In this document: piece by piece, positions 1 through 64,000 of the stretch | Numbering within the stretch: position 1 is the stretch's first letter | Layout of the letters: each line of letters opens with the position of its first letter | Virus record (IMG/VR): IMGVR_UViG_3300045988_112927 | Span: 56,519-120,518 of that record | DNA: 64,000 bases | DNA from: a virus | Strand: one strand, 5' to 3' | Notes under the pieces: generated by a model | Databases searched by the model: none | Seen by the model: the letters and a program-made list of their open reading frames with translations, nothing else | What the model was told of the DNA's origin: nothing | Made by a program: the position numbers and the translations under genes

Positions 1-1062
1 TTAGAATATTTGTTTAAATCTGTTCCATCATCTAAAGTTTCTCCAAGATTTAAACCTTGAATACGAGCAAAGATAGTTTTAAATGCTGTACCAACAACAT
101 CTGCACTTTGACGAGTTGTAGCTGTTACTGTCGCTAAAGCAGCTGCCGCATTCTCGTAGCTTAAACCAATGCTATCTGCAACAGCGGCAAATTTTTCCAT
201 ACCTTGAGAAATCTCATCAGAGCTTGATGCAGTATCAGCACCTAATCTTACTAATACATCAGCATAATGTTCAAGAGATTTAGTTCCATTATCAAAGTTA
301 TTCCAAATTGCTGTTAATTGGTCTGAAGCAGTTTCAGAACTAATTCTAGCTACATTAGCCATTTTAACCGTTACATTAGTTCTTTCTTCCACTTCTTTAT
401 CATTCAAACCTTGCTGATAGTAAATTAAAGATGCATTAGTATACTCTAAAGTAGTGGCATTTAATGCTTTTGCTGCTTTATTTGCCTTATCAGCGAATTT
501 ATCCATCTGGTCAACAGACTGACCAGTAACAATTCTAATATTATTTAACGATTCATTCAAATCTTGAGCATAACCATACGCAGAATGTAATGTTCCCATA
601 AAACCATGCATTATACTAGAAGAAATTTGCCAACGAGCAGTATTTTTCATTGTTGTTACAAATTCATCTAACATTGCATTAGTTCTTCTTAAAGGAACTT
701 CTGCATTAGAAATTGATTGAGCCAAAGAAAGAAAAGCTTGATTACCTGCTGGTCCAAGCTTACTTAATTCTTCTCTATATTTTTCTAATGACATACCACT
801 CTTTTTTAAAGAGTCATTAAATTTTGTTAAATCTAATTTACCAGTATTTACATTTGTAGCTTGCTCTAATTGAACTTTTAAGCGAGCTGCCGCAGATGTA
901 GCATTAGAAATATCTTTTGTAATCCCCAAACCAGAAGTAGCATTAGCTTTCATGGTTGAATTCATTAAATTAGTTAATTGATTTTGCAAGTCTTGTAATT
1001 GCTTTCTTGCTTGACTTGTATCGGCGGTAAACCCTAAACTAACATTTAACTGTTTAGCCATT
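1..1062 (-). CDS. tail tape measure protein, N-terminal part (partial, continues past window start)
   Basis: Minus-strand ORF starting ATG at 1062 (RBS AAAGGAG upstream), open to position 1; translation MAKQLNVSLGFTADTSQARKQLQDLQ... Ala/Gln/Leu-rich helical repeat typical of TMP; last gene of tail module. Confidence 0.55.
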
Positions 1063-1109
1063 TCTTTACCTACTCCTTTCTCTCCGAATTTATTTTTTTA
1101 TTTGCAAAT

Positions 1110-1160
1110 AAAAAAAATAGGGATAAGAGTAATATCTACTCTTATCCCCATTACTCTATT
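1110..1160 (-). terminator. rho-independent terminator-like hairpin (minus strand)
   Basis: GGGATAAGAGTA-ATATC-TACTCTTATCCC hairpin followed (on minus strand) by T-run. Confidence 0.4.
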
Positions 1161-1195
1161 ATTACTTCAAAAAAGTTTTAATAGAATGTATTTAA

Positions 1196-1738
1196 TTAGC
1201 CCAATTTGGTCATGATACCTTTTAATAAAGCAAGATTTTCTGGGTCAGCAATTTGTTTCTGAAGTTCACTTGCATCAAGACTTAAATTACTATAATCAGT
1301 ACTAACTGCATCTAAAATACCCATAATTGAATTGTTATATGAATAAATACTTTCAATAGTGTCCATTGTTGTATCTAAGATATAATCATATTCACTTTGA
1401 GGAATCGCTTCCATAATAATATCATATAAACCAGAAGAAATGATTAAATCATATAATTTACAAACATCTTCTTTCTGTTTATCAGTAAAGTTAATATTTG
1501 TATATGTAAACATCATTTCCAAAGCTAAGAAAATATGAATTTTACCAACATTATAAAACTTCATATCATCTGCGCTCTGATTTAAAATTCGACTAATCAT
1601 TTCTAATTTATCATTGATTGGTAAGTATTGCTTAACCTCAATATCTTGGTCATTCCATGTTACAGTTTTTACTTCTGTATTTGTTTTTAAACCAAGCTTT
1701 ATAAAACTAACTTTTGCCATAATAGCCTCCTCTATCAC
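1196..1738 (-). CDS. hypothetical protein (tail-assembly region)
   Basis: ORF track 180 aa; position between tail genes and TMP. Confidence 0.3.
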   Translation of the reverse strand: MIEEAIMAKVSFIKLGLKTNTEVKTVTWNDQDIEVKQYLPINDKLEMISRILNQSADDMKFYNVGKIHIFLALEMMFTYTNINFTDKQKEDVCKLYDLIISSGLYDIIMEAIPQSEYDYILDTTMDTIESIYSYNNSIMGILDAVSTDYSNLSLDASELQKQIADPENLALLKGIMTKLG

Positions 1739-1786
1739 ATCTTTTATTTATATTATACCAAAAATTTTCTCTTTTGTCAAGACAAA

Positions 1787-2899
1787 TTAATATTTTGGCT
1801 CATATATACGTCCAGAAATGCTTTTACCATTTGTTTTATAAGATGTCATATATAATTGTGCATTATCTCTTAATTCTTCTAATTTTTGAGACATAGTTGT
1901 TAATAATCTACTTCTAGTAGATAAGAAAATATTATTATGACCAATAGCATCTTGTAAATGATAAGCCACTAAATATCTATTTACACTACGTCCTTCTTCA
2001 TTATCAACATGATGAGTTACATTTCTTCTTAAAACATTTTCGTGATATTTAGTAACATCAATGTCATCACCATCTACCATAAAAAATTTATTCAAATTAC
2101 CATCGTAAAATTTTATAGGAGCATTACCAGATTTTACGGAAATACCAACAGCACCAGGTTGAATAATATCTTCATATATATCTACAGGGATATTAACTCT
2201 TTTATTACCTTCTTGATTATTTAAAACTGATTGTAAAGATTTTTTTGATTTATCAGAGAATACAATCATAATATCTTCTGCAATTTGTCTGCGGCTTCCA
2301 GACCCCATATTACCAGTATTAATTGATATTGCGCCAGTTGCTTCTATATCATCAGGAAAAACATCTTTTAAAGCTTCCATAACGGCCGCTTCTAAATAAG
2401 CACCTTTTAAGTTAGATAAATAGCCGGTAAATTTCTTTTGGTTATTAGTGCTTTTTATTTGATTTATGCGAACCATAATTTTCGTAATCCAGTTATTCAA
2501 ATCTTGATTTGATACTAAATTTGTAGCGTCTTTCGCAGAAACAATAGCTTTTCCATAATTTCCATCTGCAAGAGCTTTTAATCCAGCTATAGATTCTTCT
2601 TTACCAAAAACTTGCAATTCTCTATCCAAATCTAAAATCATTGCGGCTACTTGTTGTTGTATTTGTGCGGCAGTTGACGCAGATTCTTTTATTTGTTCAA
2701 AAGAAATCAAAGATTCAATTTTACTAATAGCATCATTAATTTCTTTATCTTGTTCTGAAGCATTTGTCATAGTAATCAAATCCTCAATAAAAGGCTTAGC
2801 TTTTCCAGATAATTGATTTAAGAATGTCTTTTCTCTTTGACGATAAATTTGAATATGTTTATTATATAAAGCTTTTGTTAAATCTTCACTTTTTCCCAT
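1787..2899 (-). CDS. hypothetical phage tail-associated protein
   Basis: ORF track 370 aa; between putative major tail protein and TMP. Confidence 0.3.
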   Translation of the reverse strand: MGKSEDLTKALYNKHIQIYRQREKTFLNQLSGKAKPFIEDLITMTNASEQDKEINDAISKIESLISFEQIKESASTAAQIQQQVAAMILDLDRELQVFGKEESIAGLKALADGNYGKAIVSAKDATNLVSNQDLNNWITKIMVRINQIKSTNNQKKFTGYLSNLKGAYLEAAVMEALKDVFPDDIEATGAISINTGNMGSGSRRQIAEDIMIVFSDKSKKSLQSVLNNQEGNKRVNIPVDIYEDIIQPGAVGISVKSGNAPIKFYDGNLNKFFMVDGDDIDVTKYHENVLRRNVTHHVDNEEGRSVNRYLVAYHLQDAIGHNNIFLSTRSRLLTTMSQKLEELRDNAQLYMTSYKTNGKSISGRIYEPKY

Positions 2900-2919
2900 A
2901 TATATCTCCTTTTTTACAA

Positions 2920-2957
2920 ACGAAAAAATGGGGAAGATACCGAAGTATCTTCCCCTT
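2920..2957 (-). terminator. intrinsic terminator after major tail gene
   Basis: GGGGAAGATAC-CGAA-GTATCTTCCCC hairpin followed by U-run on minus strand. Confidence 0.45.
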
Positions 2958-2978
2958 AATTTTCCTTAATCATTTAGA

Positions 2979-3920
2979 TTAGGCAAAGATTGTTCCTAAT
3001 CTGTGGTCAGCTAAACTCTCATCAGCAGAACCGATAATCTGGATAGCTGCAAGTACTTTCTTAGAGCGGTCAAATCTTGTATAATCTGGGAACGCATCCA
3101 TTGTGAAAGTAAATGTTGATGGGTCTCCTGAAGACGCCATAGTGAAAGTGAAGTTAGACTGAATCTTGCAGTTAGGAATGATGAATTCTGCAGGTAAATC
3201 TTTACCATCCTGAGTACGGAATAATGTAGAAGACTCTAAGTAGAAGTTACCACCGAACTTATCTGCTGTGATTTCAATCTGCTGTGCGCCACTCTTGTGC
3301 TCTACATAGTAATCAATAAGAACTGCATCAAACTGATTAGCTGCAGGTAATTTAACAGTAACATCATGCTCACCAGCATTACCGTGAACATCAGTAATAT
3401 TCTGGATACCTACTACGTTCTCTTTATCTTCCCAAGTAGCTTCAGAAAGAATAAATGGCTCAGAAATAATTTCACCATTCTTCATAAACATTGCATAAGC
3501 GTAGTTCTCAGCTTTGTTCTTTGGTAAATATGCTTTATTAGTTAAAGCAACCTTAATTACCCCGTCAGTAGAAGTATCACAGTCAACAACATCAACTGTT
3601 TCTGTAACATGCTGATATACTGGAGTATCATTACCAGCTTCTACTAAACCAGCACCTGAAAGAATCATGAATCCTTCTGGAGAAATAAGAGCATCTTCCA
3701 TAGTGAAGGTTACAGTTCTTTCACCTTCCCATGCAACCAAACGAGAATTACCACGACCACCTTGTGCATATACAGTAGTAGCAGCACCTTCCATGCTAGA
3801 AGTCTTTAAAGTATCGAAATAAATTACAGGCTCGTTAGGGTAGAATGTCTTATTACCAATCTTTTGAGTAGTCTTTGCTTTCAAAACTACGTCGCAAATC
3901 TCACGAACACCAAATTTCAT
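2979..3920 (-). CDS. putative major tail (tube) protein
   Basis: 313 aa, position upstream of chaperone-like genes and TMP, followed by strong terminator (high expression). Confidence 0.35.
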   Translation of the reverse strand: MKFGVREICDVVLKAKTTQKIGNKTFYPNEPVIYFDTLKTSSMEGAATTVYAQGGRGNSRLVAWEGERTVTFTMEDALISPEGFMILSGAGLVEAGNDTPVYQHVTETVDVVDCDTSTDGVIKVALTNKAYLPKNKAENYAYAMFMKNGEIISEPFILSEATWEDKENVVGIQNITDVHGNAGEHDVTVKLPAANQFDAVLIDYYVEHKSGAQQIEITADKFGGNFYLESSTLFRTQDGKDLPAEFIIPNCKIQSNFTFTMASSGDPSTFTFTMDAFPDYTRFDRSKKVLAAIQIIGSADESLADHRLGTIFA

Positions 3921-3943
3921 AGTGCATATTCCTCCTTATTATT

Positions 3944-4669
3944 TTAGTGGATATTTTTCATCCAATCTTCGGGTTGGGAGTCTGGCTTTCCACCCGCTAA
4001 ACGAGTACGAATGTTCAAATCCCAATTTGTATATAGTGTATATCTTTCCAATAGGTCATACAGTTGATACATTGTACAATCTATTAAATTCTGTAACGAC
4101 ATGGAGTTTAAACCAACAGTCAAGATTGAAAGATATCTACTAAACGTACTTTGATTGCCACCCCCGTTTTGTGCGGCAACCCTTTGACGACCTCTCATAA
4201 GCTTCTCCGCAATCTCCCTAGCCTTTTCATCTGCTGGGTTGAATGCTTGCTGGTCCATCGGACCGGTATTCGCGCAAAAAACAATTCTGATAGCATTTTG
4301 CAATGCTTCAAAATTCTCGCTATCAACCATGGGAGAATCGTTTTCACCTTTAAAGAGTATCGAACGAGGTGTCATCATAACATTATATCGCGGAAATAGT
4401 AGTGATAATACCTGAATCACACTCTTCTTTTTATCGACAGTTTCTTTCTCTGTCATCATCGTCATAAATATTTGAAAATTAGTCACCTCTGATAGAGCAT
4501 CTTTGTCCTTTACAAACATGCTTTTATGTAAACATAAACATTGAACCCCAACAAAAAAATCGTCTTCTCCAAGGTAAGAAATTTCTTTAATAGAGGGTTG
4601 GTGAAGAATTAATCTACATTCAGGAATCGGAATGTCAGAACCCGCCATTAAAGCAAGTCTAATATCCAT
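3944..4669 (-). CDS. hypothetical structural/neck protein
   Basis: ORF track 241 aa, in head-tail joining region. Confidence 0.3.
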   Translation of the reverse strand: MDIRLALMAGSDIPIPECRLILHQPSIKEISYLGEDDFFVGVQCLCLHKSMFVKDKDALSEVTNFQIFMTMMTEKETVDKKKSVIQVLSLLFPRYNVMMTPRSILFKGENDSPMVDSENFEALQNAIRIVFCANTGPMDQQAFNPADEKAREIAEKLMRGRQRVAAQNGGGNQSTFSRYLSILTVGLNSMSLQNLIDCTMYQLYDLLERYTLYTNWDLNIRTRLAGGKPDSQPEDWMKNIH

Positions 4670-5271
4670 TATTCATCATCTTTCATATCATTTTCCACAT
4701 CTTCAAGAATTTCTTCAAAATGTTGGATATCATTCTTAATTGGAGTGTAAGCATTTTTATCTTCTTCACCATGAATTGCGGCATACATTAAACTAATACC
4801 AGCAAATTCATCTGTTAAAACGACTTGGTTTGCACCAATAAATTGTAAAGTGCCAATTCCACTTAAATATTTATTGTTGAACATTGAATCAATTTCTGCG
4901 GCAATTCTATATGGTCTTAATTGGAAATTTCCAAGATTCCATTGGTCAAAATGGCAGATAATATCAAAATTAACAATATTATCTCTGTATTCTGGATTGC
5001 TTGCATTTGGTGTAAAGTTATCAAATGATATTACAATATAATTCAATATAGTTGGGTCAACAGTAATTTTAGGAACAATTTTTATAATTCCTTTTTCAAT
5101 CATTTCTGCAACTGAAATATCCGGCGTTTCTTGGCTTAATGCATCTTTTGTGGTATTACACAATAATCTCTTTAAGCGAGAACACTTTTCCATATTGCCG
5201 GTAATGATAGACATATCCTTTTCCAGTGACAAGAAACTTGATTTTGGGGGTGCGTATCTATCAATCCTCAT
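4669..5271 (-). CDS. hypothetical structural protein
   Basis: ORF track 200 aa; start overlaps stop of upstream gene (translational coupling). Confidence 0.3.
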   Translation of the reverse strand: MRIDRYAPPKSSFLSLEKDMSIITGNMEKCSRLKRLLCNTTKDALSQETPDISVAEMIEKGIIKIVPKITVDPTILNYIVISFDNFTPNASNPEYRDNIVNFDIICHFDQWNLGNFQLRPYRIAAEIDSMFNNKYLSGIGTLQFIGANQVVLTDEFAGISLMYAAIHGEEDKNAYTPIKNDIQHFEEILEDVENDMKDDE

Positions 5272-5291
5272 AATCTAGACTCCTTTAACTC

Positions 5292-6434
5292 TTAAAATAA
5301 CGATTCTACAACAACCGTTTTAGTAAAATTACCATAAACCAATTCAAACTGTCCACTATAACTATTATTCCATTCAAGAGTAATTTCATTAGTCTTATCT
5401 GGATTAATTATATATTTAACTGGATAAGATGGGTCTATTGACCAAGTACTATTATTGATACCTTTATAAGTATATGTATACTTTTTACGTGGCTTAATAA
5501 ATGTCTCTCCCTCAATTAAAATGTCAACATTAGGCTTATTAACATTATAAGGAATAGATTTAAGTCCACCCGCAATACCTTCAATAATATTATCTTCTGA
5601 CTCATTAATATAATACTCAACTGCAGTAATTTCTAAAATACCAGGAGTACTAATACTGTCAGTTGCTTCGACTCTCCAACATACCCAAGGTATAGTATCA
5701 AAATTTTCATCCAATCTGTGAATATAAAAGGTTGCATAGCGTTTGAAATAACTTATAGTTTTTTCAGTTTTTGGTAATAATATATTTAATGAATGATTCG
5801 GCTCATCTACGCTTATACCATTCTTTTGTATAAAGTTAATTTTTGTTTCTACTGGACCTCTGACTGCGCCATATGTTTCTTCAATAGTAATCATATTTTT
5901 AGTTGAGTCTTCAAAAGGGAATTTAATAGCATAAGAGCATTTTCTTATATCCCCTCTGAAATATGCCAATTCAGTTAAATCCTGTAGATAAATTAACCAA
6001 TAAGTATTAGTCCCTTCCCATTCAAACACATCACCTGGTTTAAATCCAGCTTCATAATAAACGGAAACTACTTTATCATCATAGTCTTGCTTTAATTTAT
6101 TCGGGTTAATTAAAGCTCTAACTGGTTTATCTTCAGTATCACTAATACTTTCAAAATTATCATTATCGCTATTTTCTTCAAAAATAACCTTTTTTATCGT
6201 TGCGGCCTGATATGAATACAATAATGCTTTAGCTAAAGAGCGCATCTTGTCTTTAATCATGCGGGCTTGTTGCGACGTTCCTCCAAAGTGCTTCAATATT
6301 GTTCTCTGATTATCTAGACCAGCGATGCTTTCTTCGACCTCGTCCGCTATTCCATCCCCTTGAATCTGAATTTTCTTATCAAAAAATCCTAAACGCCCTT
6401 TCATTAAGTTAAGAGAACTATTTTTATTCTCCAT
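5292..6434 (-). CDS. hypothetical structural protein
   Basis: ORF track 380 aa. Confidence 0.3.
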   Translation of the reverse strand: MENKNSSLNLMKGRLGFFDKKIQIQGDGIADEVEESIAGLDNQRTILKHFGGTSQQARMIKDKMRSLAKALLYSYQAATIKKVIFEENSDNDNFESISDTEDKPVRALINPNKLKQDYDDKVVSVYYEAGFKPGDVFEWEGTNTYWLIYLQDLTELAYFRGDIRKCSYAIKFPFEDSTKNMITIEETYGAVRGPVETKINFIQKNGISVDEPNHSLNILLPKTEKTISYFKRYATFYIHRLDENFDTIPWVCWRVEATDSISTPGILEITAVEYYINESEDNIIEGIAGGLKSIPYNVNKPNVDILIEGETFIKPRKKYTYTYKGINNSTWSIDPSYPVKYIINPDKTNEITLEWNNSYSGQFELVYGNFTKTVVVESLF

Positions 6435-6729
6435 GACTTAACTCCTGTAAAATACTGATACATTCAAAAATGGTCTTACGATATAATTCAAAAGTAGTTT
6501 CTTCAACTCGTAGACCTTCTAGCTTACTAAGCATTTGTAAAAAAGAAGACCCAATGAAAATTTCATTGAGCCCTGCAATTTCTAATATTACTGTATCCAA
6601 TTGTTTCTGCCAATCTTCTTCATGTTCGCGCATAGGAATCAACTTCCATAATTGGTTGGTTAAACGCTGAACATTCTTTACAATTTCTTCTTTATCGAAC
6701 ATTATTCCGTACTTATCAATCAAGAGCAC
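6424..6729 (-). CDS. hypothetical head-tail connector protein
   Basis: ORF track 101 aa, overlapping neighbours. Confidence 0.3.
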   Translation of the reverse strand: MLLIDKYGIMFDKEEIVKNVQRLTNQLWKLIPMREHEEDWQKQLDTVILEIAGLNEIFIGSSFLQMLSKLEGLRVEETTFELYRKTIFECISILQELSHGE

Positions 6730-7300
6730 TGTTCTCCCTAAATACTGACCAGTTAGACTTAAATCCTTCTTCAGTCAGTTTTCTACGCTTATACAAGCGT
6801 TGCATATGCAGTGATTCTCTCTGTGCTTCTGATAATAAACTAAGAAGCTTTGCCAAATGGTTAGCCTGAGAGGTAAATTTAAAATCAGTACCACTGTACT
6901 TCATTCTTGTTTGTTCGATAGAAGATACTTGTCTCTGAATCCAACCTTGTTTCATTAAAAGAGCAAGTATATTTTGTTCTTCTGCGGTAAGGTCGGCCGC
7001 AAAAGCAGATTTCTCAACAATAACATCAGGTATTTGAAGACCTTCGTCCTCTGGAATTTCGTTCCAAATAACGCCGATAATAAAATCTCCATCAGATACT
7101 TCATTTTCTGGGAGAACTTCTGTTTTTATATCATAATCAAACAGGTCTTGTCTAGGGAACTCAAAACCAGGAATTGCGTCCATTAATAAATTCTGCAAAT
7201 CTTTAATGGTATCCTCTGGAGTTAACTCCATATACATATCATCGGTAATTTTTCCAAGAAAACGATTATAAATAGCTGAGAATTTTGTTCCTTCAGCCAT
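6716..7300 (-). CDS. hypothetical head-tail connector protein
   Basis: ORF track 194 aa. Confidence 0.3.
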   Translation of the reverse strand: MAEGTKFSAIYNRFLGKITDDMYMELTPEDTIKDLQNLLMDAIPGFEFPRQDLFDYDIKTEVLPENEVSDGDFIIGVIWNEIPEDEGLQIPDVIVEKSAFAADLTAEEQNILALLMKQGWIQRQVSSIEQTRMKYSGTDFKFTSQANHLAKLLSLLSEAQRESLHMQRLYKRRKLTEEGFKSNWSVFRENSALD

Positions 7301-7314
7301 TTTTGTCCTCCTTA

Positions 7315-7878
7315 CTAATTACTCTTAGGAGTAACTACATTATATTTTGAACCAGTTGTTCTACGTCCAGCTGGTGGAATTTCTTCCTCTTTCTTTACCC
7401 TACGTTCAGTTCCTTGCTTTAAAATTGTTTCCTGTTCATCTTCTTTATCTTCCATGCTATGCTTAATAGCTGCATCAACATCGAAGCCAGTCTTTTGTTT
7501 TAAAGCCGCTCTCTTCTGCATATCATATAAAGGTACAGTAACACTTAGAGATTTGATTAAATCAATAACACCAACTGGCGCAAAATCCAAAGCATCAAGA
7601 AATTCATCAAGACTACCATTTGTAATCAAGTTCTTAACATCTTCCTCAGACATATAATACTCAGGCTCAACATTCTTCATTAAATTTGCGCCTCTCTCAA
7701 TCTGTAAGAAGTTTGTTAATAAAGCATTACCACCTGCAACATAAGATAATTTCTCAAGTTCATCTAAACTAATCTGTTTAGTTTCTCCTGGTGCAAAAGA
7801 ACGACGAACTCCAGTGTCTGGAATTGTATATCCAACAACACTTGTACTTCTATTTTTTACATTAAACATTTTTGCCAT
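7315..7878 (-). CDS. hypothetical protein (head completion region)
   Basis: ORF track 187 aa, first gene after capsid terminator. Confidence 0.3.
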   Translation of the reverse strand: MAKMFNVKNRSTSVVGYTIPDTGVRRSFAPGETKQISLDELEKLSYVAGGNALLTNFLQIERGANLMKNVEPEYYMSEEDVKNLITNGSLDEFLDALDFAPVGVIDLIKSLSVTVPLYDMQKRAALKQKTGFDVDAAIKHSMEDKEDEQETILKQGTERRVKKEEEIPPAGRRTTGSKYNVVTPKSN

Positions 7879-7904
7879 GTTTTTATTCTCCTTTTTCTCT
7901 TCAA

Positions 7905-7950
7905 AACTAAAAAAAGGGGAAACGGGGGTTTATCCCCATTTCCCCCTTTT
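7905..7950 (-). terminator. intrinsic terminator after capsid gene
   Basis: GGGGAAACGGGGGTTTATCCCCATTTCCCC hairpin with U-run on minus strand directly after stop of 7988..9139. Confidence 0.45.
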
Positions 7951-7987
7951 TATATTTCTATATTCGGTTATATTTTATTCCAGTGAA

Positions 7988-9139
7988 TTATTCCTGGGTA
8001 GGAGCCTGTGCAGGAGTTTCAGTGGTTGTAGTTACGTTAACATTAACAACAGGAGTTGCGTTAACATAAGCAGAACTGTCAAATACAGAACCACGTAAAT
8101 CCATCTGACCAGCTAATGATAAATCACAGTATGCACAAATGTTATTAGCCATCATAGCAACTACTCCAACCTTCTTATAAACCTGAATCTCACGTGAACG
8201 GTCTTTATTCACATATTCATCAACGATTGTATTTCCTTCGAAAGCAATCTTAACTGGCTTACTATCAGCACCTGAAGGAATAATATAGCAGTAACCTGGG
8301 TCAACACATTTCTTTGTGTTAGTTTCATCTTCAAGACCCTGTGGAAGGATAACTACTTTACGTCCCTTGTATGTAGCAAGATGACCAGTATCCCATAACT
8401 GCTGTTTCATAGCTTCAGTATATCTCCATCCCTCAGAAGGAACCATCTTTACTGCGAACTCATAAGTACAGTAAATTGTAGGCTCACCATAAGCAGAAGC
8501 GATAACTAAAAGTCTATCGAACTCAGTCTCATCGAAACCTGCATAAGCTACCAAGTTAGCTGGAGGCAACTGGTTAACAGAAGCCTTAAGTGCATGACCA
8601 ACTTCTTTGAATACCAATTCATCCATACCATCCATGATAATAGCAGTAACCTCAGCGAAGTCTACACGACCATCAAGGAACTCCTCAAATCCAATCTGAG
8701 CAGCGCCACCGATAGCAGATGTACGAACTTCGAAGGTCTCATCTTCGGTAGGACCAAGTTTGAATACTTCGTAAATACCAGCTAATCCAACACGAGTGAT
8801 GAACTGCTTAGCACGACTACGAGTATCTCTCTTACGTCTGAACAAAGGCTTGTCGCCCTGTGCAAATGTTTTAACTTCAGCGAACTGCATGTAAGCTTCA
8901 GTAACTTTCTTAGGAAGAATGTCATCAAGAACTTCTTCAATTACTGCGAAAATTAAGTTCTTGTTCTCTCTGTACAAAGAATATGTACCAGCATATTCAT
9001 TTAATTCTTGACGAAGTGTCTCATTAAGAGCTTCATAGCTGAAACTCTCTCCACCGTAACTGTAAGATACAGGAGCGGAAGGGTCAGCTTTTGCTACAGT
9101 CTTCATTAACTGTACTAAATCGTTTTTATTCAAAGCCAT
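7988..9139 (-). CDS. putative major capsid protein
   Basis: 383 aa; position after portal/scaffold genes; followed by strong terminator. Confidence 0.45.
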   Translation of the reverse strand: MALNKNDLVQLMKTVAKADPSAPVSYSYGGESFSYEALNETLRQELNEYAGTYSLYRENKNLIFAVIEEVLDDILPKKVTEAYMQFAEVKTFAQGDKPLFRRKRDTRSRAKQFITRVGLAGIYEVFKLGPTEDETFEVRTSAIGGAAQIGFEEFLDGRVDFAEVTAIIMDGMDELVFKEVGHALKASVNQLPPANLVAYAGFDETEFDRLLVIASAYGEPTIYCTYEFAVKMVPSEGWRYTEAMKQQLWDTGHLATYKGRKVVILPQGLEDETNTKKCVDPGYCYIIPSGADSKPVKIAFEGNTIVDEYVNKDRSREIQVYKKVGVVAMMANNICAYCDLSLAGQMDLRGSVFDSSAYVNATPVVNVNVTTTTETPAQAPTQE

Positions 9140-9158
9140 TATTCTCTACTCTCCTTTC

Positions 9159-9920
9159 TTACGCTACACGCATAATTTTAACTGCCTTTTGATGGTCAGC
9201 TAATGTATATACTTTAACAACTTGCCACTGCATAGATGCCTTATCAGCACCAGCCTTAGCTAAGATACCGTCGGTTGCCTGAGGTGTTAATAAATCACCT
9301 ACTGCAAGAGTCTCTTCATTTACACAATTAGTAGTTAAGATGTCACCAACGTTTGTCTTGTAAACACGTGGAACCATTGTAGTACCAGTAGGCATCATCT
9401 TCTCTTTGTAATCATGAAGTCTCTTGAATAATTCTCCACCCTCTTCAGAGTTGATATCACTCATCTCCCAGTAATCTTCAACTTCACTAGCTACTGAGTA
9501 GTCAGGAGTTTCACCTGTTACAGGATTCTTAACTGGATTAGGGTTGTTTGACTGCCAGAAACGAGTAGGACCAAATTCTGATTCCGCTCTATCTGGGTCA
9601 TATGGGCTGTAAACACGAGCACCATAGTTACCTTTTAACATTGCGAATTCGCAATCTAACTGATGCTCTCTATAAAGTTTGGTTTCATTATATACAAGCA
9701 TCCATTCGCCAATTCCTGTAAAGTTAACTAAGCCATTAGCATAGTCATACTTAACGAACTGACCTTGCTCTAAAACGTTAATAGCAGCGTCTGCAGGCAA
9801 CTGAGCGTAAATCTGACCAGTTCTCTGAGCAGATAAGTGATTTGGCTCAACCTGAGCATAACCCATATCTACATACTTAGCCTGAGACTTAATATGCTGT
9901 TTTAAAAACTCTCTAAGCAT
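9159..9920 (-). CDS. hypothetical head protein (decoration or capsid-associated)
   Basis: ORF track 253 aa between scaffold-like gene and capsid candidate. Confidence 0.25.
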   Translation of the reverse strand: MLREFLKQHIKSQAKYVDMGYAQVEPNHLSAQRTGQIYAQLPADAAINVLEQGQFVKYDYANGLVNFTGIGEWMLVYNETKLYREHQLDCEFAMLKGNYGARVYSPYDPDRAESEFGPTRFWQSNNPNPVKNPVTGETPDYSVASEVEDYWEMSDINSEEGGELFKRLHDYKEKMMPTGTTMVPRVYKTNVGDILTTNCVNEETLAVGDLLTPQATDGILAKAGADKASMQWQVVKVYTLADHQKAVKIMRVA

Positions 9921-9946
9921 TATGGTATATCCTCCTTAAAAATTTT

Positions 9947-11593
9947 CTAATTCATGCTCTTCGCAACATCACGAAGTGACTTTACCCAAGCAGGCACATT
10001 ATCATCGCCCATATTGCCATCTAAACTAAAAGTAGTTGGTTTTGTTTCTGGCTTATTATCATCTTCAAGGTTAAAACTTACCTTGTTGCGAACACAAATA
10101 ATTGAAAGCTTAGCTTCAATATCGTCAAGAGAATAATTATCAATATTCTCAACAACGTCTTTCTTCTCTTCATCAGAAAGCATGTAGAAGCTTGCAATCA
10201 TAGCTTCCTTATCTTTTCTTTCGATATTCTTTTTGAATTCTACTAAAGTAGAAAGTTCAGCTTCTAAAGAAGCAACTTTATTAGCAAGGGTTTCTTTTTC
10301 TGATTCAAGAGCAGAATATTTTTCAACCAGCTCTGTATATTCTTGAATTTCATCAAGATTATATTCAACTTTTTTGCCCTCACCGCATTCACATTCTGAT
10401 AATGGTTTACCACATTTTTCGCAAATGTCTTCGCCACCCTCTAATGAATGCTTTGTTTTCTTCTTTTTCTTCTCTTCATCATCATCGTCGTCTCCAGTGC
10501 CTTCGCCACCTTCGCCTTCACCTGAACCCTCTTTTTTCTTCTTATCTTCCTCGTCCTCTTTTTCCTTCTTGCATTTAGCATACTCAAGCTCATAAGCTTC
10601 AACGTCAGTTAAAGCGAATTGAGGCTCGGCCGCAGGAACATAAGTTTTAGTTACTTCAACCAATTCGGCAGAAGCAGCAAAACCTGTATTGTCATCTAAA
10701 GAGAAATTCAGTCTAAAATACTTACTGTTAGAACGATTCTGAAGAATAGCAAATTTCTGGCTTCCCTCTTCATAGATTCCTTCAATTCTGTAAATAGAGT
10801 CATAAACACGACCTTCCTCGTTTGCACGTGGATAAGTCTTCTCTAAATAAGAATATAAAGCGCTCCACAAAGAATCGCCGATTTCAACTGCGTATGTATT
10901 AAACACAGGCGCTCCTCCTTCATTTAGAATTTCTTTCATTTCTTCCATTAATGAGAATAACTTATTCTTGAAATCCTCATCTAATGAGAACTGAATTTGT
11001 GGTGCAGTGATATTTGAACCCTCAAAGCAAGGTTCGCAATCTTCACCTAACACACAAAGTTTTGAAATTATTGCCTCATTTATAATAAAAAATTGAGGTT
11101 TTCCTTTACTATCTTTTGTCCAAAACGCATCAATTAAATTGTCATCTAATTCCATAGACTGATTATTACCTTCATCTATGATACGTTTAGATTCTGGATA
11201 CTGTCCAGTCCAGATATAACCTTCGGTCATTAGATACTCACGTTCTACTTCTCCATCATCTAAAAACTTTTGGAACCAAACCTTAGCATTTAAGTCTACA
11301 AAACCATAAGGTCTTGTGTTATCTTTAATTCTGAACTGTCCATTAGAAATATCAATAATTCGGTTGTGCTCTTCAAAATCACCTTTTGCTTCGTTGAAAT
11401 AACCTACAATCGGACTGCCTGGAAGTGAATTCGCCATATTTTTCGCAACTTCTTTAGTAATAATACTTTTATTACGATTAGGCTCATCACTTACATAACA
11501 GACCTTAATTTGACACTTAGAAATCAGTGGATTCAGAGGAGTAACATTAATAAACTCACAAGGAGTTTCTAACTTTACACTTGTATGTTGCAT
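9947..11593 (-). CDS. scaffolding-like protein, possible protease-scaffold fusion
   Basis: 548 aa; acidic Gly/Glu/Asp/Lys linker (KEKEDEEDKKKKEGSGEGEGGEGTGDDDDDEEKKKKK) then heptad coiled-coil C-terminus; located between portal and capsid. Confidence 0.35.
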   Translation of the reverse strand: MQHTSVKLETPCEFINVTPLNPLISKCQIKVCYVSDEPNRNKSIITKEVAKNMANSLPGSPIVGYFNEAKGDFEEHNRIIDISNGQFRIKDNTRPYGFVDLNAKVWFQKFLDDGEVEREYLMTEGYIWTGQYPESKRIIDEGNNQSMELDDNLIDAFWTKDSKGKPQFFIINEAIISKLCVLGEDCEPCFEGSNITAPQIQFSLDEDFKNKLFSLMEEMKEILNEGGAPVFNTYAVEIGDSLWSALYSYLEKTYPRANEEGRVYDSIYRIEGIYEEGSQKFAILQNRSNSKYFRLNFSLDDNTGFAASAELVEVTKTYVPAAEPQFALTDVEAYELEYAKCKKEKEDEEDKKKKEGSGEGEGGEGTGDDDDDEEKKKKKTKHSLEGGEDICEKCGKPLSECECGEGKKVEYNLDEIQEYTELVEKYSALESEKETLANKVASLEAELSTLVEFKKNIERKDKEAMIASFYMLSDEEKKDVVENIDNYSLDDIEAKLSIICVRNKVSFNLEDDNKPETKPTTFSLDGNMGDDNVPAWVKSLRDVAKSMN

Positions 11594-11602
11594 AGCGTCC
11601 TC

Positions 11603-13219
11603 CTAACTCATAGATTCTTTGTTTTGTATTGTTTTTTCACTCTTCTGGTCATCTGCTTTTTCCGGACGACCTGCTGTTTTTTCTGAAGTCTGCCCTTCTA
11701 CAGTTTTTTGAGAATTGCTTGATGTTGATTTATTATTTTCGCCCGAACCTTTTAAATCTTCCATACTCATAGTAGAACTCATTAAAGGAGGAATCATAAT
11801 CTCACTCAAGTGTAATACATTATTCTCAAAATAAGCAGTATTGATAATTGAACTCTGTGAATGTCCAAGAGCAATTTGAGGTAACATCTTAGAGTAACCT
11901 AATTGAACATGCTCTTTATATAACTTAGATAACTCTTTATAGTTATACTGAGTTGTCTCTAACATATACAATCTAAAATTGTATTTCTTTCTCTGTGTAC
12001 TTCTTGATTGAGCAACGCCATCAAAAAACATAGCAAATTGCAATAAAAGATTTCTTACAGAGCCTTCATCATTCAAGATAGATTTTTCAAGCGACAAATT
12101 ACCATCTGTATTAAACAAATTCTGTGAAACACCAAGAGAGTTGAATACCGTTCTTTCAACCTTTGATAAATCATCAACTGTAGTCGCTGTATTTTTATCA
12201 GACATATCTATTGCTTCAATGTCTGCGAATGTAGTTAACACGTCAACACCAATAGCTCGGCGCAACATTTCAACTGCATTATTATGAATATCTCTTGCTT
12301 CATCAACATCAAAAATCAAATCACCATTCTTGTCCATTGGAAGTTTTTGAACTACAATTTTCAATAACTTCTGCATTTGTTTTCTGCGGTCAAGGTCTTG
12401 CGCAGCGTCCAAATCAAGAATAGCTGGAATTGCGTTAACGAATAATGGGATATCTCCATTACCAAAACTAAATTTTATTGTACTATCTGGGTCCAATAGA
12501 TACCAACTTGAATCCCTATCATTTGCAATATCTGGCTTTAAACGACCTTGCTTATAAGCCACATATCCTTTTGCAAATTCATCCGGGAACATCTTAAGGA
12601 CTTTCATACGATAATTAATATCTGGGAATTCTTGGTCAAAGAATTTCATACTAAATTCTACTGCTGGTCTTCCGCCAATAGTATAACGTACTCGACAATA
12701 TTTAATCGGCAATTCCTGCAATATTAATCCATCTGATGATGGAACGATATAACCATAATAAGCACCATACTTAATTACAGTTAAAGCAATATCGCCGCAA
12801 ATCTTCTTAATATAAGAATTGTCTAAGTAATTTAATACTTTAGTAAAATCTTTAACTACTTTTTCTTCCTTAATATTTTCATCATATATCTCTGGCACTA
12901 CATACCAGTCGTATCTATACATAGTTGCGAAATAATCACAAGCTCGTTTATAAATACCACTGGTTTTGTAGAAATAGTTGGATATCTCGCGCAATTTCTC
13001 AGCATCATTATCAGCTAATGCTTTAAAAATTGTACTTTTGTCAAAACGATTTTTTGCAGCGCTTCGCATCTCTCCAAGATTAAGAACTGCGTCATCTAAA
13101 GTTTTAACACCAACTTTAATTTTACCATATTGAGTAGTCCCCATGTCAAAGCCTTTGTTATGTATCTCGTCTTGTCTGGAATCTTGAACCACAATCTCTT
13201 CATTTATAGTATTGTCCAA
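11603..13219 (-). CDS. portal protein
   Basis: 538 aa immediately downstream of large terminase; size and position typical. Confidence 0.5.
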   Translation of the reverse strand: MDNTINEEIVVQDSRQDEIHNKGFDMGTTQYGKIKVGVKTLDDAVLNLGEMRSAAKNRFDKSTIFKALADNDAEKLREISNYFYKTSGIYKRACDYFATMYRYDWYVVPEIYDENIKEEKVVKDFTKVLNYLDNSYIKKICGDIALTVIKYGAYYGYIVPSSDGLILQELPIKYCRVRYTIGGRPAVEFSMKFFDQEFPDINYRMKVLKMFPDEFAKGYVAYKQGRLKPDIANDRDSSWYLLDPDSTIKFSFGNGDIPLFVNAIPAILDLDAAQDLDRRKQMQKLLKIVVQKLPMDKNGDLIFDVDEARDIHNNAVEMLRRAIGVDVLTTFADIEAIDMSDKNTATTVDDLSKVERTVFNSLGVSQNLFNTDGNLSLEKSILNDEGSVRNLLLQFAMFFDGVAQSRSTQRKKYNFRLYMLETTQYNYKELSKLYKEHVQLGYSKMLPQIALGHSQSSIINTAYFENNVLHLSEIMIPPLMSSTMSMEDLKGSGENNKSTSSNSQKTVEGQTSEKTAGRPEKADDQKSEKTIQNKESMS

Positions 13220-13231
13220 AATCCTACCTCC

Positions 13232-13621
13232 TTAATACCCGGCTTTCTCCATAATATAATCATAGGAAATTAGGTTTTCTTCAGTGTATGGAATTTCAAT
13301 TAACTTAAAGTCATGTAAAGCGCAAAATCGTCTTTTTTGATTATCATTGTATTGCTGTTGGTAAAATCCACGCTTGCCGCCAAACTTCTGGCTTGGTTCA
13401 TAGTGTTGTTTACCTTGATATTCAATCATAAAATCAATACGTCCATCATCATCAAAAACAACAAAATCAAATCTCAGAGGTCTCCCATTAGGACTCCTTA
13501 AATCAGGAAAGCTATATTCCATTCGGAAATTTAACCCAGCTTCTTTTAAGATTTCTTCGATTTTAATTTCACCACGTGAAGCTCTCATAGGACCCCTCCT
13601 TTCTAATTTAAGAAACACCAA
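13232..13621 (-). CDS. Vsr/DUF559-like PD-(D/E)xK endonuclease (homing-endonuclease-like insertion)
   Basis: 129 aa with FDFVVFDDDGRIDFMIEYQGKQH motif resembling very-short-patch-repair/DUF559 nuclease core; inserted between terminase and portal. Confidence 0.4.
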   Translation of the reverse strand: MVFLKLERRGPMRASRGEIKIEEILKEAGLNFRMEYSFPDLRSPNGRPLRFDFVVFDDDGRIDFMIEYQGKQHYEPSQKFGGKRGFYQQQYNDNQKRRFCALHDFKLIEIPYTEENLISYDYIMEKAGY

Positions 13622-15342
13622 TCTTTAGCATTAAATTTCTTTTTCTTTTTCTTAGATTCTTCTTCTTGCTTTATATAATAAAGTCCGTATTCAAAAGCTG
13701 AGAATTTATCCTTTCGGATACCTTTATTTGCTTGTTTCAAAATGATATTTACGCCTTCATTTTCTTCTCGTAAGTTCATCATTTCCTCTTTTAATATGGA
13801 AGTTAGGGTAAATGGTTTTAAATATTCTGCCCTTTCTTCAGGTTTCATATTCTGACCTACCTTAGTTCCTAATAACTTTGTTTTAGCAACACGTTCATCA
13901 ATAAGGAATTTAATCTTACCAGAAGATAACTGCGACTGCGCATTTGCGTGAGCCTCAGTATTAATTGGCGCATTTGCTTTAATAATATAAATAGCATCCT
14001 GTTCGCAATTAGCTGTTTTATATTTCTTATAGAAACCTTCATCATCATTATAGATTCCGAAGTCTGGATAAGTATCTCCGGTTTCTGGGTCAATTTGTGG
14101 TTGAACCATATAATCAACTAATCCAATACCAAGACCGTTACCATCAATTACTAAGCGTCTTGCTTTATACTTATAATATAACTGTTTTAACTTAATAGCC
14201 TGAACACCAAAGTGTTCATCTGAGAAAGTATAAATATTAACAAGTGATTTATAAGCAGTACCCATTTGTTGTGGAGTAACCTTAAATATACAAGCTACAG
14301 TATCACAACCTTTACGTCCAATATCGGCTGAAATTACATAATAGCTTGCCGCAGATGACCTACCAGAATGCTCATGTTCAGGTTTTTGCAACTGTCTGTT
14401 GCGGTCAAAGATATCTCCACGGAAGAAAGCATCTGCAACTGTTCCAGTCCATTTACTTTCATATTCTCTATCGAATGAAGCTTCATTGAAAGTTCCATCT
14501 CGTTTTAAGTCTTGCAAGAAGTTTTTATCAAGCAATTTCATTAAAACAGGAATTCTCCAAGTTCCACCCATTACCATAGCTTTTTCCGGTTCAGTAATCA
14601 TCCAAACCAGTAGTTGAATTAATTTATCATAAGCAAAAGTATTTTTAAATCCAGCTGTTGTTACATAAATCTGCGATTTATTTAATGTCTCATCTGGTTG
14701 AGTAGTACCATCCATACATAAACGAGATACGTTCATAGTAGGAATAATAACCTGCGAAAGGATGTCTCCATCTACACCTACACACTCCTCTACCAGACCG
14801 CCATGTCTACGTTTACCTCTCGACTTCTCGGACGCCGCAATATTGTCGAAATAAGAACCATTCTTAAAGACATAGCATACATAGTCTTTACCTTCTCTAG
14901 TCTTACCCGGTCGTCTATCCAATTCACGCTCAAATGCCGGAACTAGAGTACATATTTCAGTAACTTTTTCTTTTACGATACCAGCAGCCTGTTCCTTACC
15001 ACCTGAAGTAACGAACAACTTACTTCTAGGATATAAGATACACCTACACATAAGTACCATAACAGATAAAAATGATTTTGAATACGCACGAGGGAATGTC
15101 ATATAAACATATTTATATCGCATCGCCGCACGTAAAAATACTCGTTGATAGAAATAGAATTTTAATTTCTTCTCTCTGGTAGGGTCTCCTCCATCTTGAA
15201 GAAAATCAACAAACATATCTGGATATTCACGCCAGTAAGCAATATACTGTCTTAAAGCTGGCTTGATAGCATCGATACGCTCTTCAGATAAACCAATCTT
15301 TTTTCTTTTAGTAGAAAGGTCTAATAAATCTTGTAAAGCCAT
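13603..15342 (-). CDS. terminase large subunit
   Basis: 579 aa, gene order HNH - Zn-ribbon protein - this - portal; size typical of TerL. Confidence 0.5.
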   Translation of the reverse strand: MALQDLLDLSTKRKKIGLSEERIDAIKPALRQYIAYWREYPDMFVDFLQDGGDPTREKKLKFYFYQRVFLRAAMRYKYVYMTFPRAYSKSFLSVMVLMCRCILYPRSKLFVTSGGKEQAAGIVKEKVTEICTLVPAFERELDRRPGKTREGKDYVCYVFKNGSYFDNIAASEKSRGKRRHGGLVEECVGVDGDILSQVIIPTMNVSRLCMDGTTQPDETLNKSQIYVTTAGFKNTFAYDKLIQLLVWMITEPEKAMVMGGTWRIPVLMKLLDKNFLQDLKRDGTFNEASFDREYESKWTGTVADAFFRGDIFDRNRQLQKPEHEHSGRSSAASYYVISADIGRKGCDTVACIFKVTPQQMGTAYKSLVNIYTFSDEHFGVQAIKLKQLYYKYKARRLVIDGNGLGIGLVDYMVQPQIDPETGDTYPDFGIYNDDEGFYKKYKTANCEQDAIYIIKANAPINTEAHANAQSQLSSGKIKFLIDERVAKTKLLGTKVGQNMKPEERAEYLKPFTLTSILKEEMMNLREENEGVNIILKQANKGIRKDKFSAFEYGLYYIKQEEESKKKKKKFNAKDWCFLN

Positions 15343-16568
15343 TATTTATTACCCTCTCCACTAATAAGTCTTTCTATGTAATCTTCGTCACTCTCAGAAA
15401 GTCCTTCTTCCATATCTTTGAAATCTTCAAAGTCACCATCGGACAATACTTTTTCAGCATCATCTGAGAATAAACTCATTTCCATTAAATCATCATCATC
15501 AGCCGCTTCAGATTCATCTTCTGCCTCTTTAATACGGTCTGCTTCAATTTGTTTAACGGCGTTCTCAATAAGATTACCAAGATTCATTTCCTCTGTTACC
15601 AGAGTATGAGTATAAGATTGTAAATCCTGTAATGTTCTATCAACTTTATCTTGTGGTCCATCAGTATAATATCTAGGGATGAATCCATCCTTTTCGCATA
15701 TAGCAACAAGTTCTGAAATTGAATCTACATATTCTCCAGATTCAGCTTTATTTTGTGCGGCAGTAAATTTACCAGACTTCATAAGCCCGTCATACATCTT
15801 AATCATCTTTTGGGCACCATCAACATCTCCGATGTCTAAAAGCTGATTAGCTTTTAATGAAGTCTTACATACTAATTTTAAGGTATCAATATGTCCCGCT
15901 GTTTGAATATCATAAGAGCCCATCATCTCCTCGTACAACTGCTCTAATTTAATCCACTCTTCTGGTTTATATGTTTTTCCCCATTTTAATAATAGATATT
16001 TTCTATCTTCTTCTGTTAAATCGTCATCAAATACTGTTGTATCTTCATATTGTTGTGCGAAATAATCTTCTTGCGGATACTCAGGTCCACCGACCGGCGC
16101 AAACTCCGGTTCTTGCAATTCACCTTCTGGAATAGAAAATGTTGCTTTAGTAATTGCTTCTGTAATTTGCATTGCGTCATAACCTTGACGCTTCATAGTT
16201 TCTTCGATTTTTTTATTAGCGAGTTCTTGTAAAAATTCTGTATGTTCCCATCTATATTCTCTATATTGTTTTAATTTCATTTTAGAAAGATATCTTCCTA
16301 GAATGGTCATTCCAGTAACTTTACTTCTATCTTTACCATAGTTAGCAAGTAATTTATTCCATTCATCTGGAATATATGGAACATCGCATTCTTGTAAAAT
16401 CCATAAATATGTATCAGGGTTCCAGTTATCAACATGCATTGTAATACATTTTTTGCATTGTTTTAACTTACCTTCAGGATATTTCTCTAAATTATTAGAG
16501 CCATAGAATTGGTCTTCATTCATAGTCTTATTACATTTCTCGCAGTAATAAGATTTATCTCCGGCCAT
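15342..16568 (-). CDS. zinc-ribbon protein, possible terminase small subunit
   Basis: 408 aa, N-terminal CxxC...CxxC, acidic C-terminus, directly upstream of TerL with overlapping stop/start. Confidence 0.3.
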   Translation of the reverse strand: MAGDKSYYCEKCNKTMNEDQFYGSNNLEKYPEGKLKQCKKCITMHVDNWNPDTYLWILQECDVPYIPDEWNKLLANYGKDRSKVTGMTILGRYLSKMKLKQYREYRWEHTEFLQELANKKIEETMKRQGYDAMQITEAITKATFSIPEGELQEPEFAPVGGPEYPQEDYFAQQYEDTTVFDDDLTEEDRKYLLLKWGKTYKPEEWIKLEQLYEEMMGSYDIQTAGHIDTLKLVCKTSLKANQLLDIGDVDGAQKMIKMYDGLMKSGKFTAAQNKAESGEYVDSISELVAICEKDGFIPRYYTDGPQDKVDRTLQDLQSYTHTLVTEEMNLGNLIENAVKQIEADRIKEAEDESEAADDDDLMEMSLFSDDAEKVLSDGDFEDFKDMEEGLSESDEDYIERLISGEGNK

Positions 16569-16614
16569 AATAAATGCCTCCTTTCATAAGAATATAATTT
16601 ATACCAGGCCGCAA

Positions 16615-17667
16615 TTACGACTTTTTGCCCTTAGAATTTCTACAACATTTACAAATGCTATAAAATCCATCTTTGCTGGTTTTATTCTTACTGAAATATT
16701 TATTATGAGCTAATTTAATTTGCCCGCAACGGCTACATTTCTTGTATTTACCTTTTTCTTCGTTTAAGTAATACCAATCTAAATATTTATCCTCGGCCGC
16801 AGAAGCTATTAAGCTAGGTATCTTCTTACGCCAAAGGCTTGAAATATACTCAAGACTATGTTTAATATTAAATTCTTCTTCTAAAATAGCTTGAATTTGA
16901 ACGTTTTGTAAACCATCTATTTTACACTGCACAATTCTATCATAAAGGGGATAATCTTTTAAAGCGATAGTACATAATTCATCAAAATCTTCCATTAAGA
17001 AATATGTATTAGTCATGAAATTGCCATAACTATCTTGCTTTAATCTTGAATAGTTACATAAAATTGCCGAGCAGACTGCTGGGTCAACTAAAGTAACTCC
17101 TTTGCCGACGCAATAACCTTCTTCATCAAGAGTAATCTCTCCATCTAACATAATTGGGTTATTGGAATGAGTAATCTTATTTAGACAGATTGGTTTGCGA
17201 TAGCAATCCTTTACTATGTATTGGTCTTTACGAAGCTCAATAATTGCTTTCTTAATTATATAAGCTTCTCTACCAGTAGCAGTTTTCGCTTTATTTTCCC
17301 AATATTGAATAGCATCTCTAATCTGTCTTAATGGGGGAATTTCTTCTAAATCTTTTTTTGTTATTGAAACTTTTGGTCTGAATATTACATTTTTGTCTTC
17401 TGATATTAATCCATATATACCATCTTCGCCATTTTCAAATTGGGAAACAAGACCTTCAAAAGATGTTTCACGCTTATTAACTGTACACATTCGATTCTCA
17501 GTTAATATTCTACGCTCTTTTCTCTCTTGTTTCTCCATACAGAGAATTAGGTAATTAGCTAAAATCTCTAAATATTGTTCACTTGGATTTGGATTTTCCT
17601 CTAATATTTTTTCAACTAAAGCCTTCCTCTCTTCTGGAGTATTTAAAGTATAATCTAATTTAATCAC
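16615..17667 (-). CDS. HNH endonuclease domain protein
   Basis: 350 aa; C-terminal CSRCGQIKLAHNKY...CKCC matches CxxC-HN-CxxC HNH signature; HNH adjacent to terminase genes is common. Confidence 0.45.
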   Translation of the reverse strand: MIKLDYTLNTPEERKALVEKILEENPNPSEQYLEILANYLILCMEKQERKERRILTENRMCTVNKRETSFEGLVSQFENGEDGIYGLISEDKNVIFRPKVSITKKDLEEIPPLRQIRDAIQYWENKAKTATGREAYIIKKAIIELRKDQYIVKDCYRKPICLNKITHSNNPIMLDGEITLDEEGYCVGKGVTLVDPAVCSAILCNYSRLKQDSYGNFMTNTYFLMEDFDELCTIALKDYPLYDRIVQCKIDGLQNVQIQAILEEEFNIKHSLEYISSLWRKKIPSLIASAAEDKYLDWYYLNEEKGKYKKCSRCGQIKLAHNKYFSKNKTSKDGFYSICKCCRNSKGKKS

Positions 17668-17742
17668 CTTTTTATACCTCCAGTCTTTACTAATATTATA
17701 CCAGAAAATTTTCGCAAAGTCAACCCAATCGGCATTAAATTG

Positions 17743-17771
17743 TTGACAAAAATAAAAATTTTTGGTATAAT
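17743..17771 (+). promoter_or_regulatory. sigma70-type promoter TTGACA-17-TGGTATAAT, first of plus-strand early region
   Basis: Consensus -35 and extended -10 seen in sequence. Confidence 0.6.
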
Positions 17772-17803
17772 ATTAGTAAATAATAAGGAAAGGGTTGGAA
17801 ACC

Positions 17804-18112
17804 ATGAAAGTAATAATTTTTGGCATCATAATAATTGCTGTTATTGCAATGTTAGTTTTATATAGTTGCCTCGCCGCAAATGCACAACAAGAAATTTCTT
17901 GTATTTTTTGTACTACAATAGTTACATATCTATTTAATCAAGAAGAAGATAGAATTATTTATAAAACATTTCCTGATAACAAGGAAGTAGAAATAATATG
18001 TTATAGGAAATGTCCGCCCCCTCCTGGATTAAAAGATATTGAAGAAGTTATTACAAAAGATGATACTATAATAGAAACAAAGGAAGGATTTACATGGGAA
18101 CCTTTATATTAA
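17804..18112 (+). CDS. small membrane protein
   Basis: Start moved to ATG at 17804 (RBS AAGGAAAGG); hydrophobic N-terminus. Confidence 0.4.
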   Translation: MKVIIFGIIIIAVIAMLVLYSCLAANAQQEISCIFCTTIVTYLFNQEEDRIIYKTFPDNKEVEIICYRKCPPPPGLKDIEEVITKDDTIIETKEGFTWEPLY

Positions 18113-18345
18113 TTTTAACTGTCATTATATTGTGGGCTTCTATTTCAGTTGCAATATATATGAAAAAGAAAAATGAAGTTGGTAAATTTGATTGTGATAG
18201 TAAATTGATTCTTAAGATTGTGTGTGGGATTTGCGGCCCGTCGTTTATGGTCGCCTATATCGGTAATTCAATATTAAAATCAATAATTCCAGAAGAAATA
18301 AAAGAAAAGAAAAGTGGTTCAATACAAACTTACACTCGTCTGTAA
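18094..18345 (+). CDS. small membrane protein
   Basis: 83 aa, hydrophobic N-terminal segment. Confidence 0.4.
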   Translation: MGTFILILTVIILWASISVAIYMKKKNEVGKFDCDSKLILKIVCGICGPSFMVAYIGNSILKSIIPEEIKEKKSGSIQTYTRL

Positions 18346-18384
18346 GACCGGATGGACGGGGCAGGCGCAAGAAAGGAAGATAAT

Positions 18385-18648
18385 ATGAGAATTAGACCAG
18401 AAAACACTACAAGAAAAGTTGACACTCTTGGTAGAGTTACAATTCCCAAGAGCCTTAGAGATAGAATGAGAATTAAAGAAAATGATGATTTGGAATTGTT
18501 CACAATGGAAGATGAGGGCAGAGAGTATATTTGCATGAGCGCAGTTGATGCAGTTCCAGCAAGATATATGGTAGCCGCAGATGTCCTTAATGAATTAGGT
18601 GTAGCAGTCCCAGTAGAGCTGGAAGTAAAGATGGGGCTTAGAGACTGA
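18385..18648 (+). CDS. AbrB/SpoVT-type DNA-binding protein
   Basis: MRIRPEN..LGRVTIPKSLRDRMRIKENDDLEL swapped-hairpin motif; start at ATG 18385 with RBS AAAGGAAG. Confidence 0.6.
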   Translation: MRIRPENTTRKVDTLGRVTIPKSLRDRMRIKENDDLELFTMEDEGREYICMSAVDAVPARYMVAADVLNELGVAVPVELEVKMGLRD

Positions 18649-18971
18649 TGGAGTGGACATACGAAGGTAGAGAAAATGCGGCGACTGCTCAAAAGTTGCG
18701 CGAGGGTCATACTTGTAAAGTTGTAGGGTTTGGACAGAGTATGACACCTATTCTAAAATCCGGGCAACCTGTTATTTGTGTTCCCGTTACCGGGAGCACG
18801 GAGCTTCAAAAAGGCGATATTGTTTTATGTAAAGTAAAAGGTTGTTATTATTTGCATAAGATTATTTCCGTGAAACCGGGTGACCGGTTTCAAATCGGAA
18901 ATAATCATGGACACATTAATGGTACTATTGGAAGAAATAATATTTTTGGATTGGTAAAGGAGAAATTATAA
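18648..18971 (+). CDS. stand-alone S24 (LexA/CI-like) peptidase domain protein
   Basis: GQSMTPILKSGQPVICVPV...GDIVLCKVKGCYYLHKI matches S24 GDSMxP...GDIV...K motif; ATG overlaps TGA of upstream AbrB gene. Confidence 0.55.
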   Translation: MEWTYEGRENAATAQKLREGHTCKVVGFGQSMTPILKSGQPVICVPVTGSTELQKGDIVLCKVKGCYYLHKIISVKPGDRFQIGNNHGHINGTIGRNNIFGLVKEKL

Positions 18972-19132
18972 TGGGTGATGAAGAAGTAGGAAGTGGATGT
19001 CCATATCTAAGTTGGCGCAGAGATTGTGATGGAGATTGGGATAAATATTGTTGCGGTTATAGTGTACAATGCGGCTATAAGAGATGCGTAAGAGATTGCG
19101 ATGGTGATATCATTGAAATGTGCAGCAAATAA
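18971..19132 (+). CDS. Cys-rich small protein (53 aa)
   Basis: MGDEEVGSGCPYLSWRRDCDGDWDKYCCGYSVQCGYKRCVRDCDGDIIEMCSK; start overlaps previous stop. Confidence 0.35.
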   Translation: MGDEEVGSGCPYLSWRRDCDGDWDKYCCGYSVQCGYKRCVRDCDGDIIEMCSK

Positions 19133-19391
19133 AGAGTGGTATTCTAATTGTCTATTGGAAGCCATTAAAGCAAAAATAAAATATGGTAAAGAAGTCGATA
19201 TAGTTTATATTCCGGCAAAGAAGAATGATGTTAACTGTCCGCATTGGATGTGGAGAGATAAGAGAGACGGGACTATTTGCGACTTTTATTGTGATGGCTA
19301 TTTGGAGAACTGGTGGAACTTCTTTTGGTGGAAGGGATACATAAGAAAAAGACCGTATACGGCGTTCGAGAAATGGTGGATAACTAGGTAA
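19101..19391 (+). CDS. hypothetical Cys/Trp-rich protein
   Basis: ORF track 96 aa. Confidence 0.3.
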   Translation: MVISLKCAANKEWYSNCLLEAIKAKIKYGKEVDIVYIPAKKNDVNCPHWMWRDKRDGTICDFYCDGYLENWWNFFWWKGYIRKRPYTAFEKWWITR

Positions 19392-19394
19392 GTA

Positions 19395-19427
19395 GATGGG
19401 TTCTGTATGGGACCCATTTTTATTTTT
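19395..19427 (+). terminator. intrinsic terminator
   Basis: ATGGGT-loop-ACCCAT hairpin then TTTTTATTTTTT. Confidence 0.5.
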
Positions 19428-19432
19428 TCCCG

Positions 19433-19505
19433 GAAATCGTTCTCCGAAATCTTAAATCGTTTTGGTTACAGAATCGTTTTCCGAAATCTAAAATCATTTT
19501 GGTGG
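19433..19505. repeat. two imperfect tandem ~34-bp repeats (AATCGTTYTCCGAAATCTWAAATCRTTTTGGT)
   Basis: Direct repeats seen in sequence; contain TCCGAAA motif shared with class-2 promoter spacers. Confidence 0.5.
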
Positions 19506-19631
19506 GAGTTTTACTCAGAGAATAACGTTTTGATTAACAAAAAAAAATTTTTTCCCGAAATACTACCCCCGAGTATGTCTGCATCGGCTCGCGCACGAAC
19601 CATGCGAGCCGAGTTTACCCCCTTGTAAAGA

Positions 19632-19700
19632 TGCACAAAAAAACTCTGCAAACTTTGTGCAATCTGACAGCTTGACTCTTTTCCCGAAACGTGGTATTAT
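19632..19700 (+). promoter_or_regulatory. class-2 promoter with inverted-repeat operator TGCACAAAA...TTTGTGCAA
   Basis: Operator halves at ~19632 and ~19654, -35 TTGACT, TG-extended -10 TATTAT; first of ~11 copies. Confidence 0.5.
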
Positions 19701-19735
19701 AATTATACAAGGAAGAGATAAGAGAGGTAAACACT

Positions 19736-20053
19736 ATGACATACACAGTATACACACAGAGAAGAACAAACGCAGGCTACATTACATCAGTTAAACGTAA
19801 GAGTGTTAGTAGAGAAGTAGCATTAGAGATTAAAGCACAGTGTATGGCTAACCCTAATAGACAATGTAAATACATTATAGTAGCTGACAGTAGAGCAGAA
19901 GAATACTTAGCAGAAATTGCTAAAAGAAACGCATTAATAGAAGAAGAGAAAAATAGTCGCTGGGCAATCATTGATGAAATGAATAAGAGAGGTTATCACA
20001 CAAGAGATACAATAGCCTTCCTTAACAAAGATTTAAAGACACAGGCTATCTAA
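19736..20053 (+). CDS. hypothetical protein
   Basis: ORF track 105 aa, good RBS. Confidence 0.4.
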   Translation: MTYTVYTQRRTNAGYITSVKRKSVSREVALEIKAQCMANPNRQCKYIIVADSRAEEYLAEIAKRNALIEEEKNSRWAIIDEMNKRGYHTRDTIAFLNKDLKTQAI

Positions 20054-20084
20054 TAACACACAGTAAAAAAGACACGCAAAGCTA

Positions 20085-20113
20085 TTGACAAAACACAGTA
20101 AACGTGCTATAAT
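20085..20113 (+). promoter_or_regulatory. sigma70-type promoter TTGACA-17-TATAAT
   Basis: Consensus hexamers with TG extension. Confidence 0.55.
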
Positions 20114-20138
20114 AACAGTAGAAAGAGAGGTAAAGAGT

Positions 20139-20276
20139 ATGATAACAAAGACATTCACACAAAAAGGACAGATGATTAACTACTACAACAAAGTAAGACA
20201 GAATAAGAAGATAACATTCTGTATGTGTAGTCTTGATGCAGAGCTTGGCTACTGTGTAAGATACTCTTACAACTAA
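20139..20276 (+). CDS. small hypothetical protein (45 aa)
   Basis: ATG at 20139 after RBS AGAGAGG; ORF track start at 20085 lies in promoter. Confidence 0.35.
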   Translation: MITKTFTQKGQMINYYNKVRQNKKITFCMCSLDAELGYCVRYSYN

Positions 20277-20300
20277 ATACATAGAAAAGAGGAGATAACC

Positions 20301-20627
20301 ATGAGAAGAAGAAAGAATGAGTATGAAGTAGAAGATACATTAACAGTAGTAGAGATACTGCAAGGTATAGGCATACTGTTGTTACTACTCCTGGTTATAG
20401 GTGTAGCGGGCTATGTAGAGACACACTATGACAGAGAGGACTGTACAGTGGTGAGTGTGATAGGCTCATGCGTAACAGCAGAGGATAAGGTAGGAGAGCT
20501 ATGGAGCTACTACACAGACACAGATAGTACAGTAGTAATAGGTGACACAGTGACACTACACATGTACACTAACAACACAGACAACACAATCTATGATGAT
20601 GAGGTGATAGGAGTAGATGTACATTAG
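20301..20627 (+). CDS. small membrane protein
   Basis: 108 aa, TM segment near N-terminus. Confidence 0.4.
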   Translation: MRRRKNEYEVEDTLTVVEILQGIGILLLLLLVIGVAGYVETHYDREDCTVVSVIGSCVTAEDKVGELWSYYTDTDSTVVIGDTVTLHMYTNNTDNTIYDDEVIGVDVH

Positions 20628-20649
20628 TACATCTACAAAACCTCGCCAT

Positions 20650-20682
20650 AGGCGCGCCCACGGCTGAGGCGCGCCTTATTCG
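20650..20682 (+). terminator. GC-rich hairpin terminator (family member)
   Basis: GGCGCGCCCACGGCTGAGGCGCGCC then TTATTCGC. Confidence 0.45.
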
Positions 20683-20696
20683 CACTATTGGTAATC

Positions 20697-20764
20697 CTGC
20701 ACAAAAACGAGAGAGAAAATTTGTTCAATTTACCTATTGTATTTTATCCCGAAAGTGGTATACT
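20697..20764 (+). promoter_or_regulatory. class-2 operator/promoter copy
   Basis: CTGCACAAAAA...TTTGTTCAA then CCTATTGTATTTTATCCCGAAAGTGGTATACTATAAT. Confidence 0.45.
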
Positions 20765-20769
20765 ATAAT

Positions 20770-20860
20770 CAGAAGGAAGGCAATGGAGAGCAAAGGAGTA
20801 CAGGTGCTTGACTAACACGCCTAGCCAAGTGCTTAGGAAACGCTCTCCACCCTTTCAAAA
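20770..20860 (+). ncRNA. candidate short structured transcript (no credible ORF; 10-aa mini-ORF only)
   Basis: Downstream of class-2 promoter; long-range GGAGAGC...GCTCTCC stem enclosing repeated AAGTGCTTG/CAAGTGCTT. Confidence 0.2.
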
Positions 20861-20876
20861 AAATAAAAAAAAAGTG

Positions 20877-20905
20877 TTGACAGAATAGCACGAAGATGCT
20901 ATAAT
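20877..20905 (+). promoter_or_regulatory. sigma70-type promoter with A-tract UP element
   Basis: AAAAAAAAAGTG-TTGACA-17-TGCTATAAT. Confidence 0.55.
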
Positions 20906-20939
20906 AATTATAGAAACAAGGAAAGGTAAGGTATTAAAG

Positions 20940-21182
20940 ATGAATAAAGAACAGATGATGGATGAAGTAATTAGAATGTATGGTTTTGAAAATAAATGGA
21001 CAATTTGGTTTTGCGAACTCGCAGAGGTTCTTACAGAAAGCCAGTTGTTAAATGCTTACATCATTCTCAAAGCTGGAGTTGTCCCAGTAGAGGAAGATGA
21101 AGAAGAGTATGAAGAGCCAGATGACATTGATAGCGATTTTGGTTTTGACCCTTACATGGGATGTTGCTCTTATGATTGTTAA
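20940..21182 (+). CDS. hypothetical acidic protein
   Basis: ORF track 80 aa. Confidence 0.4.
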   Translation: MNKEQMMDEVIRMYGFENKWTIWFCELAEVLTESQLLNAYIILKAGVVPVEEDEEEYEEPDDIDSDFGFDPYMGCCSYDC

Positions 21183-21190
21183 AAAAAGGG

Positions 21191-21219
21191 TTGACAAACA
21201 ACCCCAATCGTGCTAAAAT
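21191..21219 (+). promoter_or_regulatory. promoter with -35 inside hairpin GGGTTGACAAACAACCC
   Basis: TTGACA-17-TAAAAT; GGGTTG/CAACCC inverted repeat spans the -35. Confidence 0.45.
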
Positions 21220-21258
21220 AAATGTATAAAGAAAAGGAAAGAAAAGAGGTAAATAAAA

Positions 21259-21576
21259 ATGTTTGTATTCTTAGCGATAGTTTTTACAGTGGTTGTTGGT
21301 TTATTCATTGGTTGTATGTTTACTACAAGTATGAATGGTTGGAAAAGAGGACTTGTGACATTAGCGATTGCGGTTTGCGTAGGTTGTGGAATTTCAGCTA
21401 TGTTCTGCGCAGAAAGAAATAGTGATGTAAAAGCTTGGAATAATGGCTCTTGTGAGTGCGGCGGCACTTGGGAGTTTAGTAATGCGGAGCACTTGAGAAA
21501 TAGTGGCAACTTTTACTATTGGTATTGTGAAGATTGCGGTAGAGTAATTGAATTGCACACACAGTTTACAAAATAA
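21259..21576 (+). CDS. membrane protein with C-terminal zinc ribbon
   Basis: 105 aa; TM segments then CECGG...CEDCG. Confidence 0.4.
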   Translation: MFVFLAIVFTVVVGLFIGCMFTTSMNGWKRGLVTLAIAVCVGCGISAMFCAERNSDVKAWNNGSCECGGTWEFSNAEHLRNSGNFYYWYCEDCGRVIELHTQFTK

Positions 21577-21580
21577 GGGG

Positions 21581-21609
21581 TTGACAAAACCCCATAACCA
21601 TGATAAAAT
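21581..21609 (+). promoter_or_regulatory. promoter with -35 in hairpin GGGGTTGACAAAACCCC
   Basis: TTGACA-17-TAAAAT. Confidence 0.45.
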
Positions 21610-21636
21610 AATTATAGTAAAAGAGAGGTGAACAAC

Positions 21637-21786
21637 ATGGAAGAATTGGCAAGAGAGTATGAACGCAAACATGCGGGTCATGTGACTAAAATAACAGACT
21701 ATTCTTTTGAGTTTGAGACAGTACCAAACAAAGATGGAAAAGTTGAAAAGTATGTTGTGATGTTAAGTTATTTTCTTAAATTGTAA
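21637..21786 (+). CDS. small hypothetical protein (49 aa)
   Basis: ATG 21637 after GAGAGGTG RBS; MEELAREYERKHAGH... Confidence 0.35.
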   Translation: MEELAREYERKHAGHVTKITDYSFEFETVPNKDGKVEKYVVMLSYFLKL

Positions 21787-21794
21787 AAAAGTGC

Positions 21795-21823
21795 TTGACA
21801 AATAATCGTCTAAATGCTATAAT
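21795..21823 (+). promoter_or_regulatory. sigma70-type promoter
   Basis: TTGACA-17-TGCTATAAT. Confidence 0.55.
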
Positions 21824-21853
21824 TAGATTATCAAAAGGAAAGAGGTAAACAAA

Positions 21854-22036
21854 ATGAAAACAGTTATTATTGAATACGCAACAATCGCACCTGATGTGTT
21901 GATTATGAAAATTGAAAAGGCTTTCCCTGGAGCGATGGCAATCTTCAAGGACATTGATGAAGACTACTTTGAGTTTTCTGTTTGGGGTTGCAATGACCTC
22001 GCAATGCTTGAGGATGTTTTGGCTGAGTACATGTAA
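21854..22036 (+). CDS. small hypothetical protein
   Basis: ORF track 60 aa. Confidence 0.35.
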   Translation: MKTVIIEYATIAPDVLIMKIEKAFPGAMAIFKDIDEDYFEFSVWGCNDLAMLEDVLAEYM

Positions 22037-22052
22037 TTCAGCCAATTCTTTT

Positions 22053-22090
22053 GCGCCGCGCGTCCATGGCCCAGACGCGCGGTATTCGCT
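22053..22090 (+). terminator. GC-rich hairpin terminator (family member)
   Basis: GCGCCGCGCGTCCATGGCCCAGACGCGCGGT then ATTCGC. Confidence 0.45.
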
Positions 22091-22103
22091 ATTTTAGTTA
22101 TTC

Positions 22104-22171
22104 TGCACAATTTTCTGGCAAAAACTTTGTGCAATTTGCCAATAGACGCAATCCCGAAATCATGGTATACT
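22104..22171 (+). promoter_or_regulatory. class-2 operator/promoter copy
   Basis: CTGCACAA-N15-TTTGTGCAA then CCCGAAATCATGGTATACT. Confidence 0.45.
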
Positions 22172-22197
22172 CTTAGTATAAAGAAAGAGGTGATACA

Positions 22198-22356
22198 ATG
22201 GAACGCAGAGGTTATCTTGTAATCCAAGAGAAAAGAAGTCACTTCTTAGTGACATTAAAAAATAAAACAGTAATAGATAGAATGATGACACAAGCAGAGT
22301 TAAAGGCAATTATGAAAGAATTTGTAGTTATTGGAATAAAAGTATTGACAGAGTAG
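22198..22356 (+). CDS. small hypothetical protein (52 aa)
   Basis: ATG 22198 after AAAGAAAGAGG; MERRGYLVIQEKRSHF... Confidence 0.35.
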   Translation: MERRGYLVIQEKRSHFLVTLKNKTVIDRMMTQAELKAIMKEFVVIGIKVLTE

Positions 22357-22373
22357 TCAATACGTGTTATAAT
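22345..22373 (+). promoter_or_regulatory. sigma70-type promoter overlapping 3' end of upstream gene
   Basis: TTGACA-17-TGTTATAAT. Confidence 0.5.
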
Positions 22374-22402
22374 TAGATTATCAAAAGGGGAGAGTAATAA
22401 AA

Positions 22403-22792
22403 ATGAATACAATTTATTTAATGAAAGACGAAAAGAAAGATTTTGCATTATTAAAAGTTGGTTTTGCAACAGACCTAAACAAAAGAATTTATGTGTACAC
22501 AACTCACAATCCACTCATTGAATGTATTAGTCATGTAGACACAAGAGAATCAAGTAAACACAAAATTGAAGGTATGTTCCATGATGAAATTTCTCGTAGA
22601 GGTTATTCTTTTGTAAGTGCAAAAATTGATGGAAAGCGCACAGAGTGGTTTAAAATCGACTATGATGACCCATTTTACAAAGAAGTTTGTGAAAAAGGTT
22701 TAAATGCTTTTTCTTGCGGTAAGAATAGAAAAAATCATGGTTATTTCGTAACAGACGCTAAAAAAAGTATTGACAGAATTGCAAATTGGTAG
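22403..22792 (+). CDS. GIY-YIG/T5orf172-like nuclease domain protein
   Basis: IYLMKDEKKDFALLKVGFATDLNKRI resembles GIY...YIG...R motif; C-terminal TEWFK. Confidence 0.4.
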   Translation: MNTIYLMKDEKKDFALLKVGFATDLNKRIYVYTTHNPLIECISHVDTRESSKHKIEGMFHDEISRRGYSFVSAKIDGKRTEWFKIDYDDPFYKEVCEKGLNAFSCGKNRKNHGYFVTDAKKSIDRIANW

Positions 22793-22798
22793 TATAAT
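22770..22798 (+). promoter_or_regulatory. sigma70-type promoter
   Basis: TTGACA-17-TATAAT overlapping end of 22403..22792. Confidence 0.5.
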
Positions 22799-22828
22799 AA
22801 ATGTATAAAAGGAAAGGAAATAAAAACA

Positions 22829-23233
22829 ATGAAGAAAGTAGTAGATTTTAGACAGTATGTATCTTTTGATAATGGAGAAACTTTTGAGGACACAAGTATT
22901 TGGAGACATCTTCACTATGGAGAACCAATAGAAGAAGTAGAAGTGTTAGAAACCTTTGAACAGGCTTATGACTACATCAAAGAAAACAATCTGATGAATG
23001 CAGAAATTGACGCAACTTTTTTCAGAGGTCGCAAGCAAATTCACATTTCAACCGCAGATTTTGATTACAGAAGAACTTTTACAGAAAAGAACTTCAAGCC
23101 TATCATTGTAAAATCTGTATTCCAAGAGGAAACAAGTAAAATGTCAATGAAGAACCTTGCAAGCATGCTTTCAGCAGATGATTTTTGCAAGTGGCTCAAA
23201 GATAGAGGTATTACGCAGATTGCAGAGGTGTAA
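22829..23233 (+). CDS. hypothetical protein
   Basis: ORF track 134 aa. Confidence 0.4.
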   Translation: MKKVVDFRQYVSFDNGETFEDTSIWRHLHYGEPIEEVEVLETFEQAYDYIKENNLMNAEIDATFFRGRKQIHISTADFDYRRTFTEKNFKPIIVKSVFQEETSKMSMKNLASMLSADDFCKWLKDRGITQIAEV

Positions 23234-23236
23234 ACA

Positions 23237-23419
23237 ATGAAAAAAGATGATTTAATTTTTATACTTAATCTATTGTATCTAATTCCTATTTGTATCCTAT
23301 CTTGTTACTGTCTATACTTGATAGGATACGAGGGAGAATTTTACATTTTAGCTTTTGGTGGATTTACAATCTTTTTTATAATTATTTTTAATTTAATACT
23401 TGACAAAATCTTTCGATAG
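23237..23419 (+). CDS. small membrane protein
   Basis: 60 aa, two hydrophobic segments. Confidence 0.35.
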   Translation: MKKDDLIFILNLLYLIPICILSCYCLYLIGYEGEFYILAFGGFTIFFIIIFNLILDKIFR

Positions 23420-23428
23420 TGGTATTAT
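23400..23428 (+). promoter_or_regulatory. sigma70-type promoter
   Basis: TTGACA-17-TATTAT with TG. Confidence 0.5.
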
Positions 23429-23453
23429 AATTATAGAAAGAGAGGTAATGACC

Positions 23454-23762
23454 ATGTTGAAACAGTATCAAGTAACACTCCTTTGTGAGAATGGAAAATA
23501 CAGACCAGTTAGCACAATAGTAACAATGGAAGAGACTTCCGACAAGAAAGAAATTATGAAAGCTGGACAGAAAAAGATTATGATTCAGCGCTATTGGACA
23601 ATGGCAGACCTTAAGAAGTATGGTTACACCAAAGGTAAAGTCAGAGAGTATGACAAAGAAAAAATTGCCAAAGAGAACGCAGAACGCTATGAGGCAATCA
23701 AAGAAGCAAAATACGCAAGTGGCGAGTGGAAAAGACCAAAAAAAGATTCGGAAAAGGCTTGA
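23454..23762 (+). CDS. hypothetical Lys/Glu-rich protein
   Basis: Start at second ATG 23454 (MLKQYQ) 8 nt after GAGG; track start 23400 lies in promoter. Confidence 0.4.
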   Translation: MLKQYQVTLLCENGKYRPVSTIVTMEETSDKKEIMKAGQKKIMIQRYWTMADLKKYGYTKGKVREYDKEKIAKENAERYEAIKEAKYASGEWKRPKKDSEKA

Positions 23763-23789
23763 CAATCAAGCCTTTCCGTAGTATAATAA
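23760..23789 (+). promoter_or_regulatory. promoter with -35 inside hairpin AAGGCTTGACAATCAAGCCTT
   Basis: TTGACA-18-TATAAT. Confidence 0.45.
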
Positions 23790-23818
23790 AAGTACAAAAG
23801 AGATAGAGGTGATAAAAA

Positions 23819-23989
23819 TGATGACATTCGTACCAGTAGAAAAAAGAAGTAAAAAAGAACAGAAAGCCTACTACGCAAGTCAGCGAGGTACAAATGGGTT
23901 CAACACAGGAACTCGAACAATGAAAACACCAAAAAACCCAAGTCGAGCAATGCAAAAAGATGCATGGCGAAAAGGTCGAGAAATTTAAT
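23819..23989 (+). CDS. small basic protein (56 aa)
   Basis: MMTFVPVEKRSKKEQKAYYASQRGTNGF...; RBS GAGGTG. Confidence 0.35.
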
Positions 23990-24006
23990 CTCGACCTTTT
24001 AAGTTT

Positions 24007-24042
24007 GGCGCGGCGCGCACGACCCTTGCGCGCCGAATTTTT
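24007..24042 (+). terminator. GC-rich hairpin terminator (family member)
   Basis: CGGCGCGCACGACCCTTGCGCGCCG then AATTTTT. Confidence 0.5.
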
Positions 24043-24055
24043 GTCAAGAGGTAAT

Positions 24056-24125
24056 CTGCACAAATTTATTTGTGAAATTTTGTACAATTTGCCTATTGTA
24101 ATTTATCCCGAAATGGGTTATACTT
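24056..24125 (+). promoter_or_regulatory. class-2 operator/promoter copy
   Basis: CTGCACAAATTT...TTTTGTACAA then CCTATTGTAATTTATCCCGAAATGGGTTATACT. Confidence 0.45.
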
Positions 24126-24156
24126 ATTACAGAGATAAGGAAAGGGGGTCACCGCT

Positions 24157-24309
24157 ATGATGGTAACCTTAGATTTTAGCAAGAATTACCGAGAGCAGAC
24201 AGAAGAAGTTAAAAAGGCAATTAGTGAACATGATTTCTATGAGGTGGCTAATTTGGTAGGTTTTAAGGTAGTATTAAAAAAAATGAGAAAAAATAAGAAA
24301 AAGGGTTGA
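24157..24309 (+). CDS. small hypothetical protein (50 aa)
   Basis: MMVTLDFSKNYREQTEEVKK...; stop TGA lies inside next promoter -35. Confidence 0.35.
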   Translation: MMVTLDFSKNYREQTEEVKKAISEHDFYEVANLVGFKVVLKKMRKNKKKG

Positions 24310-24334
24310 CAAACACCATCGACTATGGTATTAT
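24306..24334 (+). promoter_or_regulatory. sigma70-type promoter
   Basis: GGGTTGACA-17-TATTAT. Confidence 0.5.
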
Positions 24335-24368
24335 AATTATAGAAAAAGGAAAGGAAAGGTAATAAATT

Positions 24369-24836
24369 ATGAGAGAAGAAAAGGTTTTAGTATTTGACAT
24401 GGACGGAACAATCGCAAATCTGTATGGAGTAGTTGGTTGGTTGGAAGATTTAAGAAATAGCAATCCAAGACCATACATTGAAGCAGAACCTATGTATGAC
24501 ATGGAAGTTCTTGTAGCACTTCTGTTAGCACTTAAAAACTTTGGTTGGAAGATTGTAGTAACAAGTTGGTTAGCAAAAGAAAGCACAAAAGACTATGATG
24601 AATTGGTTAGAGTAGCAAAAAGAGATTGGTTGAAAAAGTACAATTTCCCTGCTGATGAAATCCACCTTGTAAAGTATGGCACTACAAAAGCAAATTGCAC
24701 AAGAAAACATGGTGGTTTCCAAGTGTTAGTAGATGACAATGAGCAAGTGAGAAAAGGTTGGCACTTAGGCAACACAATCAACGCAAATGAAAACATTCTT
24801 GAACAGTTGTTAAATCTGTTAGTGGCTGAAATGTAA
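24369..24836 (+). CDS. HAD-superfamily phosphatase, 5'(3')-deoxyribonucleotidase-like
   Basis: VLVFDMDGTIANL (DxDGT motif I) and VLVDDN (motif IV-like). Confidence 0.55.
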   Translation: MREEKVLVFDMDGTIANLYGVVGWLEDLRNSNPRPYIEAEPMYDMEVLVALLLALKNFGWKIVVTSWLAKESTKDYDELVRVAKRDWLKKYNFPADEIHLVKYGTTKANCTRKHGGFQVLVDDNEQVRKGWHLGNTINANENILEQLLNLLVAEM

Positions 24837-24894
24837 GCCACTAACAGAACGAAAGAAAAAGTTTGCGGATTGGTAAAAAATTGGAAAAAAGCGC

Positions 24895-24923
24895 TTGACA
24901 AAATATTTGCCCCATGCTATAAT
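24895..24923 (+). promoter_or_regulatory. sigma70-type promoter
   Basis: TTGACA-17-TGCTATAAT. Confidence 0.55.
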
Positions 24924-24953
24924 TAAACTATCAAAAGGAAAGGAAATAAAACA

Positions 24954-25256
24954 ATGCAAGCGACAGGAATTATCAGAAGAATTGATGATTTAGGAAGAAT
25001 TGTTATTCCCAGAGAAATCAGAAGACAGTTAAAAATTGGAGAGAGTGACCCACTTGAAATTTTCCTCTCAAGAGATGGAGAAATCATCCTCAAGCCTTAC
25101 AGGACAGAATACACTTTGCGAAAGGCTGATGATTGGGAAGAATTGGAAGACCCACAAGGAAAAGTGGTTGCACAGGGTCATAGACTTAGCGTAGAGGAAA
25201 TTCTTTCTGCTGTTGGTGTAGAATTTCAGATAGAAGAAATTGAAGAGGAGGACTAA
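24954..25256 (+). CDS. AbrB/SpoVT-type DNA-binding regulator (second copy)
   Basis: IRRIDDLGRIVIPREIRRQLKIGESDPLEIF classic swapped-hairpin N-domain. Confidence 0.65.
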   Translation: MQATGIIRRIDDLGRIVIPREIRRQLKIGESDPLEIFLSRDGEIILKPYRTEYTLRKADDWEELEDPQGKVVAQGHRLSVEEILSAVGVEFQIEEIEEED

Positions 25257-25259
25257 AAA

Positions 25260-25463
25260 ATGGCAATGGATTCAGTTGGAGCAATTATCAATCACAGTAT
25301 GACAATTAGCAACATGATTGCGGTAGAACAAGAGCGAGAGCGCAAACACGCAATAAATCCAAGGTGCAAGCCCGCAAATTTTGGTGGAGTTGCTTCTTAC
25401 ATTGAGTATGCGACAGGCGTTAAATGTTCTGCAGAAGATGTAAAAAAAGTGTTGACAAAGTAG
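25260..25463 (+). CDS. small hypothetical protein
   Basis: ORF track 67 aa, coupled to upstream gene. Confidence 0.35.
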   Translation: MAMDSVGAIINHSMTISNMIAVEQERERKHAINPRCKPANFGGVASYIEYATGVKCSAEDVKKVLTK

Positions 25464-25480
25464 CCAATCAGTGCTATAAT
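25452..25480 (+). promoter_or_regulatory. sigma70-type promoter
   Basis: TTGACA-17-TGCTATAAT. Confidence 0.55.
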
Positions 25481-25486
25481 TAAAAC

Positions 25487-25655
25487 ATAGAAAGGAAGTG
25501 AAAGAAATGAGAAGTCCTCCGAGGTAAAACCCACAAGATAGGAAATTGCGGAAACGCACTCGCCAAAGGTCATGCACATTAGGGCGGGATAGCAATGCGA
25601 CCGAGTGCTCTCTGAAGTGCGTAGGAGAGTTGAGCCAGTTGGGACACTGGCTCTT
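25487..25655 (+). ncRNA. candidate ~165-nt non-coding RNA (promoter to terminator, only a 6-codon ORF)
   Basis: Bounded by consensus promoter and GAGCCAGT..ACTGGCTC-TTTTT terminator; GC-richer than surroundings. Confidence 0.3.
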
Positions 25656-25658
25656 TTT

Positions 25659-25697
25659 ATTTGGCGGCGCGCTGACGTTCCTGGCGCGCCGCATTTT
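25659..25697 (+). terminator. GC-rich hairpin terminator (family member)
   Basis: GGCGGCGCGCTGACGTTCCTGGCGCGCCGC then ATTTT. Confidence 0.45.
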
Positions 25698-25708
25698 ACG
25701 AGAGTAGC

Positions 25709-25785
25709 AATCTGCACAATTTCTGCTTTAAAAATTTGGTTATTTTACCTATTGTATTTTATCCCAAAATGGGGTATTATAATAG
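25709..25785 (+). promoter_or_regulatory. class-2 operator/promoter copy
   Basis: TCTGCACAATTTCTG... then CCTATTGTATTTTATCCCAAAATGGGGTATTATAAT. Confidence 0.45.
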
Positions 25786-25873
25786 TGTCAAGAGGGAAGC
25801 GGTTGCTGAAAGGAACTACTCAAAAACCTTAAAGGGTGCAACCTAGGGAGTCAAAAAAAGTTTCAAAAAACTC

Positions 25874-25902
25874 TTGACAACCTCATACGAAAGTGATATA
25901 AT
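25874..25902 (+). promoter_or_regulatory. sigma70-type promoter
   Basis: TTGACA-17-TGATATAAT. Confidence 0.55.
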
Positions 25903-25936
25903 TAAATCAAGATAAAGGAAAGGAAAGGTAAATAAA

Positions 25937-26092
25937 ATGAGAATTGAGAGAAGTGACGACAAGGCTTATCCATACACAATTAAAGGTGGTTGGGGCGACA
26001 AGGTTTATTGTACAGAAGATGGTCTGAAAGAGCTTAAAAGAGAAATCAATAAAATTCTTAAAGAAAATAAAGAAAAAGGGTTGACAAAATAA
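25937..26092 (+). CDS. small hypothetical protein (51 aa)
   Basis: MRIERSDDKAYPYTIKGGWGDKVYC...; stop overlaps next -35. Confidence 0.35.
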   Translation: MRIERSDDKAYPYTIKGGWGDKVYCTEDGLKELKREINKILKENKEKGLTK

Positions 26093-26109
26093 TCCAAACG
26101 TGGTATTAT
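26081..26109 (+). promoter_or_regulatory. sigma70-type promoter
   Basis: GGGTTGACA-17-TATTAT. Confidence 0.5.
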
Positions 26110-26143
26110 AATAATAGAAAGAGGAAAGGAAAGGTACAAAACA

Positions 26144-26599
26144 ATGACAAAGGAAAGAATGATTAAATTATACAGACAGTTCAGCGGAGCAGATAGTTAC
26201 ATCGTAGGTTTTACTTACAAGCACTTATTATACATGATTAAAGTTAAAGAGTTAATGCCAAGACAAATGCAAGTTCTTCACTCTTCACACAAGAATGGTT
26301 ATCAGCCAAAGCTTCAGTTGGTACTTAATAATCACTTAAAAGAACAGTTCATTCGCAAAGGTGCTATTTGCTTAGGTAGTGAAGATTTGATTATGAACGG
26401 CGAATACAACAAGGGTGTTGAGTTTGAAAGACTTGTTTGCGAAATGAATGGTATCGAGTTCAGAGGTAAAGACAGTGTTGGCTTTTGGGTTGGCGGTGAT
26501 GTTGAAATTGAGGGCGAACAGATTCAAGTAAAATTCCAGGGTGCGCAGATTGTAGCAGAAAAAACTTTGGTAAGATTGCAAAAGGGCTTAGTTGGTTAA
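26144..26599 (+). CDS. hypothetical protein
   Basis: ORF track 151 aa. Confidence 0.4.
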   Translation: MTKERMIKLYRQFSGADSYIVGFTYKHLLYMIKVKELMPRQMQVLHSSHKNGYQPKLQLVLNNHLKEQFIRKGAICLGSEDLIMNGEYNKGVEFERLVCEMNGIEFRGKDSVGFWVGGDVEIEGEQIQVKFQGAQIVAEKTLVRLQKGLVG

Positions 26600-26610
26600 G
26601 CCCTTTTAGA
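26583..26610 (+). terminator. intrinsic terminator
   Basis: GGGCTTAGTTGGTTAAGCCC then TTTT. Confidence 0.45.
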
Positions 26611-26622
26611 AAAGAGGTAAAA

Positions 26623-26757
26623 TGTTAAAAGTTGAGCCAATAGCAAACATTAGTTCTTTAGGTTATAAATTGCCGAAAGACCAAAAGAAGAAGAAAAAGA
26701 AAAAAGAAAAGAAAGAAGATTTTGCGGTAGTCTATAAAAAAGTTATTGACAAATAAA
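26623..26757 (+). CDS. small Lys-rich protein (44 aa)
   Basis: MLKVEPIANISSLGYKLPKDQKKKKKKKEKKED... Confidence 0.25.
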
Positions 26758-26774
26758 TAAAAAAATGTTATAAT
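26746..26774 (+). promoter_or_regulatory. sigma70-type promoter
   Basis: TTGACA-17-TGTTATAAT. Confidence 0.5.
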
Positions 26775-26811
26775 ATTTATATAAGATAAAAGAAAGGAAA
26801 GGTAAAACAGT

Positions 26812-26937
26812 ATGACAAAAGTATCCTATGTAGTAACTTATCCAAATAAGACAAAAGAGATTGTTAAAACTCTCGCAGAGGCTCAAGCTGCAAAGCAAAA
26901 GGGCGCAACTTACAAAGTGGTTTACTCTAAACTCTAA
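26812..26937 (+). CDS. small hypothetical protein (41 aa)
   Basis: MTKVSYVVTYPNKTKEIVKTLAEAQAAKQKG... Confidence 0.3.
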   Translation: MTKVSYVVTYPNKTKEIVKTLAEAQAAKQKGATYKVVYSKL

Positions 26938-26973
26938 AGGGGTCGCCCCCTTAAGGGGGCAGAAAGGACGATT

Positions 26974-27270
26974 ATGAAATATTATAGATTTACAGCAGAT
27001 ACACCTTATTGCGGAACTGAAAACACAACTTACATAAAGTTTGAAATAGAACCAACAGAAAGTGAACTTGCAGACATTGCGGCAGACTTAAACGCAAGCA
27101 ACGCAGAATCCTATGAATACATGGTTTTTGGTTGGGACGCCGACCCTGTCGCAGATGGCGAAATGACAGAAGAAGAGTATGAGGAAGAAATGGAATCTTA
27201 CAGAGAAGATTGCACTTGCTTTTATGATGAAGTTTCAGAAGAGGAATATTTTGAAAATGGGGGAGAGTAA
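26974..27270 (+). CDS. hypothetical acidic protein
   Basis: ORF track 98 aa, Glu/Asp-rich. Confidence 0.4.
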   Translation: MKYYRFTADTPYCGTENTTYIKFEIEPTESELADIAADLNASNAESYEYMVFGWDADPVADGEMTEEEYEEEMESYREDCTCFYDEVSEEEYFENGGE

Positions 27271-27327
27271 TCTCTCCCATTTTTAATTTGCGCCGGGCGC
27301 GCACGATTCTCGCGCCCGGTTTTTCGG
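27258..27327 (+). terminator. tandem terminators (GGGGGAGAG..CTCTCCC-TTTTT, then GC-rich hairpin family member)
   Basis: Two consecutive hairpins each followed by T-run. Confidence 0.45.
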
Positions 27328-27376
27328 GATAACCTTTCATTATAACATTTTTTCGGCGAATTGTCAACTGGCAGAT

Positions 27377-27444
27377 TGCACAAAGATTTTCCTGTAATTT
27401 TGTGCAATCTGCCAGTTGTATTTTGGGCGCAGATAGGTTATAAT
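27377..27444 (+). promoter_or_regulatory. class-2 operator/promoter, best palindrome GGCAGATTGCACAA-N15-TTGTGCAATCTGCC
   Basis: 14-bp perfect inverted arms, then GTTGTATTTTGGGCGCAGATAGGTTATAAT. Confidence 0.55.
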
Positions 27445-27515
27445 AATAATGTCAAGAGGGAGTGGGAGCAAACCTTTGGGAACTCTCCTCAACAAAAAAA
27501 AGTTGGAAAAACCTC

Positions 27516-27720
27516 TTGACAAATAAAAAAAATTATGATATAATAAATATAGAAAGTGAGGGAAAAAGAAATACCAAAAAATTTCTAAAAAAAATTAAAA
27601 AAAATGGTTGACAAAATAAAAAAAATATGATATAATAAATATGTAAGATAAAGAAAGAACTTAAAAATCTTTCAAAAAATAAAAAAAGTGCTTGACAAAC
27701 AAAGCACAAGATGTTATAAT
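27516..27720 (+). promoter_or_regulatory. three stacked consensus sigma70 promoters (27516, 27608, 27692)
   Basis: Each TTGACA-17-T(G)ATATAAT/TGTTATAAT with A-tract UP elements. Confidence 0.55.
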
Positions 27721-27800
27721 AAGAATGTAAAGAGGAAAACCTCTTACAGATAAAAAAAATAGGGTTGCGACCAAGCGCAATAAAAGAAAGGATTGATACT

Positions 27801-28157
27801 ATGGAAAACAAGAAGATGACTAAGAGAGAAATGTTTGAGCAGATTAAGGCTACCTATCCGCTGACCGCAGAGGAAGTTGCTTTCATTGACCATGAGCTTG
27901 AGCTTTTGGCAAAGAAGAACTCCGCTGACAAGAAGCCTACCAAGGTACAGGTAGAGAATGAAGCTATCAAGGCTGACATTGTTGGTGGTATGGAAGCTGG
28001 TAAGCAGTACACCATTACTGACCTTATCAAGTCTGTTCCTGCTATCGCAGAGTTGAGCAACCAGAGAGTTTCCGCACTGGTTCGCCAGTTGGTAGCTGAT
28101 GGCTCTGTTGTAAGGGTTGAGGAAAAGCGCAAGGCTTACTTCTCCCTTGCGGAGTAG
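27801..28157 (+). CDS. abundant-early-protein paralog A1 (putative winged-helix DNA-binding)
   Basis: 118 aa; ~80% identical to 32046..32399; elevated GC and G/C-ending codons; ATG 27801 after AAAGAAAGGA. Confidence 0.5.
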   Translation: MENKKMTKREMFEQIKATYPLTAEEVAFIDHELELLAKKNSADKKPTKVQVENEAIKADIVGGMEAGKQYTITDLIKSVPAIAELSNQRVSALVRQLVADGSVVRVEEKRKAYFSLAE

Positions 28158-28163
28158 TCACAA

Positions 28164-28200
28164 GGGGGGCGCAAAGCCCCCCACTACCAAAAAAATTTTT
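28164..28200 (+). terminator. intrinsic terminator
   Basis: GGGGGGCGCAAAGCCCCCC hairpin. Confidence 0.4.
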
Positions 28201-28210
28201 TAGAAAAGTG

Positions 28211-28239
28211 TTGACAAGATAACAAAGGTGTGCTATACT
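28211..28239 (+). promoter_or_regulatory. sigma70-type promoter
   Basis: TTGACA-17-TGCTATACT. Confidence 0.5.
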
Positions 28240-28265
28240 TGTAATAGAAAGGGGGCAGAAAGCCT

Positions 28266-28643
28266 ATGACAAAAACAGAAAGAGAAAAGCTGATTGCCAA
28301 GCACATGGCTACTCTTGATATTACAAGAGAAGAAGCAGAACAGTTGATTGCTGATGATGAAGCCATTGATAAGGGCGCAAAGTTGTTTGAACTTGACAAA
28401 GAAGCGGAAAAGGCAAGCAAAAAGGCAAGAGCCATTGGCACAAAGACCACAACCGCAACCGCCAAGAAGCCAAGAGAGAAAAAGGCTGATAATGACAAAG
28501 CGCAGATTATGGAAGAAATCAGAGAAGCAATTTCCAACCTCAATGGAGTGAGTGACATTGATGTCACAAATGCGGAAAGAGAAATGGTGTTCTTCTGTAA
28601 TGGCAGAAAATTCAAGGTGGTACTGTCTGCGCCAAGAACCTAA
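28266..28643 (+). CDS. abundant-early-protein paralog B1 (Lys-rich linker)
   Basis: 125 aa; paralog of 32451..32816. Confidence 0.45.
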   Translation: MTKTEREKLIAKHMATLDITREEAEQLIADDEAIDKGAKLFELDKEAEKASKKARAIGTKTTTATAKKPREKKADNDKAQIMEEIREAISNLNGVSDIDVTNAEREMVFFCNGRKFKVVLSAPRT

Positions 28644-28660
28644 AGAAAGAAAAAGTCAAG

Positions 28661-28694
28661 GGGGCGAATCTACCAAAGATTCGCCCCTTTTATT
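28661..28694 (+). terminator. intrinsic terminator
   Basis: GGGGCGAATC-TACCAAA-GATTCGCCCC then TTTTATT. Confidence 0.55.
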
Positions 28695-28738
28695 GTGCAA
28701 TTTTACTACTTGACATTTTCAGTTCAAAGTGGTAAAAT

Positions 28739-28775
28739 GGCCGCCCGCGCACATACGCGCGGGCCGGAATTTTTG
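28739..28775 (+). terminator. GC-rich hairpin (family member) preceded by its own TTGACA-17-TAAAAT promoter
   Basis: GGCCGCCCGCGCACATACGCGCGGGCCGG then AATTTTT; promoter at ~28711-28739. Confidence 0.4.
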
Positions 28776-28787
28776 TAAATACCCAAC

Positions 28788-28856
28788 TTGCACAAATTTG
28801 CTGGCGAAAATTTGTGCAAAATTACTACTTGTATTTTTCCCGAAAAGTGATATAAT
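28788..28856 (+). promoter_or_regulatory. class-2 operator/promoter copy
   Basis: TTGCACAAATTTG...AATTTGTGCAAA then CTTGTATTTTTCCCGAAAAGTGATATAAT. Confidence 0.5.
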
Positions 28857-28880
28857 AAATAATGTAAGGAGGGCGATACA

Positions 28881-29051
28881 ATGGACGCTTTTAAGAGAGA
28901 AACAGTAGTTGGTTACACTTGTTATGACATTAACGCAAAATGTGTTCACAATAAACACAGACACAAAGACGGGCAAATGATTAAAAGAACCGCAAGAAGA
29001 AAATTCAAAGAAAAGTTAAAAAAAATGCTTGACAACCAAGAGGAAATGTAG
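28881..29051 (+). CDS. small basic protein (56 aa)
   Basis: MDAFKRETVVGYTCYDINAKCVHNKHRHKDGQ... Confidence 0.35.
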   Translation: MDAFKRETVVGYTCYDINAKCVHNKHRHKDGQMIKRTARRKFKEKLKKMLDNQEEM

Positions 29052-29057
29052 TATAAT
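29029..29057 (+). promoter_or_regulatory. sigma70-type promoter overlapping gene end
   Basis: TTGACA-17-TATAAT. Confidence 0.5.
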
Positions 29058-29090
29058 AAAATCAACAAAAGGAAAGGTTAGGTAATAAAA

Positions 29091-29570
29091 ATGGATTGGA
29101 ATTTATTAGTAGTATTTATCATCTTAAACATTGTAAATGTAGTAATGCAGACAGTAAAGAGTATCGCAACAGTAAAGTGCGGTAAGGGTATAGCCGCCCT
29201 TGTAAATGCGGTAACATTCGCACTCTACACAGTAGTAACAGTTTATATGCTTTGTGAACTTCCTCTACTTTGGAAAGCAGTCATTGTTGGCTTGTGTAAC
29301 CTTGTTGGTGTGTATGTTGTAAAGTTAGTTGAGGAAAAAGCACGCAAAGACAAACTTTGGAAAGTTGAAATGACAGTGCGTGACTATCAGACACAGAAAC
29401 TTGCAAATGCCCTTGATGATTTGAGTATCCCTTATAACTACATAGAAAATGTAGGCAAGTATTCAATCTTCAATATCTATTGTGCAACACAGAAACAGAG
29501 TGCCACAGTAAAAGGCATTGGTGCAGAGTGTAAAGCAAAATACTTTGTAACAGAAACAAAAACTTTATAA
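29091..29570 (+). CDS. membrane protein
   Basis: 159 aa, 3-4 predicted TM helices at N-terminus. Confidence 0.45.
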   Translation: MDWNLLVVFIILNIVNVVMQTVKSIATVKCGKGIAALVNAVTFALYTVVTVYMLCELPLLWKAVIVGLCNLVGVYVVKLVEEKARKDKLWKVEMTVRDYQTQKLANALDDLSIPYNYIENVGKYSIFNIYCATQKQSATVKGIGAECKAKYFVTETKTL

Positions 29571-29577
29571 AAGGGGG

Positions 29578-29606
29578 TTGACAACCCCCACCCCCTATGC
29601 TATAAT
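29578..29606 (+). promoter_or_regulatory. promoter with -35 in hairpin GGGGGTTGACAACCCCC
   Basis: TTGACA-17-TGCTATAAT. Confidence 0.45.
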
Positions 29607-29631
29607 AAGTATAGAAAGAGAGGTAATGACA

Positions 29632-29883
29632 ATGGCAACATTAAAGATTTATAAATGCTATGATGAAAATGGGAAAGAGGACTTAACCCTTGAGGTTTGG
29701 AACTCAAGTACCAAATACCCAGACGCAAAGTTCTACTTTTCAGATTTCAATTTGAGTGAGTGGGTAGACCAGGAGCACCAAGTTTTTCAGTGGTTGCTTG
29801 AATGTGCAAGCAAAATGAGATTTCCAAGCACCGCAAAACAGATTGCGGAATTGGCTTTCAAAGACTATGTAACATGGGAGTAA
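29632..29883 (+). CDS. hypothetical protein
   Basis: Start at ATG 29632 (MATLKIY) 8 nt after AGAGAGG; track start lies in promoter. Confidence 0.4.
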   Translation: MATLKIYKCYDENGKEDLTLEVWNSSTKYPDAKFYFSDFNLSEWVDQEHQVFQWLLECASKMRFPSTAKQIAELAFKDYVTWE

Positions 29884-29888
29884 AAAAT

Positions 29889-29951
29889 GGGCTAGGGAAA
29901 CCTAGCCCTTTCCTTTTGTCTTGGGCTGGCCGCGCTCGGTCACCGCGGCCA
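29889..29951 (+). terminator. tandem terminators (GGGCTAGGG-AAA-CCTAGCCC; GC-rich family hairpin CTGGCCGCG..CGCGGCCAG)
   Basis: Two hairpins with T-rich tails. Confidence 0.45.
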
Positions 29952-30008
29952 GAATTTACCATTATACCACCGGCCGCACTTTTTGTCAAGAAAAACGTGC
30001 GAAAAAAA

Positions 30009-30080
30009 TTGCACAAACTTTTTCCCGAAATTTTGTGCAATTTGTCTATTGTAATTTGCGGCGGGCGGTGGTATACTAAT
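30009..30080 (+). promoter_or_regulatory. class-2 operator/promoter copy
   Basis: TTGCACAAACTTTTTCCCGAAATTTTGTGCAA then CTATTGTAATTTGCGGCGGGCGGTGGTATACT. Confidence 0.5.
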
Positions 30081-30139
30081 TATAGTTGATGAGGGAGAGA
30101 GAAAACCTCATAAAAAAATAAAAAAAGTTGAAAAAACTG

Positions 30140-30168
30140 TTGACAAGTGGCAGACAGTATGCTATAAT
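30140..30168 (+). promoter_or_regulatory. sigma70-type promoter
   Basis: TTGACA-17-TGCTATAAT. Confidence 0.55.
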
Positions 30169-30199
30169 AAAAACAGTTAAAGGAAAGGAACTGAAAGAA

Positions 30200-30931
30200 A
30201 TGAGTAGAAGAAAAGAAATGTTTTTAGTAATTGACACAGAAACTTGCAACACTATTGAGCAACCACTTCCTTATGATATTGGTTATGCAATTTGTGACAG
30301 AAAAGGCAACATTGTTTTGGAAAGAAGTTTTGTTGTTGCTGAAATGTTTTTAGACCACAAAGATGTTATGAAAAGTGCTTATTTTGCTAAAAAAATTCCT
30401 CACTACTGGGATGATTTGAAAAAAGGCACAAGAGAGTTAAAGTCCATTTTCAACATTAGAAAACAGATTTTAGCTGATATGAAACAGTATAAAGTTAAAA
30501 AAGTTGGTGCTTATAATATGGGTTTTGACAAGAGAGCATTAAATAATGTGATTAGATACTGTTCACATTCTTTCATCAGATGGTTTTTCCCTTTTGGTAC
30601 AGAGTTTTTCTGTATTTGGAATATGGCTTGCCAAACACTTTTGAACACTACAACCTATGTAAAATTTGCCCTTGCTAATGGGTTAGAAAGTGACAAGGGA
30701 AACATTCTAACAAGTGCAGAAAGTTGTTACAGATTTCTGACAAATTCAGTTGATTTTGAAGAAAGTCACACAGGTTTGGAAGATGTTAGAATTGAAGTTG
30801 AAATTATGGCAAAATGTTTTGCAACTCATAAAAAAATGAATAAAAGAGTAAATTCTTCTTGTTGGAGATTGCCACAGAGAAAAAGAAAGGAGTTAGACTT
30901 GCGTGAAACATTCCGCACCGCCACAGTATAG
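30200..30931 (+). CDS. DnaQ-like DEDDh 3'-5' exonuclease
   Basis: LVIDTETCN (Exo I), YNMGFDKRAL (Exo II), HTGLEDV (Exo III); start ATG 30200. Confidence 0.6.
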   Translation: MSRRKEMFLVIDTETCNTIEQPLPYDIGYAICDRKGNIVLERSFVVAEMFLDHKDVMKSAYFAKKIPHYWDDLKKGTRELKSIFNIRKQILADMKQYKVKKVGAYNMGFDKRALNNVIRYCSHSFIRWFFPFGTEFFCIWNMACQTLLNTTTYVKFALANGLESDKGNILTSAESCYRFLTNSVDFEESHTGLEDVRIEVEIMAKCFATHKKMNKRVNSSCWRLPQRKRKELDLRETFRTATV

Positions 30932-30975
30932 GCGGAGCGGAAAACCGCACGAACAAAAAATTTTTTCAAAAAAGC

Positions 30976-31005
30976 GTTGACAAATAATTCCAAGAGTGAT
31001 ACAAT
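30976..31005 (+). promoter_or_regulatory. sigma70-type promoter
   Basis: TTGACA-18-TACAAT. Confidence 0.45.
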
Positions 31006-31036
31006 AATTATAGAAAGAGAAAAGGAAGTGATATAA

Positions 31037-31225
31037 ATGGAAGATTACAGTTGTCCTAAATGCGGGAGTGAGGACATTTACACCTTTGATGATAAGGACT
31101 GTGAAATCAACTTTGAAGATGAAACATTTTATGTGAGAAGTGCAATGAGTTGTAATTGTTGCGGGCATGATTTTATAATGGTAGCAAGTGGAAGATTAAC
31201 AGATATTAAGTTTGAAAGGAGATAA
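31037..31225 (+). CDS. zinc-ribbon small protein
   Basis: CPKCGSED...CNCCGHDF. Confidence 0.4.
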   Translation: MEDYSCPKCGSEDIYTFDDKDCEINFEDETFYVRSAMSCNCCGHDFIMVASGRLTDIKFERR

Positions 31226-31228
31226 AAA

Positions 31229-31549
31229 ATGTTTCAGTTTGGCGAAAAAGTGATTATTAAAGACCCCACCTTAAAAAGCCACAATAGAAAAGGGTTGTAT
31301 GTTGGCGAGAGTAAGACCAAGAGCGGACAAGTAAAAGTTTATCTTGAAGAACCTATCAAGAGCGGAAAAAATACCATTGCTTGTGTCACTATTGGGGCGG
31401 ATAAGGTTTTCAACTATGTAGAAGATGAAAAAGAAGCAATGCAGGCTCGCCTTGATTTCCTTTACCGCAGAGCGGATGAACTGGAAACAGAGTTAGTTGA
31501 CGCAAGAGAAGAAATTTTTCAGATTGAGAAAAAGTTAATGGGCAGATAA
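31229..31549 (+). CDS. hypothetical protein
   Basis: ORF track 106 aa. Confidence 0.4.
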   Translation: MFQFGEKVIIKDPTLKSHNRKGLYVGESKTKSGQVKVYLEEPIKSGKNTIACVTIGADKVFNYVEDEKEAMQARLDFLYRRADELETELVDAREEIFQIEKKLMGR

Positions 31550-31600
31550 GTCTGCCCATTATTTGCGCCCAGCGCGCCGCGCACGTACGATGCGCGGCGA
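31541..31600 (+). terminator. tandem terminators (GGGCAGA-TAAGT-CTGCCC; GC-rich family hairpin)
   Basis: Hairpins followed by T-runs. Confidence 0.45.
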
Positions 31601-31659
31601 ATTTTCCATTATACCACCCCGCCGAGATTTTGTCAAGCAAAAGTTGACCGGCAATTTGC

Positions 31660-31736
31660 ACAAAATTTTTCCCAAAATCTTGTGCAGTTTGACAGTTGTA
31701 TTTTTGGGGGAAATGGGTTATAATAAATAATGTCAA
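31660..31736 (+). promoter_or_regulatory. class-2 operator/promoter copy
   Basis: TTGCACAAAATTTTTCCCAAAATCTTGTGCAG then GTTGTATTTTTGGGGGAAATGGGTTATAAT. Confidence 0.5.
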
Positions 31737-31793
31737 AGGGAGATAGGCAATCAGCCTTAAAGAAAAAAAGTTTTAAAAAATTCAAATTCCCTA

Positions 31794-31997
31794 TTGACAA
31801 ATAAAAAAAGTTATGATATAATAAATATGTAAAGAAAAGGAAAGAGTCTTAAATGACAAGTAGGTAAAAGCCTCTGGTTGGAAAATCCTTGCAAGGTAAC
31901 ACAAGCGAAACCCTATTGCAGACAATTTCAGAAGTTTGAAAATCTTCAAAAAAAATTCAAAAAACCTATTGACAACTGAATAAAGATATGTTATAAT
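31794..31997 (+). promoter_or_regulatory. stacked consensus sigma70 promoters (31794 and 31969) upstream of paralog A2
   Basis: TTGACA-17-TGATATAAT and TTGACA-17-TGTTATAAT. Confidence 0.5.
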
Positions 31998-32045
31998 AAC
32001 AATGTAAACAAAAACAAATCACATTTGAAAGGATTGGTACAGATT

Positions 32046-32399
32046 ATGGAAAAGAAAATGACTAAGAGAGAAATGTTTGAACAGATTAAGAGAAACTATG
32101 ACTTAACCCAGGCTGAGGTTGACTTCATTGACCATGAGTTAGAGTTGCTTGCAAAGAAAAATTCTGCTGATAAGAAACCTACTAAGGTTCAGGTGGAAAA
32201 TGAGGGTATTAAGGCTGAAATCCTTGAGGGTATGGAAGTAGGTAAGGCTTACACCATTACTGATTTGATTAAGGAAGTGCCTGCTATTGCTGAATTAAGC
32301 AATCAGAGAGTGTCTGCCCTTGTTAGACAGTTAGTTGCTGATGGTTCAGTAACAAGAACAGAGGAAAAGAGAAAGGCATACTTCACAAAAGTAGCCTAA
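32046..32399 (+). CDS. abundant-early-protein paralog A2
   Basis: MEKKMTKREMFEQIK... ~80% identical to 27801..28157. Confidence 0.5.
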   Translation: MEKKMTKREMFEQIKRNYDLTQAEVDFIDHELELLAKKNSADKKPTKVQVENEGIKAEILEGMEVGKAYTITDLIKEVPAIAELSNQRVSALVRQLVADGSVTRTEEKRKAYFTKVA

Positions 32400-32450
32400 T
32401 CTTGATTGGGTGGGGGAAACCCCACCCCCCACAAAAGGGGGTAGGTAGAA

Positions 32451-32816
32451 TTGACAGATAAAATCAAAAATTTAATGGAAAAGTTAGATATTACAGAGGA
32501 AGAAGCTCTTCAGTTGGTGGAAGATGATAAAGCCATAGATAGGGGCGAAAAACTCTTTGAATTGTCTGATGAACAGAAGAAAAACGCGAAAAAGGCTACA
32601 AATTTGGGAGAAAAGACCAAAAAAACCACTAAAAAAGCCCCAAATCGCAAGAAAAATGACACAAAAGCCACAATTATCAGTGAATTGTCTGAATTTTTGG
32701 CTCAAAATGAGCAAATTGTAGCTGAAAATGTGGAAATTGTCAACGCAGAACGCCAAATTTCCTTCAAAATTGGCGAAAATTCATACAGTTTGACGCTTAC
32801 TCAACACAGGAAGTAG
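32451..32816 (+). CDS. abundant-early-protein paralog B2 (probable TTG start)
   Basis: Aligns with 28266..28643 from N-terminus only if TTG 32451 used; alternative ATG 32475. Confidence 0.4.
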   Translation: MTDKIKNLMEKLDITEEEALQLVEDDKAIDRGEKLFELSDEQKKNAKKATNLGEKTKKTTKKAPNRKKNDTKATIISELSEFLAQNEQIVAENVEIVNAERQISFKIGENSYSLTLTQHRK

Positions 32817-32819
32817 GCA

Positions 32820-32850
32820 AACCGCCCAAAAAGGGCGGTATTTTTTTGTT
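32820..32850 (+). terminator. intrinsic terminator
   Basis: ACCGCCC-AAAAA-GGGCGGT then ATTTTTTTG. Confidence 0.55.
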
Positions 32851-32861
32851 CATTTTTACTA

Positions 32862-32920
32862 TTGACACCCAGCCGCAAATGTGGTATAATTGGCGGCCCG
32901 TTTTCGCTTGCGCTGGGCCG
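32862..32920 (+). promoter_or_regulatory. promoter TTGACA-17-TGGTATAAT reading directly into a GC-rich family hairpin
   Basis: Hairpin CGGCCCGTTTTCGCTTGCGCTGGGCCG immediately downstream of -10. Confidence 0.4.
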
Positions 32921-32941
32921 AACTTCCGTTCTGTATAATTA

Positions 32942-33009
32942 GCACAAAAAATCTCGGCAAAACTTGTGCAAAATTACCTATTGACTATTTTCCCAAAATG
33001 GTGTATACT
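32942..33009 (+). promoter_or_regulatory. class-2 operator/promoter copy
   Basis: GCACAAAAAATCTCGGCAAAACTTGTGCAAA then CCTATTGACTATTTTCCCAAAATGGTGTATACT. Confidence 0.5.
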
Positions 33010-33039
33010 TTAATTACAGTAAAGGAAAGGAATGAGATT

Positions 33040-33261
33040 ATGTTAGAAAAGGTAAAAGATTTCTATGAAAGAGAATACATCAGCACTGAAAGATACTTAA
33101 AAGGTAAATGGTGCGGTGACAAAAGAATGGTTGTAGAAAAAACTATCTCTTACTTTTTAGGCATTGCACAGTTTGTACAGACTATTGGTGTCAAGTATGA
33201 GGACATTGATGTTCTTTACAACATTTACAAAAAAAAGTTACAGAAACTACTTGACAACTAA
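33040..33261 (+). CDS. small hypothetical protein (73 aa)
   Basis: ATG 33040 (MLEKVKDFYEREY); track start 32890 spans regulatory region. Confidence 0.4.
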   Translation: MLEKVKDFYEREYISTERYLKGKWCGDKRMVVEKTISYFLGIAQFVQTIGVKYEDIDVLYNIYKKKLQKLLDN

Positions 33262-33279
33262 ATAAAAAAATGATATAAT
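33251..33279 (+). promoter_or_regulatory. sigma70-type promoter overlapping gene end
   Basis: TTGACA-17-TGATATAAT. Confidence 0.5.
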
Positions 33280-33313
33280 AAATATAACAAAAGGAAAGGA
33301 ATGGTAAAAAATT

Positions 33314-33586
33314 ATGATGAAAATGAGTGAGTTAGCAAATTTGTTAGTAAACGCAATCGCAGAGGTAGGCGATAGAGAGATTGGCTTTGTGGAAGAGGGA
33401 ACTGGCGAGGTTCGCTACTTGGTTGGTCTGTCAATCAGTCAGAGTGATGCAATGCTTGAGCATGTTTCCTATGGAGAAATGCAGATGATTAAACAGTTGG
33501 ATAGGCTGGGTGTTATGATGGATGAAGCTGGAGATGTTTCTCTGCCTGACCTTTTCAATCTTATGGGGGATTTGCTTGATGAATAA
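33314..33586 (+). CDS. hypothetical protein
   Basis: ORF track 90 aa. Confidence 0.4.
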   Translation: MMKMSELANLLVNAIAEVGDREIGFVEEGTGEVRYLVGLSISQSDAMLEHVSYGEMQMIKQLDRLGVMMDEAGDVSLPDLFNLMGDLLDE

Positions 33587-33794
33587 TGAAGATTTGGTTT
33601 TAAGAATGAACATTCTTGGGGGCATGAACTCTTTTGTTCTTGCCCTTGGGGATGAAAATATTTTAGAGGGTTGGATTGTTTATGGTGTTCAAGATGAAGC
33701 CACAGAGGATGATTTGAGAGCCATTGCGGAAGATGATGATTGCTTTGCAGATGTCTGTGAGTATTTCGCAAAAATTTGTAGAAAGAGAGGATAA
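33579..33794 (+). CDS. hypothetical acidic protein (71 aa)
   Basis: ATG 33579 overlapping upstream stop (ATGAATAATG). Confidence 0.35.
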   Translation: MNNEDLVLRMNILGGMNSFVLALGDENILEGWIVYGVQDEATEDDLRAIAEDDDCFADVCEYFAKICRKRG

Positions 33795-33799
33795 AAAAA

Positions 33800-34066
33800 T
33801 TGTTTTATTACATAATAGCTTGTGTGGTAATGGTTGCACTTGTATACATTAAAGTGTATGCGGAAATGGTGGAATTTAAGAAGATTTTCCCCAATTTAAG
33901 GTTCAAAAAGCAAGGTGTAGCAAAAATTTTTATAGACACTGTAAAGGTGCTTGTACTCTTTGCAATTCCAATAATTAATTTGATACTTTTCATTGCTTTG
34001 TTTTTTGTCCTTGATGAAAATGAATACAGAAAAGCAATAATGAAGAATTGTGAAAGCCTCCTCTAA
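33800..34066 (+). CDS. small two-TM membrane protein
   Basis: 88 aa, two hydrophobic helices. Confidence 0.4.
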   Translation: MFYYIIACVVMVALVYIKVYAEMVEFKKIFPNLRFKKQGVAKIFIDTVKVLVLFAIPIINLILFIALFFVLDENEYRKAIMKNCESLL

Positions 34067-34078
34067 TGGGGGCTTTTT
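34050..34078 (+). terminator. intrinsic terminator
   Basis: AGCCTCC-TCTAAT-GGGGGCT then TTTTCC. Confidence 0.4.
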
Positions 34079-34079
34079 C

Positions 34080-34460
34080 CATGCCCATTTTCGCCGGCCG
34101 ACAATGGTCGATTATGCCGGAATTTTACAAAAAAGTCAACTATGCAATTTTCACAAACAAAATACCGCCCTTTTGTGCAATCTGCACAATTCCTGAAAAC
34201 CCCTTTGCGCCCCGGGCGGTCCTGGACCCCATATGCGATTTAATGCTATTGCCGGCCGCAGGCGACTGGCCAGGCCGGGATTCGCCGATCGGTCCCCATA
34301 TGGAAAATTTTTTTGTTGAAAGCATATGTCCCTTCAGGCCATATGCTTTCCCGGAATTGTACTGACCCCCTATCACTTTTAAATGCTCAGTGCATATGCG
34401 ATTGCCTCTCCAGTAAACAAAAATTAGAAGTCGCGAATGCGACTTCATATGCAAACAGTA
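34080..34460. other. GC-rich non-coding island dense in palindromes (6x CATATG, CCGATCGG, GCCGGCCG, CCCGGG) with a head-to-head TTTGTGCAA/TGCACAA site
   Basis: Seen directly; composition contrasts with flanking AT-rich DNA. Confidence 0.4.
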
Positions 34461-34461
34461 C

Positions 34462-34557
34462 TTGACAAATTCACTTAAAATATGGTATAATTACAAAAAA
34501 AGCTATTCTTACCGATCGGGAAACCGGGGACCGCAAATTTGATTTTATAAAAAAAAT
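34462..34557 (+). promoter_or_regulatory. two stacked promoters (TTGACA-18-TATAAT at 34462; class-3 TTGATT...TGATATAAT at 34529)
   Basis: Hexamers seen; CCGATCGG palindrome between them. Confidence 0.5.
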
Positions 34558-34605
34558 ATGATATAATATATACATAAGATAAGAAAAGAAAGAGAGGACA
34601 TAGCT

Positions 34606-35058
34606 ATGTATAACTACGATGACATTCTTGCCAGATTGCGCAATGGTGAAGATGCCGAGGTTATTGCCCAGGAGATGGTAGATACTCTGAATAAGGCTAA
34701 CCGCGATTTTACTGATGAAAAGGAGAAGGCTGATAACCAGAAGCAGAAGAAAGTTGACGCCGCAAAGGCTATCTTGGATAGCATGATTGCTTATGTGCGC
34801 GAGTTCCACCCTGAGAATCCTTTGAACGAGGTTCTCGCACAGGCTAACACCGAGAACATGGAGGATTTAGCAAACGCCGTTGATGCAGCAGTTGAGGAGT
34901 TCGGTATACTTACAGCTATTGCTAAGTCTATTGGACCTGACCTTGAGAAGCTGATTAATGTCCGCGAGATTGCGAGACCAAGAGCCGGAGCGATTAGACT
35001 TGCTGCCGGGAATACAAATCCTATTGATGCATTTCTGAAAGCCAACGGATTAGCCTAA
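34606..35058 (+). CDS. hypothetical protein, GC-rich codon usage (highly expressed class)
   Basis: 150 aa; GAG/AAG/GCC/CTG codon bias shared with 27801, 32046 and 46141 genes. Confidence 0.45.
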   Translation: MYNYDDILARLRNGEDAEVIAQEMVDTLNKANRDFTDEKEKADNQKQKKVDAAKAILDSMIAYVREFHPENPLNEVLAQANTENMEDLANAVDAAVEEFGILTAIAKSIGPDLEKLINVREIARPRAGAIRLAAGNTNPIDAFLKANGLA

Positions 35059-35133
35059 GATGAAAAGATGTTCAGGCGTACAAAAATTTGTTCTGTAGAG
35101 CTAATTACAATTAGCCCAAGAGCCAAAGAAAAA

Positions 35134-35170
35134 AGGCTCCCACTGAAAAAGTGGGGGCTTTATTTTTTAT
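35134..35170 (+). terminator. intrinsic terminator
   Basis: AGGCTCCCAC-TGAAAAA-GTGGGGGCTT then TATTTTTTAT. Confidence 0.55.
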
Positions 35171-35299
35171 ATATGAGGATAACGGTAACGGGAAAATTTC
35201 TGAGGCTTGACTGGGACCGATCGGCCACCACCTACACTGTATTTTATAAATTATACTAGATTTTCATGCCCAGTAGTAAAGGAAATTTAAGCGAAGCGA

Positions 35300-35332
35300 A
35301 AATTTCAAAAGAAAAAGGAGTCATTAGACTCC
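35300..35332 (-). terminator. terminator hairpin at 3' end of minus-strand gene
   Basis: GGAGTC-ATTA-GACTCC with U-run on minus strand; overlaps stop codon. Confidence 0.4.
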
Positions 35333-35698
35333 TATCTCCTTAACCTCATAATCCATCGGTTCAACTAAAACTGCGGCAAGAGCATCTTTAATAAACTTAT
35401 CAATATATCCCTCATCTACATTCACACTCTCATCTACCGGCTTAGCTTCTACTCTCTTACCTCTTTCAGGCTTCTTCTTCTCTTCCTTAAAGTACACATA
35501 TCTATCTCTCTTCGGATACTCATCAACAGACATATGTTCCAAATCAGCATGCCCAACGACCTCATAATTTAAAACTATTTCTCCGGTCTCTTTAATAACA
35601 TACATTGTATTCGAAATACAGTCGTTGCGTTTGATTTCATTTTTTGAAACGACAATTACATCGTATCCTTTATAACTTCCAATTCGATTTCCTCTCAT
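35324..35698 (-). CDS. hypothetical protein
   Basis: ORF track 124 aa, last gene of reversed island. Confidence 0.4.
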   Translation of the reverse strand: MRGNRIGSYKGYDVIVVSKNEIKRNDCISNTMYVIKETGEIVLNYEVVGHADLEHMSVDEYPKRDRYVYFKEEKKKPERGKRVEAKPVDESVNVDEGYIDKFIKDALAAVLVEPMDYEVKEIGV

Positions 35699-35762
35699 TT
35701 CCTTTCAGAGCCTCCATTTTTCTTTCTTTTTATTTTTATTATACCATTTTTTTAGTAAAAAA

Positions 35763-35939
35763 TCAAATGAGATTTTCTAATTCCCTCTTTATATATGATT
35801 CAAAATCATCTTTTTTAGTTATAAAATAAAGACTTTCATCTTCTTTATCTAAATATATACTAACCTCTTCAATAGACTCTTTCTTTTTCTCCATAAGTCT
35901 ATTAAAATCTTCTAATGTACCTTTTCTAAATTTAATCAT
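35763..35939 (-). CDS. small hypothetical protein (58 aa)
   Basis: Internal start MIKFRKG with RBS AAAGGAGG; longer track ORF extends into repeat array. Confidence 0.35.
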   Translation of the reverse strand: MIKFRKGTLEDFNRLMEKKKESIEEVSIYLDKEDESLYFITKKDDFESYIKRELENLI

Positions 35940-35989
35940 AATGCGGCCTCCTTTCGCGCGGCTGAACGCCCCGAAGGGGCGTAATATTT

Positions 35990-36240
35990 TTGCAAAAATG
36001 CTGTTGCAATTTTGCAAAAATAAAGAGCAAAATTTGCAAATTTGTTGCAAATTGTAAGATATAAGATAGATTGTTGCAAAACAAACAAAATTTGTAAATT
36101 GCAAAAACGATTGTTGCAAATTTGCAAAAACTATTGTAAAAACTATTGCAAACATTTACTTTTTTGCAAAATTTTTGCAAAAAGACCGGACGAACAAAAA
36201 CAATTTTTGCAAAATTTGCAAAAACTATTGCAAACATTTA
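35990..36240. repeat. array of ~15 palindromic TTGCAA hexamers (plus TTGTAA variants) in A/T context; iteron-like
   Basis: Counted by eye: TTTTGCAAAA / ATTGCAAAC units, two 23-bp sub-repeats GCAAAAACTATTGCAAACATTTA. Confidence 0.6.
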
Positions 36241-36627
36241 AAATTCAAAATTCTCATTTTTCCTATTCTTCCAACCTTCATTATGGTCAACGGCGCTTTT
36301 CGATATTCCGAGCGTTTTAGCGATTTCCGCACTTGAATATCCCTCTCGCGCAAGTTTATAAATCTCAGTATCGTTAGTCTTTTTCTTTCTTCCGCCAACT
36401 TTACTCATTTCAACTTTTTTCTGATAAGCTTCTTTACTTGCGTCAATTCTACCTTTAAGCATATTTACAAAAGCTTGAACTATAGGGTCATCTAAATGCT
36501 GAAGTTCCATTTCCGTTCCATATCTCACGAACTCAGCAATAATCTTATCTTGTTGTTCAATGGGCAATTCTCTAATACTATCTAACCAGTCTTGATGAAC
36601 AACAAATGTAACATTACTATCTGCCAT
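36238..36627 (-). CDS. HTH DNA-binding protein (sigma-r4/resolvase-like HTH), candidate iteron-binding/replication organizer
   Basis: C-terminal EIYKLAREGYSSAEIAKTLGISKSAV helix-turn-helix; gene abuts TTGCAA array. Confidence 0.4.
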   Translation of the reverse strand: MADSNVTFVVHQDWLDSIRELPIEQQDKIIAEFVRYGTEMELQHLDDPIVQAFVNMLKGRIDASKEAYQKKVEMSKVGGRKKKTNDTEIYKLAREGYSSAEIAKTLGISKSAVDHNEGWKNRKNENFEF

Positions 36628-36814
36628 TTGCGTCCTCCTTTCTGGTTAAAAGAGAATCAAAAGCTTTTAAAAACTCCTCCGTCTCTTCATATACCCAACA
36701 ATTAAATTTAGGATTCTTTGGATTCTTCATTTCCGTCACATGCGCGAACCCTAATGATTGCAGCTTAATATGAATCTGGAGAGAATAAATAATTTTATAC
36801 TTTGCATTTGACAT
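36617..36814 (-). CDS. small hypothetical protein
   Basis: ORF track 65 aa, coupled to downstream HTH gene. Confidence 0.35.
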   Translation of the reverse strand: MSNAKYKIIYSLQIHIKLQSLGFAHVTEMKNPKNPKFNCWVYEETEEFLKAFDSLLTRKEDANGR

Positions 36815-36828
36815 TTTGAACTCTCCTT

Positions 36829-36978
36829 TTACTCCTCTTCTCTATTATGTAAGAGGTCTTTTATTGCTTTACGAATAACTTGCGACATGCTTAAATCATT
36901 CTCTTGGGCATATTGCGCGACAGCTTCTTTTTCGTCTTTAGATAATCGTAAAGACAATGTAGTCATTTCTTCAGCCAT
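36829..36978 (-). CDS. ribbon-helix-helix (CopG/Arc-like) regulator (49 aa)
   Basis: MAEEMTTLSLRLSKDEKEAVAQYAQENDLSMSQVIRKAIKDLL; RBS AAAGGAGG. Confidence 0.5.
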   Translation of the reverse strand: MAEEMTTLSLRLSKDEKEAVAQYAQENDLSMSQVIRKAIKDLLHNREEE

Positions 36979-37065
36979 ATAAATATGACCTCCTTTCTAA
37001 GTCTAATATATATAAAAGTTTTTTGTAATACTTTGTTCTACTCTGTCCTACAAAATTTATCCTTT

Positions 37066-37095
37066 ATTGATTTATAATAAAAAAAATGATATAAT
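37066..37095 (+). promoter_or_regulatory. class-3 promoter (TTGATT-18-TGATATAAT)
   Basis: Member of conserved 45-bp promoter repeat family. Confidence 0.5.
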
Positions 37096-37149
37096 ATTTA
37101 TATAAAGGAAAAAGGATACGGTTTCGTCACGGGTTCGTCGTTTTCCGTA

Positions 37150-37205
37150 AATCCTTGCAAAAACCATTTTTGCAAAACTTGCAACTTTTTTGCAAATTTA
37201 ACAAA
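37150..37205. repeat. four additional TTGCAA sites flanking the reversed island on its right side
   Basis: CTTGCAAAAACC, TTTTGCAAAAC, CTTGCAAC, TTTTGCAAATTT. Confidence 0.5.
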
Positions 37206-37220
37206 AGGAGATGATACTAT

Positions 37221-37469
37221 ATGCTAAATCCTTACGCTTATAAAGTAGAACTAATAATTGGCGATTCAAGAACAGTTAAGCATCAATGCGGCCTCGTCTA
37301 TGGCGATTCTTATGCCGATGTCGCCGGCAATATTGAAGAATACTACGGAGAGGAACTTGTATCTATCGAGTTACTCTACGCAATGGAAGACTCTCTGTTA
37401 ATTTTAACCGAGGATGCACTTAATAACATCGTGAAAGGAGATTGGGACGATGACACTTACTGTGAATAA
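37221..37469 (+). CDS. hypothetical protein
   Basis: ORF track 82 aa. Confidence 0.4.
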   Translation: MLNPYAYKVELIIGDSRTVKHQCGLVYGDSYADVAGNIEEYYGEELVSIELLYAMEDSLLILTEDALNNIVKGDWDDDTYCE

Positions 37470-37929
37470 ATGTAAAACTTGCGCGAGGCTTGACTCCTCG
37501 ACTCTACGATGCAGGCTTAATGGTGTCGATGTAGACCCGAATGAAGATTTCTGCTCACAGCACGCATTTGAAGATAGCGTTAATACTTGCGATATTTGCG
37601 GTAGAAAATTCATAGGCAAAGGCACTCTTACCGTCATTGACGGTAAAGTACATATAAACTGTCAGTTATGTGACAGAAATATGGGGACTTGCGCGACCTG
37701 TAAACATAATACGGGATATTGTGCATTTTATGATAAAACTGTTCATCCAGAGCTTTCGCCAGTAATAATGGTAGAAAGACCCGTCCCTGGAGGCACCGCG
37801 CGCATCCAGCAGCGTAATGAAGAAAGACAAAAAGTGGTATGTTCTGGTTGTAAGTGCTGGAATGATGAATTCAAATCTTGCAAAGAGACAAATACTTGCA
37901 AGAATTATGAGGTAAATTTTCATAATTAA
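37450..37929 (+). CDS. Cys-rich multi-zinc-finger protein
   Basis: 159 aa with >20 Cys in CxxC pairs. Confidence 0.4.
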   Translation: MTLTVNKCKTCARLDSSTLRCRLNGVDVDPNEDFCSQHAFEDSVNTCDICGRKFIGKGTLTVIDGKVHINCQLCDRNMGTCATCKHNTGYCAFYDKTVHPELSPVIMVERPVPGGTARIQQRNEERQKVVCSGCKCWNDEFKSCKETNTCKNYEVNFHN

Positions 37930-37989
37930 CAACTCCTTTTAATTATATTATACCAAAAAACCAGTTAAAAATCAATTGGAGGAAATAAA

Positions 37990-38769
37990 ATGTTTGAAGG
38001 TTTGAGAAAAGGAAAAAGCTCTAAAGATACCTTAGAATATTATGATATGAATGGCAATAGACCGCCTGAGCTACCAGTAGAACCAAGATGGATATGGGTA
38101 CATGGATATAAGGCTCTAAACGCGAATATGTGCGGTTATGGTGGTTTTCAATATGAGTTTGGTAAAACATATAAAATCCAAGAGGGAACTGAAGTAAAAA
38201 TGTGTTCAAATGGATTCCATTTTTGCCTAAGTCCTCGTTTAATATCTCAGTTTTACAAATACGGAAGATTATTTAAAGTGCGCGCACTCGTTCTGGAGAG
38301 CGAATTTACCAAGGCGCAGGAGTGGTTAAAAGAGAACCCAAGAGGTATTAGAGACTATGATTTTTATTCATATGCTTACAGACGCACCGGTTATCCTTGT
38401 AATTATGATAAGCTGGTAGCAAAAGAAATCGAAATCCTCGAAGAAATTCCTATCTCAGAAGCCAGAGGATTCTTTTATTCAGCAGAAGGTGTTAAAACCG
38501 ACGAAGATTATATGGATTTTATTCAGTATCTGGCAGAGCATAAAGATGCTGATGGCTGGTATTTTCAGAGATATATGGATATTATTGCGAGTGCTGGCAT
38601 TTCTGGTACTTTGAGTAAAATCTTTTATGACAGTGTTAAAAGTACTGGAAGAAAGTTTAAGATTGCCGAATATGCAAAAGGTCTCGGAGAAACTAAAATG
38701 TCTGATGATATGAAGATTTATCTTTTAACCAAAAAGGTCGATGAACTTGTTGCGGAGGAAAAGAAGTAA
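37990..38769 (+). CDS. hypothetical protein
   Basis: ORF track 259 aa. Confidence 0.4.
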   Translation: MFEGLRKGKSSKDTLEYYDMNGNRPPELPVEPRWIWVHGYKALNANMCGYGGFQYEFGKTYKIQEGTEVKMCSNGFHFCLSPRLISQFYKYGRLFKVRALVLESEFTKAQEWLKENPRGIRDYDFYSYAYRRTGYPCNYDKLVAKEIEILEEIPISEARGFFYSAEGVKTDEDYMDFIQYLAEHKDADGWYFQRYMDIIASAGISGTLSKIFYDSVKSTGRKFKIAEYAKGLGETKMSDDMKIYLLTKKVDELVAEEKK

Positions 38770-39002
38770 TGGAATTTGTAAATATTTATGATGATAATGA
38801 CATTGATATGATTGTACGAGTGTCGTCTATCGAAAGAATCATGCGTGGACCGCACCAGCCCGAAGACAGTGACATTTCAGTGGACCAATATATCACAGTT
38901 GAAATGAAGAACGAAGGTCCAATCATCTTAAGATATGATGATGAATATAACTGTGACGATGTTTTTGAAGAATTGTGTGATGCTTTGTGTGAAGGAGAGT
39001 AA
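38769..39002 (+). CDS. hypothetical acidic protein
   Basis: ORF track 77 aa. Confidence 0.35.
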   Translation: MEFVNIYDDNDIDMIVRVSSIERIMRGPHQPEDSDISVDQYITVEMKNEGPIILRYDDEYNCDDVFEELCDALCEGE

Positions 39003-39005
39003 AAG

Positions 39006-39674
39006 ATGAAAAGAAAATTAGGATTATTGTTAGTTGCAATTATGTTAGTTTTTTGTTTAGTAGGATGCGGCGAGGCCGTTACGTCGACCGTCACAGCGAC
39101 TTCGACAGAAGAGCCTATTAAGTTGTCTTTTATGGCTGAGTTTTATGATAATGAAGGACTTAACTGGTTGAATGTCGAAGGAAGCAATTTCGATATTAAA
39201 CCTAATAAGGTAAAGCAATATGGCTACAGTTCAGATGGAAGCTGGGATTATTGGTACGAAACTTCATCTATCGTATCTGTTGTAATTGATGATAAAGACA
39301 TTGAAACCTGCGGCTCGACAGTTCTTTTCTATGATACAAGATTAGAAAAGATTGATATTGAATTGCCAACAGATGTTACACTTTCTACTGGTGATACAGC
39401 ATCTATTATAGTACCTACGGACTTACGAGGTCAAGAGTATTGGACATTAAATTGGTGGTGGGATACAAAAAATCTTAATAACTACAATGGCGGTTCACGC
39501 ATCGTTATTATCCAATCACAGTTAGGCGACCCAATTTGTATGTTTGCTGGAGATGAAGTTACATGGGACATTCCCAAAAATTTACCAAAAACCACTGAGA
39601 TTTGTATTGACGGCAAGATGCTTTACATACATCGAGCGAACTTCGCTATTGTAGATACAAGCGTATTTGAATAA
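39006..39674 (+). CDS. lipoprotein
   Basis: Signal peptide with lipobox LVGCG. Confidence 0.5.
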   Translation: MKRKLGLLLVAIMLVFCLVGCGEAVTSTVTATSTEEPIKLSFMAEFYDNEGLNWLNVEGSNFDIKPNKVKQYGYSSDGSWDYWYETSSIVSVVIDDKDIETCGSTVLFYDTRLEKIDIELPTDVTLSTGDTASIIVPTDLRGQEYWTLNWWWDTKNLNNYNGGSRIVIIQSQLGDPICMFAGDEVTWDIPKNLPKTTEICIDGKMLYIHRANFAIVDTSVFE

Positions 39675-39687
39675 AGAAAGAAATCGA

Positions 39688-39747
39688 AAGCTCTCTTGCT
39701 GGTTGCAAGAGGGCTTTATTGATTTTTATAAAAATAAATGATATAAT
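39688..39747 (+). promoter_or_regulatory. terminator hairpin (GCTCTCTTGC..GCAAGAGGGC) fused to class-3 promoter
   Basis: TTGATTTTTATAAAAATAAATGATATAAT. Confidence 0.5.
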
Positions 39748-39779
39748 TATTATATAATAAAGGAAAGGAATTGATATTT

Positions 39780-40298
39780 ATGGCTTTGAAAGGTGTTAAC
39801 CTGTTAAATAATATATTAAATGAATTTCTTGAACCTTTTGACGCAACTGCTAAGATTGGTCCAGACTTCTGCTATTACTATACTGATTCTACTATTCAGT
39901 ATGCTTTATGCATAAGTGAGAAAGCAGATAGATATTTTACTAATCATATAAAAAGATTGGCTCCGGACATTCATTGTGATACATTTTTGATTTCATTTTT
40001 ACATGAACTTGGTCACCATGAAACAATAGATGAAATCAGCGAATCTGATGATAGATTTAGTCGCAATATGAAAGATACTATTGATGACACTCTTGAATCT
40101 CCAGATGGCTCAGACCCAGTAGTAGAAGAAACTATGCATGATTTATATTTTAATTTGCCTGATGAAGCTGCGGCGACCGCTTGGGCGATTGATTACATTA
40201 GGACACATGTAGAAGAAATCAAAGTATTTTGGGAAAGAGTGCAGGCTGCTATAATGCTTATTTATGAGCTGAATGAAGTCGAGATTGATGAGTTCTAA
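39780..40298 (+). CDS. putative HExxH zinc metallopeptidase (ImmA/IrrE-like)
   Basis: SFLHELGHHETIDE motif; ATG 39780. Confidence 0.35.
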   Translation: MALKGVNLLNNILNEFLEPFDATAKIGPDFCYYYTDSTIQYALCISEKADRYFTNHIKRLAPDIHCDTFLISFLHELGHHETIDEISESDDRFSRNMKDTIDDTLESPDGSDPVVEETMHDLYFNLPDEAAATAWAIDYIRTHVEEIKVFWERVQAAIMLIYELNEVEIDEF

Positions 40299-40307
40299 AG
40301 AGCGAAA

Positions 40308-40336
40308 TTGATTTTTAATAAAAAATTTGATATAAT
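40308..40336 (+). promoter_or_regulatory. class-3 promoter
   Basis: TTGATTTTTAATAAAAAATTTGATATAAT. Confidence 0.5.
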
Positions 40337-40368
40337 ATATATATAAGGTAAGAAAGGAAGTGAGTTAA

Positions 40369-40704
40369 TTGTTGTGGGGTTGGTTATCTTCAAGAAATCG
40401 TAAAAGACATCAGAGAGCAATGAATTCTTTGGTGCGTATTATGAATAAAAACATTGAAAATGACAGTCTATGGCAAGGTCGATTTTATGTGCGGCAGGTC
40501 GCTTCCAGGTGGCGTGAATATGAGGATAAGAGTGGTGGAGAGTTGTATGTAATTCTTCGCTTATATGACAAACAAACTGGTATAACTAAAGATGTTGCAG
40601 AAAGCGTTAATTATTGGAGATATTTCAATGGAAGTCATCTTTGGTGGACAGTAAATGATTTTATCGTAGATATAACTAATAAATCTCGTGGAGGTGGTAT
40701 TTAA
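40369..40704 (+). CDS. hypothetical protein (TTG start)
   Basis: ORF track 111 aa; RBS GAAAGGAAG. Confidence 0.3.
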   Translation: MLWGWLSSRNRKRHQRAMNSLVRIMNKNIENDSLWQGRFYVRQVASRWREYEDKSGGELYVILRLYDKQTGITKDVAESVNYWRYFNGSHLWWTVNDFIVDITNKSRGGGI

Positions 40705-41417
40705 TGCCAGTAGCAAAAAGCTATCAGAATATTGGAATTTCTGGAGAACCTTACCAGGTTAATGGTAGAATGTATGTAAAACTTGAAACTGGTAAGCAGG
40801 TTCGTTGGTACACAGAAGCTGAATATGCTAAGATGTATGCCGGCAGGGAAGATAAGCCTGTTAGACAGACACCTAAAACCGAGAAAGAAGCATTAGGCTT
40901 TGAAAATGGCTTTATTACTATTTTCAAGGGCGACACATATGCTGCTATCGAATGGTTCAGAGCTTCTGTGTGCAAATATAATAAGATTTTCGGCTGGTAT
41001 TGTCCTTCAACAGAGGAACTGCCTAAAGATATTCCTATTGGTATAGACCCGATTCGTATTGAGTGGGATAATGTAAGTGCGGAAGACGGCGTGTCACTGA
41101 AAAGTGAGTCTTTCGCTAAGGAATATATTCAGCAGTTCCTGTATGATGAATCACCTTCTGAGTTTCTTGGAGAAGTTAAGGAACGCATTGAAATTACAGT
41201 CACCATTAAGAAAGCTGTTGAATTGAATGGTTTTTATGGTCGGTCAACAATGCATATTATGGAAGATATTTGCGGCAATGTCCTTGTTTGGACGACTTCT
41301 GCAAAAACTCTTATTGAGGGCAAAGAGTATAATCTGAAAGGTACTGTAAAGGCTCATAATGTTTATAAAAATACTAAACAGACAGTACTTACAAGATGTA
41401 CTGTATCGGAGGTGTAG
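40704..41417 (+). CDS. hypothetical protein, possible OB-fold C-terminus
   Basis: ORF track 237 aa. Confidence 0.35.
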   Translation: MPVAKSYQNIGISGEPYQVNGRMYVKLETGKQVRWYTEAEYAKMYAGREDKPVRQTPKTEKEALGFENGFITIFKGDTYAAIEWFRASVCKYNKIFGWYCPSTEELPKDIPIGIDPIRIEWDNVSAEDGVSLKSESFAKEYIQQFLYDESPSEFLGEVKERIEITVTIKKAVELNGFYGRSTMHIMEDICGNVLVWTTSAKTLIEGKEYNLKGTVKAHNVYKNTKQTVLTRCTVSEV

Positions 41418-41418
41418 T

Positions 41419-41679
41419 ATGATTACACCTCCTTGGTATAATAATCCAATAGAAAAAACGGCTTTTAATTTATATGCAATGGAATGTGAGGGAGAGCTGC
41501 CGACAAGACAGGGAAAAATAAATCAGATAATCAAATTGATGGTTGCGGCAGGTCCATTCAAATGCAATGATTTTGCAGTTCAATGTGAAATATATGATAC
41601 AGTAGGGATTGATAGTGATACCTTTACAGATGAGGAGGTTTCATATATAGAAAGAGAGGTGGCTAAAAGGCTTTGCTAA
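41419..41679 (+). CDS. hypothetical protein (86 aa)
   Basis: ATG 41419 after GGAGGTG. Confidence 0.4.
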   Translation: MITPPWYNNPIEKTAFNLYAMECEGELPTRQGKINQIIKLMVAAGPFKCNDFAVQCEIYDTVGIDSDTFTDEEVSYIEREVAKRLC

Positions 41680-42725
41680 GTTATTTATCTCCAAAGCAAT
41701 TTGCCGATATATTTAATGACTTTTGCAAGCAAACCAGAAAAAGTAATGGTGAAATATATAAGAAATTACCATATAATGACTGGTCTGACATTAAAAGAAA
41801 TTTTGTCGGTAAATGCGTAACACTTGAATATTGTGATGACAGTGACACAATTATTCTTTACACAAATGACCATAATGAGATTGAATTAGACAGCAGCGAT
41901 TACTCATTTGGCTCTTACCTCTTTGATAATTGTCTTACGGAGGTTACAGAAATGTATTCAGATTCAAGTAGCAGCAGCACATATAGAAGAAACACCAGCT
42001 CAACTTCTTATAATGATTATTATAATGACGGCTGCGTATTAAAAAGAAATGATGAAATAGCAACTTTGAAAAAAGATGTTAAAACCAAGATGATGGAAGA
42101 AAAGGAGAATAAGAAAGATATGAAAGGTTTCAATTTTGATTTCGGTCCTTGCACCAATGACAATATTAAGATGAGTATCTACGGTCTTGCAGTTCAGAAC
42201 AATGCCGGCGTATGGGTATCTTATAATACCAAAGAGGGTACTATCATTGATGTTGACATTCTGAATTTTGATGGTCGCAAGTATATGTTCAAGATGCCGG
42301 TGGCTGTAAAGGATATTAAGAAAGGCGATATTATTGTTCACAACCGCATCCCGATGTTTGTTATCGACACTGAGAGTGGTATTATGGCAGTTGATGTGCG
42401 CGCCGGTGAAGAGAAGAAAATCATCCCTACAACCAATATGTTCGGTTTCAATTTCGTGACTAAGATTGTTTCCATGTTCGATGCTATGGGTTCTGCGCCT
42501 ACCCCGGATGCTCCGTTCGGTAATATGCTCCCTCTAATGCTTATGACCGATGATGGTAAGGATTTCGACCCTGCAATGCTTATGCTAATGATGAACAGTA
42601 ATGGCGCCGGTACCGGTTTTGATATGAGCAATCCTATGATGCTGTATTTCCTTATGAAAGATGGCAAGGGTAGTGATATGCTTCCTCTGATGTTTTTGAT
42701 GAATAACAAGCCTGCTGGTAACTAA
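41673..42725 (+). CDS. hypothetical protein with Met-rich C-terminal repeats
   Basis: C-terminal MLPLMLMTDDGKDFDPAMLMLMMNS..MLPLMFLMNNK. Confidence 0.4.
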   Translation: MLSYLSPKQFADIFNDFCKQTRKSNGEIYKKLPYNDWSDIKRNFVGKCVTLEYCDDSDTIILYTNDHNEIELDSSDYSFGSYLFDNCLTEVTEMYSDSSSSSTYRRNTSSTSYNDYYNDGCVLKRNDEIATLKKDVKTKMMEEKENKKDMKGFNFDFGPCTNDNIKMSIYGLAVQNNAGVWVSYNTKEGTIIDVDILNFDGRKYMFKMPVAVKDIKKGDIIVHNRIPMFVIDTESGIMAVDVRAGEEKKIIPTTNMFGFNFVTKIVSMFDAMGSAPTPDAPFGNMLPLMLMTDDGKDFDPAMLMLMMNSNGAGTGFDMSNPMMLYFLMKDGKGSDMLPLMFLMNNKPAGN

Positions 42726-42738
42726 TTGGATAAAGAAA

Positions 42739-42795
42739 GCCTCTTGTTGAAAGACAAGGGGCTTTTTTGATTTTTTATAAAAAATTTGATATAAT
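42739..42795 (+). promoter_or_regulatory. terminator hairpin (GCCTCTTGT..ACAAGGGGC-TTTTTT) fused to class-3 promoter
   Basis: TTGATTTTTTATAAAAAATTTGATATAAT. Confidence 0.55.
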
Positions 42796-42821
42796 ATATA
42801 TATAAGATAAAGGAAATGGAG

Positions 42822-42992
42822 ATGATTCAAAAAATGAAAGTTGTAATTGAAGTTAGTGAAGAGGAAATGATGGAAATCCTGCTCAGAGACCCCAGAGTAA
42901 ACTCTATGAGTGATGCAGATATTATGTTGAAGGAGCAGATACTTAATAATCTTGATATTATCGAAAATGCAGAGATTCGCGTTGCAAAATAA
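42822..42992 (+). CDS. small hypothetical protein (56 aa)
   Basis: MIQKMKVVIEVSEEEMMEIL... Confidence 0.3.
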   Translation: MIQKMKVVIEVSEEEMMEILLRDPRVNSMSDADIMLKEQILNNLDIIENAEIRVAK

Positions 42993-43001
42993 GGAGGTTA
43001 A

Positions 43002-43205
43002 ATGATGGAAGTTAAAGTTGGAACAGTGCTTCAGAGAAGTGAATCAATTTATCTTGTAACTAAAGTTAATGAAGATGGTTCAGTGGTTGCACAGTTGTGC
43101 GGCGGCACTCCTAAAGGATTTAGTCCTATTCCAGGAGTAACAATGTATTTATCTAAAGAAAGCATTGATGAATGTATAAAGCTCGGAGAAGCTGAGGAGA
43201 TATAA
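43002..43205 (+). CDS. hypothetical protein
   Basis: ORF track 67 aa. Confidence 0.4.
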   Translation: MMEVKVGTVLQRSESIYLVTKVNEDGSVVAQLCGGTPKGFSPIPGVTMYLSKESIDECIKLGEAEEI

Positions 43206-43498
43206 TGGCAAAATATAAGATTTTTGCGGGACTAGGTGGAAGTTTCGGCGGCGCTAAATATGTGGAAACTATTGATGTAGAAACAGAAGAGAGCGCGATG
43301 AATTACGCCTATGAAAGTGCTTGTGAAGAATATGAAGGTTATGCTGGAATGTATGGCTTAACCAGTTATGCTGATATAGAGCGAGACCCAGAAGCATATA
43401 GTGTAGATGAAGATGCTGATGAAGAAATTTTATTTGAAGCATATGATGAAGAAAGAAGTAGCTGGTTAAGTTATTATGTAGAAAAAATGGAGGAATAA
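43205..43498 (+). CDS. hypothetical acidic protein
   Basis: ORF track 97 aa. Confidence 0.4.
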   Translation: MAKYKIFAGLGGSFGGAKYVETIDVETEESAMNYAYESACEEYEGYAGMYGLTSYADIERDPEAYSVDEDADEEILFEAYDEERSSWLSYYVEKMEE

Positions 43499-43499
43499 T

Positions 43500-44006
43500 A
43501 TGTTTTCTGTTGAAGATATTAAGAGAGAGTTAAATAAATTATCTGCTATGGTTGATGATGAATTTGATATTCCAGTAGGCATAAATGGCAGATTAACAAG
43601 AACTCTTGGCAGAGTCCATATTGAGCGTCGTGACGGAGTATGGTATCCGGCTCGTATGGAGTTTTCTCGTCAATTTCTTGAATCTTCAACAGATGCAAGC
43701 ATTATTTCTGTAATTCAACATGAATGGTGCCATTATTATGTGGCTAAGAGTACAGGCGAATCTCATGGTCATGATAGCGTGTTCAAGGCTATGTGCGCGA
43801 GGGTCGGTTGTACGAACGATGGAACGGAAACAAAAGTGGAAAGAACTGTATCTGACAGTAAGTTATTCAAATATCAGGTATTCTGTCCTACTTGTAATGA
43901 ATTTGTAGCTGAATTTAACCGTATGTGTCCAACTCTTAAGAACATTAAATATTGTACTTGCACACAGTGCGGAAAAGGTAATCTTTCATATGTGCAAAAC
44001 TGGTAA
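43500..44006 (+). CDS. SprT-like zinc metalloprotease
   Basis: HEWCHY (HExxH) plus C-terminal CPTCN...CTCTQCG zinc ribbon. Confidence 0.45.
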   Translation: MFSVEDIKRELNKLSAMVDDEFDIPVGINGRLTRTLGRVHIERRDGVWYPARMEFSRQFLESSTDASIISVIQHEWCHYYVAKSTGESHGHDSVFKAMCARVGCTNDGTETKVERTVSDSKLFKYQVFCPTCNEFVAEFNRMCPTLKNIKYCTCTQCGKGNLSYVQNW

Positions 44007-44018
44007 TTAGAAGTTTCT

Positions 44019-44048
44019 TTGATTTTTTATTAAAATTATTATATAATA
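44019..44048 (+). promoter_or_regulatory. class-3 promoter
   Basis: TTGATTTTTTATTAAAATTATTATATAAT. Confidence 0.45.
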
Positions 44049-44079
44049 TATATATAAGAAAAAGAAAGGAAATTTCAAA

Positions 44080-44346
44080 ATGTCAAAGATTTGGAGTGCT
44101 TTGGTTGATTTAGTTGAGAATTATTTCACAGACGAAAATGACCGTGTAAGAAAATACAATGATGAAGATATTTCATTGGATGAAGCCATTTTTAATTATT
44201 TGAAAGAAGCTGATTGCTCCCAGTTCGTTGTTGATGAGGACACGATTTTTGAAAGTCCTGGCTATGACACTGGCGTAGTAACTGCCGCATGGATTGAAGG
44301 AGATGGCATTCTTCATACAATCATGTTTCAGTGGGAATGCATGTAG
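44080..44346 (+). CDS. hypothetical protein
   Basis: ORF track 88 aa. Confidence 0.4.
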   Translation: MSKIWSALVDLVENYFTDENDRVRKYNDEDISLDEAIFNYLKEADCSQFVVDEDTIFESPGYDTGVVTAAWIEGDGILHTIMFQWECM

Positions 44347-44370
44347 CCTTCTGGAAACAAAGAGTTTTCT

Positions 44371-44399
44371 TTGATTTTTTATAAAAAAAATGATATAAT
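44371..44399 (+). promoter_or_regulatory. class-3 promoter
   Basis: TTGATTTTTTATAAAAAAAATGATATAAT. Confidence 0.5.
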
Positions 44400-44448
44400 A
44401 TATATATAAAGTAAAAGAAATAAGAAAAATAAAAGTGAGGTAGATACT

Positions 44449-46032
44449 ATGTTATTAGCAAAGTTAAGTGAGAATGATAAATCAATGATGAAGAGCTGGG
44501 TTGATGACTATGCAGGTGGTCCCTCTAATAGAGGTGAGAGAGCATCTATTGACAGTCTGCTTCGCTATTGGAATAAGAGCAAGGAAAGACTCTTCAAGCT
44601 GTTAGGTGAGCAGTTTATTGTTAGTAAGAGTGTTTCTTTTGAGAAGCGTAAAGAGGATATGCAGGATGAGATTTATCACGCTATGCAGGATTCCAGCTCT
44701 GAAATGTTTGCTTTCGCAAGAGCATTTAGAAATTGGTGCTGGGATACTCCTGGTTTCGATTCTTACTGTGTTGATAAGTTGCTTGACTGCGAGATTCTTG
44801 CTGATAACGAGTATTATGGTTGCACTGTGGAAATCCCTCTTAAAGACGGTAAGAAACTTAAAGTACAGGGTGGCACTAAACCTTTAAGAGCGCTTGGCAA
44901 GATTGCGGCTGCTTATGACTTGCCTGGGTTTGAAGAGTTCCGTTTGGCTCACTCTCGTATCCTTAACCAGAAGAAGCTCTCTGGAGAACTCTGTCTTTCT
45001 ATTCATCCTATGGATTATATGACCATGAGTGATAATGAATGCGACTGGGACTCTTGTATGTCTTGGCGAAATGAGGGTTGCTATCGCCGTGGTACGGTCG
45101 AGATGATGAACTCCGACTGTGTTGTGGTGGCTTACCTCAAAGCCAAAGATGATATGCCTTATAGAGACTGGTACTGGAGCAATAAGAAGTGGAGAATGCT
45201 TATCATCGTTGATGAACAGTGCATCGCTGGTGTAAAAGGCTATCCTTATCAGCATAATGAACTTACTCAGAAATGCCTTGATTGGCTTGCTGAGTTAGCA
45301 ACAGAAAACTGCGGCTGGGAGTTTTGCTCTAAGAACCATGCTTATGATTACTCTGACCGAGTAGAAGATGAGGAAACTGGTCTTAAGCACAGAATGAACT
45401 TCACTACCGAGTATATGTATAATGACTTTGATACTTGTACTCATTGGATTAAGTTTGGTAAGAAAGCCAAAGAATATATTGACATCGAGTACTCTGGTGT
45501 TGCAAATTGTATGTTCTGTGGTGATATTCACTCTTTTGAAGATGAGGACGAGGCTTGTAGTTTGGTGTGCGAAGTATGCTGGGACACAGCATACTGCGAC
45601 ATTTGCGATGAAAGATATGAAAGAGCTACTATGTATGTGGTAGATGGAGAATATATCTGCGAGCATTGTTATGAATATCGCACTACTGAATGCCCTCTAA
45701 CCGAAGAGCTTCACCAGGAAAGAAATATGACAAGACTTTATCTCGCAAGAGGCGAGGAAGTAGACTTTGATACTGATAAGTATATTGAGGTTTATATGCC
45801 GGATGTTAGAGAAAAAGAGTGGATTGCAGAAAAATATTTCCCAAGAGCAGTAAGAAATTCGAGTGGATATGGTATTTTCCGCCATGCGGTTCGCAGATGG
45901 GAAGATGTGTACTGGGTAACCACAGAGGAATGTAGTGGTGAAGGCTTGAAACTCTTTGGATTAGAGAATCGTAAAGCCTTGGTAGAGTATAAAAGAGGCG
46001 GCGAAGCCAACTCTCTCTTAGCAGCGTTTTGA
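44449..46032 (+). CDS. large Cys-rich protein, paralog family member 1 (function unknown)
   Basis: 527 aa; shares SIHPMDY...W.SC...NKKWRML core with 48657..50051; C-terminal zinc-ribbon cluster. Confidence 0.45.
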   Translation: MLLAKLSENDKSMMKSWVDDYAGGPSNRGERASIDSLLRYWNKSKERLFKLLGEQFIVSKSVSFEKRKEDMQDEIYHAMQDSSSEMFAFARAFRNWCWDTPGFDSYCVDKLLDCEILADNEYYGCTVEIPLKDGKKLKVQGGTKPLRALGKIAAAYDLPGFEEFRLAHSRILNQKKLSGELCLSIHPMDYMTMSDNECDWDSCMSWRNEGCYRRGTVEMMNSDCVVVAYLKAKDDMPYRDWYWSNKKWRMLIIVDEQCIAGVKGYPYQHNELTQKCLDWLAELATENCGWEFCSKNHAYDYSDRVEDEETGLKHRMNFTTEYMYNDFDTCTHWIKFGKKAKEYIDIEYSGVANCMFCGDIHSFEDEDEACSLVCEVCWDTAYCDICDERYERATMYVVDGEYICEHCYEYRTTECPLTEELHQERNMTRLYLARGEEVDFDTDKYIEVYMPDVREKEWIAEKYFPRAVRNSSGYGIFRHAVRRWEDVYWVTTEECSGEGLKLFGLENRKALVEYKRGGEANSLLAAF

Positions 46033-46042
46033 AAATCGCTTT

Positions 46043-46071
46043 TTGATTTTTTCAAAAAAAAATGATATAAT
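46043..46071 (+). promoter_or_regulatory. class-3 promoter
   Basis: TTGATTTTTTCAAAAAAAAATGATATAAT. Confidence 0.5.
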
Positions 46072-46140
46072 ATATATGTAAGGTAAAGAAAAAAAGAATT
46101 TCAAAAATCACAAACAAATTAAGAAAGGTGGAACAAAGCT

Positions 46141-46560
46141 ATGACAAACGCAAAGATTACTAAGAAGGACAAATTCAACATGATTAAGGGTATCCTTGAG
46201 GCAGGCACTGTGGAGGGCGTTGATGTTGAGATGCTCACTGAGTTTGTAGAGAATGAGATTGCACTGCTTGAGAAGAAGTCTGCTAAGGCTAAGGAGACCG
46301 CGGCTGCTAAGAAGGCAGAGGCTGATGAACTTACTGTTGCAGTACAGGCTGCTCTTACTGATGAGTATGCTACTATCGCTGAGGTTACTGCGGCTATCGA
46401 GGGTGAGGATGTTACAACTGCTAAGGTTGCATATCGTTTGAACGCTCTTGTTAAGGCTGGTGTAGCTGAAAAGGCTGAGAAGACTATCGCCGGAGGCGAG
46501 GGAGTTAAGAGCCGCAAGGTTCAGTCTTACAGACTCGCTTCTGTAGCTGAAGCTGAGTAA
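46141..46560 (+). CDS. hypothetical Ala/Glu/Lys-rich protein, distant relative of paralog A genes
   Basis: 139 aa; N-terminal KKDKFNMIKG...ENEIALLEKK parallels KREMFEQIK...DHELELLAKK; GC-rich codons. Confidence 0.4.
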   Translation: MTNAKITKKDKFNMIKGILEAGTVEGVDVEMLTEFVENEIALLEKKSAKAKETAAAKKAEADELTVAVQAALTDEYATIAEVTAAIEGEDVTTAKVAYRLNALVKAGVAEKAEKTIAGGEGVKSRKVQSYRLASVAEAE

Positions 46561-46599
46561 TCTACCCCCCAATAAGAGATAAGAAGTAAGGAAGAGGGA

Positions 46600-46635
46600 C
46601 TGGAAATATTCCAGTCCCTCTTTTATTTTTTTAAT
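46600..46635 (+). terminator. intrinsic terminator
   Basis: GGGACTGGAAATATTCCAGTCCC then TCTTTTATTTTTTT. Confidence 0.55.
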
Positions 46636-46774
46636 TGAAAAATCGGAAGGTCTGCTCCGACCGGAGAGGACCCAGGAGACCGAAAAACCAAACTCAAAAT
46701 GTCGTTGGGAAATTTTCATTGACATTATCTAAAAAAAATGGTAAAATATAAATAAAAGAGAAAGGAGAAATCCA

Positions 46775-47554
46775 ATGAAATATTGTTTAAGTAGCAGACA
46801 AAATGATGCTTATTTAAAACAAGCTAATGAAATTAGAGTTGAAAATAGAGATATTAAATCAGTCCCAGATTTATTGGAGAAATATCCAGAAGCAACAATT
46901 ATTTTGGAAGAAGATTTAATGGGTTCAGAATTTGATTGGAAAGAATTAAATACTTATAATAAATTGGCACAAGGTCGTTTAATATTGTGTTTAGGTGATT
47001 TAGCAACTGCGGCAGTTGCTAAAGAGACCGGAATTCCATTTTATATGGGTTATCCAGTTAAGACTTTCTATGAATTAAATGGAATAAAAAAGCTTGGTGC
47101 ATGTTATGTAAGAATAGATGCGCCTCTTTTCTTTGAAATGGATAAAGTAAAATCTTTTGAAATTCCAGTAAGAGTTTGCGCAAATGTAGCTTATTCTGAT
47201 ATGTTACCAAGAGAAGATGGAGTTTGCGGCCTGTGGATAAGGCCGGAAGACGTGGATAAATATGAACCATATGTTGATGTTATAGAGTTCAGTGATTGCG
47301 ACATAAAGAAAGAGCAAGCATTATTCCGTATTTATGCTTTAGAACATAGCTGGCCTGGTGAAATGTCAATTATTATTACAAACTTTGATTATCCAGGTTT
47401 AAATCGTATGGTATTACCAGATGTTGTAGATAAAAGATTAAATTGCGGGCAGCGTTGTCAATCGGGCGGAGCATGCAGAGTTTGTTATCGCACTTTCGAC
47501 TTGGCTAATCGCGATAAGATGAGAGAATATGTAGATTCTAGCAACCTATCTTGA
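46775..47554 (+). CDS. hypothetical protein with C-terminal Cys cluster
   Basis: 259 aa; NCGQRCQSGGACRVC. Confidence 0.4.
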   Translation: MKYCLSSRQNDAYLKQANEIRVENRDIKSVPDLLEKYPEATIILEEDLMGSEFDWKELNTYNKLAQGRLILCLGDLATAAVAKETGIPFYMGYPVKTFYELNGIKKLGACYVRIDAPLFFEMDKVKSFEIPVRVCANVAYSDMLPREDGVCGLWIRPEDVDKYEPYVDVIEFSDCDIKKEQALFRIYALEHSWPGEMSIIITNFDYPGLNRMVLPDVVDKRLNCGQRCQSGGACRVCYRTFDLANRDKMREYVDSSNLS

Positions 47555-47579
47555 TTTTTTATAAAAAATTTGTTATAAT
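47551..47579 (+). promoter_or_regulatory. class-3 promoter (gene stop TGA inside -35)
   Basis: TTGATTTTTTATAAAAAATTTGTTATAAT. Confidence 0.5.
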
Positions 47580-47614
47580 TATATTATAAGAATAGAGAAA
47601 GGTGGTTGTTGTCG

Positions 47615-48655
47615 ATGATGAGAACTTTAAAAGAAAATGAACAGAAAACATTCGAGCAAATTGTATCATTAACTCAACCGGCATTAAAAAGAGTAATGTC
47701 TAAGTTTATCAGAAACAAATATGACACAAAGAATGTTATCGAAACAAAAGATTACATTTGCGCCGAGGGGGAAATTCCTATCGCATTGGTTGCTCATATG
47801 GATACTGTTTTTGATAAGCCTGTCAAAAATATGTTTTATGACACAAGAAAAAATGTAATATGGAGTCCTGAAGGACTTGGCGCAGATGATAGAGCAGGCG
47901 TCTATGCTATTATTCGTGTCTTAAATTCTGGTCTTAGACCTCATATCGTATTAACTACCGATGAAGAGTCTGGTTGTCTTGGTGCCGGTGAATTGGCAAA
48001 AGCTCCTTGTCCATTTAAAGAATTGCATTATGTAATTGAATTGGATAGACGAGGAACTAATGATTGCGTGTTTTATGATTGCGACAATGAAGATTTTGTA
48101 AAATATGTTGAGCAATTTGGTTTTACAGAAGCATATGGTAGTTTTTCAGATATTTGTGAACTTTGTCCGGAGTGGGGAGTAGCAGGAGTTAATTTATCTA
48201 TCGGATATGTAGATGAACATAGTTATCAAGAATTACTTTATGTTTCTCCTATGTTGGCAACGATTGATAAAGTTAAAAAGATGCTTTCTGAAAGCGAGAT
48301 TCCTACTTTTAAGTACATTCTTTCTCCATATGCTTATAATTGGTTTAATTATGGAAAGAAAAGCGGGAAGAAGGGGTATTATAGCGGATATGATTTTGGT
48401 GTAGTTGGAGATACAACAAATCTTGATAGCTATCACGAATGTCATGTTTGTCATAAGCACTTCTGGGAAGAAGAGATGTTCCCTGTAAAAATGAAAGATG
48501 GAACAACTGGTTTTTATTGTACTGATTGTATTGTAGATAATGTAGCTTGGTGTACTGTTTGTAACGAACCTTTTGAAATTACCGAAGAAAATACAATCTT
48601 AGATAAATGTCCAGATTGTAGACGAAAAGAAGAATATAAAAAGGGAGCAGTATAA
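47615..48655 (+). CDS. M42/M20-family-like metallo-aminopeptidase with C-terminal zinc ribbon
   Basis: AHMDTV and GADDRAG dimetal-site motifs; ATG 47615. Confidence 0.45.
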   Translation: MMRTLKENEQKTFEQIVSLTQPALKRVMSKFIRNKYDTKNVIETKDYICAEGEIPIALVAHMDTVFDKPVKNMFYDTRKNVIWSPEGLGADDRAGVYAIIRVLNSGLRPHIVLTTDEESGCLGAGELAKAPCPFKELHYVIELDRRGTNDCVFYDCDNEDFVKYVEQFGFTEAYGSFSDICELCPEWGVAGVNLSIGYVDEHSYQELLYVSPMLATIDKVKKMLSESEIPTFKYILSPYAYNWFNYGKKSGKKGYYSGYDFGVVGDTTNLDSYHECHVCHKHFWEEEMFPVKMKDGTTGFYCTDCIVDNVAWCTVCNEPFEITEENTILDKCPDCRRKEEYKKGAV

Positions 48656-48656
48656 A

Positions 48657-50051
48657 ATGGTGGATATTAAAGAAATTCAAGCACAATTTAATAAGGTTAT
48701 AGCTTATTCTCAGGGAATTCCAGACCCTAAAACAGATGACTTATTTGAGCGTTGGTTAGAGGCTAAGCGAGACATTATTGAGGCGTTCGGCGGAGAATTG
48801 ATTTACACCGTACCTCAAAAGGTAAGTTTTGAGTTAAATCACAAAGAAAAGATGTTAAGAGTTAATGATTTCATTGAATCTGTTTCTGTTACTTGGGACA
48901 ATGAAGCATTGGCAGATTTTATTGACCTTAATAAAGAGAGTTTTTTCCAAAATATAGTCGAAAATGGAACTGTTCTTAGTGATAATACTAAAGTCCCAAA
49001 AGGAATGAAACTTGTTAAGGCTTTTAAGTTCTTTGAAACTGATAAAAATGCATTGAAAGAATTGCAGAATAAAGCAAGTATGATTATCCAAGAGGATAAA
49101 ATTGAAGGATATTTATGTTTTTCAGTTCATCCTTTGGATTTTTTATCCAGTAGCGAAAATACTTATAATTGGCGTAGTTGCCATGCTCTTGATGGCGAGT
49201 ATCGTTCTGGTAATATTTCCTATATGATGGATAAGAGTACAATTATGTGTTACTTAATAGGTGACAAAAATATGCATAAGTTGCCTAATTTCCCGGATGA
49301 AGTACCTTGGAACTCAAAGAAATGGCGTATGTTATTATTTTTATCAGATAACTGGAATGCAATGTATGCCGGAAGACAGTATCCATTTTTCAGTGATACA
49401 GCATTGGATTTAGTAAAAAAGAATATTTTATCGCCATTAAAATTGTCTGGTTATTGGAGTAATTGGCATAATGATGAGATTACTAACTATAAATTCAAAG
49501 GTGACGATGAGGAAAAAGATGATGTATATTTTGATAGAATCTATATCCCGATGAAAGGTAGATTATACAATAAGCAGGATTTAATTGAGGACGGCAAAAA
49601 TACAAATCATTTCAATGATTTATTGAGGTCTTCTTGTTATATTCCTTATTACTCTTGGAATAAACAGCATTGGAGGCAAATTCATTTTACTATTGGTGCA
49701 GAAGCTCCATGTATGTGTTGCGGCAAGAGTTATATAGCAGTAACAGATGAAATGCTTTGTACAGATTGTGAACTTGACCATGGTAATTCAGAAGATGAAA
49801 TGTTTACAACTTGTGATTGTTGTGGAAGAAGAATTCTTTACAATGAGTCTTGGTGCGTAGAACCTTCTGGAGAAACTGTCTGTGAATCATGTGCTGATTC
49901 TGAATGTAAGCATTGTGATTGCTGTGGTGAATTGTATTATAAGAGCGATATAAGGTATGACAGAGAGAATGGGGATTATAGATGTCCAAGCTGTCATTCA
50001 GATACTCGTAGAGAACAAGAAAATTTTATGCGTACAACATTTTTCATATAA
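48657..50051 (+). CDS. large Cys-rich protein, paralog family member 2
   Basis: 464 aa; SVHPLDF...W.SC...SKKWRML; many CxxC. Confidence 0.45.
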   Translation: MVDIKEIQAQFNKVIAYSQGIPDPKTDDLFERWLEAKRDIIEAFGGELIYTVPQKVSFELNHKEKMLRVNDFIESVSVTWDNEALADFIDLNKESFFQNIVENGTVLSDNTKVPKGMKLVKAFKFFETDKNALKELQNKASMIIQEDKIEGYLCFSVHPLDFLSSSENTYNWRSCHALDGEYRSGNISYMMDKSTIMCYLIGDKNMHKLPNFPDEVPWNSKKWRMLLFLSDNWNAMYAGRQYPFFSDTALDLVKKNILSPLKLSGYWSNWHNDEITNYKFKGDDEEKDDVYFDRIYIPMKGRLYNKQDLIEDGKNTNHFNDLLRSSCYIPYYSWNKQHWRQIHFTIGAEAPCMCCGKSYIAVTDEMLCTDCELDHGNSEDEMFTTCDCCGRRILYNESWCVEPSGETVCESCADSECKHCDCCGELYYKSDIRYDRENGDYRCPSCHSDTRREQENFMRTTFFI

Positions 50052-50066
50052 TAAGGAGGAAGAACA

Positions 50067-50387
50067 ATGGCAAAAGGTGCGGAAGCTAAAAGTAATGTAG
50101 TAAAGAGATTGCAGGCTGCTTTTGGTGATGATTTTATTGGAGAATTTGATAAGAAGATTTATGTGTGGTCTCAGGAGAATGGGGAAAGAATGCAAATCGC
50201 TATTTCTATGACTTGTCCTAAGAATCCAGTAGGAGTAATTAATCCTACTTCTATGGACTTCGGGGGTGATTTGGATTTTGAGAAAATGGGCGAAGCTCCT
50301 GTTGCTCCGGCTAAATTTGAACCAGCAGAGATTACAGAAGAAGAGAAGGAAATTGTCGCTAATTTGATGGCGAGATTAGGATTGTAA
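50067..50387 (+). CDS. hypothetical protein
   Basis: ORF track 106 aa. Confidence 0.4.
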   Translation: MAKGAEAKSNVVKRLQAAFGDDFIGEFDKKIYVWSQENGERMQIAISMTCPKNPVGVINPTSMDFGGDLDFEKMGEAPVAPAKFEPAEITEEEKEIVANLMARLGL

Positions 50388-50388
50388 T

Positions 50389-50547
50389 ATGGTAAAAGTA
50401 AAATTGATTTTTTATGCTCAATTTTGCGGGTATGCGGAACAGGTAGTTGAACTACCTGACGCAGACCCAGAGACAATTAAAGCAATTTTTCCGAAATATA
50501 TCGGAATACCTTTTGACGACAATTGCGACTATGAAATTTTGGATTGA
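50389..50547 (+). CDS. small hypothetical protein (52 aa)
   Basis: MVKVKLIFYAQFCGYAEQVVELPDADPE...; stop inside next -35. Confidence 0.3.
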   Translation: MVKVKLIFYAQFCGYAEQVVELPDADPETIKAIFPKYIGIPFDDNCDYEILD

Positions 50548-50572
50548 TTTTTCATAAAAATTTTGTTATAAT
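50544..50572 (+). promoter_or_regulatory. class-3 promoter
   Basis: TTGATTTTTCATAAAAATTTTGTTATAAT. Confidence 0.5.
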
Positions 50573-50617
50573 ATATATAGAAAAAATGATAAAGACACAT
50601 TCAGCAAACTTTTAATT

Positions 50618-50689
50618 TTTGAAATAGTCAAATGGATAAGACATAAACCTACCAAGTTTAAAATGCGGGTTCGATTCCTGCTTTCAAAG
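50618..50689 (+). tRNA. tRNA-like structure in mRNA leader (cloverleaf foldable, anticodon loop CTACCAA = ACC, atypical)
   Basis: Acceptor TTTGAAA/TTTCAAA, T-arm GCGGG-TTCGATT-CCTGC; flanked by AAAGACACATTCAGCAA ... TGTGTCTT long-range stem. Confidence 0.3.
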
Positions 50690-50722
50690 CCAAATTATGT
50701 GTCTTGTAAGGAGAAAGTTTTT

Positions 50723-50893
50723 ATGAAAGACGAAATCCTTGATGTTACTATGATAGTTGATGATGGTGATTTTGGAGATTCTACTGGACACTGTCCTACT
50801 TGTGGAGAAGTGTTTTATTTCCCTTTATTTTATAAAGGTAAGTGGTATCCATGTCGCCATTGTGGTCAGAAGATTTGGGTGAATAAAGAATGA
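50723..50893 (+). CDS. zinc-ribbon small protein (56 aa)
   Basis: ATG 50723 after AAGGAG; CPTCGE...CRHCGQ. Confidence 0.4.
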   Translation: MKDEILDVTMIVDDGDFGDSTGHCPTCGEVFYFPLFYKGKWYPCRHCGQKIWVNKE

Positions 50894-51006
50894 AAATTGC
50901 TTTAATATTAGGAATTTGCGGCGTTGCCGTTGTAGCGGTCGGATTAGTTAACGCAGTTATTGCCTTAATGAAGGTCCGCAAGATGCAAGAAAAAGATTTT
51001 TATTGA
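50890..51006 (+). CDS. small membrane peptide (38 aa)
   Basis: MKIALILGICGVAVVAVGLVNAVIALMKVRKMQEKDFY; ATGA overlap with upstream gene. Confidence 0.3.
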   Translation: MKIALILGICGVAVVAVGLVNAVIALMKVRKMQEKDFY

Positions 51007-51031
51007 TTTTTTATAAAAAATTTGATATAAT
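51003..51031 (+). promoter_or_regulatory. class-3 promoter
   Basis: TTGATTTTTTATAAAAAATTTGATATAAT. Confidence 0.5.
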
Positions 51032-51166
51032 ATATATGTAAGGTAAAGAAATAAAAATTTTCAGAAAAATCTTAGGACAAAGAAAGTTAAATAATTCTCT
51101 GGTTTTTTGATAATATATTACCTCACATAAGGCATCAACAGCAATTAACTGGAAAAGAGCCAAGCA

Positions 51167-51230
51167 GGTTGTCGTGGGTTCGAGCCCCACTCTGGCATGT
51201 ATTTGCTGGATAGCTCAGCTGGGAGAGCCC
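51167..51230 (+). pseudogene. tRNA fragments (3' T-arm/acceptor piece followed by 5' acceptor/D-arm piece)
   Basis: GTGGGTTCGAGCCCCAC...; GCTGGATAGCTCAGCTGGGAGAGC with no matching partner halves. Confidence 0.3.
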
Positions 51231-51380
51231 CCGCCAATATTTTCAAGATGCCTTGTTCTTCTCCGAAAAAAGGTTTGCAGTAGGTAAGTCCAAACCAGAA
51301 ACCTTGAGACCTATTAAGGGCAACAGTGATTGCGTAAGGCAACGATACACGCTGTTAGGGACTAAGAAAAAAGATTTTTA

Positions 51381-51409
51381 TTGATTTTTTATAAAAAAAA
51401 TGATATAAT
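51381..51409 (+). promoter_or_regulatory. class-3 promoter
   Basis: TTGATTTTTTATAAAAAAAATGATATAAT. Confidence 0.5.
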
Positions 51410-51444
51410 ATATATGTAAGATAAAGAAAGGAGATTGATAACCA

Positions 51445-51771
51445 ATGAGTTCTCTTGGAAAGTGCTTTATATGGCTTGACGATGAAAGAGAAATAAATTG
51501 GTCTCGCGTTCCAGATGGTATGGCTGTTGTTCACGCTAAAACATATAAGGAAGCGATTGAAAAACTTTCCTTTTATATCGAGCGTAAGACGAAACTTGTT
51601 GTTGATTTCGACCATGACTTAGGTTGTAAAAGAACTGGTTATGATGTAGCCAAATGGATTATTGCTTCTGGTTATCAGAATGTAAGATTTAAGATTCATT
51701 CAATGAATCCAGTGGGAGCACAGAATATCAGAGAAATGCTTTTACATTACGGTTATGAGGAGATAAAATAA
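51445..51771 (+). CDS. receiver (REC)-domain-like protein
   Basis: IWLDDER, VVDFDHDLG, KIHSMNP resemble CheY-like acidic pocket/T/K positions; weak. Confidence 0.3.
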   Translation: MSSLGKCFIWLDDEREINWSRVPDGMAVVHAKTYKEAIEKLSFYIERKTKLVVDFDHDLGCKRTGYDVAKWIIASGYQNVRFKIHSMNPVGAQNIREMLLHYGYEEIK

Positions 51772-51777
51772 GAAATT

Positions 51778-51806
51778 TGATTTTTATAAAAAAATATGAT
51801 ATAATA
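51778..51806 (+). promoter_or_regulatory. class-3 promoter
   Basis: TTGATTTTTATAAAAAAATATGATATAAT. Confidence 0.5.
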
Positions 51807-51986
51807 TATATATAAGAAATGGTAAATGTACTTTTCAGGTTGTCGACAAACTTGGAAAGAGAGTTCCGCCAAAGGAGATTGGTGCCCGTAGTCGGGTAAT
51901 GAACGAGACCTTCGTATGCATGAAAACCTATGATAAAATAAATGAAAGGCATAGGTAAAGAAGAACAAAACCGTTTCAGTTTTTAT

Positions 51987-52060
51987 TGGACCGTAGCTCA
52001 GCTGGTAGTAGCATCTGACTGTTAATCAGAGGGTCGTGGGTTCGAGCCCCACCGGTCCAG
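51987..52060 (+). tRNA. tRNA-Asn (GTT)
   Basis: Cloverleaf folded by eye: acceptor TGGACCG/CGGTCCA, AC stem TCTGA/TCAGA loop CTGTTAA, T-arm GTGGG-TTCGAGC-CCCAC. Confidence 0.7.
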
Positions 52061-52380
52061 CTCGCATTCTGGCTTCTCAATCTTGAGATTCTCGGCATGT
52101 GGATACCCACAGGCGGTATAGGTGAGCCTGGTGTTGTTACCATTTCGACATCACGGCAAATGGCGTTTGGGAGATTGCGGAGCGTGTGTTTCCTCACCCT
52201 GGTTTTCGGAAAACCTAAAAAGATGTCTGCATACGCCAGTAGAGAGATAAGTCGCATTGAGAGCTGGGAGTCTAAGATGCGGAAACCATGGTTGGGTTTT
52301 TCTTCATATTTGTGCCTCACTTCGGTCAAAACAAAATGAAGTTTTTGAAAAGTTTATCAGCGGTCTTTCAAAGTAAAATA
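52041..52380 (+). ncRNA. unassigned GC-richer non-coding stretch inside tRNA island
   Basis: 340 bp without ORF or recognisable tRNA; multiple short inverted repeats. Confidence 0.2.
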
Positions 52381-52390
52381 AACTGAATAT

Positions 52391-52463
52391 GGGGGTGTAG
52401 CCGAATTGGCATAGGCGTCTGCCTTAGGAGCAGAAATTTGTGGGTTCGAGTCCCTCTACCCCT
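52391..52463 (+). tRNA. tRNA-like, anticodon loop CTTAGGA (TAG, Leu?) with imperfect acceptor/T stems
   Basis: AC stem TCTGC/GCAGA; T-loop TTCGAGT; short variable arm atypical for Leu. Confidence 0.35.
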
Positions 52464-52860
52464 ACTATCCGTTAGCATGGATTAGGAAGTAAACTACCTC
52501 CGGCTGTTGGAAAAGATAATGCGTTATTCGTCTATTAGGTAAGACAATATTCTTTATTATTATGAAGAATAAAAAAGAGAGTGCAAATCTCCAGTGTTAC
52601 TTTTCCTCTGATATGAGGCTTTGTGGTAAACGGTATATAAAGAAGCAAAGTAACTTCCCGCGTCACTGCGTAGTGTGTAGGTTTGTTCCGAGAACTACCT
52701 AACCAAAAATAAGTTCTCGGAAAAATATCTTATGTTGGAGGTACGGTCCGTTAGGCAGGTAACTAAAATGTAAGGCAGTGGGGACGCTCAGCAATGGTAA
52801 ATGGGGTTGAGCAATCGAATGAGTCAAGGATAGCTTTAATTCGAGATAAAATTTCTAAAT

Positions 52861-52889
52861 TTGATTTTTTCTTAAATTTTTGTTATAAT
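52861..52889 (+). promoter_or_regulatory. class-3 promoter
   Basis: TTGATTTTTTCTTAAATTTTTGTTATAAT. Confidence 0.5.
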
Positions 52890-53004
52890 ATATATATAAG
52901 GTAAGGGATATGAAACATTCCAATGTTATCCCATCGAGGTTTTCCCCTTACCTTATTACAGTCGATGTTGGTAGTTGACGACTATAAAACAATTACTATA
53001 TTCT

Positions 53005-53078
53005 GGCTCCGTAGTTCAGTTGGTTAGAACGCTTGCCTGTCACGCAAGAGGTCACGGGTTCGAATCCCGTTGGAGTCG
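53005..53078 (+). tRNA. tRNA-Asp (GTC)
   Basis: Acceptor GGCTCCG/TGGAGTC, D GTTC/GAAC, AC CTTGC-CTGTCAC-GCAAG, T ACGGG-TTCGAAT-CCCGT. Confidence 0.75.
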
Positions 53079-53211
53079 CGCCCCAGTGGAGGTTAATAGG
53101 TACCTGCCCAGCCGGGAAGGCAAATCAAAAAACTTATGTGCTGATAAAGCTAATCAGCAACTCTCGAGAGAGCGGAGACGGGTGTATAGTTCAAAGGTAG
53201 AGAACACCGCG

Positions 53212-53278
53212 GGTACTGTAGTTTAATGGTAGAACACTTACAACTTAGGTAATATGGGTTCAAATCCCATCGGTACTT
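53212..53278 (+). tRNA. tRNA-like (anticodon arm irregular; preceded by duplicated acceptor/D-arm fragment at 53170-53210)
   Basis: Acceptor GGTACTG/CGGTACT, D-arm TAGTTTAATGGTAGAACA, T ATGGG-TTCAAAT-CCCAT; AC stem only 4 bp, no variable loop. Confidence 0.3.

Positions 53279-64000: not shown

Follow-up and report, generated by a model that had tools for sequence, protein, structure and literature searches.

The window, a 64-kb stretch of phage DNA analysed as a whole, carries an intergenic cassette of ~130 bp that is repeated among early genes of the virus, a large gut phage: ten copies are complete and one is partial, all within 19.58-34.20 kb. The cassette is built from a GC hairpin, a TCCCGAAA box 70 bp beyond it and a palindrome lying between back-to-back promoters. 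Its copy number is far above chance expectation, and the eleven repeated modules listed in a first-pass annotation are borne out by a palindrome count above that in shuffled sequence and by hairpins found with a covariance model. In seven copies (short form) the palindrome begins 18-22 nt after the hairpin end, and in three (long form) 57 nt after it. The distance from palindrome centre to -10 element is 46-48 bp across cassettes (copy 3 measured with its listed promoter). Features are on the plus strand unless stated.

Among short copies, cassette 1 (19584-19700) has its hairpin at 19584-19612, palindrome at 19632-19661, -35 element TTGACT at 19672-19677, box TCCCGAAA at 19682-19689 and -10 element TATTAT at 19695-19700, followed by a gene at 19736-20053. 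The same five features, in that order, make up cassette 2 (20650-20764; 20650-20676, 20698-20727, TTGTAT 20737-20742, 20747-20754, TATACT 20759-20764), which leads into a non-coding leader and then a consensus promoter at 20877; cassette 3 (22055-22171; 22055-22083, 22104-22133, TAGACG 22143-22148, 22152-22159, TATACT 22166-22171), before a gene at 22198-22356; and cassette 4 (24011-24124; 24011-24035, 24057-24086, TTGTAA 24096-24101, 24106-24113, TATACT 24119-24124), before a gene at 24157-24309. Cassette 5 (25664-25780; 25664-25692, 25713-25742, 25752-25757, TCCCAAAA 25762-25769, 25775-25780) has a degenerate right palindrome arm and is followed by a leader and a promoter at 25874. Cassette 7 (28741-28856; 28741-28766, 28789-28818, 28829-28834, 28838-28845, TATAAT 28851-28856) precedes a gene at 28881-29051, and cassette 10 (32894-33009; 32894-32920, the weakest hairpin, 32941-32970, TTGACT 32981-32986, TCCCAAAA 32991-32998, TATACT 33004-33009) precedes a gene at 33040-33261. 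Upstream of hairpin 7 are a single half-site TTGTGCAA (28693-28700) and a promoter TTGACA-N17-TAAAAT (28710-28738); upstream of hairpin 10 are a degenerate half-site TTGTTCA (32846-32852) and a perfect promoter (32862-32890) that fires into the hairpin.

The long copies carry the box within the palindrome spacer and, on the minus strand, a perfect consensus promoter pointing into the hairpin. Cassette 6 (27292-27444) has its hairpin at 27292-27319, a palindrome GGCAGATTGCACAA...TTGTGCAATCTGCC at 27377-27406, the best copy here as in the first-pass annotation, a box-like TCCTGTAA at 27390-27397, a -35 at 27416-27421 and a -10 TATAAT at 27439-27444; a leader, three consensus promoters and winged-helix gene A1 (27801-28157) follow, and the leftward promoter is TTGACA-N17-TATAAT with TG (27367-27339). 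Cassette 8 (29926-30077) has its hairpin at 29926-29952, palindrome at 30010-30039, box at 30023-30030, -35 at 30049-30054, -10 TATACT at 30072-30077 and leftward promoter at 29989-29961; downstream are a leader, a promoter at 30140 and an exonuclease-like gene (30200-30931). Cassette 9 (31575-31724; hairpin 31575-31599, palindrome 31657-31686, box TCCCAAAA 31670-31677, -35 31696-31701, -10 TATAAT 31719-31724, leftward promoter 31636-31608) is followed by a leader, two consensus promoters and winged-helix gene A2 (32046-32399). Partial cassette 11 (34094-34198) has a hairpin at 34094-34120, a palindrome TTCACAA-N16-TTGTGCA at 34150-34179 and a box TCCTGAAA, placed by reading the sequence directly, at 34191-34198. 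This copy, at 34.18 kb, had been called inverted; its hairpin-to-palindrome order and orientation are those of the others, and only the rightward promoter is missing. Its leftward promoter, TTGACT-N17-CATAAT (34139-34111), is weaker than perfect consensus.

A covariance model of the GC hairpin found in the window exactly the ten reported hairpins and a weak eleventh match (34086-34130, plus strand, E = 0.065). The stem is ~9 bp, nearly all G/C, and the 3' tail is T-rich. Among 117 distinct related hairpins all nine stem pairs are kept, with 95% of cells paired and both-side changes in 239 cells, against 70% paired in shuffled and 27-45% in slid alignments; judged from this covariation, the structure is under selection. 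Stem positions C-G, G-C, C-G, G-C are semi-invariant (102-111 of 117), and Rfam gave no match. Short T tails, or tails broken by AA, leave only three of the ten hairpins that satisfy a strict terminator rule. The hairpin usually lies just downstream of the upstream gene's ordinary terminator; by reading the sequence, 8-9 of the ten upstream genes already have one, so that 'terminator' leaves a second, special hairpin unexplained.

The palindrome TGCACAA-N16-TTGTGCA, with at most three mismatches, has 15 matches in the window, against 4.1 ± 1.9 in shuffles (none of 100 shuffles reached 15), and 11 of these are the palindromes located above. With the palindrome as anchor, the consensus is GGCAAnTTGCACAAA-N12-TTTGTGCAAnTTGCC, then the TTG of the -35. 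The inverted repeat spans 30 bp, with 9 bp between each arm and a -35 element, and is the axis of two back-to-back sigma-A-type promoters. The rightward -35 is usually TTGTAT or TTGTAA; 21 perfect TTGACA-N17-TATAAT promoters occur on the same strand in this region, whereas the cassette promoters have a weak -35 instead. An extended -10 (TGn), assigned earlier to every module, is present in five of the ten cassettes and missing from the rest. From the promoter elements, the palindrome centre would be ~59 bp upstream of the rightward start, with no promoter overlap. A symmetric site of this kind would suit a dimeric DNA-binding protein.

The first-pass annotation placed a very small gene after each module and proposed a regulon of tiny genes. 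A small gene (50-105 aa) lies directly downstream of only five of the ten cassettes; the other five lead into a non-coding leader of 55-95 nt and then one to three perfect consensus promoters. Targets are not confined to tiny genes, since they include the 243-aa exonuclease-like gene, the duplicated winged-helix gene and a 155-aa gene whose Enterococcus phage H1 counterpart carries the annotation haloacid dehalogenase-like hydrolase.

Promoters firing into hairpins had been noted at 28.71 and 32.86 kb; both are present, as are the three on the minus strand, and some hairpins are probably transcribed from adjacent promoters. The leftward promoters would start RNA at the hairpin base, as would promoter 28710-28738 at the base of hairpin 7. 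The leftward RNA of cassette 6 is predicted to cover ~90 nt, crossing the hairpin and reaching, in reverse sense, the terminator of the upstream gene. Against shuffles, the predicted leftward RNAs fold with z = -3.8 (27240-27334, minus strand, cassette 6), -4.7 (cassette 8) and -5.1 (cassette 9). Leftward -10 and -35 elements are found in many relatives, and 35 of 134 related hairpins have a promoter starting at or near the base; in Phass-1, L103 and L115 strong promoters start at the hairpin from both sides.

The distance from hairpin end to a TCCC(G/A)AAA box is 68-71 bp in all 11 copies in the window. Counted from where the hairpin model ends, the box sits at +59 to +62 in 82 of 102 non-redundant contexts in relatives, and at a single offset in 61 of these; no offset outside that range occurs more than twice. 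This spacing does not depend on the palindrome, being present in 45 of 53 contexts with it and 37 of 49 without, and relatives lacking this palindrome still have hairpin and box. Palindrome and promoter shift relative to the box while the hairpin-box distance stays fixed: the box falls in the -35/-10 spacer in short copies, in the palindrome spacer in long copies and just 5' of the -35 in many relatives. The TCCCGAAA element is thus not a component proper to the promoter spacer, as had been supposed; it is placed by the hairpin and not by the promoter, which points to two separate recognition events, at box and palindrome. Of the single dimeric factor proposed earlier, the dimer suits the symmetric site; the singleness does not fit.

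Besides Phage Phass-1 (4-6 copies), more than 60 related phage contigs have the cassette, and phage H1 has a reduced form of it. Full-length matches occur in IMG/VR contigs even where the early proteins nearby share, for the most part, only ~30-65% identity. Of 80 loci sampled without bias, with a structural gene as anchor, 42 have cassettes; these lie without exception in the early region and almost always share one orientation. The phages that carry it are a family of large (~130-190 kb) siphophages of gut Firmicutes. Each lineage has its own repeat at the palindrome position. In Phass-1 the palindrome spacer has widened from 16 to 27 bp and the box is still at +68; in H1 hairpin and box are ~70-74 bp apart with quite different repeats between. 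Since it is kept across the whole phage family, the cassette qualifies as a true control element, a conserved cis-regulatory unit of several parts. The earlier observation is confirmed, and the interpretation put on it is partly supported.

We give a probability of about one half to the reading that the cassettes are paralogous composite units which divide the early region into separately controlled transcription units with dimer-activated promoters. From its layout, the cassette is best read as an insulating stem-loop joined to a factor-controlled promoter unit, and it resembles the PeSL/PmSL cassettes of T4-like phages. The hairpin would act as an extra insulator or terminator, and in long copies the leftward promoter would yield a stable RNA of ~80-95 nt with two hairpins. 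A dimeric protein on the repeat would contact RNA polymerase from upstream, like a class I activator or phi29 p4, and so set the timing of rightward promoters whose -35 may be deliberately poor. The outcome would be ten co-regulated promoters superimposed on the constitutive early ones, an arrangement like that of T4, where middle promoters are found upstream of early promoters. As the second and older element, the TCCC(G/A)AAA box would presumably have a reader of its own, a factor common to the whole family. Among phage proteins, the best candidate for the binding factor is 118 aa long, and its gene follows cassettes 6 and 9, in both places behind arrays of perfect promoters; it is a predicted winged-helix DNA binder (pLDDT 86; best fold matches ArsR/SmtB, MarR and TubR). 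Its homologues number more than 5,000, with 78-98% identity among the best 120; in relatives its gene has no consistent cassette directly upstream. A host factor as reader is equally possible.

It is possible, though we hold it tentatively, that the palindrome is a host transcription-factor operator copied by the phage, which would wire early promoters to a Clostridial regulator and host physiology. The 18-nt palindrome TTGCACAAA-N14-TTTGTGCAA has at least 120 matches in bacterial genomes, nearly all in Clostridia, against an estimated chance expectation of fewer than ten; only four of the 120 contigs listed are obvious phage and most are not phage-like, so its reader may be a host protein. 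In 12 listed Clostridia contigs the palindrome lies 6 nt 5' of a TTGACT-N17-TATAAT promoter of a conserved 44-aa gene adjoining ylmC/ymxH, with the phage's palindrome-promoter geometry to within 2 bp, and in 13 it lies 10-22 nt upstream of a TetR-family gene. The equivalent regions of H1 have TTGTGAA-N4-TTCACAA and TGTAAGCGCTTACA boxes, which we take to be Rex-like and cre-like, respectively, and which suggest that this phage family embeds host operators. However, the bacterial matches are heterogeneous, with no obvious regulon beyond the two orthologous-locus groups, the TetR loci may be an unrelated operator matching by accident, and lineage-specific repeats fit co-evolving phage proteins equally. 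We consider it improbable that the palindrome is instead the operator of a repressor, as the first-pass annotation implied, through which an early phage protein, for example an AbrB-like one, shuts off or auto-limits early promoters in both directions. Many phage switch regions have such a symmetric, high-information palindrome common to divergent promoters; the region studied here codes for two AbrB/SpoVT-type proteins, and homologues of one (18385-18648) are found in 16 of 21 palindrome-positive against 5 of 13 palindrome-negative loci. But a site off the promoter and between divergent promoters makes a repressor the less natural reading: the palindrome is clear of -35, -10 and start site, its proximal arm ending 9 bp before the -35, and the weakened -35 suggests promoters that need help rather than candidates for repression. 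AbrB-like proteins were not detected in the whole genome of Phass-1, which has the palindrome, or in the 40-kb stretch of H1 examined; both have hairpin-box elements, and these proteins, proposed earlier as the factor, are therefore ruled out as a general one.

The promoter reading leaves two things unexplained, the rigid 70-bp hairpin-box spacing and the strong promoters that start right at the hairpin from either side. The spacing would be accounted for by a DNA-level nucleoprotein element, in which a cruciform- or hairpin-capable GC palindrome and the box at 70 bp are held by a family-wide factor (the conserved winged-helix protein being a possible binder) as a supercoiling or domain boundary or a recombination site, with promoters as tenants of the spacer; REP/BIME elements, with their IHF or gyrase sites, are comparable. 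The fixed offset in the window, relatives, Phass-1 and H1, the three promoter registers and the semi-invariant stem positions all favour this. We judge it unlikely: stems differ between copies and would be unreadable to a duplex-reading dimer, so a structure-specific reader is required, and ten copies in 15 kb, co-oriented with genes and always by promoters, fit transcription better than chromosome architecture. The hairpin-proximal promoters would be accounted for if RNA were the point of the element and the rest ordinary promoter DNA, the product being abundant small RNAs with stable 5'-terminal hairpins that could act as decoy or sponge for a host RNase, RNA-binding or immune protein, or as antisense to upstream-gene 3' ends. 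Strong promoters with predicted starts at or within a few nt of the hairpin base, from the right (27367, 29989, 31636) or left (28710, 32862), the both-sided promoters of relatives, the covarying stem and the unusually stable predicted RNAs agree with such a role. It nevertheless seems doubtful. About three quarters of the hairpins have no adjacent promoter; as DNA the hairpin has a single orientation, with TTT preceding and GAATTT following it, regardless of the transcribed strand, which makes the two kinds of RNA unlike in loop and flanks; stems vary between copies, which speaks against imitation of any single RNA, for example a CRISPR repeat; no Rfam family matches; and the box 70 bp away, outside all predicted RNAs, is left unexplained.

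As a side effect of the arrangement, small genes may be gained, lost and moved around by way of the homology that the repeated cassettes and consensus promoters provide. In relatives with 70-85% nucleotide identity there are still 11-12 cassettes, but the genes occupy different inter-cassette slots. A relative at ~92% identity differs by three indels, one of them a ~1-kb insertion of two genes and a complete cassette with its junctions within repeated promoter/ribosome-binding-site sequence.

Four box-like (T)CCGAAAT motifs, at 19429, 19443, 19480 and 19554 (cluster 19429-19561), sit between a terminator (19394-19419) and the first hairpin, in a region kept in L245 and L327.

The window is a stretch of a large siphophage whose hosts are low-GC Gram-positive bacteria. 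The large terminase, encoded on the minus strand at 13603-15342, shares 60% identity with its counterpart in a human faecal contig, ~50% with the terminases of Enterococcus phages H1 and VRE9_4 and of Geobacillus virus E3, and 44% with the Phage Phass-1 enzyme; the kinship also takes in SPbeta-like siphophages. Minus-strand genes, including the terminase, fill 1-17.7 kb, and small plus-strand genes fill 17.8-34.1 kb. Perfect TTGACA-N17-TATAAT promoters number 21 on the plus strand at 17.7-33.3 kb, with none on that strand elsewhere in the 64-kb window; because of this concentration, the small-gene block looks like an early region that would be driven by the host polymerase. All 11 cassette copies fall at 19.6-34.2 kb, where most of the small plus-strand genes have no family match. 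One early gene (22403-22792) encodes a T5orf172/MUG113-domain protein, kin of GIY-YIG-type nucleases.

The cassette is a ~130-bp intergenic repeat, present in ten full copies and one partial copy, and its architecture is richer than the first-pass annotation reported. That the repeat is real was borne out by a search for TGCACAA-N16-TTGTGCA allowing up to three mismatches, which gave 15 matches against 4.1 expected, 11 of them the reported sites; a profile built from ten core sequences recovered all ten (E = 1e-17 to 1e-23). The 11th copy had been described as inverted. It is not, because its hairpin (34086-34130) stands upstream of its palindrome (34150) on the plus strand; it lacks a rightward promoter, and its sole promoter-like site points leftward.

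A GC-rich stem-loop precedes the palindrome in every copy. The covariance model made from ten of these stem-loops finds the same ten in the 64 kb, plus the weak 11th at 34086-34130, and nothing else. Only three of the ten (24011, 28743 and 31575) pass a strict stem-plus-T-run terminator rule, the tails of others reading, for example, TATTCGC, GAGTTTAC or AACTTCC. By our reading of the sequence, eight or nine of the ten upstream genes already have a conventional terminator of their own, 5-60 nt ahead of the GC hairpin, which is therefore a distinct second element. Compensatory changes affect seven of nine stem pairs among the ten window copies alone. Among relatives the model found 139 hairpins in 66 loci, all co-oriented with early genes. 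In the 117 distinct hairpins 95% of stem cells are paired, and both sides have changed in eight of the nine pairs (239 cells), figures somewhat inflated by an alignment that was fitted to the covariance model; column shuffles give 70% pairing and slid partners 27-45%. An RNA anti-CRISPR, or solitary CRISPR-repeat mimic, was rejected, as the stems vary between copies with compensatory changes and have no Rfam CRISPR-repeat match; on anatomy, both CRISPR-repeat mimicry and integron attC-like sites were set aside. With Rfam 15, tRNAs alone reach the gathering score anywhere in the window. A permissive search of 17.7-35.2 kb gave sub-threshold matches only, none of them on any hairpin, and left the leaders described below and a structured stretch at 25.5 kb without a family.

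The palindrome lies among promoters on both sides. The consensus anchored on it, from 71 non-redundant copies, is GGCAAnTTGCACAAA-N12-TTTGTGCAAnTTGCC followed by TTG, and a -35-like hexamer stands 9 bp outward of each arm; the palindrome is therefore the axis of two back-to-back promoters. All ten full cassettes have the rightward promoter, with TTGTAT or TTGTAA as its -35 in seven and TGn before the -10 in five. Its -10 lies 46-48 bp from the palindrome centre, which places that centre at about -59. By sequence, rightward promoters match the consensus at 8-10 of 12 positions, and leftward and hairpin-directed promoters at 11-12 of 12. A repressor operator overlapping the promoter does not agree with this layout: the proximal arm stops 9 bp upstream of the -35, and the palindrome lies outside the -35, the -10 and the start. 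The geometry fits an upstream dimer site of the class I activator or phi29 p4 type instead, with a constant palindrome distance and a weak -35 where 21 neighbouring promoters have TTGACA. As our best mechanistic guess, the palindrome would be an upstream activator site, a reading to which we assign a probability of about 0.5.

Transcription is also predicted to enter the hairpins from either side. The first-pass annotation had promoters firing into hairpins at 28.71 and 32.86 kb; we agree, and find both on the plus strand, each preceded by a single half-site and with its predicted start at the hairpin base. Leftward, a perfect promoter is present in the three copies (27377, 30010 and 31657) that have 57 nt between hairpin end and palindrome, where the seven short copies have 18-22 nt. 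Its predicted start is 1-12 nt from the hairpin base, and the predicted RNAs would cross the GC hairpin, reach the upstream gene's terminator read in reverse and fold into two hairpins (z = -3.8 to -5.1).

Downstream, five cassettes lead directly to a gene of 50-105 aa. The other five lead to a non-coding leader (20771-20850, 25781-25873, 27451-27515, 30085-30139 and 31731-31793) and then to one to three perfect promoters. Three of these leaders start like a ribosome-binding site, with GTCAAGAGGGA or its variant GTCAAAGGGAG. Of the three leaders that were folded, two base-pair with the -35 region (CCTCTTGAC) of the promoter that follows, and the resulting 5'-terminal RNA stem (z = -3.8 and -2.2) may serve as a 5' stabiliser.

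When contexts are aligned on the hairpin, the runner-up in conservation is a box, TCCC(G/A)AAA, ahead of the palindrome. Exact TCCCGAAA occurs eight times in the window, always at 19.5-30.1 kb, and with the G/A variant the box occurs 15 times against 5.7 expected. The distance from stem to box is 68-71 bp in each of the 11 window copies (the 11th read by eye). Counted from the end of the hairpin model, the box offset is +59 to +62 in 82 of 102 non-redundant relatives, with one exact value in 61 of these, and any other offset within 220 nt occurs at most twice. The offset is kept in 45 of 53 contexts with the palindrome and in 37 of 49 without it. In Phass-1 the palindrome spacer is lengthened to 27 bp and the box is still at +68; lineages without the TGCACAA palindrome have other lineage-specific repeats in the same interval, and phage H1 has two hairpin-box units with a spacing of ~70-74 bp. 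The box falls in the -35/-10 spacer in short copies, in the palindrome spacer in long ones and 4 nt upstream of the -35 in many relatives. What had been read as a conserved promoter spacer thus keeps a fixed distance from the hairpin while promoter and palindrome slide, and because the hairpin distance is fixed as the promoter register shifts, we regard the box as a hairpin-anchored element. A cluster of four box-like motifs, (T)CCGAAAT, precedes the first hairpin at 19429-19561, a region conserved in two related loci (L245 and L327); a tandem-repeat finder reported nothing at 19.4-19.56 kb. In a comparison by eye, none of the CodY, Noc/ParB, Spo0A, sigma-54 or NrdR motifs fits box or palindrome.

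We know of no established mechanism in which 70 bp are measured from a stem-loop to a DNA box. A reading of low probability is that stem-loop and box could form a family-wide nucleoprotein device not described before, spanning Enterococcus to Clostridial gut phages, whose reader couples successive units. Such a reader would be both structure- and sequence-specific, possibly the ultra-conserved phage winged-helix protein, and would measure one polymerase-sized stretch of DNA. The device would tie the end of each transcription unit to the beginning of its neighbour, in either direction, and the coupling might go via capture or recycling of terminating RNA polymerase or via a supercoiling boundary.

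Several proteins were considered as readers. Two AbrB/SpoVT-type proteins are encoded at 18385-18648 and 24954-25256, and homologues of the first occur in 16 of 21 palindrome-positive loci versus 5 of 13 palindrome-negative ones. Even at E = 1, neither type could be detected in Phass-1 (entire genome) or in H1 (the 40-kb stretch examined), and for that reason they are ruled out as the general reader. A duplicated gene, A, follows cassettes 6 (27801-28157) and 9 (32046-32399), each copy with a duplicated partner, B (28266-28643 and 32451-32816); before these pairs stand two to three perfect TTGACA-N17-TATAAT promoters, 85-175 bp apart (27516-27740 and 31794-32000). Protein A has more than 5,000 homologues, the best 120 being 78-98% identical, and seems to have a distant homologue in H1. 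The protein is modelled (pLDDT 86) as a winged helix, with the ArsR/SmtB, MarR and TubR families as best fold matches. On circumstantial evidence, protein A is the best phage-encoded candidate for reading the family-wide element. For protein B at 28266-28643 there is no informative fold match (pLDDT 77, best E = 0.4). We also sought the reader through autoregulation, as a regulator gene that would always have the best palindrome in front of it; in relatives the winged-helix gene does not have it there consistently, and the most consistent palindrome target is an exonuclease-like gene. Another possible transcription factor is a 129-aa protein at 36238-36627 (minus strand), which combines DUF6291 with a C-terminal helix-turn-helix resembling sigma-70 region 4; its identity in two related contigs (L326 and L327) is 84-88%, above the conservation of its neighbours.

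The palindrome could equally well be read by a host protein. Its 18-nt version, TTGCACAAA-N14-TTTGTGCAA, was matched in over 120 genome contigs, almost all of them Clostridial, and four of the matches listed are in phage-like contigs. It stands 6 nt upstream of the consensus promoter of a conserved 44-aa gene adjoining ylmC/ymxH in at least 12 contigs, a short way before a TetR-family gene that diverges from a class-III-like aminotransferase in at least 13, and upstream of ECF-type sigma-factor genes in at least five. The 111 host genes that flank it are visibly heterogeneous. In the early control regions of H1 (OP534061.1, 6555-7534 and 15767-16582), in and around which are AAATAACA..TGTTATTT repeats, there are also several boxes that we take to be Rex-like (TTGTGAA-N4-TTCACAA) and cre-like (TGTAAGCGCTTACA); this suggests that host regulators are wired into phage early transcription.

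Exact-palindrome scans and profile searches found the cassette at full length in over 40 IMG/VR contigs, with sizes reaching ~190 kb, although the early proteins near them are mostly just ~30-65% identical to those of the window. In an unbiased sample of 80 loci, anchored on the structural gene adjoining the terminase, 42 carry one to four cassettes within 10 kb, all on the early-gene side and, with few exceptions, co-oriented. Among annotated phages, neither the region nor a single cassette gave a nucleotide match; a synthetic cassette consensus used as query found Phass-1, which has 4-6 copies at 126.6-133 kb. Literature searches by motif string (TTGTGCAA and similar) returned primer noise alone.

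The genes between cassettes turn over. In contigs L326 and L327 (70-85% nucleotide identity) 11-12 cassettes are kept and several genes occupy other inter-cassette slots. Over 12 kb, three indels separate contig L389 (~92% identity) from the window: a 51-aa gene (25937-26092) between two repeated promoters is lost, 188 bp are deleted within the gene at 26974-27270, and an insertion of ~1 kb brings two genes along with an entire cassette, from terminator and GC hairpin through palindrome and box (at +70) to promoter. The insertion junctions fall in repeated promoter/ribosome-binding-site sequence, and no crossover within the cassette itself was seen in these three relatives.

This turnover matches the behaviour described for the promoter-early and promoter-middle stem-loop cassettes (PeSL and PmSL) of T4-like phages (Arbiol et al. 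2010, PMC2839356; Comeau et al. 2014, PMC4122927), for which recombination between copies gives rise to indels, shuffling or mini-circles, and the likeness goes further. Both consist of a short composite stem-loop and a sigma-70-type promoter, repeated many times in a plastic early region of small orphan genes; both have several classes of stem-loop position relative to the promoter, and both go with indels and gene shuffling between close relatives. The PmSL variant, like our reading of the window cassette, couples a stem-loop to a factor-dependent promoter. The phage lineage and the host are unrelated, however, and there is no sequence homology. Homology with T4-like myoviruses was rejected, given that the terminase kin are H1, E3, Phass-1 and SPbeta-like siphophages, and the resemblance is therefore one of analogy without family membership. 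By that analogy the cassette would be of a kind already known, the composite stem-loop/promoter cassettes of phage early regions. Unlike PeSL and PmSL it has a 30-bp palindrome on the axis of divergent promoters, a leftward promoter predicted to transcribe the hairpin and an extra box at exactly 70 bp from the hairpin, and its hairpin is mostly added to an ordinary terminator, a further point of difference. Four properties are not described for PeSL or PmSL: the divergent-axis palindrome, promoters that start at the hairpin from either side, lineage-specific palindrome swapping, and a rigid 70-bp ruler between hairpin and box from Enterococcus to Clostridial phages.

Other systems resemble single aspects of the cassette. 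In the p4 switch of phi29, p4 sites lie among the divergent early A2c/A2b and late A3 promoters, and p4 works together with the nucleoid protein p6. Both there and in the window an inverted repeat with half-sites ~15-16 bp apart lies between divergent promoters, before a poor -35, and such geometry would permit activation on one side and repression on the other; phi29, however, has one switch, with unrelated half-sites, whereas the window has ten and no p4-like protein was identified. Middle promoters of T4 combine a MotA box with a sigma-70 -10 element and are used with AsiA. As in the window, they form a second set of promoters whose -35 is defective, situated ahead of genes that have consensus early promoters as well, and a specific upstream DNA motif recurs genome-wide. 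The MotA box, however, is fixed at about -30 and replaces the -35, whereas the window palindrome is at about -59; the TCCCGAAA box, in three registers relative to the promoter, has no fixed start-site distance, which rejects a middle promoter of MotA type, and no MotA or AsiA homologue was found among the proteins scanned. The REP/BIME elements of enterobacteria are likewise GC-rich extragenic hairpins right after genes, more conserved in structure than in sequence, and those with IHF or gyrase sites also join a hairpin to a protein-binding box at fixed spacing in a mosaic element. They are host chromosomal, promoterless, RAYT-linked and unrelated in sequence, whereas the window element is phage-borne and has promoters; a REP/BIME-like element would be expected to go with a RAYT/IS200-type transposase in the genome, and no transposase-like family was found among ~40 proteins scanned in the 64-kb window. 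The host-takeover module of SPO1 similarly has dense small early genes with near-perfect sigma-A promoters in a Firmicute phage, and we know of no repeated palindrome-hairpin-box cassette there.

Large siphophages of the cassette family are common in human-gut, other gut or rumen-type metagenomes, and almost all of their early genes lack an assigned function. The cassette would define their transcription units and a co-regulated gene set, the hairpin model with the box offers a search key for early regions in contigs of uncultured phages, and Firmicute synthetic biology could draw on the cassette for compact terminator and promoter parts. Were the palindrome a host operator, gut phages would be wiring their takeover programme to a host regulator; should the 70-bp ruler between hairpin and box stem from a new protein-DNA machine, termination would be coupled to initiation by a new principle. 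The question can be tested experimentally, since Enterococcus phage H1 and relatives are cultured and the core element is present.

Some minor features accompany the early block. A perfect promoter at 25452-25480 is followed by ~150 nt with just a six-codon reading frame and by a good terminator (25632-25653); the stretch at 25452-25655 has no Rfam match and folds no better than shuffles (z = -0.4), and it may be a small RNA or a leader. An Rfam match to the Phe leader at 33970-34082 falls below threshold (41.8 bits, gathering score 55, E = 4e-4); it covers part of the gene at 33800-34066, at its end, together with the terminator of that gene, and is probably a chance match driven by that terminator. 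Far to the right are seventeen tRNA genes in two clusters (50618-63698; 50.6-63.7 kb), and between the clusters, at 55996-58879, are two ORFs with sub-threshold radical-SAM/4Fe-4S matches. At the right end of the early block, the GC-rich (43%) stretch at 34180-34480 contains a 14-nt hairpin (34318-34350) and five to six repeats centred on CATATG; the stretch is ~77% conserved in L326 and L327 and could be an origin, a packaging site or a boundary.

Follow-up and report, generated by a model that had tools for sequence, protein, structure and literature searches.

A duplicated two-gene module with stacked promoters in the early region of an uncultivated gut phage and the predicted winged-helix protein that it encodes

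A two-gene unit, A-B, was characterized in 64,000 nt of phage DNA (IMG/VR record IMGVR_UViG_3300045988_112927, positions 56,519 to 120,518; this whole stretch is referred to as the window). The unit is an old conserved operon, which is present twice, and its first gene encodes a 13-kDa protein with a predicted winged helix that probably belongs to a family so far undescribed. With a little less than even confidence, A is proposed to be an abundant early architectural DNA-binding protein of the nucleoid-associated type, with B as its partner.

Source and early region

The window was derived from an uncultivated gut siphovirus-type phage of roughly 190 kb. The part from 17.7 to 34.6 kb is a block of small genes, which is early and is transcribed by the host polymerase. 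Perfect TTGACA-N17-TATAAT sites were found 25 times in the window (0.02 expected), with 24 of the 25 located within 17.7-33.3 kb, and closely stacked perfect sites (less than 200 nt apart) occur in the window only upstream of A genes. Additional candidates for DNA binding near A include RHH, AbrB/MazE-like, and sigma-r4-like genes.

Organization and conservation of the A-B unit

A two-gene duplication had been reported in a preliminary description made from the sequence alone, and it was confirmed: A1 and B1 correspond to A2 and B2, and the same four ORFs are called in near-identical public contigs. The duplicated unit is larger than two genes, as positions 27268..28700 are colinear with 31548..32860. 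Both copies are arranged in the order GC hairpin, operator, class-2 promoter, consensus promoters, A, hairpin, B, and terminator. The features of the two modules are given below; the cassette alignment consisted of 9 cassette copies.

27281..27324, no strand: GC-rich hairpin opening the class-2 cassette of module 1 (repeat family D14; alignment of 9 copies)
27339..27367, minus: leftward perfect consensus promoter of module 1, between hairpin and operator (RNA fold z-score -4.2)
27376..27407, no strand: operator palindrome of module 1, TTGCACAAA-N13-TTTGTGCAA (repeat families D9-D11; cassette alignment)
27416..27444, plus: class-2 promoter TTGTAT-17-TATAAT of module 1, directly 3' of the operator (read from the sequence; conserved in the cassette alignment)
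27516..27544, 27608..27636, and 27692..27720, plus: stack of three perfect TTGACA-17-TATAAT promoters; every one carries a TG extended -10 and has an A-tract upstream
27801..28157, plus: A1, 118 aa, predicted N-terminal helical hairpin and winged helix
28154..28187, plus: GC-rich hairpin between A1 and B1 (fold -20.8 kcal/mol, z-score -3.4; no adjacent U-run)
28211..28239, plus: B1's own promoter, TTGACA-17-TATACT
28266..28643, plus: B1, 125 aa; the N-terminus is acidic and helical, the middle is disordered and K/T-rich, and the C-terminal domain is small (alpha plus three strands)
28654..28700, plus: intrinsic terminator of module 1 (fold -23.7 kcal/mol, z-score -5.6, followed by UUUUAUU)
31561..31604, no strand: GC-rich hairpin of the module 2 cassette (repeat family D14; cassette alignment)
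31608..31636, minus: leftward perfect consensus promoter of module 2 (RNA fold z-score -5.9)
31656..31686, no strand: operator palindrome of module 2 (operator search and cassette alignment)
31696..31724, plus: class-2 promoter TTGTAT-17-TATAAT of module 2 (read from the sequence; cassette alignment)
31794..31822 and 31969..31997, plus: two perfect consensus promoters upstream of A2
32046..32399, plus: A2, 117-aa paralog of A1
32409..32440, plus: GC-rich hairpin between A2 and B2 (RNA fold)
32451..32816, plus: B2, 121-aa paralog of B1, TTG start
32821..32850, plus: intrinsic terminator of module 2 (sequence and RNA fold)

The A copies, for which about 80% identity had been estimated, were 86% identical as proteins and 74% identical as coding DNA. 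The B copies were more divergent, as previously stated, and shared 41% identity. Synonymous sites between A1 and A2 were saturated (dS 2.1), and the dN/dS of 0.07 points to purifying selection. Among 25 diverged relatives, B was always located after A wherever enough sequence was available, two modules were usually present, and the B1-type and B2-type genes were each orthologous across genomes. One relative (L005) carries three A genes inside 5 kb, and the window likewise contains three genes of the A superfamily. The hairpins 3' of the A genes are GC-rich, and true terminators follow the B genes; the hairpin at 28154..28187 is possibly a 3' stabiliser or a partial terminator.

Predicted structure and family of A and B

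The AlphaFold2 model of A (pLDDT 86.9) comprises a helical hairpin followed by a helix-turn-helix and a beta-wing. Helices were predicted at residues 48-63, 72-78, and 87-100 and strands at 103-108 and 111-116, with a pLDDT of about 90 in these segments, giving the three-helix bundle, recognition helix, and subsequent beta-hairpin wing of the winged helix-turn-helix superfamily. A C-terminal winged helix had been suggested from the sequence, and both the model and the fold matches to ArsR, MarR, and TubR-type proteins argue for it. The Foldseek matches (CadC, SqrR, TubR, MarR, and MecI) were weak and generic, with a best E value of 3e-3 against the PDB. The most conserved parts of A are the recognition helix (SNQRVSALVRQ) and the wing (EEKRKAYF).

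No family match was obtained for A in Pfam, NCBIfam, or PHROG, and the best Pfam scores were below threshold (Mnd1, 17-19 bits with a cut-off of 23.5; MarR_2, 13-15 with 27; TrmB, 14 with 25.6). Assignment of A to MarR, ArsR, TrmB, or HxlR at the Pfam level was rejected, as all scores fell below the gathering thresholds and no NCBIfam model matched. A MarR-family protein was also rejected on the basis of the AlphaFold2 model, in which the chain ends 2-3 residues past the wing and has no C-terminal helix. An HU/TF1 type II protein was rejected because there was no Bac_DNA_binding match in Pfam and the predicted fold is a winged helix. A tblastn search of A against 50,697 phage records returned one unannotated faecal contig and no cultured phage. 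The A family contains 5497 clusters at 90% identity and 2519 at 50% identity; the best 120 of the 5497 clusters were 78-98% identical to A1. The winged-helix unit of A is also present in large proteins, repeated 2-4 times in tandem at the C-terminal end, and one of these proteins carries a HIRAN DNA-binding domain as well.

The model of B was of moderate confidence (pLDDT 73.7) and had no structural match, and a tblastn search of B against the same phage records returned nothing.

Promoters and operator cassettes

Four to five stacked promoters had been described for each A gene. The stacking was recovered and the count was lower, with four promoters for A1 (three perfect and one operator-linked) and three for A2 (two and one). 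The A-tract UP elements that had been proposed were seen as A-rich tracts upstream of each -35 hexamer (repeat family D1). The triple promoter stack of A1 recurs in L005 at -253/-162/-75, and relatives in which A is only 45-65% identical have 1-3 promoters at about -75, -160 to -200, and -250 to -300. A promoter at about -54 is kept for B1-type genes in relatives; B2 lacks a promoter of its own. The leftward promoter at 27339..27367 would yield an RNA of ~70 nt with two hairpins. It is conserved in L005 and L017, where it also lies upstream of A, and in L022 and L023, where it is found next to operators.

The operator TGCACAAA-N14-TTTGTGCA had 9 matches on both strands compared to 0.02 expected. 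Its arms are invariant and show no compensatory changes, as expected of a protein-binding site. The preliminary description had A binding to this operator, and by extension A could be a sequence-specific transcription factor that acts through the operator to repress or activate the class-2 promoters and that is autoregulated by way of the cassette preceding each of its genes. The predicted winged-helix fold is consistent with such a function. So are the class-2 cassettes that precede both A genes as well as A in L005 and L017, and the labels 'predicted transcriptional regulator' or 'HxlR family' that source pipelines attached to homologs. However, L008 and L010 have a near-identical recognition helix (TNQRVSALVRQ / TNQRVSSLVRQ) and no operator palindrome in 10-12 kb, and L017 has the operator and a different helix (SNQYASSQVRAL). 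Binding of A to the TGCACAA operator is therefore not favoured. Stacked consensus promoters, expression-type codons, and at least three paralogs are also atypical of a low-copy regulator, and other candidates for DNA binding (the RHH, AbrB/MazE-like, and sigma-r4-like genes) are encoded nearby. The transcription factor reading is considered rather unlikely, and a low-copy sequence-specific regulator is less likely than an architectural role.

Codon usage

Two genes outside the modules shared the codon bias and were included in the analysis:

34606..35058, plus: acidic 150-aa protein of no known family, unrelated to A, with two upstream promoters
46043..46071, plus: promoter of the third A paralog, TTGATT-17-TATAAT
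46141..46560 (46043..46560 with promoter), plus: remote third paralog of A, 139 aa (hhalign 96.8%, E 2.4e-10, 106 columns)

Both modules and these two genes had been described as higher in GC and in G/C-ending codons than the rest of the phage. The effect differed among the genes: A1, 34606..35058, and 46141..46560 showed it strongly, A2 and B1 showed it moderately, and B2 had background-like codon usage and did not show it (GC3 of 0.52 for A1, 0.39 for A2, 0.42 for B1, and 0.36 for B2, with a background of 0.31). The biased genes favour AAG, GAG, and CAG and C-ending pyrimidine codons, yet they use GCT, GTT, and GGT, so that the pattern is not an overall GC shift; the GCC preference that had been listed did not hold, as A1 has zero GCC codons. 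The strongest bias was that of A1 (AAG 14/14, CAG 5/5, and no TTA or ATA), and 46141..46560 uses AAG in 16/17 and GAG in 16/19 cases. A1, A2, 46141..46560, and 34606..35058 outranked all 41 other genes tested, with codon adaptation judged within the phage alone. By the same preferences (AAG/GAG/CAG, C-ending NNY, and TTA/ATA avoidance), the A-type genes come first. The presumptive capsid, scaffold, and virion genes are close behind, with the capsid genes assigned by position and partial annotation only; the presumptive capsid genes share the preferences more weakly. This ranking bears out the earlier view that the bias marks high expression, and the codon pattern fits selection for expression. 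In relatives, GC3 of A exceeded the locus background in 27/28 cases (mean +0.17), use of G-ending K/E/Q codons in A was higher by 0.345, and the stacked promoters of A were kept. The bias was a property of A, not B, across relatives.

The phage encodes tRNAs for Lys-CTT, Glu-CTC (two), Leu-CAA, Thr-GGT, and others. These decode exactly the favoured codons, and tuning to the phage's own tRNAs is thus an alternative to the host-like usage that had been assumed.

GC3 could also be raised irrespective of expression if the genes had recently been acquired from another phage or from a host of higher GC, or if conversion between paralogs were GC-biased. A1 has the highest GC3 among the real genes of the early block, and A copies are more alike within a genome (68-85%) than orthologs are between genomes (46-67%), which suggests past conversion. 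Ongoing conversion is contradicted by the dS between A1 and A2, and the bias is kept in nearly all A genes of relatives across lineages that are saturated at synonymous sites. The absence of a uniform GC rise and the rank of the presumptive capsid and virion genes after the A-type genes also speak against this origin. In a GTDB-based scan, no bacterial genome contained a close copy (maximum 69% amino-acid identity), and every A match was on a MAG contig of mixed taxonomy. Recent horizontal acquisition, seen as nucleotide-level matches to host DNA, had been named as one observation that would overturn the expression reading; these values and the dS and dN/dS between A1 and A2 speak against it. 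Recent transfer or conversion is largely refuted and is regarded as highly improbable.

Proposed role of A and B

The consensus promoters, which stand in tandem and have A-tracts, suggest that A would be made in very large amounts early in infection, as do a 5' stem-loop carried by the A1 leader, the post-stop hairpin, and the expression-type codon bias. The recognition helix and wing would most likely contact DNA, the N-terminal helical hairpin may mediate self-association, and A may coat or organise phage or host DNA early in infection. B would be made from A's transcripts at a lower level, and the position of hairpins after A and of true terminators after B is taken as a signal of this stoichiometry. 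Its two small folded domains are separated by a disordered, lysine-rich segment, and B probably works together with A. Having two modules and a third paralog probably serves dosage, staged expression, or both. The histone-like or takeover role suggested earlier for A is likewise conjectural.

Counting against a DNA coat, both proteins are electrically neutral (pI 6.6-7.8), with a net charge of -1 in the winged-helix domain of A, which is unusual for a non-specific DNA coat. H-NS and phi29 p6 are likewise acidic. Winged helices also act as protein-binding modules, and A and B might instead be host-takeover or anti-defence effectors directed at host proteins (RNA polymerase, nucleoid proteins, or immune sensors), with the winged helix as a protein-binding scaffold and a high dosage that titrates an abundant target. 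The neutral or acidic overall charge is in line with this, the very high degree to which A is conserved would be expected if its host target were conserved, and the dense early block of small genes with consensus promoters resembles the SPO1 host-takeover module. On the other side, the top-conserved residues are in the recognition helix and wing, which are the usual DNA-contacting elements, the A-type unit is reused in tandem beside the HIRAN domain, and no model in the Pfam, NCBIfam, and PHROG libraries matched. Effectors of this kind are judged improbable. A broader form of the architectural reading is possible, if doubtful: A, the paralog 46141..46560, and B would form a phage chromatin-like system based on an undescribed winged-helix family, shared across a very large clade of ~190-kb phages, uncultivated and from gut and rumen. 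The system would reach near-structural levels within minutes of infection and would coat, compact, or shield DNA, with codons tuned to the phage tRNAs (Lys-CUU, Glu-CUC, and Leu-CAA), not to the host.

Comparison with known systems

Phi29 p6 and SPO1 TF1 are small, very abundant proteins that are expressed from strong promoters and that coat phage DNA or bend it; the fold of TF1 is that of HU, and p6, which is acidic overall, has a separate fold. A would resemble them in abundance and DNA coating, both of which are conjectural for A, and its winged-helix domain is acidic, as is p6. A differs from both in its predicted winged helix, the lack of any sequence relationship found, an obligatory partner B, and two or three paralogs. 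Rok and H-NS have an N-terminal helical domain, a basic linker, and a C-terminal DNA-binding domain, which is a winged helix in Rok. The model of A suggests the same modular domain plan, whereas A has no detectable homology to these proteins, is much shorter (118 aa), and is encoded in the early region of a lytic-type phage, not in a cellular chromosome.

The folds that best matched the C-terminal 70 residues of A were those of MarR, ArsR-SmtB, and TubR proteins. However, A has neither the combined N- and C-terminal dimerisation helices that MarR has nor the metal sites that ArsR has, a TubZ-like partner was not observed, and the Pfam scores of A were under every gathering threshold.

In the host-takeover module of the Bacillus phage SPO1 (genes 37-60; Stewart et al. 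1998, cited in PMC6873191), small early genes are densely packed and are transcribed by the host polymerase, and every gene has a ribosome-binding site and a strong sigma-A consensus promoter. Its products target RNAP, HU, and ClpCP (PMC8208478, PMC8892312, PMC6873191). The block in the window is similar in its small early genes and in the clustering of 24 perfect sites, whereas the tblastn searches of A and B against the 50,697 phage records showed no homology to gp37-gp60. To our knowledge, the class-2 operator cassettes and the duplicated A-B operon have no SPO1 counterpart. SPO1 Gp27 consists of a self-associating helical N-terminus, a lysine-rich disordered DNA-binding middle, and a small folded C-terminal domain (PMC13401047). 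B resembles this plan in its predicted three parts, and differs in that its disordered stretch is about 18-30 residues compared to 70 in Gp27 and that its C-terminal domain is alpha plus three strands, whereas that of Gp27 is two helices.

Genomic context and the early block

The window forms part of a large phage of low GC content (~35%), and a 190,353-bp metagenomic contig encodes proteins identical to those of the window. Structural genes on the minus strand fill 1-17.7 kb; ORF 2979..3920 matches annotated virion structural proteins, and the terminase shares ~50% identity with its counterparts in Enterococcus Schiekvirus-like phages and Geobacillus E3 and 44% with that of the gut phage phAss-1. 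The phAss-1 paper held no relevant host or promoter information, searching the literature for a jumbo phage of Phascolarctobacterium yielded no papers, and a megablast comparison of the 5.8-kb region with 50,697 phage records returned zero matches. An Rfam scan of the window recovered tRNAs only, and 17 tRNA genes lie at 50.6-63.7 kb.

Small ORFs are densely packed on the plus strand between 17.7 and 34.6 kb. Perfect TTGACA-N17-TATAAT sites occur 25 times in the window against 0.02 expected; all except one fall within this early block (24/25), and nearly all have a TG-extended -10 and lie downstream of an A-rich tract. The layout of the block is similar to that of the SPO1 host-takeover module (Stewart et al. 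1998, cited in PMC6873191).

Organization of the duplicated module

The four ORFs proposed in the preliminary description as a duplicated gene pair are real and have the coordinates given there; independent gene calls on near-identical public contigs agree on them and on their order, with products of 118, 125, 117, and 121 aa. The A proteins are 86% identical (74% in coding DNA) and the B proteins 41%. The duplication was thus borne out, but the repeated unit extends beyond the two genes, from the regulatory cassette to the terminator. The segments 27268..28700 and 31548..32860 are colinear in element order: GC-rich hairpin, leftward promoter, operator palindrome, class-2 promoter, consensus promoters, A, hairpin, B, and terminator.

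Genes and promoters of the two modules
27416..27444, class-2 promoter (TTGTAT-17-TATAAT beside the palindrome) of A1
27516, perfect consensus promoter of A1
27608, perfect consensus promoter of A1
27692, perfect consensus promoter of A1
27801..28157, A1
28266..28643, B1
31696..31724, class-2 promoter of A2
31794, perfect consensus promoter of A2
31969, perfect consensus promoter of A2
32046..32399, A2
32451..32816, B2

Promoter stacking was confirmed, but at four promoters for A1 and three for A2 instead of the four to five first counted. Among the genes of the early block, perfect sites less than 200 nt apart are confined to the A genes. B1 has its own promoter (TTGACA-17-TATACT), and B2 has none. 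RNA folding placed a stem-loop at the start of the A1 leader, GC-rich hairpins without a U-run after A1 and A2, and a true terminator after each B gene, an arrangement that fits differential expression.

A 130-aa version of A1 from a TTG start was rejected because the ATG at 27801 has an AAAGGA site that is also present in A2. Three minus-strand ORFs (27854..28132, 28184..28615, and 46108..46725) have high GC3 and many Ser-AGC and Leu-CTC codons, which read as GCT and GAG on the opposite strand; these were discarded as shadows of the conserved sense genes A1, B1, and 46141..46560. Approximately 110 nt of non-promoter sequence (31840-31950) separates the two consensus promoters of A2 and has no counterpart upstream of A1.

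Codon usage and phage tRNAs

The codon shift noted earlier for these genes is real, but it is uneven among them and is not a plain increase in GC. GC3 is 0.52 for A1, 0.42 for B1, 0.39 for A2, and 0.36 for B2, compared with ~0.31 for other ORFs. A1 uses AAG for 14/14 lysines and CAG for 5/5 glutamines, prefers GAC, AAC, ACC, and TAC, favours GCT, GTT, and GGT, and has zero TTA, ATA, or GCC codons. When 45 window genes were ranked by G-ending Lys, Glu, and Gln (K/E/Q) codons, the top four were 46141..46560 (0.89), 34606..35058 (0.86), A1 (0.82), and A2 (0.63), followed by 33314..33586 (0.60), a small gene of the early block. Next came 9159..9920 and 7988..9139, by position the presumptive scaffold and capsid genes, together with the virion protein match 2979..3920. 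Translational selection on expression level would produce such a gradient, which supports the earlier proposal that these genes are highly expressed. Synonymous differences between A1 and A2 are directional (25 G/C-ending in A1, 9 in A2), with a dS of 2.1 and a dN/dS of 0.07.

The phage tRNAs (50618-63698) include Lys(CTT), two Glu(CTC), Leu(CAA), Leu(TAG), Thr(GGT), two Asn(GTT), and Asp(GTC). They decode G- or C-ending codons that are rare genome-wide and dominant in the codon-biased set (A1, 34606..35058, and 46141..46560), so tuning to phage-borne tRNAs is an alternative to host-like usage. The coincidence with tRNAs for G-ending codons makes it possible to test whether the phage tRNAs are tied to these particular phage genes.

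In six consecutive genes at 55121-61864, GC3 is very low (0.13-0.17), and G- and C-ending codons are scarcer than anywhere else in the window. These genes include weak radical-SAM and 4Fe-4S matches and form a compositional class unlike the rest of the phage.

Distribution and evolution in relatives

The A family comprises 5497 clusters at 90% identity, and an exhaustive search gave 2519 at 50% identity. The best 120 of the 5497 are 78-98% identical to A1 and lie on contigs of up to 199 kb, a degree of conservation unusual for an early phage gene, which makes A a useful clade marker and a good first target for biochemistry. No homolog of A or B was found in a cultured phage among 50,697 phage records, and cluster names for ten A-family representatives were uninformative. 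In a scan of species-representative genomes, A matched only MAG contigs (top identity 69%), which were assigned implausibly to a mixture of taxa (Treponema, Clostridia, Bacteroidales, Bacilli, and Elusimicrobia) and originate from samples of human, yak, sheep, buffalo, and rumen; these matches are binned phage contigs rather than host genes.

Gene arrangement was compared across 32 loci using HMM searches. B lies directly 3' of A at every locus with enough sequence, and most of the longer loci carry two modules 3-4 kb apart, with a third A in L005. Each B type, B1 and B2, remains orthologous from genome to genome in conserved order, and the two are only 28-39% identical within a genome. Identity among A copies is 68-85% within a genome versus 46-67% between orthologs (L005, L008, L017, L022, L023, L030, and the window). 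Together these patterns indicate that the module duplication is old and that concerted evolution has acted on A only.

In the relatives, too, A is consistently preceded by stacked near-consensus promoters. GC3 of A exceeded the local background in 27/28 cases (mean +0.17), and its use of G-ending K/E/Q codons was higher by 0.345; B differed by just +0.045 in GC3 and showed no K/E/Q difference. As the loci share ancestry, the p-values of these comparisons serve only as a guide. Recent horizontal acquisition, which the preliminary description had named as a competing cause of the codon shift, was looked for and fails to explain it, given the bias kept in 27 of 28 A genes of relatives, the dS of 2.1, and the genome-scan identity of at most 69%. 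Horizontal transfer or biased gene conversion is a very improbable source of the shift and is largely excluded.

Predicted structures and proposed role

The predicted structure of A (pLDDT 86.9) begins with an N-terminal hairpin of two helices (residues 8-42), which a short basic segment (KKNSADKKPT) separates from a winged helix (48-116), in agreement with the winged helix suggested earlier. Foldseek searches returned generic winged-helix matches in the PDB (CadC, SqrR, TubR, MarR, and MecI; E 3e-3 or weaker) and only uncharacterised metagenomic siphovirus proteins in BFVD. None of A, B, 34606..35058, and 46141..46560 scored above threshold in Pfam, NCBIfam, or PHROG scans, and profile searches of A and of B against PDB sequences found no match. 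Conservation is highest in the KKPT..Q..N cap, the recognition helix SNQRVSALVRQ, and the wing EEKRKAYF, a pattern that fits a DNA-binding module.

HMM positions 43-118 of A recur as two to four tandem units of ~75 aa, including the KPT..Q..N cap, at the C-termini of large proteins of 460-1394 aa (P0241, P0263, P0289, P0325, and P0273), one with a HIRAN domain and one with Sel1 repeats. Such reuse indicates an autonomous, probably nucleic-acid-binding module; an artefact of fused ORFs was rejected, as these are continuous proteins. Gene 46141..46560, which has its own promoter and terminator, is a remote A paralog with the same plan (hhalign probability 96.8%, E 2.4e-10, 106 columns), which places two of the four co-biased gene sets in one superfamily. 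Gene 34606..35058 is unrelated to A.

In the model of B (pLDDT 73.7), the N-terminus is helical and acidic, the middle is disordered and K/T-rich with a net charge of +7 to +9, and one helix and three strands make up a small domain. No structural (Foldseek against PDB) or sequence match was found for B. Both proteins are near neutral overall (pI 6.6-7.8).

Promoter stacking, strong purifying selection, the existence of several paralogs, and an expression-type codon bias exceeding that of the capsid genes suggest that the demand for A is stoichiometric, not that for a catalyst or regulator. Given a winged helix whose recognition helix and wing are conserved, the favoured reading is that A would serve as an abundant architectural DNA-binding protein, and B would be a lower-abundance partner adding a lysine-rich DNA-contacting segment; this reading is held tentatively, at a little under an even chance. 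High expression is likely, DNA binding is probable, and the architectural role is the weakest step; the functional label is offered as a hypothesis. That A and B instead form a takeover or anti-defence effector directed at a host protein agrees with their genomic neighbourhood and neutral charge but matches the conservation pattern less well, and is considered quite unlikely.

Functional analogues of an architectural A are phi29 p6, SPO1 TF1, and the Rok/H-NS plan, none of which is a homolog. The plan of B is analogous, without homology, to that of SPO1 Gp27, which has an N-terminal domain, a lysine-rich disordered region, and a C-terminal domain (PMC13401047). The A family is undescribed, but its probable kind is familiar: a strongly expressed small early DNA-binding protein of a phage takeover-type early region.

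The preliminary description was substantially correct, apart from the promoter count and an even codon shift, and its proposals of high expression and a winged helix are supported. Should A prove to be what it seems, it would rank with the most abundant early proteins in a widespread, uncultivated group of large gut phages, from a family of >2500 clusters at 50% identity without a name, solved structure, or assigned function. The A-B locus is also a clean natural case of phage expression tuning, in which stacked promoters, hairpins that set the A:B ratio, biased codons, and the dosage of paralogs appear to be combined.

Regulatory cassette and other promoters

Early transcription units are delimited by a cassette of ~130 nt repeated over 19560-34200. 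It comprises a GC-rich hairpin, the palindrome TGCACAAA-N14-TTTGTGCA, and a TTGTAT-17-TATAAT promoter with the conserved spacer TTTATCCCGAAATGGGG. Variants in the palindrome arms are uncompensated, so the palindrome has the appearance of a putative protein-binding site, not an RNA stem.

Cassette copies and associated promoters
near 19632, cassette
near 20698, cassette
near 22104, cassette
near 24057, cassette
near 25713, cassette
near 27377, cassette
near 28789, cassette
near 30010, cassette
near 31657, cassette
~32945, cassette
near 34150, cassette
27339..27367, minus strand, perfect consensus promoter inserted in a cassette
29961..29989, minus strand, perfect consensus promoter inserted in a cassette
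31608..31636, minus strand, perfect consensus promoter inserted in a cassette
34536, third promoter type, upstream of 34606..35058
37064, third promoter type, upstream of the block from 37.2 kb
46043, third promoter type, upstream of 46141..46560

The cassette was found in relatives L005, L017, L022, and L023 and is missing from others. Binding of this operator by A as a regulator is unlikely: L008 and L010 have a near-identical recognition helix but lack the palindrome, and in L017 the palindrome occurs alongside a different helix.

At least three copies of a third promoter type, TTGATT-17-TGATATAATAT with an A-rich spacer, are present. The three inserted leftward promoters face into the GC hairpin, and their predicted transcripts of ~70 nt fold into a GC hairpin at the 5' end and, at the 3' end, a second hairpin with a U-run (z-scores -4.2 to -5.9). 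Such transcripts are candidate small RNAs and would be complementary to the end of the upstream gene (3', antisense). In L005 and L017 the insertion is likewise kept upstream of A, and in L022 and L023 it is kept next to operators.

Follow-up and report, generated by a model that had tools for sequence, protein, structure and literature searches.

A conserved TTGCAA array beside a DUF6291-HTH gene as a candidate iteron-type origin or replication-control locus of ~190-kb gut phages

In the P1 replicon, the incC iterons, repA and the incA iterons follow one another, the gene having a small set of sites on one side and, directly downstream, a larger array. In SaPIs, the hexanucleotide iterons of the origin follow rep immediately, and its AT-rich centre is flanked on each side by two or more iterons that point in opposite directions; SaPIs carry 6–12 penta- or hexanucleotide iterons, and the specificities of Rep and iteron are matched (PMC9371898). 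In phage SPP1, gp38 binds direct repeats beside an AT-rich DUE, and a second origin lies elsewhere in the genome (PMC6316719). Here we describe an array of palindromic TTGCAA repeats in a 64-kb stretch of phage DNA (the window, that is, the whole stretch analysed) and compare it with these systems. On the sequence evidence, we propose that the array consists of cis-acting binding sites of the adjacent 129-aa HTH protein and forms, most likely, an iteron-type origin or replication-control locus, a proposal to which we give a little less than an even chance. The phage that carries it is predicted to be ~190 kb long and associated with Lachnospiraceae.

The features of the minus-strand island are collected in Table 1. 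A first-pass annotation had listed here an RHH gene of 49 aa and ORFs of 65, 129, 58 and 124 aa, all of which proved to be as described except the “58-aa” ORF, which is 59 aa long. It had also noted about 15 copies of TTGCAA between the HTH gene and the downstream genes, four more on the other flank, two 23-bp sub-repeats and a hairpin before the array. We counted 15 and 4 exact copies and recovered both the 23-bp unit, which occurs twice inside the array (36092–36137), and the hairpin.

Table 1. Coordinates of the genes and DNA elements of the island (strand “.”, not stranded)
Feature	Coordinates	Strand	Description
124-aa gene	35698–35324	−	Own sigma-A-type promoter at 35766–35738
59-aa ORF	35942–35763	−	AGGAGG ribosome-binding site; directly downstream of array and hairpin
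GC-rich hairpin	35966–35982	.	ACGCCCCGAAGGGGCGT; closes the array; T-run on the plus strand
Main array	35990–36233	.	15 exact TTGCAA and 3 TTGTAA variants
Array core	36051–36079	−	Minus strand reads TTGCAA-CAATCTATCTTATATCT-TACAAT; best-conserved part of the array
129-aa HTH gene	36627–36238	−	
65-aa gene	36814–36617	−	Best conserved gene of the operon
RHH gene	36978–36829	−	49 aa; DUF6290 / RHH_1 (profile matches); first gene of the operon
RHH operator (predicted)	37029–37051	−	Minus-strand direct repeat GTAGGACA / GTAGAACA, ~10 bp apart
Rightward promoter	37067–37095	+	Strong sigma-A type, TTGATT-17-TGaTATAAT; operon starts with the gene at 37221
Second cluster	37155–37195	.	4 TTGCAA; past the rightward promoter and ahead of the gene at 37221

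Against the 15 and 4 hexamers counted, ~0.1 copies would be expected; the window as a background holds 0.15 copies per 250 bp, and the array's own base composition alone predicts 0.075 copies. The remaining 37 copies in the window agree with the shuffle expectation of 36.9. No further TTGCAA cluster was found in the 64 kb, where no other 300-bp stretch holds at least three copies, so that the HTH protein does not act as a global regulator across this stretch of the genome. The extended consensus of the array is approximately wwT-TTGCAA-AAwT, with start-to-start spacings of the hexamers that peak at 8–9 and 12 bp, and a 25-nt segment recurs within it at 96% identity (36134–36158 and 36216–36240). 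The first hexamer lies 5 bp past the stop codon of the 129-aa gene; since this gene ends before the repeats, the array is non-coding, and the 130-aa and 101-aa ORFs listed across it are probably not real genes. Folding of the array and of the 5′ UTR was unremarkable beyond the pairing inherent to palindromic repeats, and an Rfam scan returned tRNAs only. A GC-rich hairpin or inverted repeat of different sequence occupies the same place in most relatives inspected.

The core of the array consists of a TA-rich centre with hexamer-type sites on both flanks. It forms an invariant block in alignment A2 and is present in 14 lineages, the remaining ones having analogous TA-rich centres; a TA-rich centre is present in every lineage. 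The least stable 20-mer within the array (36049–36068) overlaps the core, which counts in favour of an origin; against one, the stability of the centre is ordinary relative to nearby promoters and the surrounding 2 kb. Other identities of the hexamer were rejected: as a general phage promoter element, since copy numbers elsewhere in the window stay at background and the early promoters carry TTGACA instead, and, by inspection, as a CodY, ComK, Spo0A or DnaA box, since the conserved GC-containing core covaries with a phage protein.

In the 129-aa protein, a helical DUF6291 domain at the N-terminus is followed by a GRKKK arm and by an HTH of the resolvase/Hin type, whose recognition helix reads S109-K-S-A-V-D114-H. 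The Pfam DUF6291 profile (PF19808) matched residues 7–82 with 49.4 bits (E = 5.4e-13), exceeding the gathering cut-off of 27.2 bits, and HTH_7 was matched as well. In the PDB, the profile match was to residues 111–175 of γδ resolvase, which include the GRKRK arm and the HTH. As in γδ/Tn3 resolvase and Hin, the end of the E helix, the GR(K/P)(K/R) minor-groove arm and a three-helix HTH can be aligned, and the sites are short major-groove cores with A/T flanks. Unlike the resolvases, however, the protein lacks the catalytic serine domain and is therefore not a recombinase; a serine recombinase identity was rejected because these parts alone align and the N-terminus is DUF6291. Membership of the sigma-70 family was rejected because region 2 (-10 recognition and core polymerase binding) is absent; the region-4-like HTH match was sub-threshold (24.8 bits versus a cut-off of 25.7). 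Profile scans found no DnaD, helicase, primase or ATPase domain in the 129-aa protein, and no DnaD/DnaB_2, helicase or loader domain in the other island proteins either. An NCBIfam scan of the island gave only sub-threshold HTH and RHH matches, and PADLOC gave no defence-system match. A DNA similarity search against cultured phages returned no match, and a protein search of cultured phages returned only a distant DUF6291 match, in Riemerella phages. The literature searched contained nothing relevant on TTGCAA repeats or on DUF6291, a family absent from it that gains its first functional handle here.

The comparison covered ~45 related loci with 34–96% protein identity, mostly on contigs of 180–197 kb and some binned with Lachnospiraceae. 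The first-pass annotation had named loss of the array from close relatives that retain the flanking genes as one ground for refuting its reading; all ~45 relatives fetched keep the array at the equivalent position. In ~40 D/N-type loci (46–100% identity), the array starts within ~30 bp of the HTH stop codon. Across loci it comprises 6–25 sites over 170–360 bp, and the number of sites turns over freely. The module is widespread in a family of ~190-kb uncultured gut phages, some with TAG recoding, in which almost no genes have a recognised function; a single protein cluster of the module was seen on 484 contigs, the longest of which measures 201 kb. A search of IMG/VR for triple TTGCAA yielded, among the matches listed, mostly chance matches or unrelated arrays.

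The repeated hexamer differs between lineages together with the recognition helix. Where the residue at the position of D114 is D or N, the hexamer is TTGCAA (5–23 copies); where it is Y (L168, L173, L175, L176 and L179), 8–13 copies of TTGTAA/TTACAA and no TTGCAA are present; and where it is Q (L181), the sites are TTGTAT/TTGTAC. The Y-type L168 is 56% identical to the D-type L174 and only 27–38% identical to the other Y-types, indicating that the switch to Y arose at least twice, with the same change in the DNA each time. Because the helix residue covaries with the repeated hexamer, the HTH protein, and not the RHH protein, is almost certainly the binder of the array, and physical binding of the hexamers by the HTH protein is predicted with high confidence. 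Comparative sequence analysis thus establishes both the conservation of the array and its covariation with the helix, and they support the first-pass reading as far as the array is a cis element that belongs with the HTH protein beside it; its alternative of a ParR-type RHH centromere is not supported. Protein, DNA target and a single specificity-determining residue could be paired here, all deduced from sequence, in a compact natural case of recognition-code switching, in which D, Y or Q is matched to the base pairs at the centre of the hexamer.

Compared with the described systems, the locus resembles the SaPI origin in that the sites lie directly downstream of the ORF of the predicted binder, have an AT-rich centre with opposed flanking sites and are matched to the protein in specificity. 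In arrays of asymmetric hexamers, two sites are followed by 16–23 bp of TA-rich DNA and by two sites in the opposite orientation, which matches the published layout of the SaPI origin (PMC9371898). However, SaPI Rep, a helicase that loads itself, recognises its iterons through a C-terminal winged helix, whereas the protein here has 129 aa, no ATPase and a resolvase-type HTH, and its sites number up to 25 and are irregularly spaced. The order of 4 sites, operon and 15–23 sites in the window and its closest relatives recalls P1; the upstream set is nevertheless missing in most lineages, the protein has no relationship to winged-helix initiators of the Rep_3/RepA kind, and no homologue of it is encoded by the PLSDB plasmids.

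The likeness to replisome organisers (SPP1 gp38 with oriL/oriR, the lactococcal organisers and lambda O) lies in an N-terminal origin-binding module that is followed by repeats and an AT-rich stretch and, for SPP1, in a second, smaller set of sites elsewhere in the genome (PMC6316719). The 129-aa protein shares homology (hhalign probability 97.5%, E = 9e-12) with the N-terminal module found in phage replication proteins that have a DnaD/DnaB_2 domain, the domain typical of organisers, which is present in homologues P0256, P0271–P0273, P0292, P0355, P0358 and P0359. All six loci of longer DUF6291 proteins examined lie in phage early, replication or recombination modules, with DnaB helicase, SSB, RecT, ERF, RusA or NinB as neighbours or a position just after CI/Cro. 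Four of the longer genes (L038, L039, L040 and L182) carry DNA repeats of short period directly after the part that encodes DUF6291(-HTH), on its 3′ side, which is the position of the array here. Some DnaD-fused relatives are without any HTH, and the HTH is therefore not essential to the replication role of the family. In contrast to the organisers, the gene here ends before the repeats, its product has no DnaD-like C-terminal domain, and a helicase or loader gene is not adjacent to it. Should the origin reading be correct, the module would represent a “split” form of replisome organiser, in which the repeats have moved outside the gene and the helicase-recruiting domain has been lost or is supplied separately.

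We propose the following mechanism. The early leftward operon would make the RHH, 65-aa and HTH proteins, and the RHH protein would autoregulate it via its own operator. Each HTH would read one hexamer in the major groove, with residue 114 contacting both central base pairs and the GRKKK arm lying in the flanking A/T minor groove. Many copies of the HTH protein would coat the two hexamer sets on either side of the TA-rich centre, which would be distorted or melted, and the DUF6291 domain would recruit replication proteins.

The evidence for an iteron-type origin is divided. The repeats adjoin the gene of their predicted binder, an arrangement kept in all relatives, and protein and repeats are matched in specificity (D/N, Y and Q variants, computationally); an initiator with a helicase or loader domain, or a loader gene next to it, is not seen, nor is the C-terminal DnaD/DnaB_2 domain of a DnaD-type replisome organiser. 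GC skew, a weak origin test where transcription dominates the skew of a phage, follows the coding strand, has its cumulative minimum at ~17–18 kb and not at the array, and has the same sign on both sides of the island; having no switch at the array, it gives no support for an origin. Among the ORFs scanned in the 64-kb window, no dedicated replication family was matched, and a DNA-polymerase exonuclease subunit (30128–30931), matched weakly, was the only replication-like hit; Pfam and PHROG scans of ~40 neighbouring ORFs recognised no replication or partition genes. We infer an origin function from homology and architecture only, and tentatively, as slightly short of evenly balanced; the first-pass reading of an “origin with iterons and its organiser” is plausible on these grounds. 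Such a candidate origin could be usable for building replicons or for reading replication activity from metagenomic coverage.

We favour the iteron-type origin over an operator, roadblock or titration array, which we regard as the foremost alternative and as somewhat less likely. The HTH protein would then be an early transcription regulator that, by coating the array, controls the embedded promoter, hence the 59-aa gene, and perhaps also transcripts reading through out of its own operon; the many sites would form a sink in cis and thereby buffer the amount of regulator that is free. The core indeed also fits a sigma-A promoter (-35, 17 nt, -10; TTGCAA-17-TACAAT) directed at the 59-aa gene. 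Furthermore, the four-site cluster, lying between the strong rightward promoter and the first rightward start codon, is located in the 5′ UTR; there, in the closest relatives, it would serve as a block to the early operon that runs rightward. Both observations fit transcriptional control and speak against an origin. The downstream 59-aa and 124-aa genes are conserved with the module, the latter keeping its place after the array as far out as the distant Y-type clade; the 59-aa protein had no family match in profile searches, and the 124-aa protein showed no Pfam, PDB or DnaD similarity. However, the sites, in their number and extent, far exceed the needs of an operator and vary freely in number. 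In Y-type lineages the would-be -10 is TACAAA, which lacks the crucial T at its end and is no more than a hexamer site in inverted orientation, and the 124-aa gene has a strong promoter of its own. The four-site cluster is found only in relatives with at least 84% HTH identity (L006–L009) and is absent from the more distant ones, and thus from most lineages, and the relatives of the HTH family are located in replication modules.

An improbable possibility is that the array serves as a genome-copy counter rather than an origin, its 15–25 sites forming a high-capacity sink in cis to the regulator's own gene. Free regulator would accumulate only once the protein outruns the number of phage genomes, and this timing would shut off the neighbouring early operons, for example through the four-site roadblock at 37155–37195. 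The D, Y or Q at position 114 would keep the counters of related co-infecting phages separate.

Appreciably less probable is a partition centromere, a parC-, tubC- or parS-like site bound by the HTH or RHH protein that would segregate an episomal (plasmid-prophage) form. The short-repeat sets on both sides of a promoter-like core recall R1 parC and the omega heptad arrays of pSM19035, where many short repeats flanking or overlapping a promoter are bound cooperatively, and the operon includes an RHH gene. The ~190-kb genome is comparable in size to known clostridial phage-plasmids. However, the binders of those systems are RHH proteins that work with a partition ATPase, whereas here the predicted binder is the HTH protein, as the covariation indicates, and scans of the island proteins and of neighbouring ORFs revealed no NTPase of the ParA, ParM or TubZ type. 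The ParR-type centromere suggested by the first-pass annotation is not supported, given this result and the separate, conserved, probable operator of the RHH protein in its own promoter, and the lack of a homologue in PLSDB plasmids likewise argues against partition. The most remote of these readings is a packaging (pac) site, which the HTH protein would recognise in the manner of a small terminase: HTH-level matches to Terminase_5 and small-terminase PHROGs are weak (E = 1e-3 to 2e-2) and the contigs of near-complete relatives tend to end within 2–25 kb of the island, but these ends fall to either side of the array and never at the array itself, TerL (13603–15342) is on the other strand 21 kb away, the relatives lie in replication and not packaging modules, and the DUF6291-HTH order, with a helical N-terminus and a C-terminal HTH, is the reverse of that in well-studied small terminases such as SPP1/SF6 G1P.

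The 49-aa RHH protein is likely the autorepressor of its operon. The direct repeat upstream of its gene is its probable operator: it overlaps the -35 and spacer of the leftward promoter, TRF reported a period-10 repeat there, and the motif TGTAGGACAAAGTAnAACA is kept across lineages. For the 65-aa protein, no informative match was found for its modelled structure, a confident prediction with the fold beta-alpha-beta-beta-alpha. On the opposite strand, the rightward promoter is kept in all aligned lineages.

The hexamer TTGCAA occurs 56 times in the window against 36.9 expected. Fifteen copies form an array directly 3' of the gene for the 129-aa HTH protein, four form a second cluster, and the other 37 are at background level; no further 300-bp stretch of the 64-kb window holds three or more, and from the base composition of the array itself 0.075 copies would be expected. 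The array is real: the ~15 and four sites reported by the first-pass annotation were recovered, as were its 23-bp sub-repeats, together with a pair of 25-nt copies, and the hairpin beside the array. The surrounding minus-strand gene set was also as described, except that an ORF given as 58 aa encodes 59 aa. The extended site approximates wwT-TTGCAA-AAwT, start-to-start spacing peaks at 8–9 and 12 bp, and site flanks are alike on either side of the array centre.

Features of the minus-strand gene block and its hexamer sites (window coordinates)
Feature	Position	Strand
RHH protein, 49 aa	36978-36829	minus
65-aa protein	36814-36617	minus
129-aa HTH protein	36627-36238	minus
59-aa protein	35942-35763	minus
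124-aa protein	35698-35324	minus
TTGCAA array, 15 copies	35990-36233	
Best-conserved array block, central, TTGCAA-CAATCTATCTTATATCT-TACAAT	36079-36051	minus
23-bp unit, two copies, within array	36092-36137	
25-nt copies, 96% identical	36134-36158 and 36216-36240	
Hairpin ACGCCCCGAAGGGGCGT	35966-35982	
Second TTGCAA cluster, 4 copies	37155-37195	

The annotation had made its reading depend on relatives that keep these genes also keeping the array, and the array is indeed kept with the HTH gene. In 13 of the first 13 relatives (63–91% identity), 6–25 TTGCAA copies start a few bases past the HTH stop codon, and all 38 loci compared, down to 46% identity, have 5–23 copies within 420 bp, with the exception of the Y-type described below. 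Inter-site DNA has diverged, and loci differ in how many sites they hold and how these are spaced; the hexamers themselves are retained. The four-site cluster is found only in relatives of at least 84% identity. In-frame TAG codons occur in the HTH gene of seven relatives (L024, L029–L033 and L037) and at 4630–4863 of L012, and because they align mostly with Q, E or K of the window protein, TAG appears to be a sense codon for members of this phage family.

The N-terminal domain of the 129-aa protein belongs to DUF6291 (49.4 bits against a cut-off of 27.2), and is followed by an invariant basic arm, GRKKK, and a C-terminal three-helix HTH, as seen by profile match and alignment. A PDB profile search aligned residues 49–112 with residues 111–175 of γδ resolvase, a stretch running from the end of helix E through the GRKRK minor-groove arm to the HTH; the catalytic resolvase domain is absent. 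For the N-terminal part of the AF2 model of the protein (pLDDT 73), no fold matched significantly. Of the operon's three proteins, the 65-aa one is the most conserved and has a confident fold, in whose model no informative resemblance was found. In a representative search, proteins of 580–1557 aa (P0201, P0202, P0206, P0220 and P0228) carried this same resolvase-type HTH unit in 6–13 tandem copies; a solved "CAP REPEAT" chain (8vd6) likewise matches the resolvase-type HTH.

The recognition helix of the window protein reads S109-K-S-A-V-D114-H, and one position in it, 114, tracks the array hexamer. About 40 loci with D or N there, L174 included, have 5–23 copies of TTGCAA. Y accompanies 8–13 copies of TTGTAA/TTACAA and no TTGCAA (L173, L175, L176, L179 and L168, the last being the same locus as L028), and Q accompanies 13 TTGTAT/ATACAA and seven TTGTAC/GTACAA, again with no TTGCAA (L181). 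Since the L168 protein is 56% identical to D-type L174 but only 27–38% to the remaining Y-types, the D-to-Y change took place two or more times, accompanied on each occasion by the same DNA change. These comparisons strongly support the HTH protein as reader of the hexamers, presumably through physical binding, and the two as a conserved protein-and-target module. The domain family behind the module is uncharacterised, and the gut phages that carry it are a widespread, uncultured group. An array serving a host factor is unlikely, because the hexamer covaries with a phage protein. The RHH protein is not the array binder; a separate conserved direct repeat (TGTAGGACAAAGTAnAACA) of its own overlaps the RHH promoter in all lineages. 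Unrelated IMG/VR contigs have non-coding TTGCAA-containing arrays of their own (L095 1995–2150, L096 3938–4010, L153 2790–2890 and L058 5864–5990), examples among the matches listed being ATGTTGCAA x8 and gcTTGCAAa[at]g repeats; no DUF6291-HTH homologue was detected on the fetched stretches of these four.

The central block of the array matches the sigma-A promoter pattern. In more distant lineages the sequence of the centre differs and is TA-rich too. The Y-type core, TTGTAA-T-TTGTAA, 16–23 bp of TA-rich DNA and TTACAA-A-TTACAA, shows through its asymmetric hexamer two sites per side in opposite orientation, and its supposed -10, TACAAA, is without the key final T; the window's "-35" and "-10" thus probably represent binding sites on the flanks. 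No 20-mer inside the array is less stable than the centre, but this does not hold for the wider 2 kb. A GC-rich hairpin or inverted repeat follows the array in most lineages inspected, with a different sequence each time.

We tentatively read the module as an iteron-type origin or replication-control site, the leading reading in view of the following homologies and likenesses. The DUF6291 family is homologous to the N-terminal part of proteins ending in DnaD/DnaB_2 (hhalign 97.5%, E 9e-12), whose C-terminal domain was identified by Pfam (E 7e-14) and NCBIfam (DnaD_dom, E 1.4e-13); some other homologues end in Phg_2220_C. The six loci examined for longer DUF6291 proteins all belong to smaller phages or prophages and fall in early, replication or recombination modules: one gene directly follows CI/Cro, another has a DnaB-type helicase gene immediately after it, and the remainder lie among SSB, RecT, ERF, RusA, NinB and DUF1064 genes. 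In four of these genes the segment coding for DUF6291(-HTH) gives way, on its 3' side, to short-period DNA repeats that encode a low-complexity linker (21 bp x3 in L038, ATGTAGATG-type in L039 and L040, and about 15 TAATTA-type hexamer units in L182). A small RHH autorepressor transcribed ahead of the initiator gene is a common replicon layout (CopG-RepB, ORF56-ORF904); the operon likewise begins with a CopG/RelB-like RHH gene, whose product weakly matches ORF56, ahead of the HTH gene. Phage replisome organisers (TIGR01714) are described as carrying origin repeats inside their gene, and the four DUF6291 genes with 3' repeats have the same design. SPP1 gp38 binds direct repeats beside an AT-rich unwinding element in its own gene and at a second origin (PMC6316719). 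The window gene differs from both in stopping before the repeats, which are non-coding. In the SaPI origin, hexanucleotide iterons lie immediately downstream of rep, with an AT-rich centre and at least two opposed iterons per side (PMC9371898), a layout that the Y-type core matches.

Several points argue against an origin. Neither a helicase-recruiting nor an enzymatic domain is present in the 129-aa protein, the 59-, 65- and 124-aa proteins are not DnaD-like, and the HTH is missing from some of the DnaD-fused relatives. Among about 40 neighbouring ORFs none matched a dedicated replication family; the sole hit, to a DNA-polymerase exonuclease subunit (30128–30931), was weak. GC skew tracks gene orientation, has its cumulative minimum at ~17–18 kb and keeps the same sign on both sides of the block.

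The main alternative, itself doubtful, is an operator or titration array, which draws on the promoter-like core, on the position of the four-site cluster between a strong conserved promoter (37067–37095) and its first gene, and on the 59- and 124-aa genes travelling with the module. This role and that of an origin are not exclusive, because initiators often regulate nearby promoters. A centromere, which the annotation raised with a ParR-type RHH, is unlikely: the block's proteins and the neighbouring ORFs scanned yielded no NTPase, the RHH is served by a separate operator, and no homologue turned up on plasmids; of that overall interpretation, the conserved array tied to the adjacent HTH protein is supported and the RHH centromere is not. 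A pac site is also unlikely: TerL is encoded on the opposite strand at a distance of 21 kb, and none of the contig ends falls in the array.

The cargo beside the array varies, since in L019 (from ~3135) and L028 (from ~3180) a gene that by eye resembles a GIY-YIG-type homing endonuclease follows the array in place of the 59-aa ORF. The part of the 5' UTR that separates the rightward promoter from the four-site cluster contains an imperfect inverted repeat (GGATACGG...CCGTAAATCC) enclosing a direct repeat, ACGGGTTCGTC x2 (37118–37139).

The window belongs to a large phage genome. The large terminase and structural-looking genes occupy the minus strand at 1–18 kb. Next comes the plus-strand early region, where six near-consensus TTGACA-17-TGnTATAAT promoters lie at 20074–22384 (+) (gTTGACA-17-TGcTATAAT), 200–800 bp apart and each followed by a small ORF, an arrangement resembling a classic early-gene region under host polymerase. 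Seventeen tRNA genes form two clusters (50618–63698), between which lie two adjacent radical-SAM-like ORFs (55996–58879). Among cultured phages and plasmids there was no DNA-level relative and no close protein-level one; the relatives lie on metagenomic contigs of 180–201 kb, four of them binned with Lachnospiraceae or Clostridia genomes. Of 11 near-complete contigs (180–197 kb), 9 (L002, L003, L007, L008, L013, L019, L020, L022 and L031) have an end no more than 24 kb from the block, and in five the distance is at most 8 kb, which suggests that the genome physically ends, or that assemblies repeatedly break, close to the early region; no end coincides with the array. Where minus-strand structural genes give way to plus-strand early genes, an inverted repeat with 27-nt arms (17686–17780), 93% complementary and separated by 41 nt, coincides with the cumulative GC skew minimum. 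AT skew of plus-strand coding sequence drops from ~+0.12 to +0.24 left of the block (19000–35000) to ~0 to +0.09 right of it (37000–64000); GC skew is near +0.2 on both sides.

What the first reader, a model, noticed from the sequence alone, without database searches (positions are those of the whole stretch)
50589..50709. tRNA-like cloverleaf embedded in an mRNA leader and enclosed by a 16-nt leader/trailer stem; same frame repeated around tRNA-Asn at 62223-62341
Downstream of a class-3 promoter, the sequence AAAGACACATTCAGCAA precedes a 72-nt tRNA-shaped element. Its acceptor and T-arm are good, but the anticodon loop reads ACC, which is atypical. The element is followed by (A)TGTGTCTT, which pairs with GACACA of the leader, and then by the RBS and start of a Zn-ribbon gene.

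The identical leader and trailer flank a bona fide tRNA-Asn at 62254. This suggests a conserved processing cassette (an RNase P / RNase III-type precursor), or a tRNA-like element used as an mRNA 5' stabiliser or processing signal.
Basis: seen in the sequence. Interest (0 to 1): 0.55.

Follow-up and report, generated by a model that had tools for sequence, protein, structure and literature searches.

The report
Phage Y-RNA-like handle enclosing tRNAs
The repeated "leader" and "trailer" around two tRNAs form the conserved closing stem of a widespread, apparently undescribed family of phage small RNAs that sit next to a Ro60-like protein gene in other phages and carry tRNAs, scrambled tRNA look-alikes or anticodon-arm mimics as interchangeable cargo.

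Summary
AAAGACACATTCAGCAA and TGTGTCTTGTAA flank a cloverleaf with anticodon ACC (50618-50692) and a tRNA-Asn (62254-62327). Both score as ordinary tRNAs.

The flanks are not specific to tRNA processing. They form a modular "handle": an 8-9 bp helix, one spacer base, an invariant single-stranded WCAGCAA box, and a G after the 3' strand. I found about 390 distinct copies in phage contigs. The helix sequence varies with compensatory and G-U changes.

The enclosed cargo varies:
- normal tRNAs (about 5%);
- circularly permuted tRNA-like domains, which give weak Rfam YrlA hits;
- short hairpins, some of which mimic anticodon loops (Lys, Asn, Glu).

The window holds four handles; the other two are at 51127-51256 and 63700-63766.

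In other phages, handles lie on the same strand as, and often within 100 nt of, a DUF2828/DUF7788 gene (PHROG 850). This was true for 59 of 80 loci chosen by the protein alone. The protein's predicted fold matches Ro60. Isolates that carry both include FelixO1, Listeria P100, Staphylococcus SEP9, Bacillus Tsamsa and mycobacteriophage Snenia.

Best reading: these are phage Y-RNA-like RNAs with a new type of handle.

Caveat: no Ro-like gene was found in the roughly 80 kb of this 190-kb genome that I could read. Protein binding and function are inferred.

The parts
50544..50572 (+). Sigma-70-type promoter-like site TTGATT-17-TGnTATAAT, 19 nt upstream of the handle. It is one of six near-identical copies in 50.3-55.2 kb.
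   Evidence: sequence
50592..50706 (+). Handle-enclosed RNA no. 1 (the finding). 5' strand AAGACACA(U) 50592-50600; box UCAGCAA 50601-50607; 10-nt linker; cargo; AAUU linker 50693-50696; 3' strand (A)UGUGUCUU 50697-50705; G 50706.
50618..50692 (+). Cargo 1: cloverleaf scoring as a tRNA, anticodon ACC (A34), with U1-A72, U2-A71, U3-A70, G73 and encoded CCA. It belongs to a cargo subfamily with D-arm GUCAARYGGWUAAGAC and a freely varying anticodon.
50723..50893 (+). 56-aa Zn-ribbon-like ORF with RBS at 50708-50713, directly after handle 1. This is context, not part of the RNA module.
51127..51256 (+). Handle-enclosed RNA no. 2 (new). 5' strand AUAAGGCAUC 51127-51136; box ACAGCAA 51138-51144; cargo is a circularly permuted tRNA-like domain (T-arm, closed acceptor hairpin, D-arm); 3' strand GAUGCCUUGU 51247-51256.
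   Evidence: (YrlA 29 bits, E 9e-5, full model length)
51445..51771 (+). cREC_REC gene (PF20274). The family is predicted to process 2',3'-cyclic phosphates and is linked to RNA ligases in other genomes. Here it lies between handle RNA 2 and tRNA-Asn at 51987.
   Evidence: PMC7824862
62224..62339 (+). Handle-enclosed RNA no. 3 (second locus of the finding). 5' strand AAGACACA 62224-62231; box UCAGCAA 62233-62239; cargo; 3' strand UGUGUCUU 62331-62338; G 62339. tRNA-Phe starts 8 nt later.
62254..62327 (+). Cargo 3: AU-rich tRNA-Asn(GUU) cloverleaf with U73 and no encoded CCA. It is orthologous to handle-enclosed copies in L025 and L064, with compensatory stem changes. It is distinct from the free GC-rich tRNA-Asn at 51987-52061.
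63700..63766 (+). Handle-enclosed RNA no. 4 (new). AAGACAU-AU-ACAGCAA, then a 43-nt cargo (an AU-rich hairpin with a GGG loop; the same cargo type occurs in L064, L073, L005, L026, L025 and L036), then AUGUCUU-G. It starts 2 nt after tRNA-Arg(ACG).

Best explanation
The 'leader' and 'trailer' are the two halves of a conserved RNA handle. The handle is an 8-9 bp closing helix, one spacer base, an invariant unpaired WCAGCAA box on the 5' side, and a G after the 3' strand. This handle defines a family of phage small RNAs that I interpret as Y-RNA-like.

The handle would be the protein-docking module for a phage Ro60-like ring protein (Pfam DUF2828+DUF7788, PHROG 850). The enclosed segment would be an exchangeable effector module. 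In this window two of the four such RNAs carry a complete cloverleaf tRNA as cargo.

Proposed pathway:
1. The RNAs are transcribed with the tRNA arrays from repeated sigma-70-type promoters.
2. Their ends are set by the promoter or by RNase Z/RNase P cleavage of the flanking tRNAs.
3. The helix closes and protects the ends and presents the box to the Ro-like protein.
4. The cargo (a tRNA, a permuted tRNA domain or an anticodon-arm mimic) engages tRNA-recognising factors such as anticodon nucleases, repair enzymes or exonucleases.

Shown here:
- the architecture of the handle;
- covariation in the helix;
- strand-specific linkage to the protein gene in other phages;
- the Ro60-like predicted fold of that protein;
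- the modular nature of the cargo.

Inferred: transcription and processing, protein binding to the handle, and what the cargo does.

The two enclosed tRNAs are probably mimics rather than decoders. Each duplicates a free isoacceptor in the same genome. Each lacks the acceptor-end identity bases (my own knowledge of bacterial GlyRS and AsnRS identity sets).
For: 1. Handle conservation.
- An exact or near-exact leader with a complementary trailer occurs in about 50 IMG/VR phage loci. Matches in 185,579 bacterial and archaeal genomes are essentially chance only.
- The helix sequence varies with compensatory and G-U changes.
- In an unbiased test of boxes with AAG at -9..-7 and non-seed stems (n=69), 51% have a perfect 8/8 partner within 160 nt. 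With a shuffled 5' strand the figure is 2.3%.
- 141 of 155 modules are followed by G.

2. Cargo is modular. Among 390 distinct modules:
- 20 enclose ARAGORN tRNAs;
- 29 enclose permuted tRNA-like domains;
- 43 enclose a T-arm only;
- 240 enclose short cargos.
Recurrent 7-nt loops in the short cargos include CUUUUAA, CUGUUAA and CUUCAAA.

3. Similarity to YrlA. Permuted-cargo members hit Rfam YrlA over the full model: L010 32 bits, L109 38 bits, L025 33.5 bits, L002 44 bits, and window 51138-51262 29 bits.

4. Gene linkage.
- In Tsamsa and SEP9 the handles abut an 'RNA-binding protein' gene that is DUF2828+DUF7788, PHROG 850.
- A homologue lies in the held stretch of 16 of 65 motif-selected loci, always on the same strand.
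- Reciprocally, 59 of 80 loci chosen only by the protein carry at least one handle on the gene strand, against 2 of 80 on the opposite strand. Only 4 were found in 453 kb of unrelated bacterial DNA.

5. Protein fold. The top five PDB matches to the AlphaFold model of Tsamsa gp247 (pLDDT 77.7) are all Ro60: 1yvr, 9kop, 9l5y, 2nvo and 9nen. E-values run from 1.6e-6 to 1.3e-4, with TM-scores up to 0.58.

6. Breadth. The protein occurs in 704 isolated phage genomes. The ACAGCAA handle lies next to it in FelixO1, P100 and mycobacteriophage Snenia.

7. Precedent. Phage Ro60 with adjacent Y-like RNAs is documented (PMC4201824, PMC12135203).

8. Window context. A cREC gene sits among the handles. Free tRNA-Asn(GUU) at 51987 and tRNA-Gly(GCC) just beyond the window make the enclosed copies redundant for decoding.
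Against: - No DUF2828 or TROVE gene was found in the window, nor in the 9 kb and 7 kb beyond its ends. About 110 kb of the 190,234-bp genome could not be read.
- The handle does not contain the GNCGAAN0-1G / CGAA motif proposed as the Ro60 site in YrlA and in phiLo Yrl RNAs.
- All YrlA hits fall below Rfam's gathering score of 69.
- The two elements of the finding give no YrlA hit at all, because their cargo is in normal tRNA order.
- Folding energies are barely better than shuffles.
- There are no expression, binding or processing data.
- A cloverleaf that scores 62-66 bits could still be excised by RNase P and serve in translation.
Confidence: 0.68

Rival explanations
1. tRNA-precursor processing cassette. 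The leader/trailer helix would be a processing stalk (RNase III-like or another endonuclease) that helps excise selected tRNAs from the array, as the stalks flanking rRNAs do. The enclosed tRNAs would then be ordinary decoders.
For: - The elements lie inside tRNA arrays.
- Both cargos score as normal tRNAs.
- Cargo 1 encodes CCA.
- M. smegmatis YrlA is known to be cut by RNase P and to receive CCA (PMC4201824).
Against: - Only 2 of 17 tRNAs in the window carry the frame, and only about 5% of handles enclose a tRNA.
- The helix is 8-9 bp, short for RNase III, whose typical substrates are about two helical turns (established knowledge).
- An invariant unpaired box and linkage to a Ro60-like gene are not expected of a processing stalk.
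- The enclosed tRNAs duplicate free isoacceptors and lack acceptor identity bases.
Confidence: 0.12
2. Caged tRNAs. The enclosed cloverleaves would be genuine tRNAs, including A34 species that read U-ending codons. They would be kept inactive inside a Ro-bound handle and released by RNase P or exonucleases only under some condition, for example after host tRNA cleavage.
For: - The cloverleaves are complete, with compensatory conservation across phages.
- CCA is encoded in cargo 1.
- Enclosed tRNAs recur with anticodons Lys UUU, Asn GUU and Ile GAU, plus the A34 forms ACA, AUA and ACC.
- The genome is AT-rich.
Against: - The anticodon varies freely on one conserved body within the subfamily that contains cargo 1.
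- The acceptor ends lack the Gly and Asn identity sets.
- There is no evidence of release.
Confidence: 0.1
3. mRNA leader element. The structured RNA would stabilise or regulate the downstream Zn-ribbon mRNA, as a 5' stabiliser or a tRNA-like regulatory structure.
For: Handle 1 lies between a promoter and the RBS of a small ORF. Handle 4 also precedes an RBS and an ATG.
Against: - Handle 3 and most copies elsewhere are followed within 5-16 nt by a tRNA or another handle, not by an ORF.
- Tandem arrays of handles occur in SEP9, P100, L014 and L105.
Confidence: 0.05
4. DNA-level element. The inverted repeat would mark a mobile or recombining tRNA cassette (integron-like or homing-endonuclease-associated) or a retron-like a1/a2 frame with a branching G in AGC.
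For: - Different cargos sit between identical flanks at orthologous positions: tRNA-Asn in the window, tRNA-Ile in L008.
- HNH and homing endonucleases occur nearby in SEP9.
- The box contains AGC next to the helix.
Against: - G-U (T-G) pairs would be A-C mismatches on the other strand.
- Strand bias is extreme: about 135 handles on the gene strand against 2 on the opposite strand.
- No reverse transcriptase or integrase is linked to the handles.
- Some cargos are as short as 20-30 nt.
Confidence: 0.03

Closest known systems
YrlA / bacterial Y RNAs bound by Rsr (Ro60): Rfam RF02553; Chen et al. 2014, PMC4201824
   Same: - The 5' and 3' ends pair into a closing helix with a conserved 5'-side motif.
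- The interior is a tRNA-like domain (V, T, closed acceptor hairpin, D) in permuted order.
- The RNA is encoded on the same strand as, and close to, a Ro60-type ring protein, and this arrangement also occurs in phages.
- Permuted-cargo members align to the full YrlA model.
   Different: - The conserved motif is WCAGCAA, one base after an 8-bp helix, not GNCGAAN0-1G.
- Scores of 24-44 bits fall below the gathering score of 69.
- The partner protein is the DUF2828/DUF7788 family, which Pfam does not recognise as TROVE.
- There are several to eight copies per locus.
- The cargo is exchangeable and includes complete normal-order tRNAs and 20-50-nt hairpins.
Deinococcus radiodurans Yrn1
   Same: The tRNA-like arms are in normal order (D, anticodon-like, T), with the 5'/3' helix at the acceptor end (PMC4201824). 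This topology is analogous to the window's handle-enclosed tRNAs.
   Different: Yrn1 has no acceptor stem of its own and no CCA. Its Ro-binding helix resembles the metazoan one. The window elements keep a full seven-pair acceptor stem inside the handle.
Thermus phage phiLo Ro60 with Yrl1/Yrl2 (PMC12135203; PDB 9KOP, 9L5Y)
   Same: - A phage-encoded Ro60 ring has adjacent Y-like RNA genes upstream of the protein gene.
- It is among the top structural matches to the DUF2828 model.
- It forms a complex with host PNPase.
   Different: The phiLo RNAs were identified by a CGAA motif in a large bulge, and no tRNA cargo was reported. That protein is a recognisable Ro60 homologue.
Phage T4 species 1 and 2 stable RNAs (rnaC, rnaD)
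   Same: These are small stable RNAs of unknown function, encoded inside a phage tRNA cluster and released with the tRNAs. rnaC ends in a T-arm-like sequence.
   Different: They have no ACAGCAA box and no AAG/CUU-type closing helix.
Circularly permuted tRNA genes of Cyanidioschyzon merolae and some archaea (own knowledge)
   Same: The 3' half precedes the 5' half, and a leader/trailer helix joins the ends at the anticodon side.
   Different: In those systems a BHB motif, the splicing endonuclease and a ligase produce a functional tRNA. Here there is no BHB. The acceptor end is a closed hairpin in most permuted cargos, and nothing indicates circularisation.

Membership tests
tRNA (RF00005) | Cloverleaf scoring above the Rfam gathering score and called by a tRNA finder | tested here: met
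   50618-50689 scores 62.5 bits and 62254-62326 scores 66.3 bits against a gathering score of 29. ARAGORN calls Gly(acc) and Asn(gtt).
tRNA (functional decoder) | Acceptor-end identity elements for the cognate synthetase, and a non-redundant decoding role | tested here: inconclusive
   - Cargo 1 has U1-A72, U2-A71, U3-A70 and G73. My own knowledge of the bacterial Gly identity set is G1-C72, C2-G71, G3-C70 and U73.
- Cargo 3 has U73, whereas the free tRNA-Asn has G73.
- Free Gly(GCC) and Asn(GUU) genes exist in the same genome.
- Aminoacylation cannot be tested with these tools.
YrlA / Y RNA (RF02553) | Score at or above the Rfam gathering threshold of 69 bits | tested here: not met
   The finding's two elements give no hit. 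Window 51138-51262 scores 29 bits. Relatives score 24-44 bits.
YrlA / Y RNA (RF02553) | GNCGAAN0-1G motif near the 5' end (the proposed Rsr site) | tested here: not met
   At the aligned position the handle reads GACACAUU. The conserved motif is WCAGCAA, two bases further 3'.
YrlA / Y RNA (RF02553) | tRNA-like domain in the order V, T, closed acceptor hairpin, D, between paired 5' and 3' ends | tested here: met
   Met for window 51127-51256 and for L002, L005, L010, L025, L109, FelixO1 and Snenia. Not met for the finding's two elements, whose cargo is a normal-order tRNA.
YrlA / Y RNA (RF02553) | Encoded within about 4 kb of, and on the same strand as, a Ro60 orthologue | tested here: inconclusive
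   At family level this is met with a Ro60-like DUF2828 protein: 59 of 80 protein-selected loci, all on the same strand. In this window no such gene was found, and 110 kb of the genome is unread.
Ro60 / TROVE protein family (for the partner DUF2828+DUF7788) | HEAT-repeat ring plus a C-terminal vWA domain | tested here: met
   - The top five Foldseek matches to the AF2 model are Ro60 structures, aligned over the full length.
- Some homologues carry VWA_2 or VWA_CoxE hits.
- There is no sequence-level PDB hit and no Pfam TROVE hit, so membership rests on the predicted fold.
Ro60-Y RNA ribonucleoprotein | Physical binding of the protein to the RNA's closing helix or motif | not testable with these tools
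   Only genomic linkage and analogy are available.
RNase III processing stalk | Long (about 20 bp or more) double-stranded stem flanking the product | tested here: not met
   The helix is 8-10 bp in all four window elements.
Retron ncRNA | a1/a2 inverted repeats with an adjacent reverse-transcriptase gene | tested here: not met
   Pfam found no reverse transcriptase among 75 window ORFs. None is annotated among the handle's neighbours in Tsamsa, SEP9, FelixO1 or P100.

The most novel reading that the evidence does not exclude
Phages with tRNA arrays may run a modular 'display' system. A Ro60-like ring protein would hold a common ACAGCAA handle whose interchangeable cargo is a panel of tRNA surrogates: whole tRNAs lacking aminoacylation identity, permuted tRNA bodies, and bare anticodon arms for Lys-UUU, Asn-GUU, Glu-UUC and others. 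The anticodons of these surrogates diversify. The RNP would act as a decoy, a sensor, or a repair platform against host anticodon nucleases and other tRNA-targeting defences. The neighbouring cREC and phosphoesterase genes would process the cleaved ends.
Probability: 0.2. Interest if true: 0.85.

Novelty: new variant of a known kind. Interest (0 to 1): 0.68.

Why it matters
The function of Ro60 and Y RNAs is still poorly understood, and bacterial and phage Y RNAs have been known mainly as one type (YrlA).

The handle is a simple, searchable signature: an 8-bp helix, ACAGCAA, and a G. It links hundreds of phages, including tractable ones (FelixO1, Listeria P100, Staphylococcus SEP9, Bacillus Tsamsa and L-cluster mycobacteriophages), to a divergent Ro60-like protein. 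It also shows that the RNA partner is modular and multi-copy.

The cargos (real tRNAs, permuted tRNAs and anticodon-arm mimics) point to tRNA-targeting conflicts between phage and host. This makes the role of a Ro-type RNP directly testable by pull-downs, handle mutants and anticodon-nuclease assays.

For annotation:
- Many 'intergenic' stretches in phage tRNA arrays are probably small-RNA genes.
- Some tRNA calls with odd anticodons (ACC, ACA, AUA) may be Y-RNA cargo rather than decoders.

Tried and rejected
- **Close relatives.** blastn of 49.5-52.5 kb against INPHARED found only tRNA-level matches.
- **Rfam family for the flanks.** Gathering and E-value scans of the window, of five multi-handle loci and of the Tsamsa intergenic region returned only tRNA and sub-threshold YrlA hits, plus one sub-threshold twister-P1 hit in L025.
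- **T4 species 1 and 2 RNAs.** No handle is present.
- **Generic AAG...CUUG stems without the box.** Most such stems look like chance matches (55 found against 21.6 expected), so the box is needed to define an element.
- **Ro-like gene in the window.**
  - Pfam on 75 ORFs and tblastn with two DUF2828 proteins found none.
  - Extending 9 kb to the right and 7 kb to the left on the source contig found none.
  - One look-up failed on a start-codon mismatch.
  - The rest of the genome could not be reached with the permitted look-ups.
- **Nearest isolate by terminase.** The first 50 kb of Enterococcus phage H1 has no annotated tRNA or RNA-binding protein gene, so I dropped this line.
- **cREC as a marker.** The family is too widespread to be informative.
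- **Sequence-level PDB search with gp247.** No hit; only the fold comparison shows the Ro60 relationship.
- **Literature.**
  - Nothing relevant turned up on DUF2828.
  - Burroughs & Aravind 2016 (PMC5062991) is not held.
  - No supplements are held for Chen 2014.
  - I therefore cannot exclude that the handle is described there.
- **Covariance model of the handle.** Considered but not built, because the 13-165-nt cargo would have to be modelled as an insertion. Regex-plus-pairing scans with controls were used instead.
Full report
**1. Observation**

- AAAGACACATTCAGCAA occurs exactly at 50591-50607 and 62223-62239. A three-mismatch copy lies at 63699-63715. The chance expectation is 0.40, and no shuffle reached three matches.
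- TGTGTCTTGTAA occurs exactly at 50698-50709 and 62331-62342.
- Between the first pair lies a cloverleaf that ARAGORN calls tRNA-Gly(acc), 50618-50692 with CCA encoded. Between the second pair lies tRNA-Asn(gtt), 62254-62327.
- Both score as ordinary tRNAs in Rfam: 62.5 and 66.3 bits against a gathering score of 29.
- The anticodon loop of the first is CUACCAA.
- A promoter-like TTGATT-17-TGnTATAAT site ends 19 nt before the first leader. It is one of six near-identical copies in the tRNA region.
- An RBS and a 56-aa Zn-ribbon-like ORF follow the first trailer.

One correction: only AAGACACA(U) pairs with (A)UGUGUCUU, giving 8-9 bp. UCAGCAA is unpaired. RNA folding keeps this terminal helix in the MFE and centroid structures, but the energies are only 1-2 sd better than shuffles.

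**2. The flanks are conserved far beyond this genome**

- An exact-leader scan of IMG/VR returned non-coding copies with a matching trailer in other phages.
- The same scan of one genome per bacterial and archaeal species returned essentially only chance hits.
- What lies between the flanks differs: tRNA-Ile(GAU) at the position orthologous to the window's tRNA-Asn (L008), other tRNAs, and sequences that are not tRNAs at all.

**3. Anatomy of the handle**

I searched upstream of every WCAGCAA in the held phage loci. The helix sequence varies while pairing is kept. Examples are AAGGCACU/AGUGCCUU, GAGACGCA/UGCGUCUC, AAGACUCA/UGAGUCUU and AAGAUGCU/GGCAUCUU, the last with a U-G pair.

The register is fixed: an 8-nt 5' strand, one base, then WCAGCAA. 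The 3' strand is followed by G in 141 of 155 distinct modules.

A test that does not select on pairing used boxes with AAG at -9..-7 whose stems differ from my search pattern (n=69).
- 51% have a perfect 8/8 partner within 160 nt, against 2.3% when the 5' strand is shuffled.
- 88% reach at least 7/8, against 38% for the shuffled control.

G-U pairs and an extreme strand bias show that the structure acts in RNA, on the strand of the tRNAs.

The window itself holds four such elements, all on the + strand inside the tRNA regions:
- the two of the finding;
- 51127-51256;
- 63700-63766.

Three more lie just past the window's end on the source contig.

**4. Cargo**

Across all held phage loci I counted 390 distinct modules; some false positives are likely.
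- 20 enclose a normal-order tRNA called by ARAGORN: Ile GAU x4, Lys UUU x4, Asn GUU x4, Cys ACA x2, Tyr AUA, Gly ACC, Gly UCC, Leu UAA, Val GAC, Pro UGG, and one uncalled anticodon.
- 29 enclose a T-arm followed by a D-arm.
- 43 enclose a T-arm only.
- 240 enclose 13-75-nt cargos without a T-arm.

In the permuted class the 3' and 5' acceptor strands pair with each other across a short loop. Examples are CAUAAC-GUAA-GUUAUG in L002 and UUUAUCA-GCCACUUAAUU-UGAUAAA in L005. These are therefore not tRNA dimers.

Some short cargos are 5-bp stems with 7-nt anticodon-like loops: CUUUUAA (6-8 cases), CUGUUAA (3-4), CUGCUAA, CUUAACA and CUUCAAA.

Another recurrent cargo is an AU-rich stem with a GGG loop. 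It includes window 63700-63766.

Cargo length is bimodal, at roughly 30-50 nt and 90-100 nt. About 34 modules start 0-11 nt after a tRNA, and about 56 end 5-16 nt before one. The RNAs therefore sit in the arrays as if they were tRNA genes. RNase Z and RNase P processing of the neighbouring tRNAs would release them (inference).

**5. Link to Y RNAs**

The permuted-cargo members are the only ones with any Rfam similarity, and it is to YrlA, the bacterial Y RNA-like family.
- L010: 32.1 bits over the full model.
- L002: 43.8 bits.
- L109: 38.4 bits.
- L025: 33.5 bits.
- Window 51138-51262: 29 bits, E 9e-5 in a 161-nt search.

All fall below the gathering score of 69.

In the L010 alignment the handle takes the place of YrlA's terminal helix. 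However, the proposed Rsr-binding motif GNCGAAN0-1G (PMC4201824) is not present. The conserved box lies two bases further 3'.

According to that paper, the D. radiodurans Y RNA has its tRNA-like arms in normal order, and M. smegmatis YrlA is cut by RNase P and receives CCA. Both cargo topologies therefore have precedents.

**6. The protein partner**

A BLAST search with concatenated leader variants found isolated phages that carry the leader: the Bacillus Tsamsa group and the Staphylococcus SEP9 group.
- In Tsamsa, one handle starts right after a promoter and a second ends 90 nt before gp247.
- In SEP9, three tandem handles follow SEP9_126.
- Both genes are annotated 'RNA-binding protein', belong to PHROG 850 and carry Pfam DUF2828+DUF7788. 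A calcineurin-type phosphoesterase gene lies close downstream of each.

Linkage statistics:
- tblastn found a homologue inside the few kb held for 16 of 65 handle-bearing IMG/VR loci. It is always on the handle's strand, and the nearest handle is often 16-100 nt away.
- Reciprocally, I chose 80 IMG/VR loci by the protein alone, with 3 kb of flank on each side. Of these, 59 carry at least one handle on the gene strand (about 135 in all), against 2 on the opposite strand.
- Only 4 handles turned up in 453 kb of unrelated bacterial DNA. The handles cluster just upstream of the start codon or just after the stop.
- In those protein-selected loci the box itself is 4.8 times more frequent on the gene strand. 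25% of gene-strand boxes have a perfect partner, against 4.7% for shuffled strands and 1% on the opposite strand. There are 69 distinct perfect stems.

Fold evidence:
- An AlphaFold model of gp247 (36-sequence alignment, pLDDT 77.7, pTM 0.66) has Ro60 structures as its top five PDB matches: Xenopus 1yvr (E 1.6e-6, TM 0.58/0.54), Thermus phage phiLo 9kop and 9l5y, D. radiodurans 2nvo, and human 9nen. vWA domains follow in the ranking.
- Some homologues carry VWA_2 or VWA_CoxE hits.
- The family is not detected as TROVE by Pfam and has no sequence-level PDB match.

**7. Breadth**

The protein occurs in 704 isolated phage genomes. These include FelixO1-like phages, Listeria P100-like phages, Enterococcus, Staphylococcus, Campylobacter, Vibrio, Aeromonas, Sinorhizobium and Fusobacterium phages, Lak phages, and mycobacteriophages, where annotators already call it 'Ro-like RNA binding protein'.

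The ACAGCAA handle lies next to the gene in three further isolates:
- FelixO1: four copies among its tRNAs, one with a YrlA-like cargo.
- P100: three copies upstream of gp165.
- Snenia: three copies downstream of the gene, the middle one YrlA-like.

The outer base pairs of the helix differ by clade (AAG/CUU, AGACC/GGUCU, UGGAC/GUCCA). The 8-bp length, the one-base spacer, the ACAGCAA box and the 3' G are shared.

**8. What is known**

- Phage Ro60 orthologues with adjacent YrlA-like RNAs were reported in 22 phages (PMC4201824).
- A phage Ro60 with two Y-like RNAs, and a complex with host PNPase, has been characterised structurally (PMC12135203).
- LeBron's Ro-like protein, RNA ligase and polynucleotide kinase were noted together as RNA-metabolism genes (PMC13148394).
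- I found nothing on DUF2828 in phages, on an ACAGCAA handle, or on tRNA-carrying Y RNAs in the held literature or in Rfam 15.
- One potentially relevant paper and one set of supplements were not available.

**9. The two enclosed tRNAs**

The evidence favours mimics over decoders, but it does not settle the matter.

Cargo 1:
- It belongs to a subfamily with a conserved D-arm (GUCAARYGGWUAAGAC) and body, on which the anticodon varies freely: UUU, UUU, ACA, CGA, UUC, UAA, UCC and ACC.
- Its nearest relative is a Lys-UUU version in L094.
- Its acceptor end (U1-A72, U2-A71, U3-A70, G73) lacks the bacterial glycine identity set (my own knowledge).
- A standard tRNA-Gly(GCC) lies just beyond the window.

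Cargo 3:
- It is an AU-rich lineage conserved in L025 and L064, with compensatory changes in the D, anticodon and T stems.
- It has U73, where the free, GC-rich tRNA-Asn at 51987 has G73.

**10. Context and caveat**

The window comes from ENA ERZ27229705 contig k119_78680.
- The contig is identical to the window over 11.1 kb of overlap.
- It is a 190,353-bp contig with a 119-bp terminal overlap. This points to a circular or circularly permuted genome of about 190,234 bp.
- The phage is an SPbeta-like siphovirus (YonB, YonD, YomU, YomV and YomW families), and its terminase is about 50% identical to those of large Enterococcus and Geobacillus phages.

A cREC gene sits among the handles at 51445-51771. 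The family is predicted to process 2',3'-cyclic phosphates and is linked to RNA ligases elsewhere (PMC7824862).

No Ro-like gene was found in the window or in the 16 kb read beyond it. About 110 kb remains unread. For this particular genome the partner protein is therefore unconfirmed, and everything about binding and function is inferred.

**11. Verdict**

The finding is real, and it is the visible tip of a large family. The best-supported reading is that these are phage Y-RNA-like RNAs built on a previously uncatalogued handle and partnered, at family level, with a divergent Ro60-like protein. Whole tRNAs are one of several cargo types.

This is a new variant of a known kind of system, not a new kind. 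It is of clear interest to people working on Ro/Y RNPs, on phage tRNA arrays, and on tRNA-targeting defence.

Noticed in passing
L193 14558-14630 (window-equivalent 67456-67528, just outside the window): ARAGORN calls a suppressor tRNA with anticodon TTA (reads UAA) inside the continuing tRNA array. This may be a sign of stop-codon suppression or recoding in this phage.
   Followed up: no
window 51445-51771: The gene for a cREC_REC domain protein (PF20274, E 2e-20) sits between a YrlA-like RNA and tRNA-Asn. The family is predicted to process 2',3'-cyclic phosphate RNA ends.
   Followed up: partly
window 50544-50572, 51003-51031, 51381-51409, 51777-51805, 52861-52889, 53835-53863: Six near-identical promoter-like sites (TTGATT, 17 nt, TGnTATAAT followed by ATATATG/A) punctuate the tRNA region. 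Each precedes a small ORF, a handle RNA or tRNAs.
   Followed up: partly
window 53212-53278: Rfam scores a 67-nt tRNA here (50.7 bits) that ARAGORN does not call. A weak handle-like frame (UAAAGCUA-A-UCAGCAA ... UAGUUUAA) overlaps it at 53145-53226.
   Followed up: no
window 55996-58879 and 59143-61864: Two adjacent radical-SAM-like proteins (PHROG 1802) are followed by three roughly 300-aa proteins of unknown function, one with a weak peptidase U32 hit. The block lies between the two tRNA blocks and may be an RNA-modification or peptide-maturation cassette.
   Followed up: no
window 44449-46032 and 48657-50051: Two paralogous 464-527-aa proteins (PHROG 18912, no Pfam hit) with Cys-rich, Zn-ribbon-like C-termini lie directly upstream of the first handle. 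Their function is unknown.
   Followed up: no
window 50638-50645: The D-arm 3' strand of cargo 1 reads AAGACAUA, nearly the same as the handle's 5' strand. The trailer could therefore pair with it instead (8 bp with one G-U). This may be an alternative conformation or a coincidence within this cargo subfamily.
   Followed up: partly
L191 (Bacillus phage Tsamsa) 3680-3990: A roughly 310-nt GC-richer intergenic stretch lies between two handles, upstream of the Ro-like gene. It has many short complementary segments and no Rfam match. It may be a larger structured RNA.
   Followed up: partly
L025 2327-2377: A sub-threshold match to the type-P1 twister ribozyme (41 bits against a gathering score of 67, E 1e-5) lies inside a phage tRNA array related to the window's.
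   Followed up: no
L014 634-763, 3661-3780, 3789-3911: Rfam tRNA hits here span 120-130 nt over the full model. These may be tRNAs with large insertions, or halves of neighbouring permuted elements joined by the model.
   Followed up: no
L118 456-578 and L203 2645-2766: The 'tRNA-Ile(GAU)' cargos show a third topology. A hairpin containing the 3' acceptor strand, GCCA, a loop and the 5' acceptor strand precedes the D, anticodon and T arms. The permutation point is thus between the T-arm and the acceptor 3' strand.
   Followed up: partly
L193 10897-19603 (window-equivalent about 63.8-72.5 kb): An nSTAND3/AAA ATPase gene and three PDDEXK_5 nuclease-family genes are interspersed with the tRNAs and handle RNAs.
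   Followed up: no
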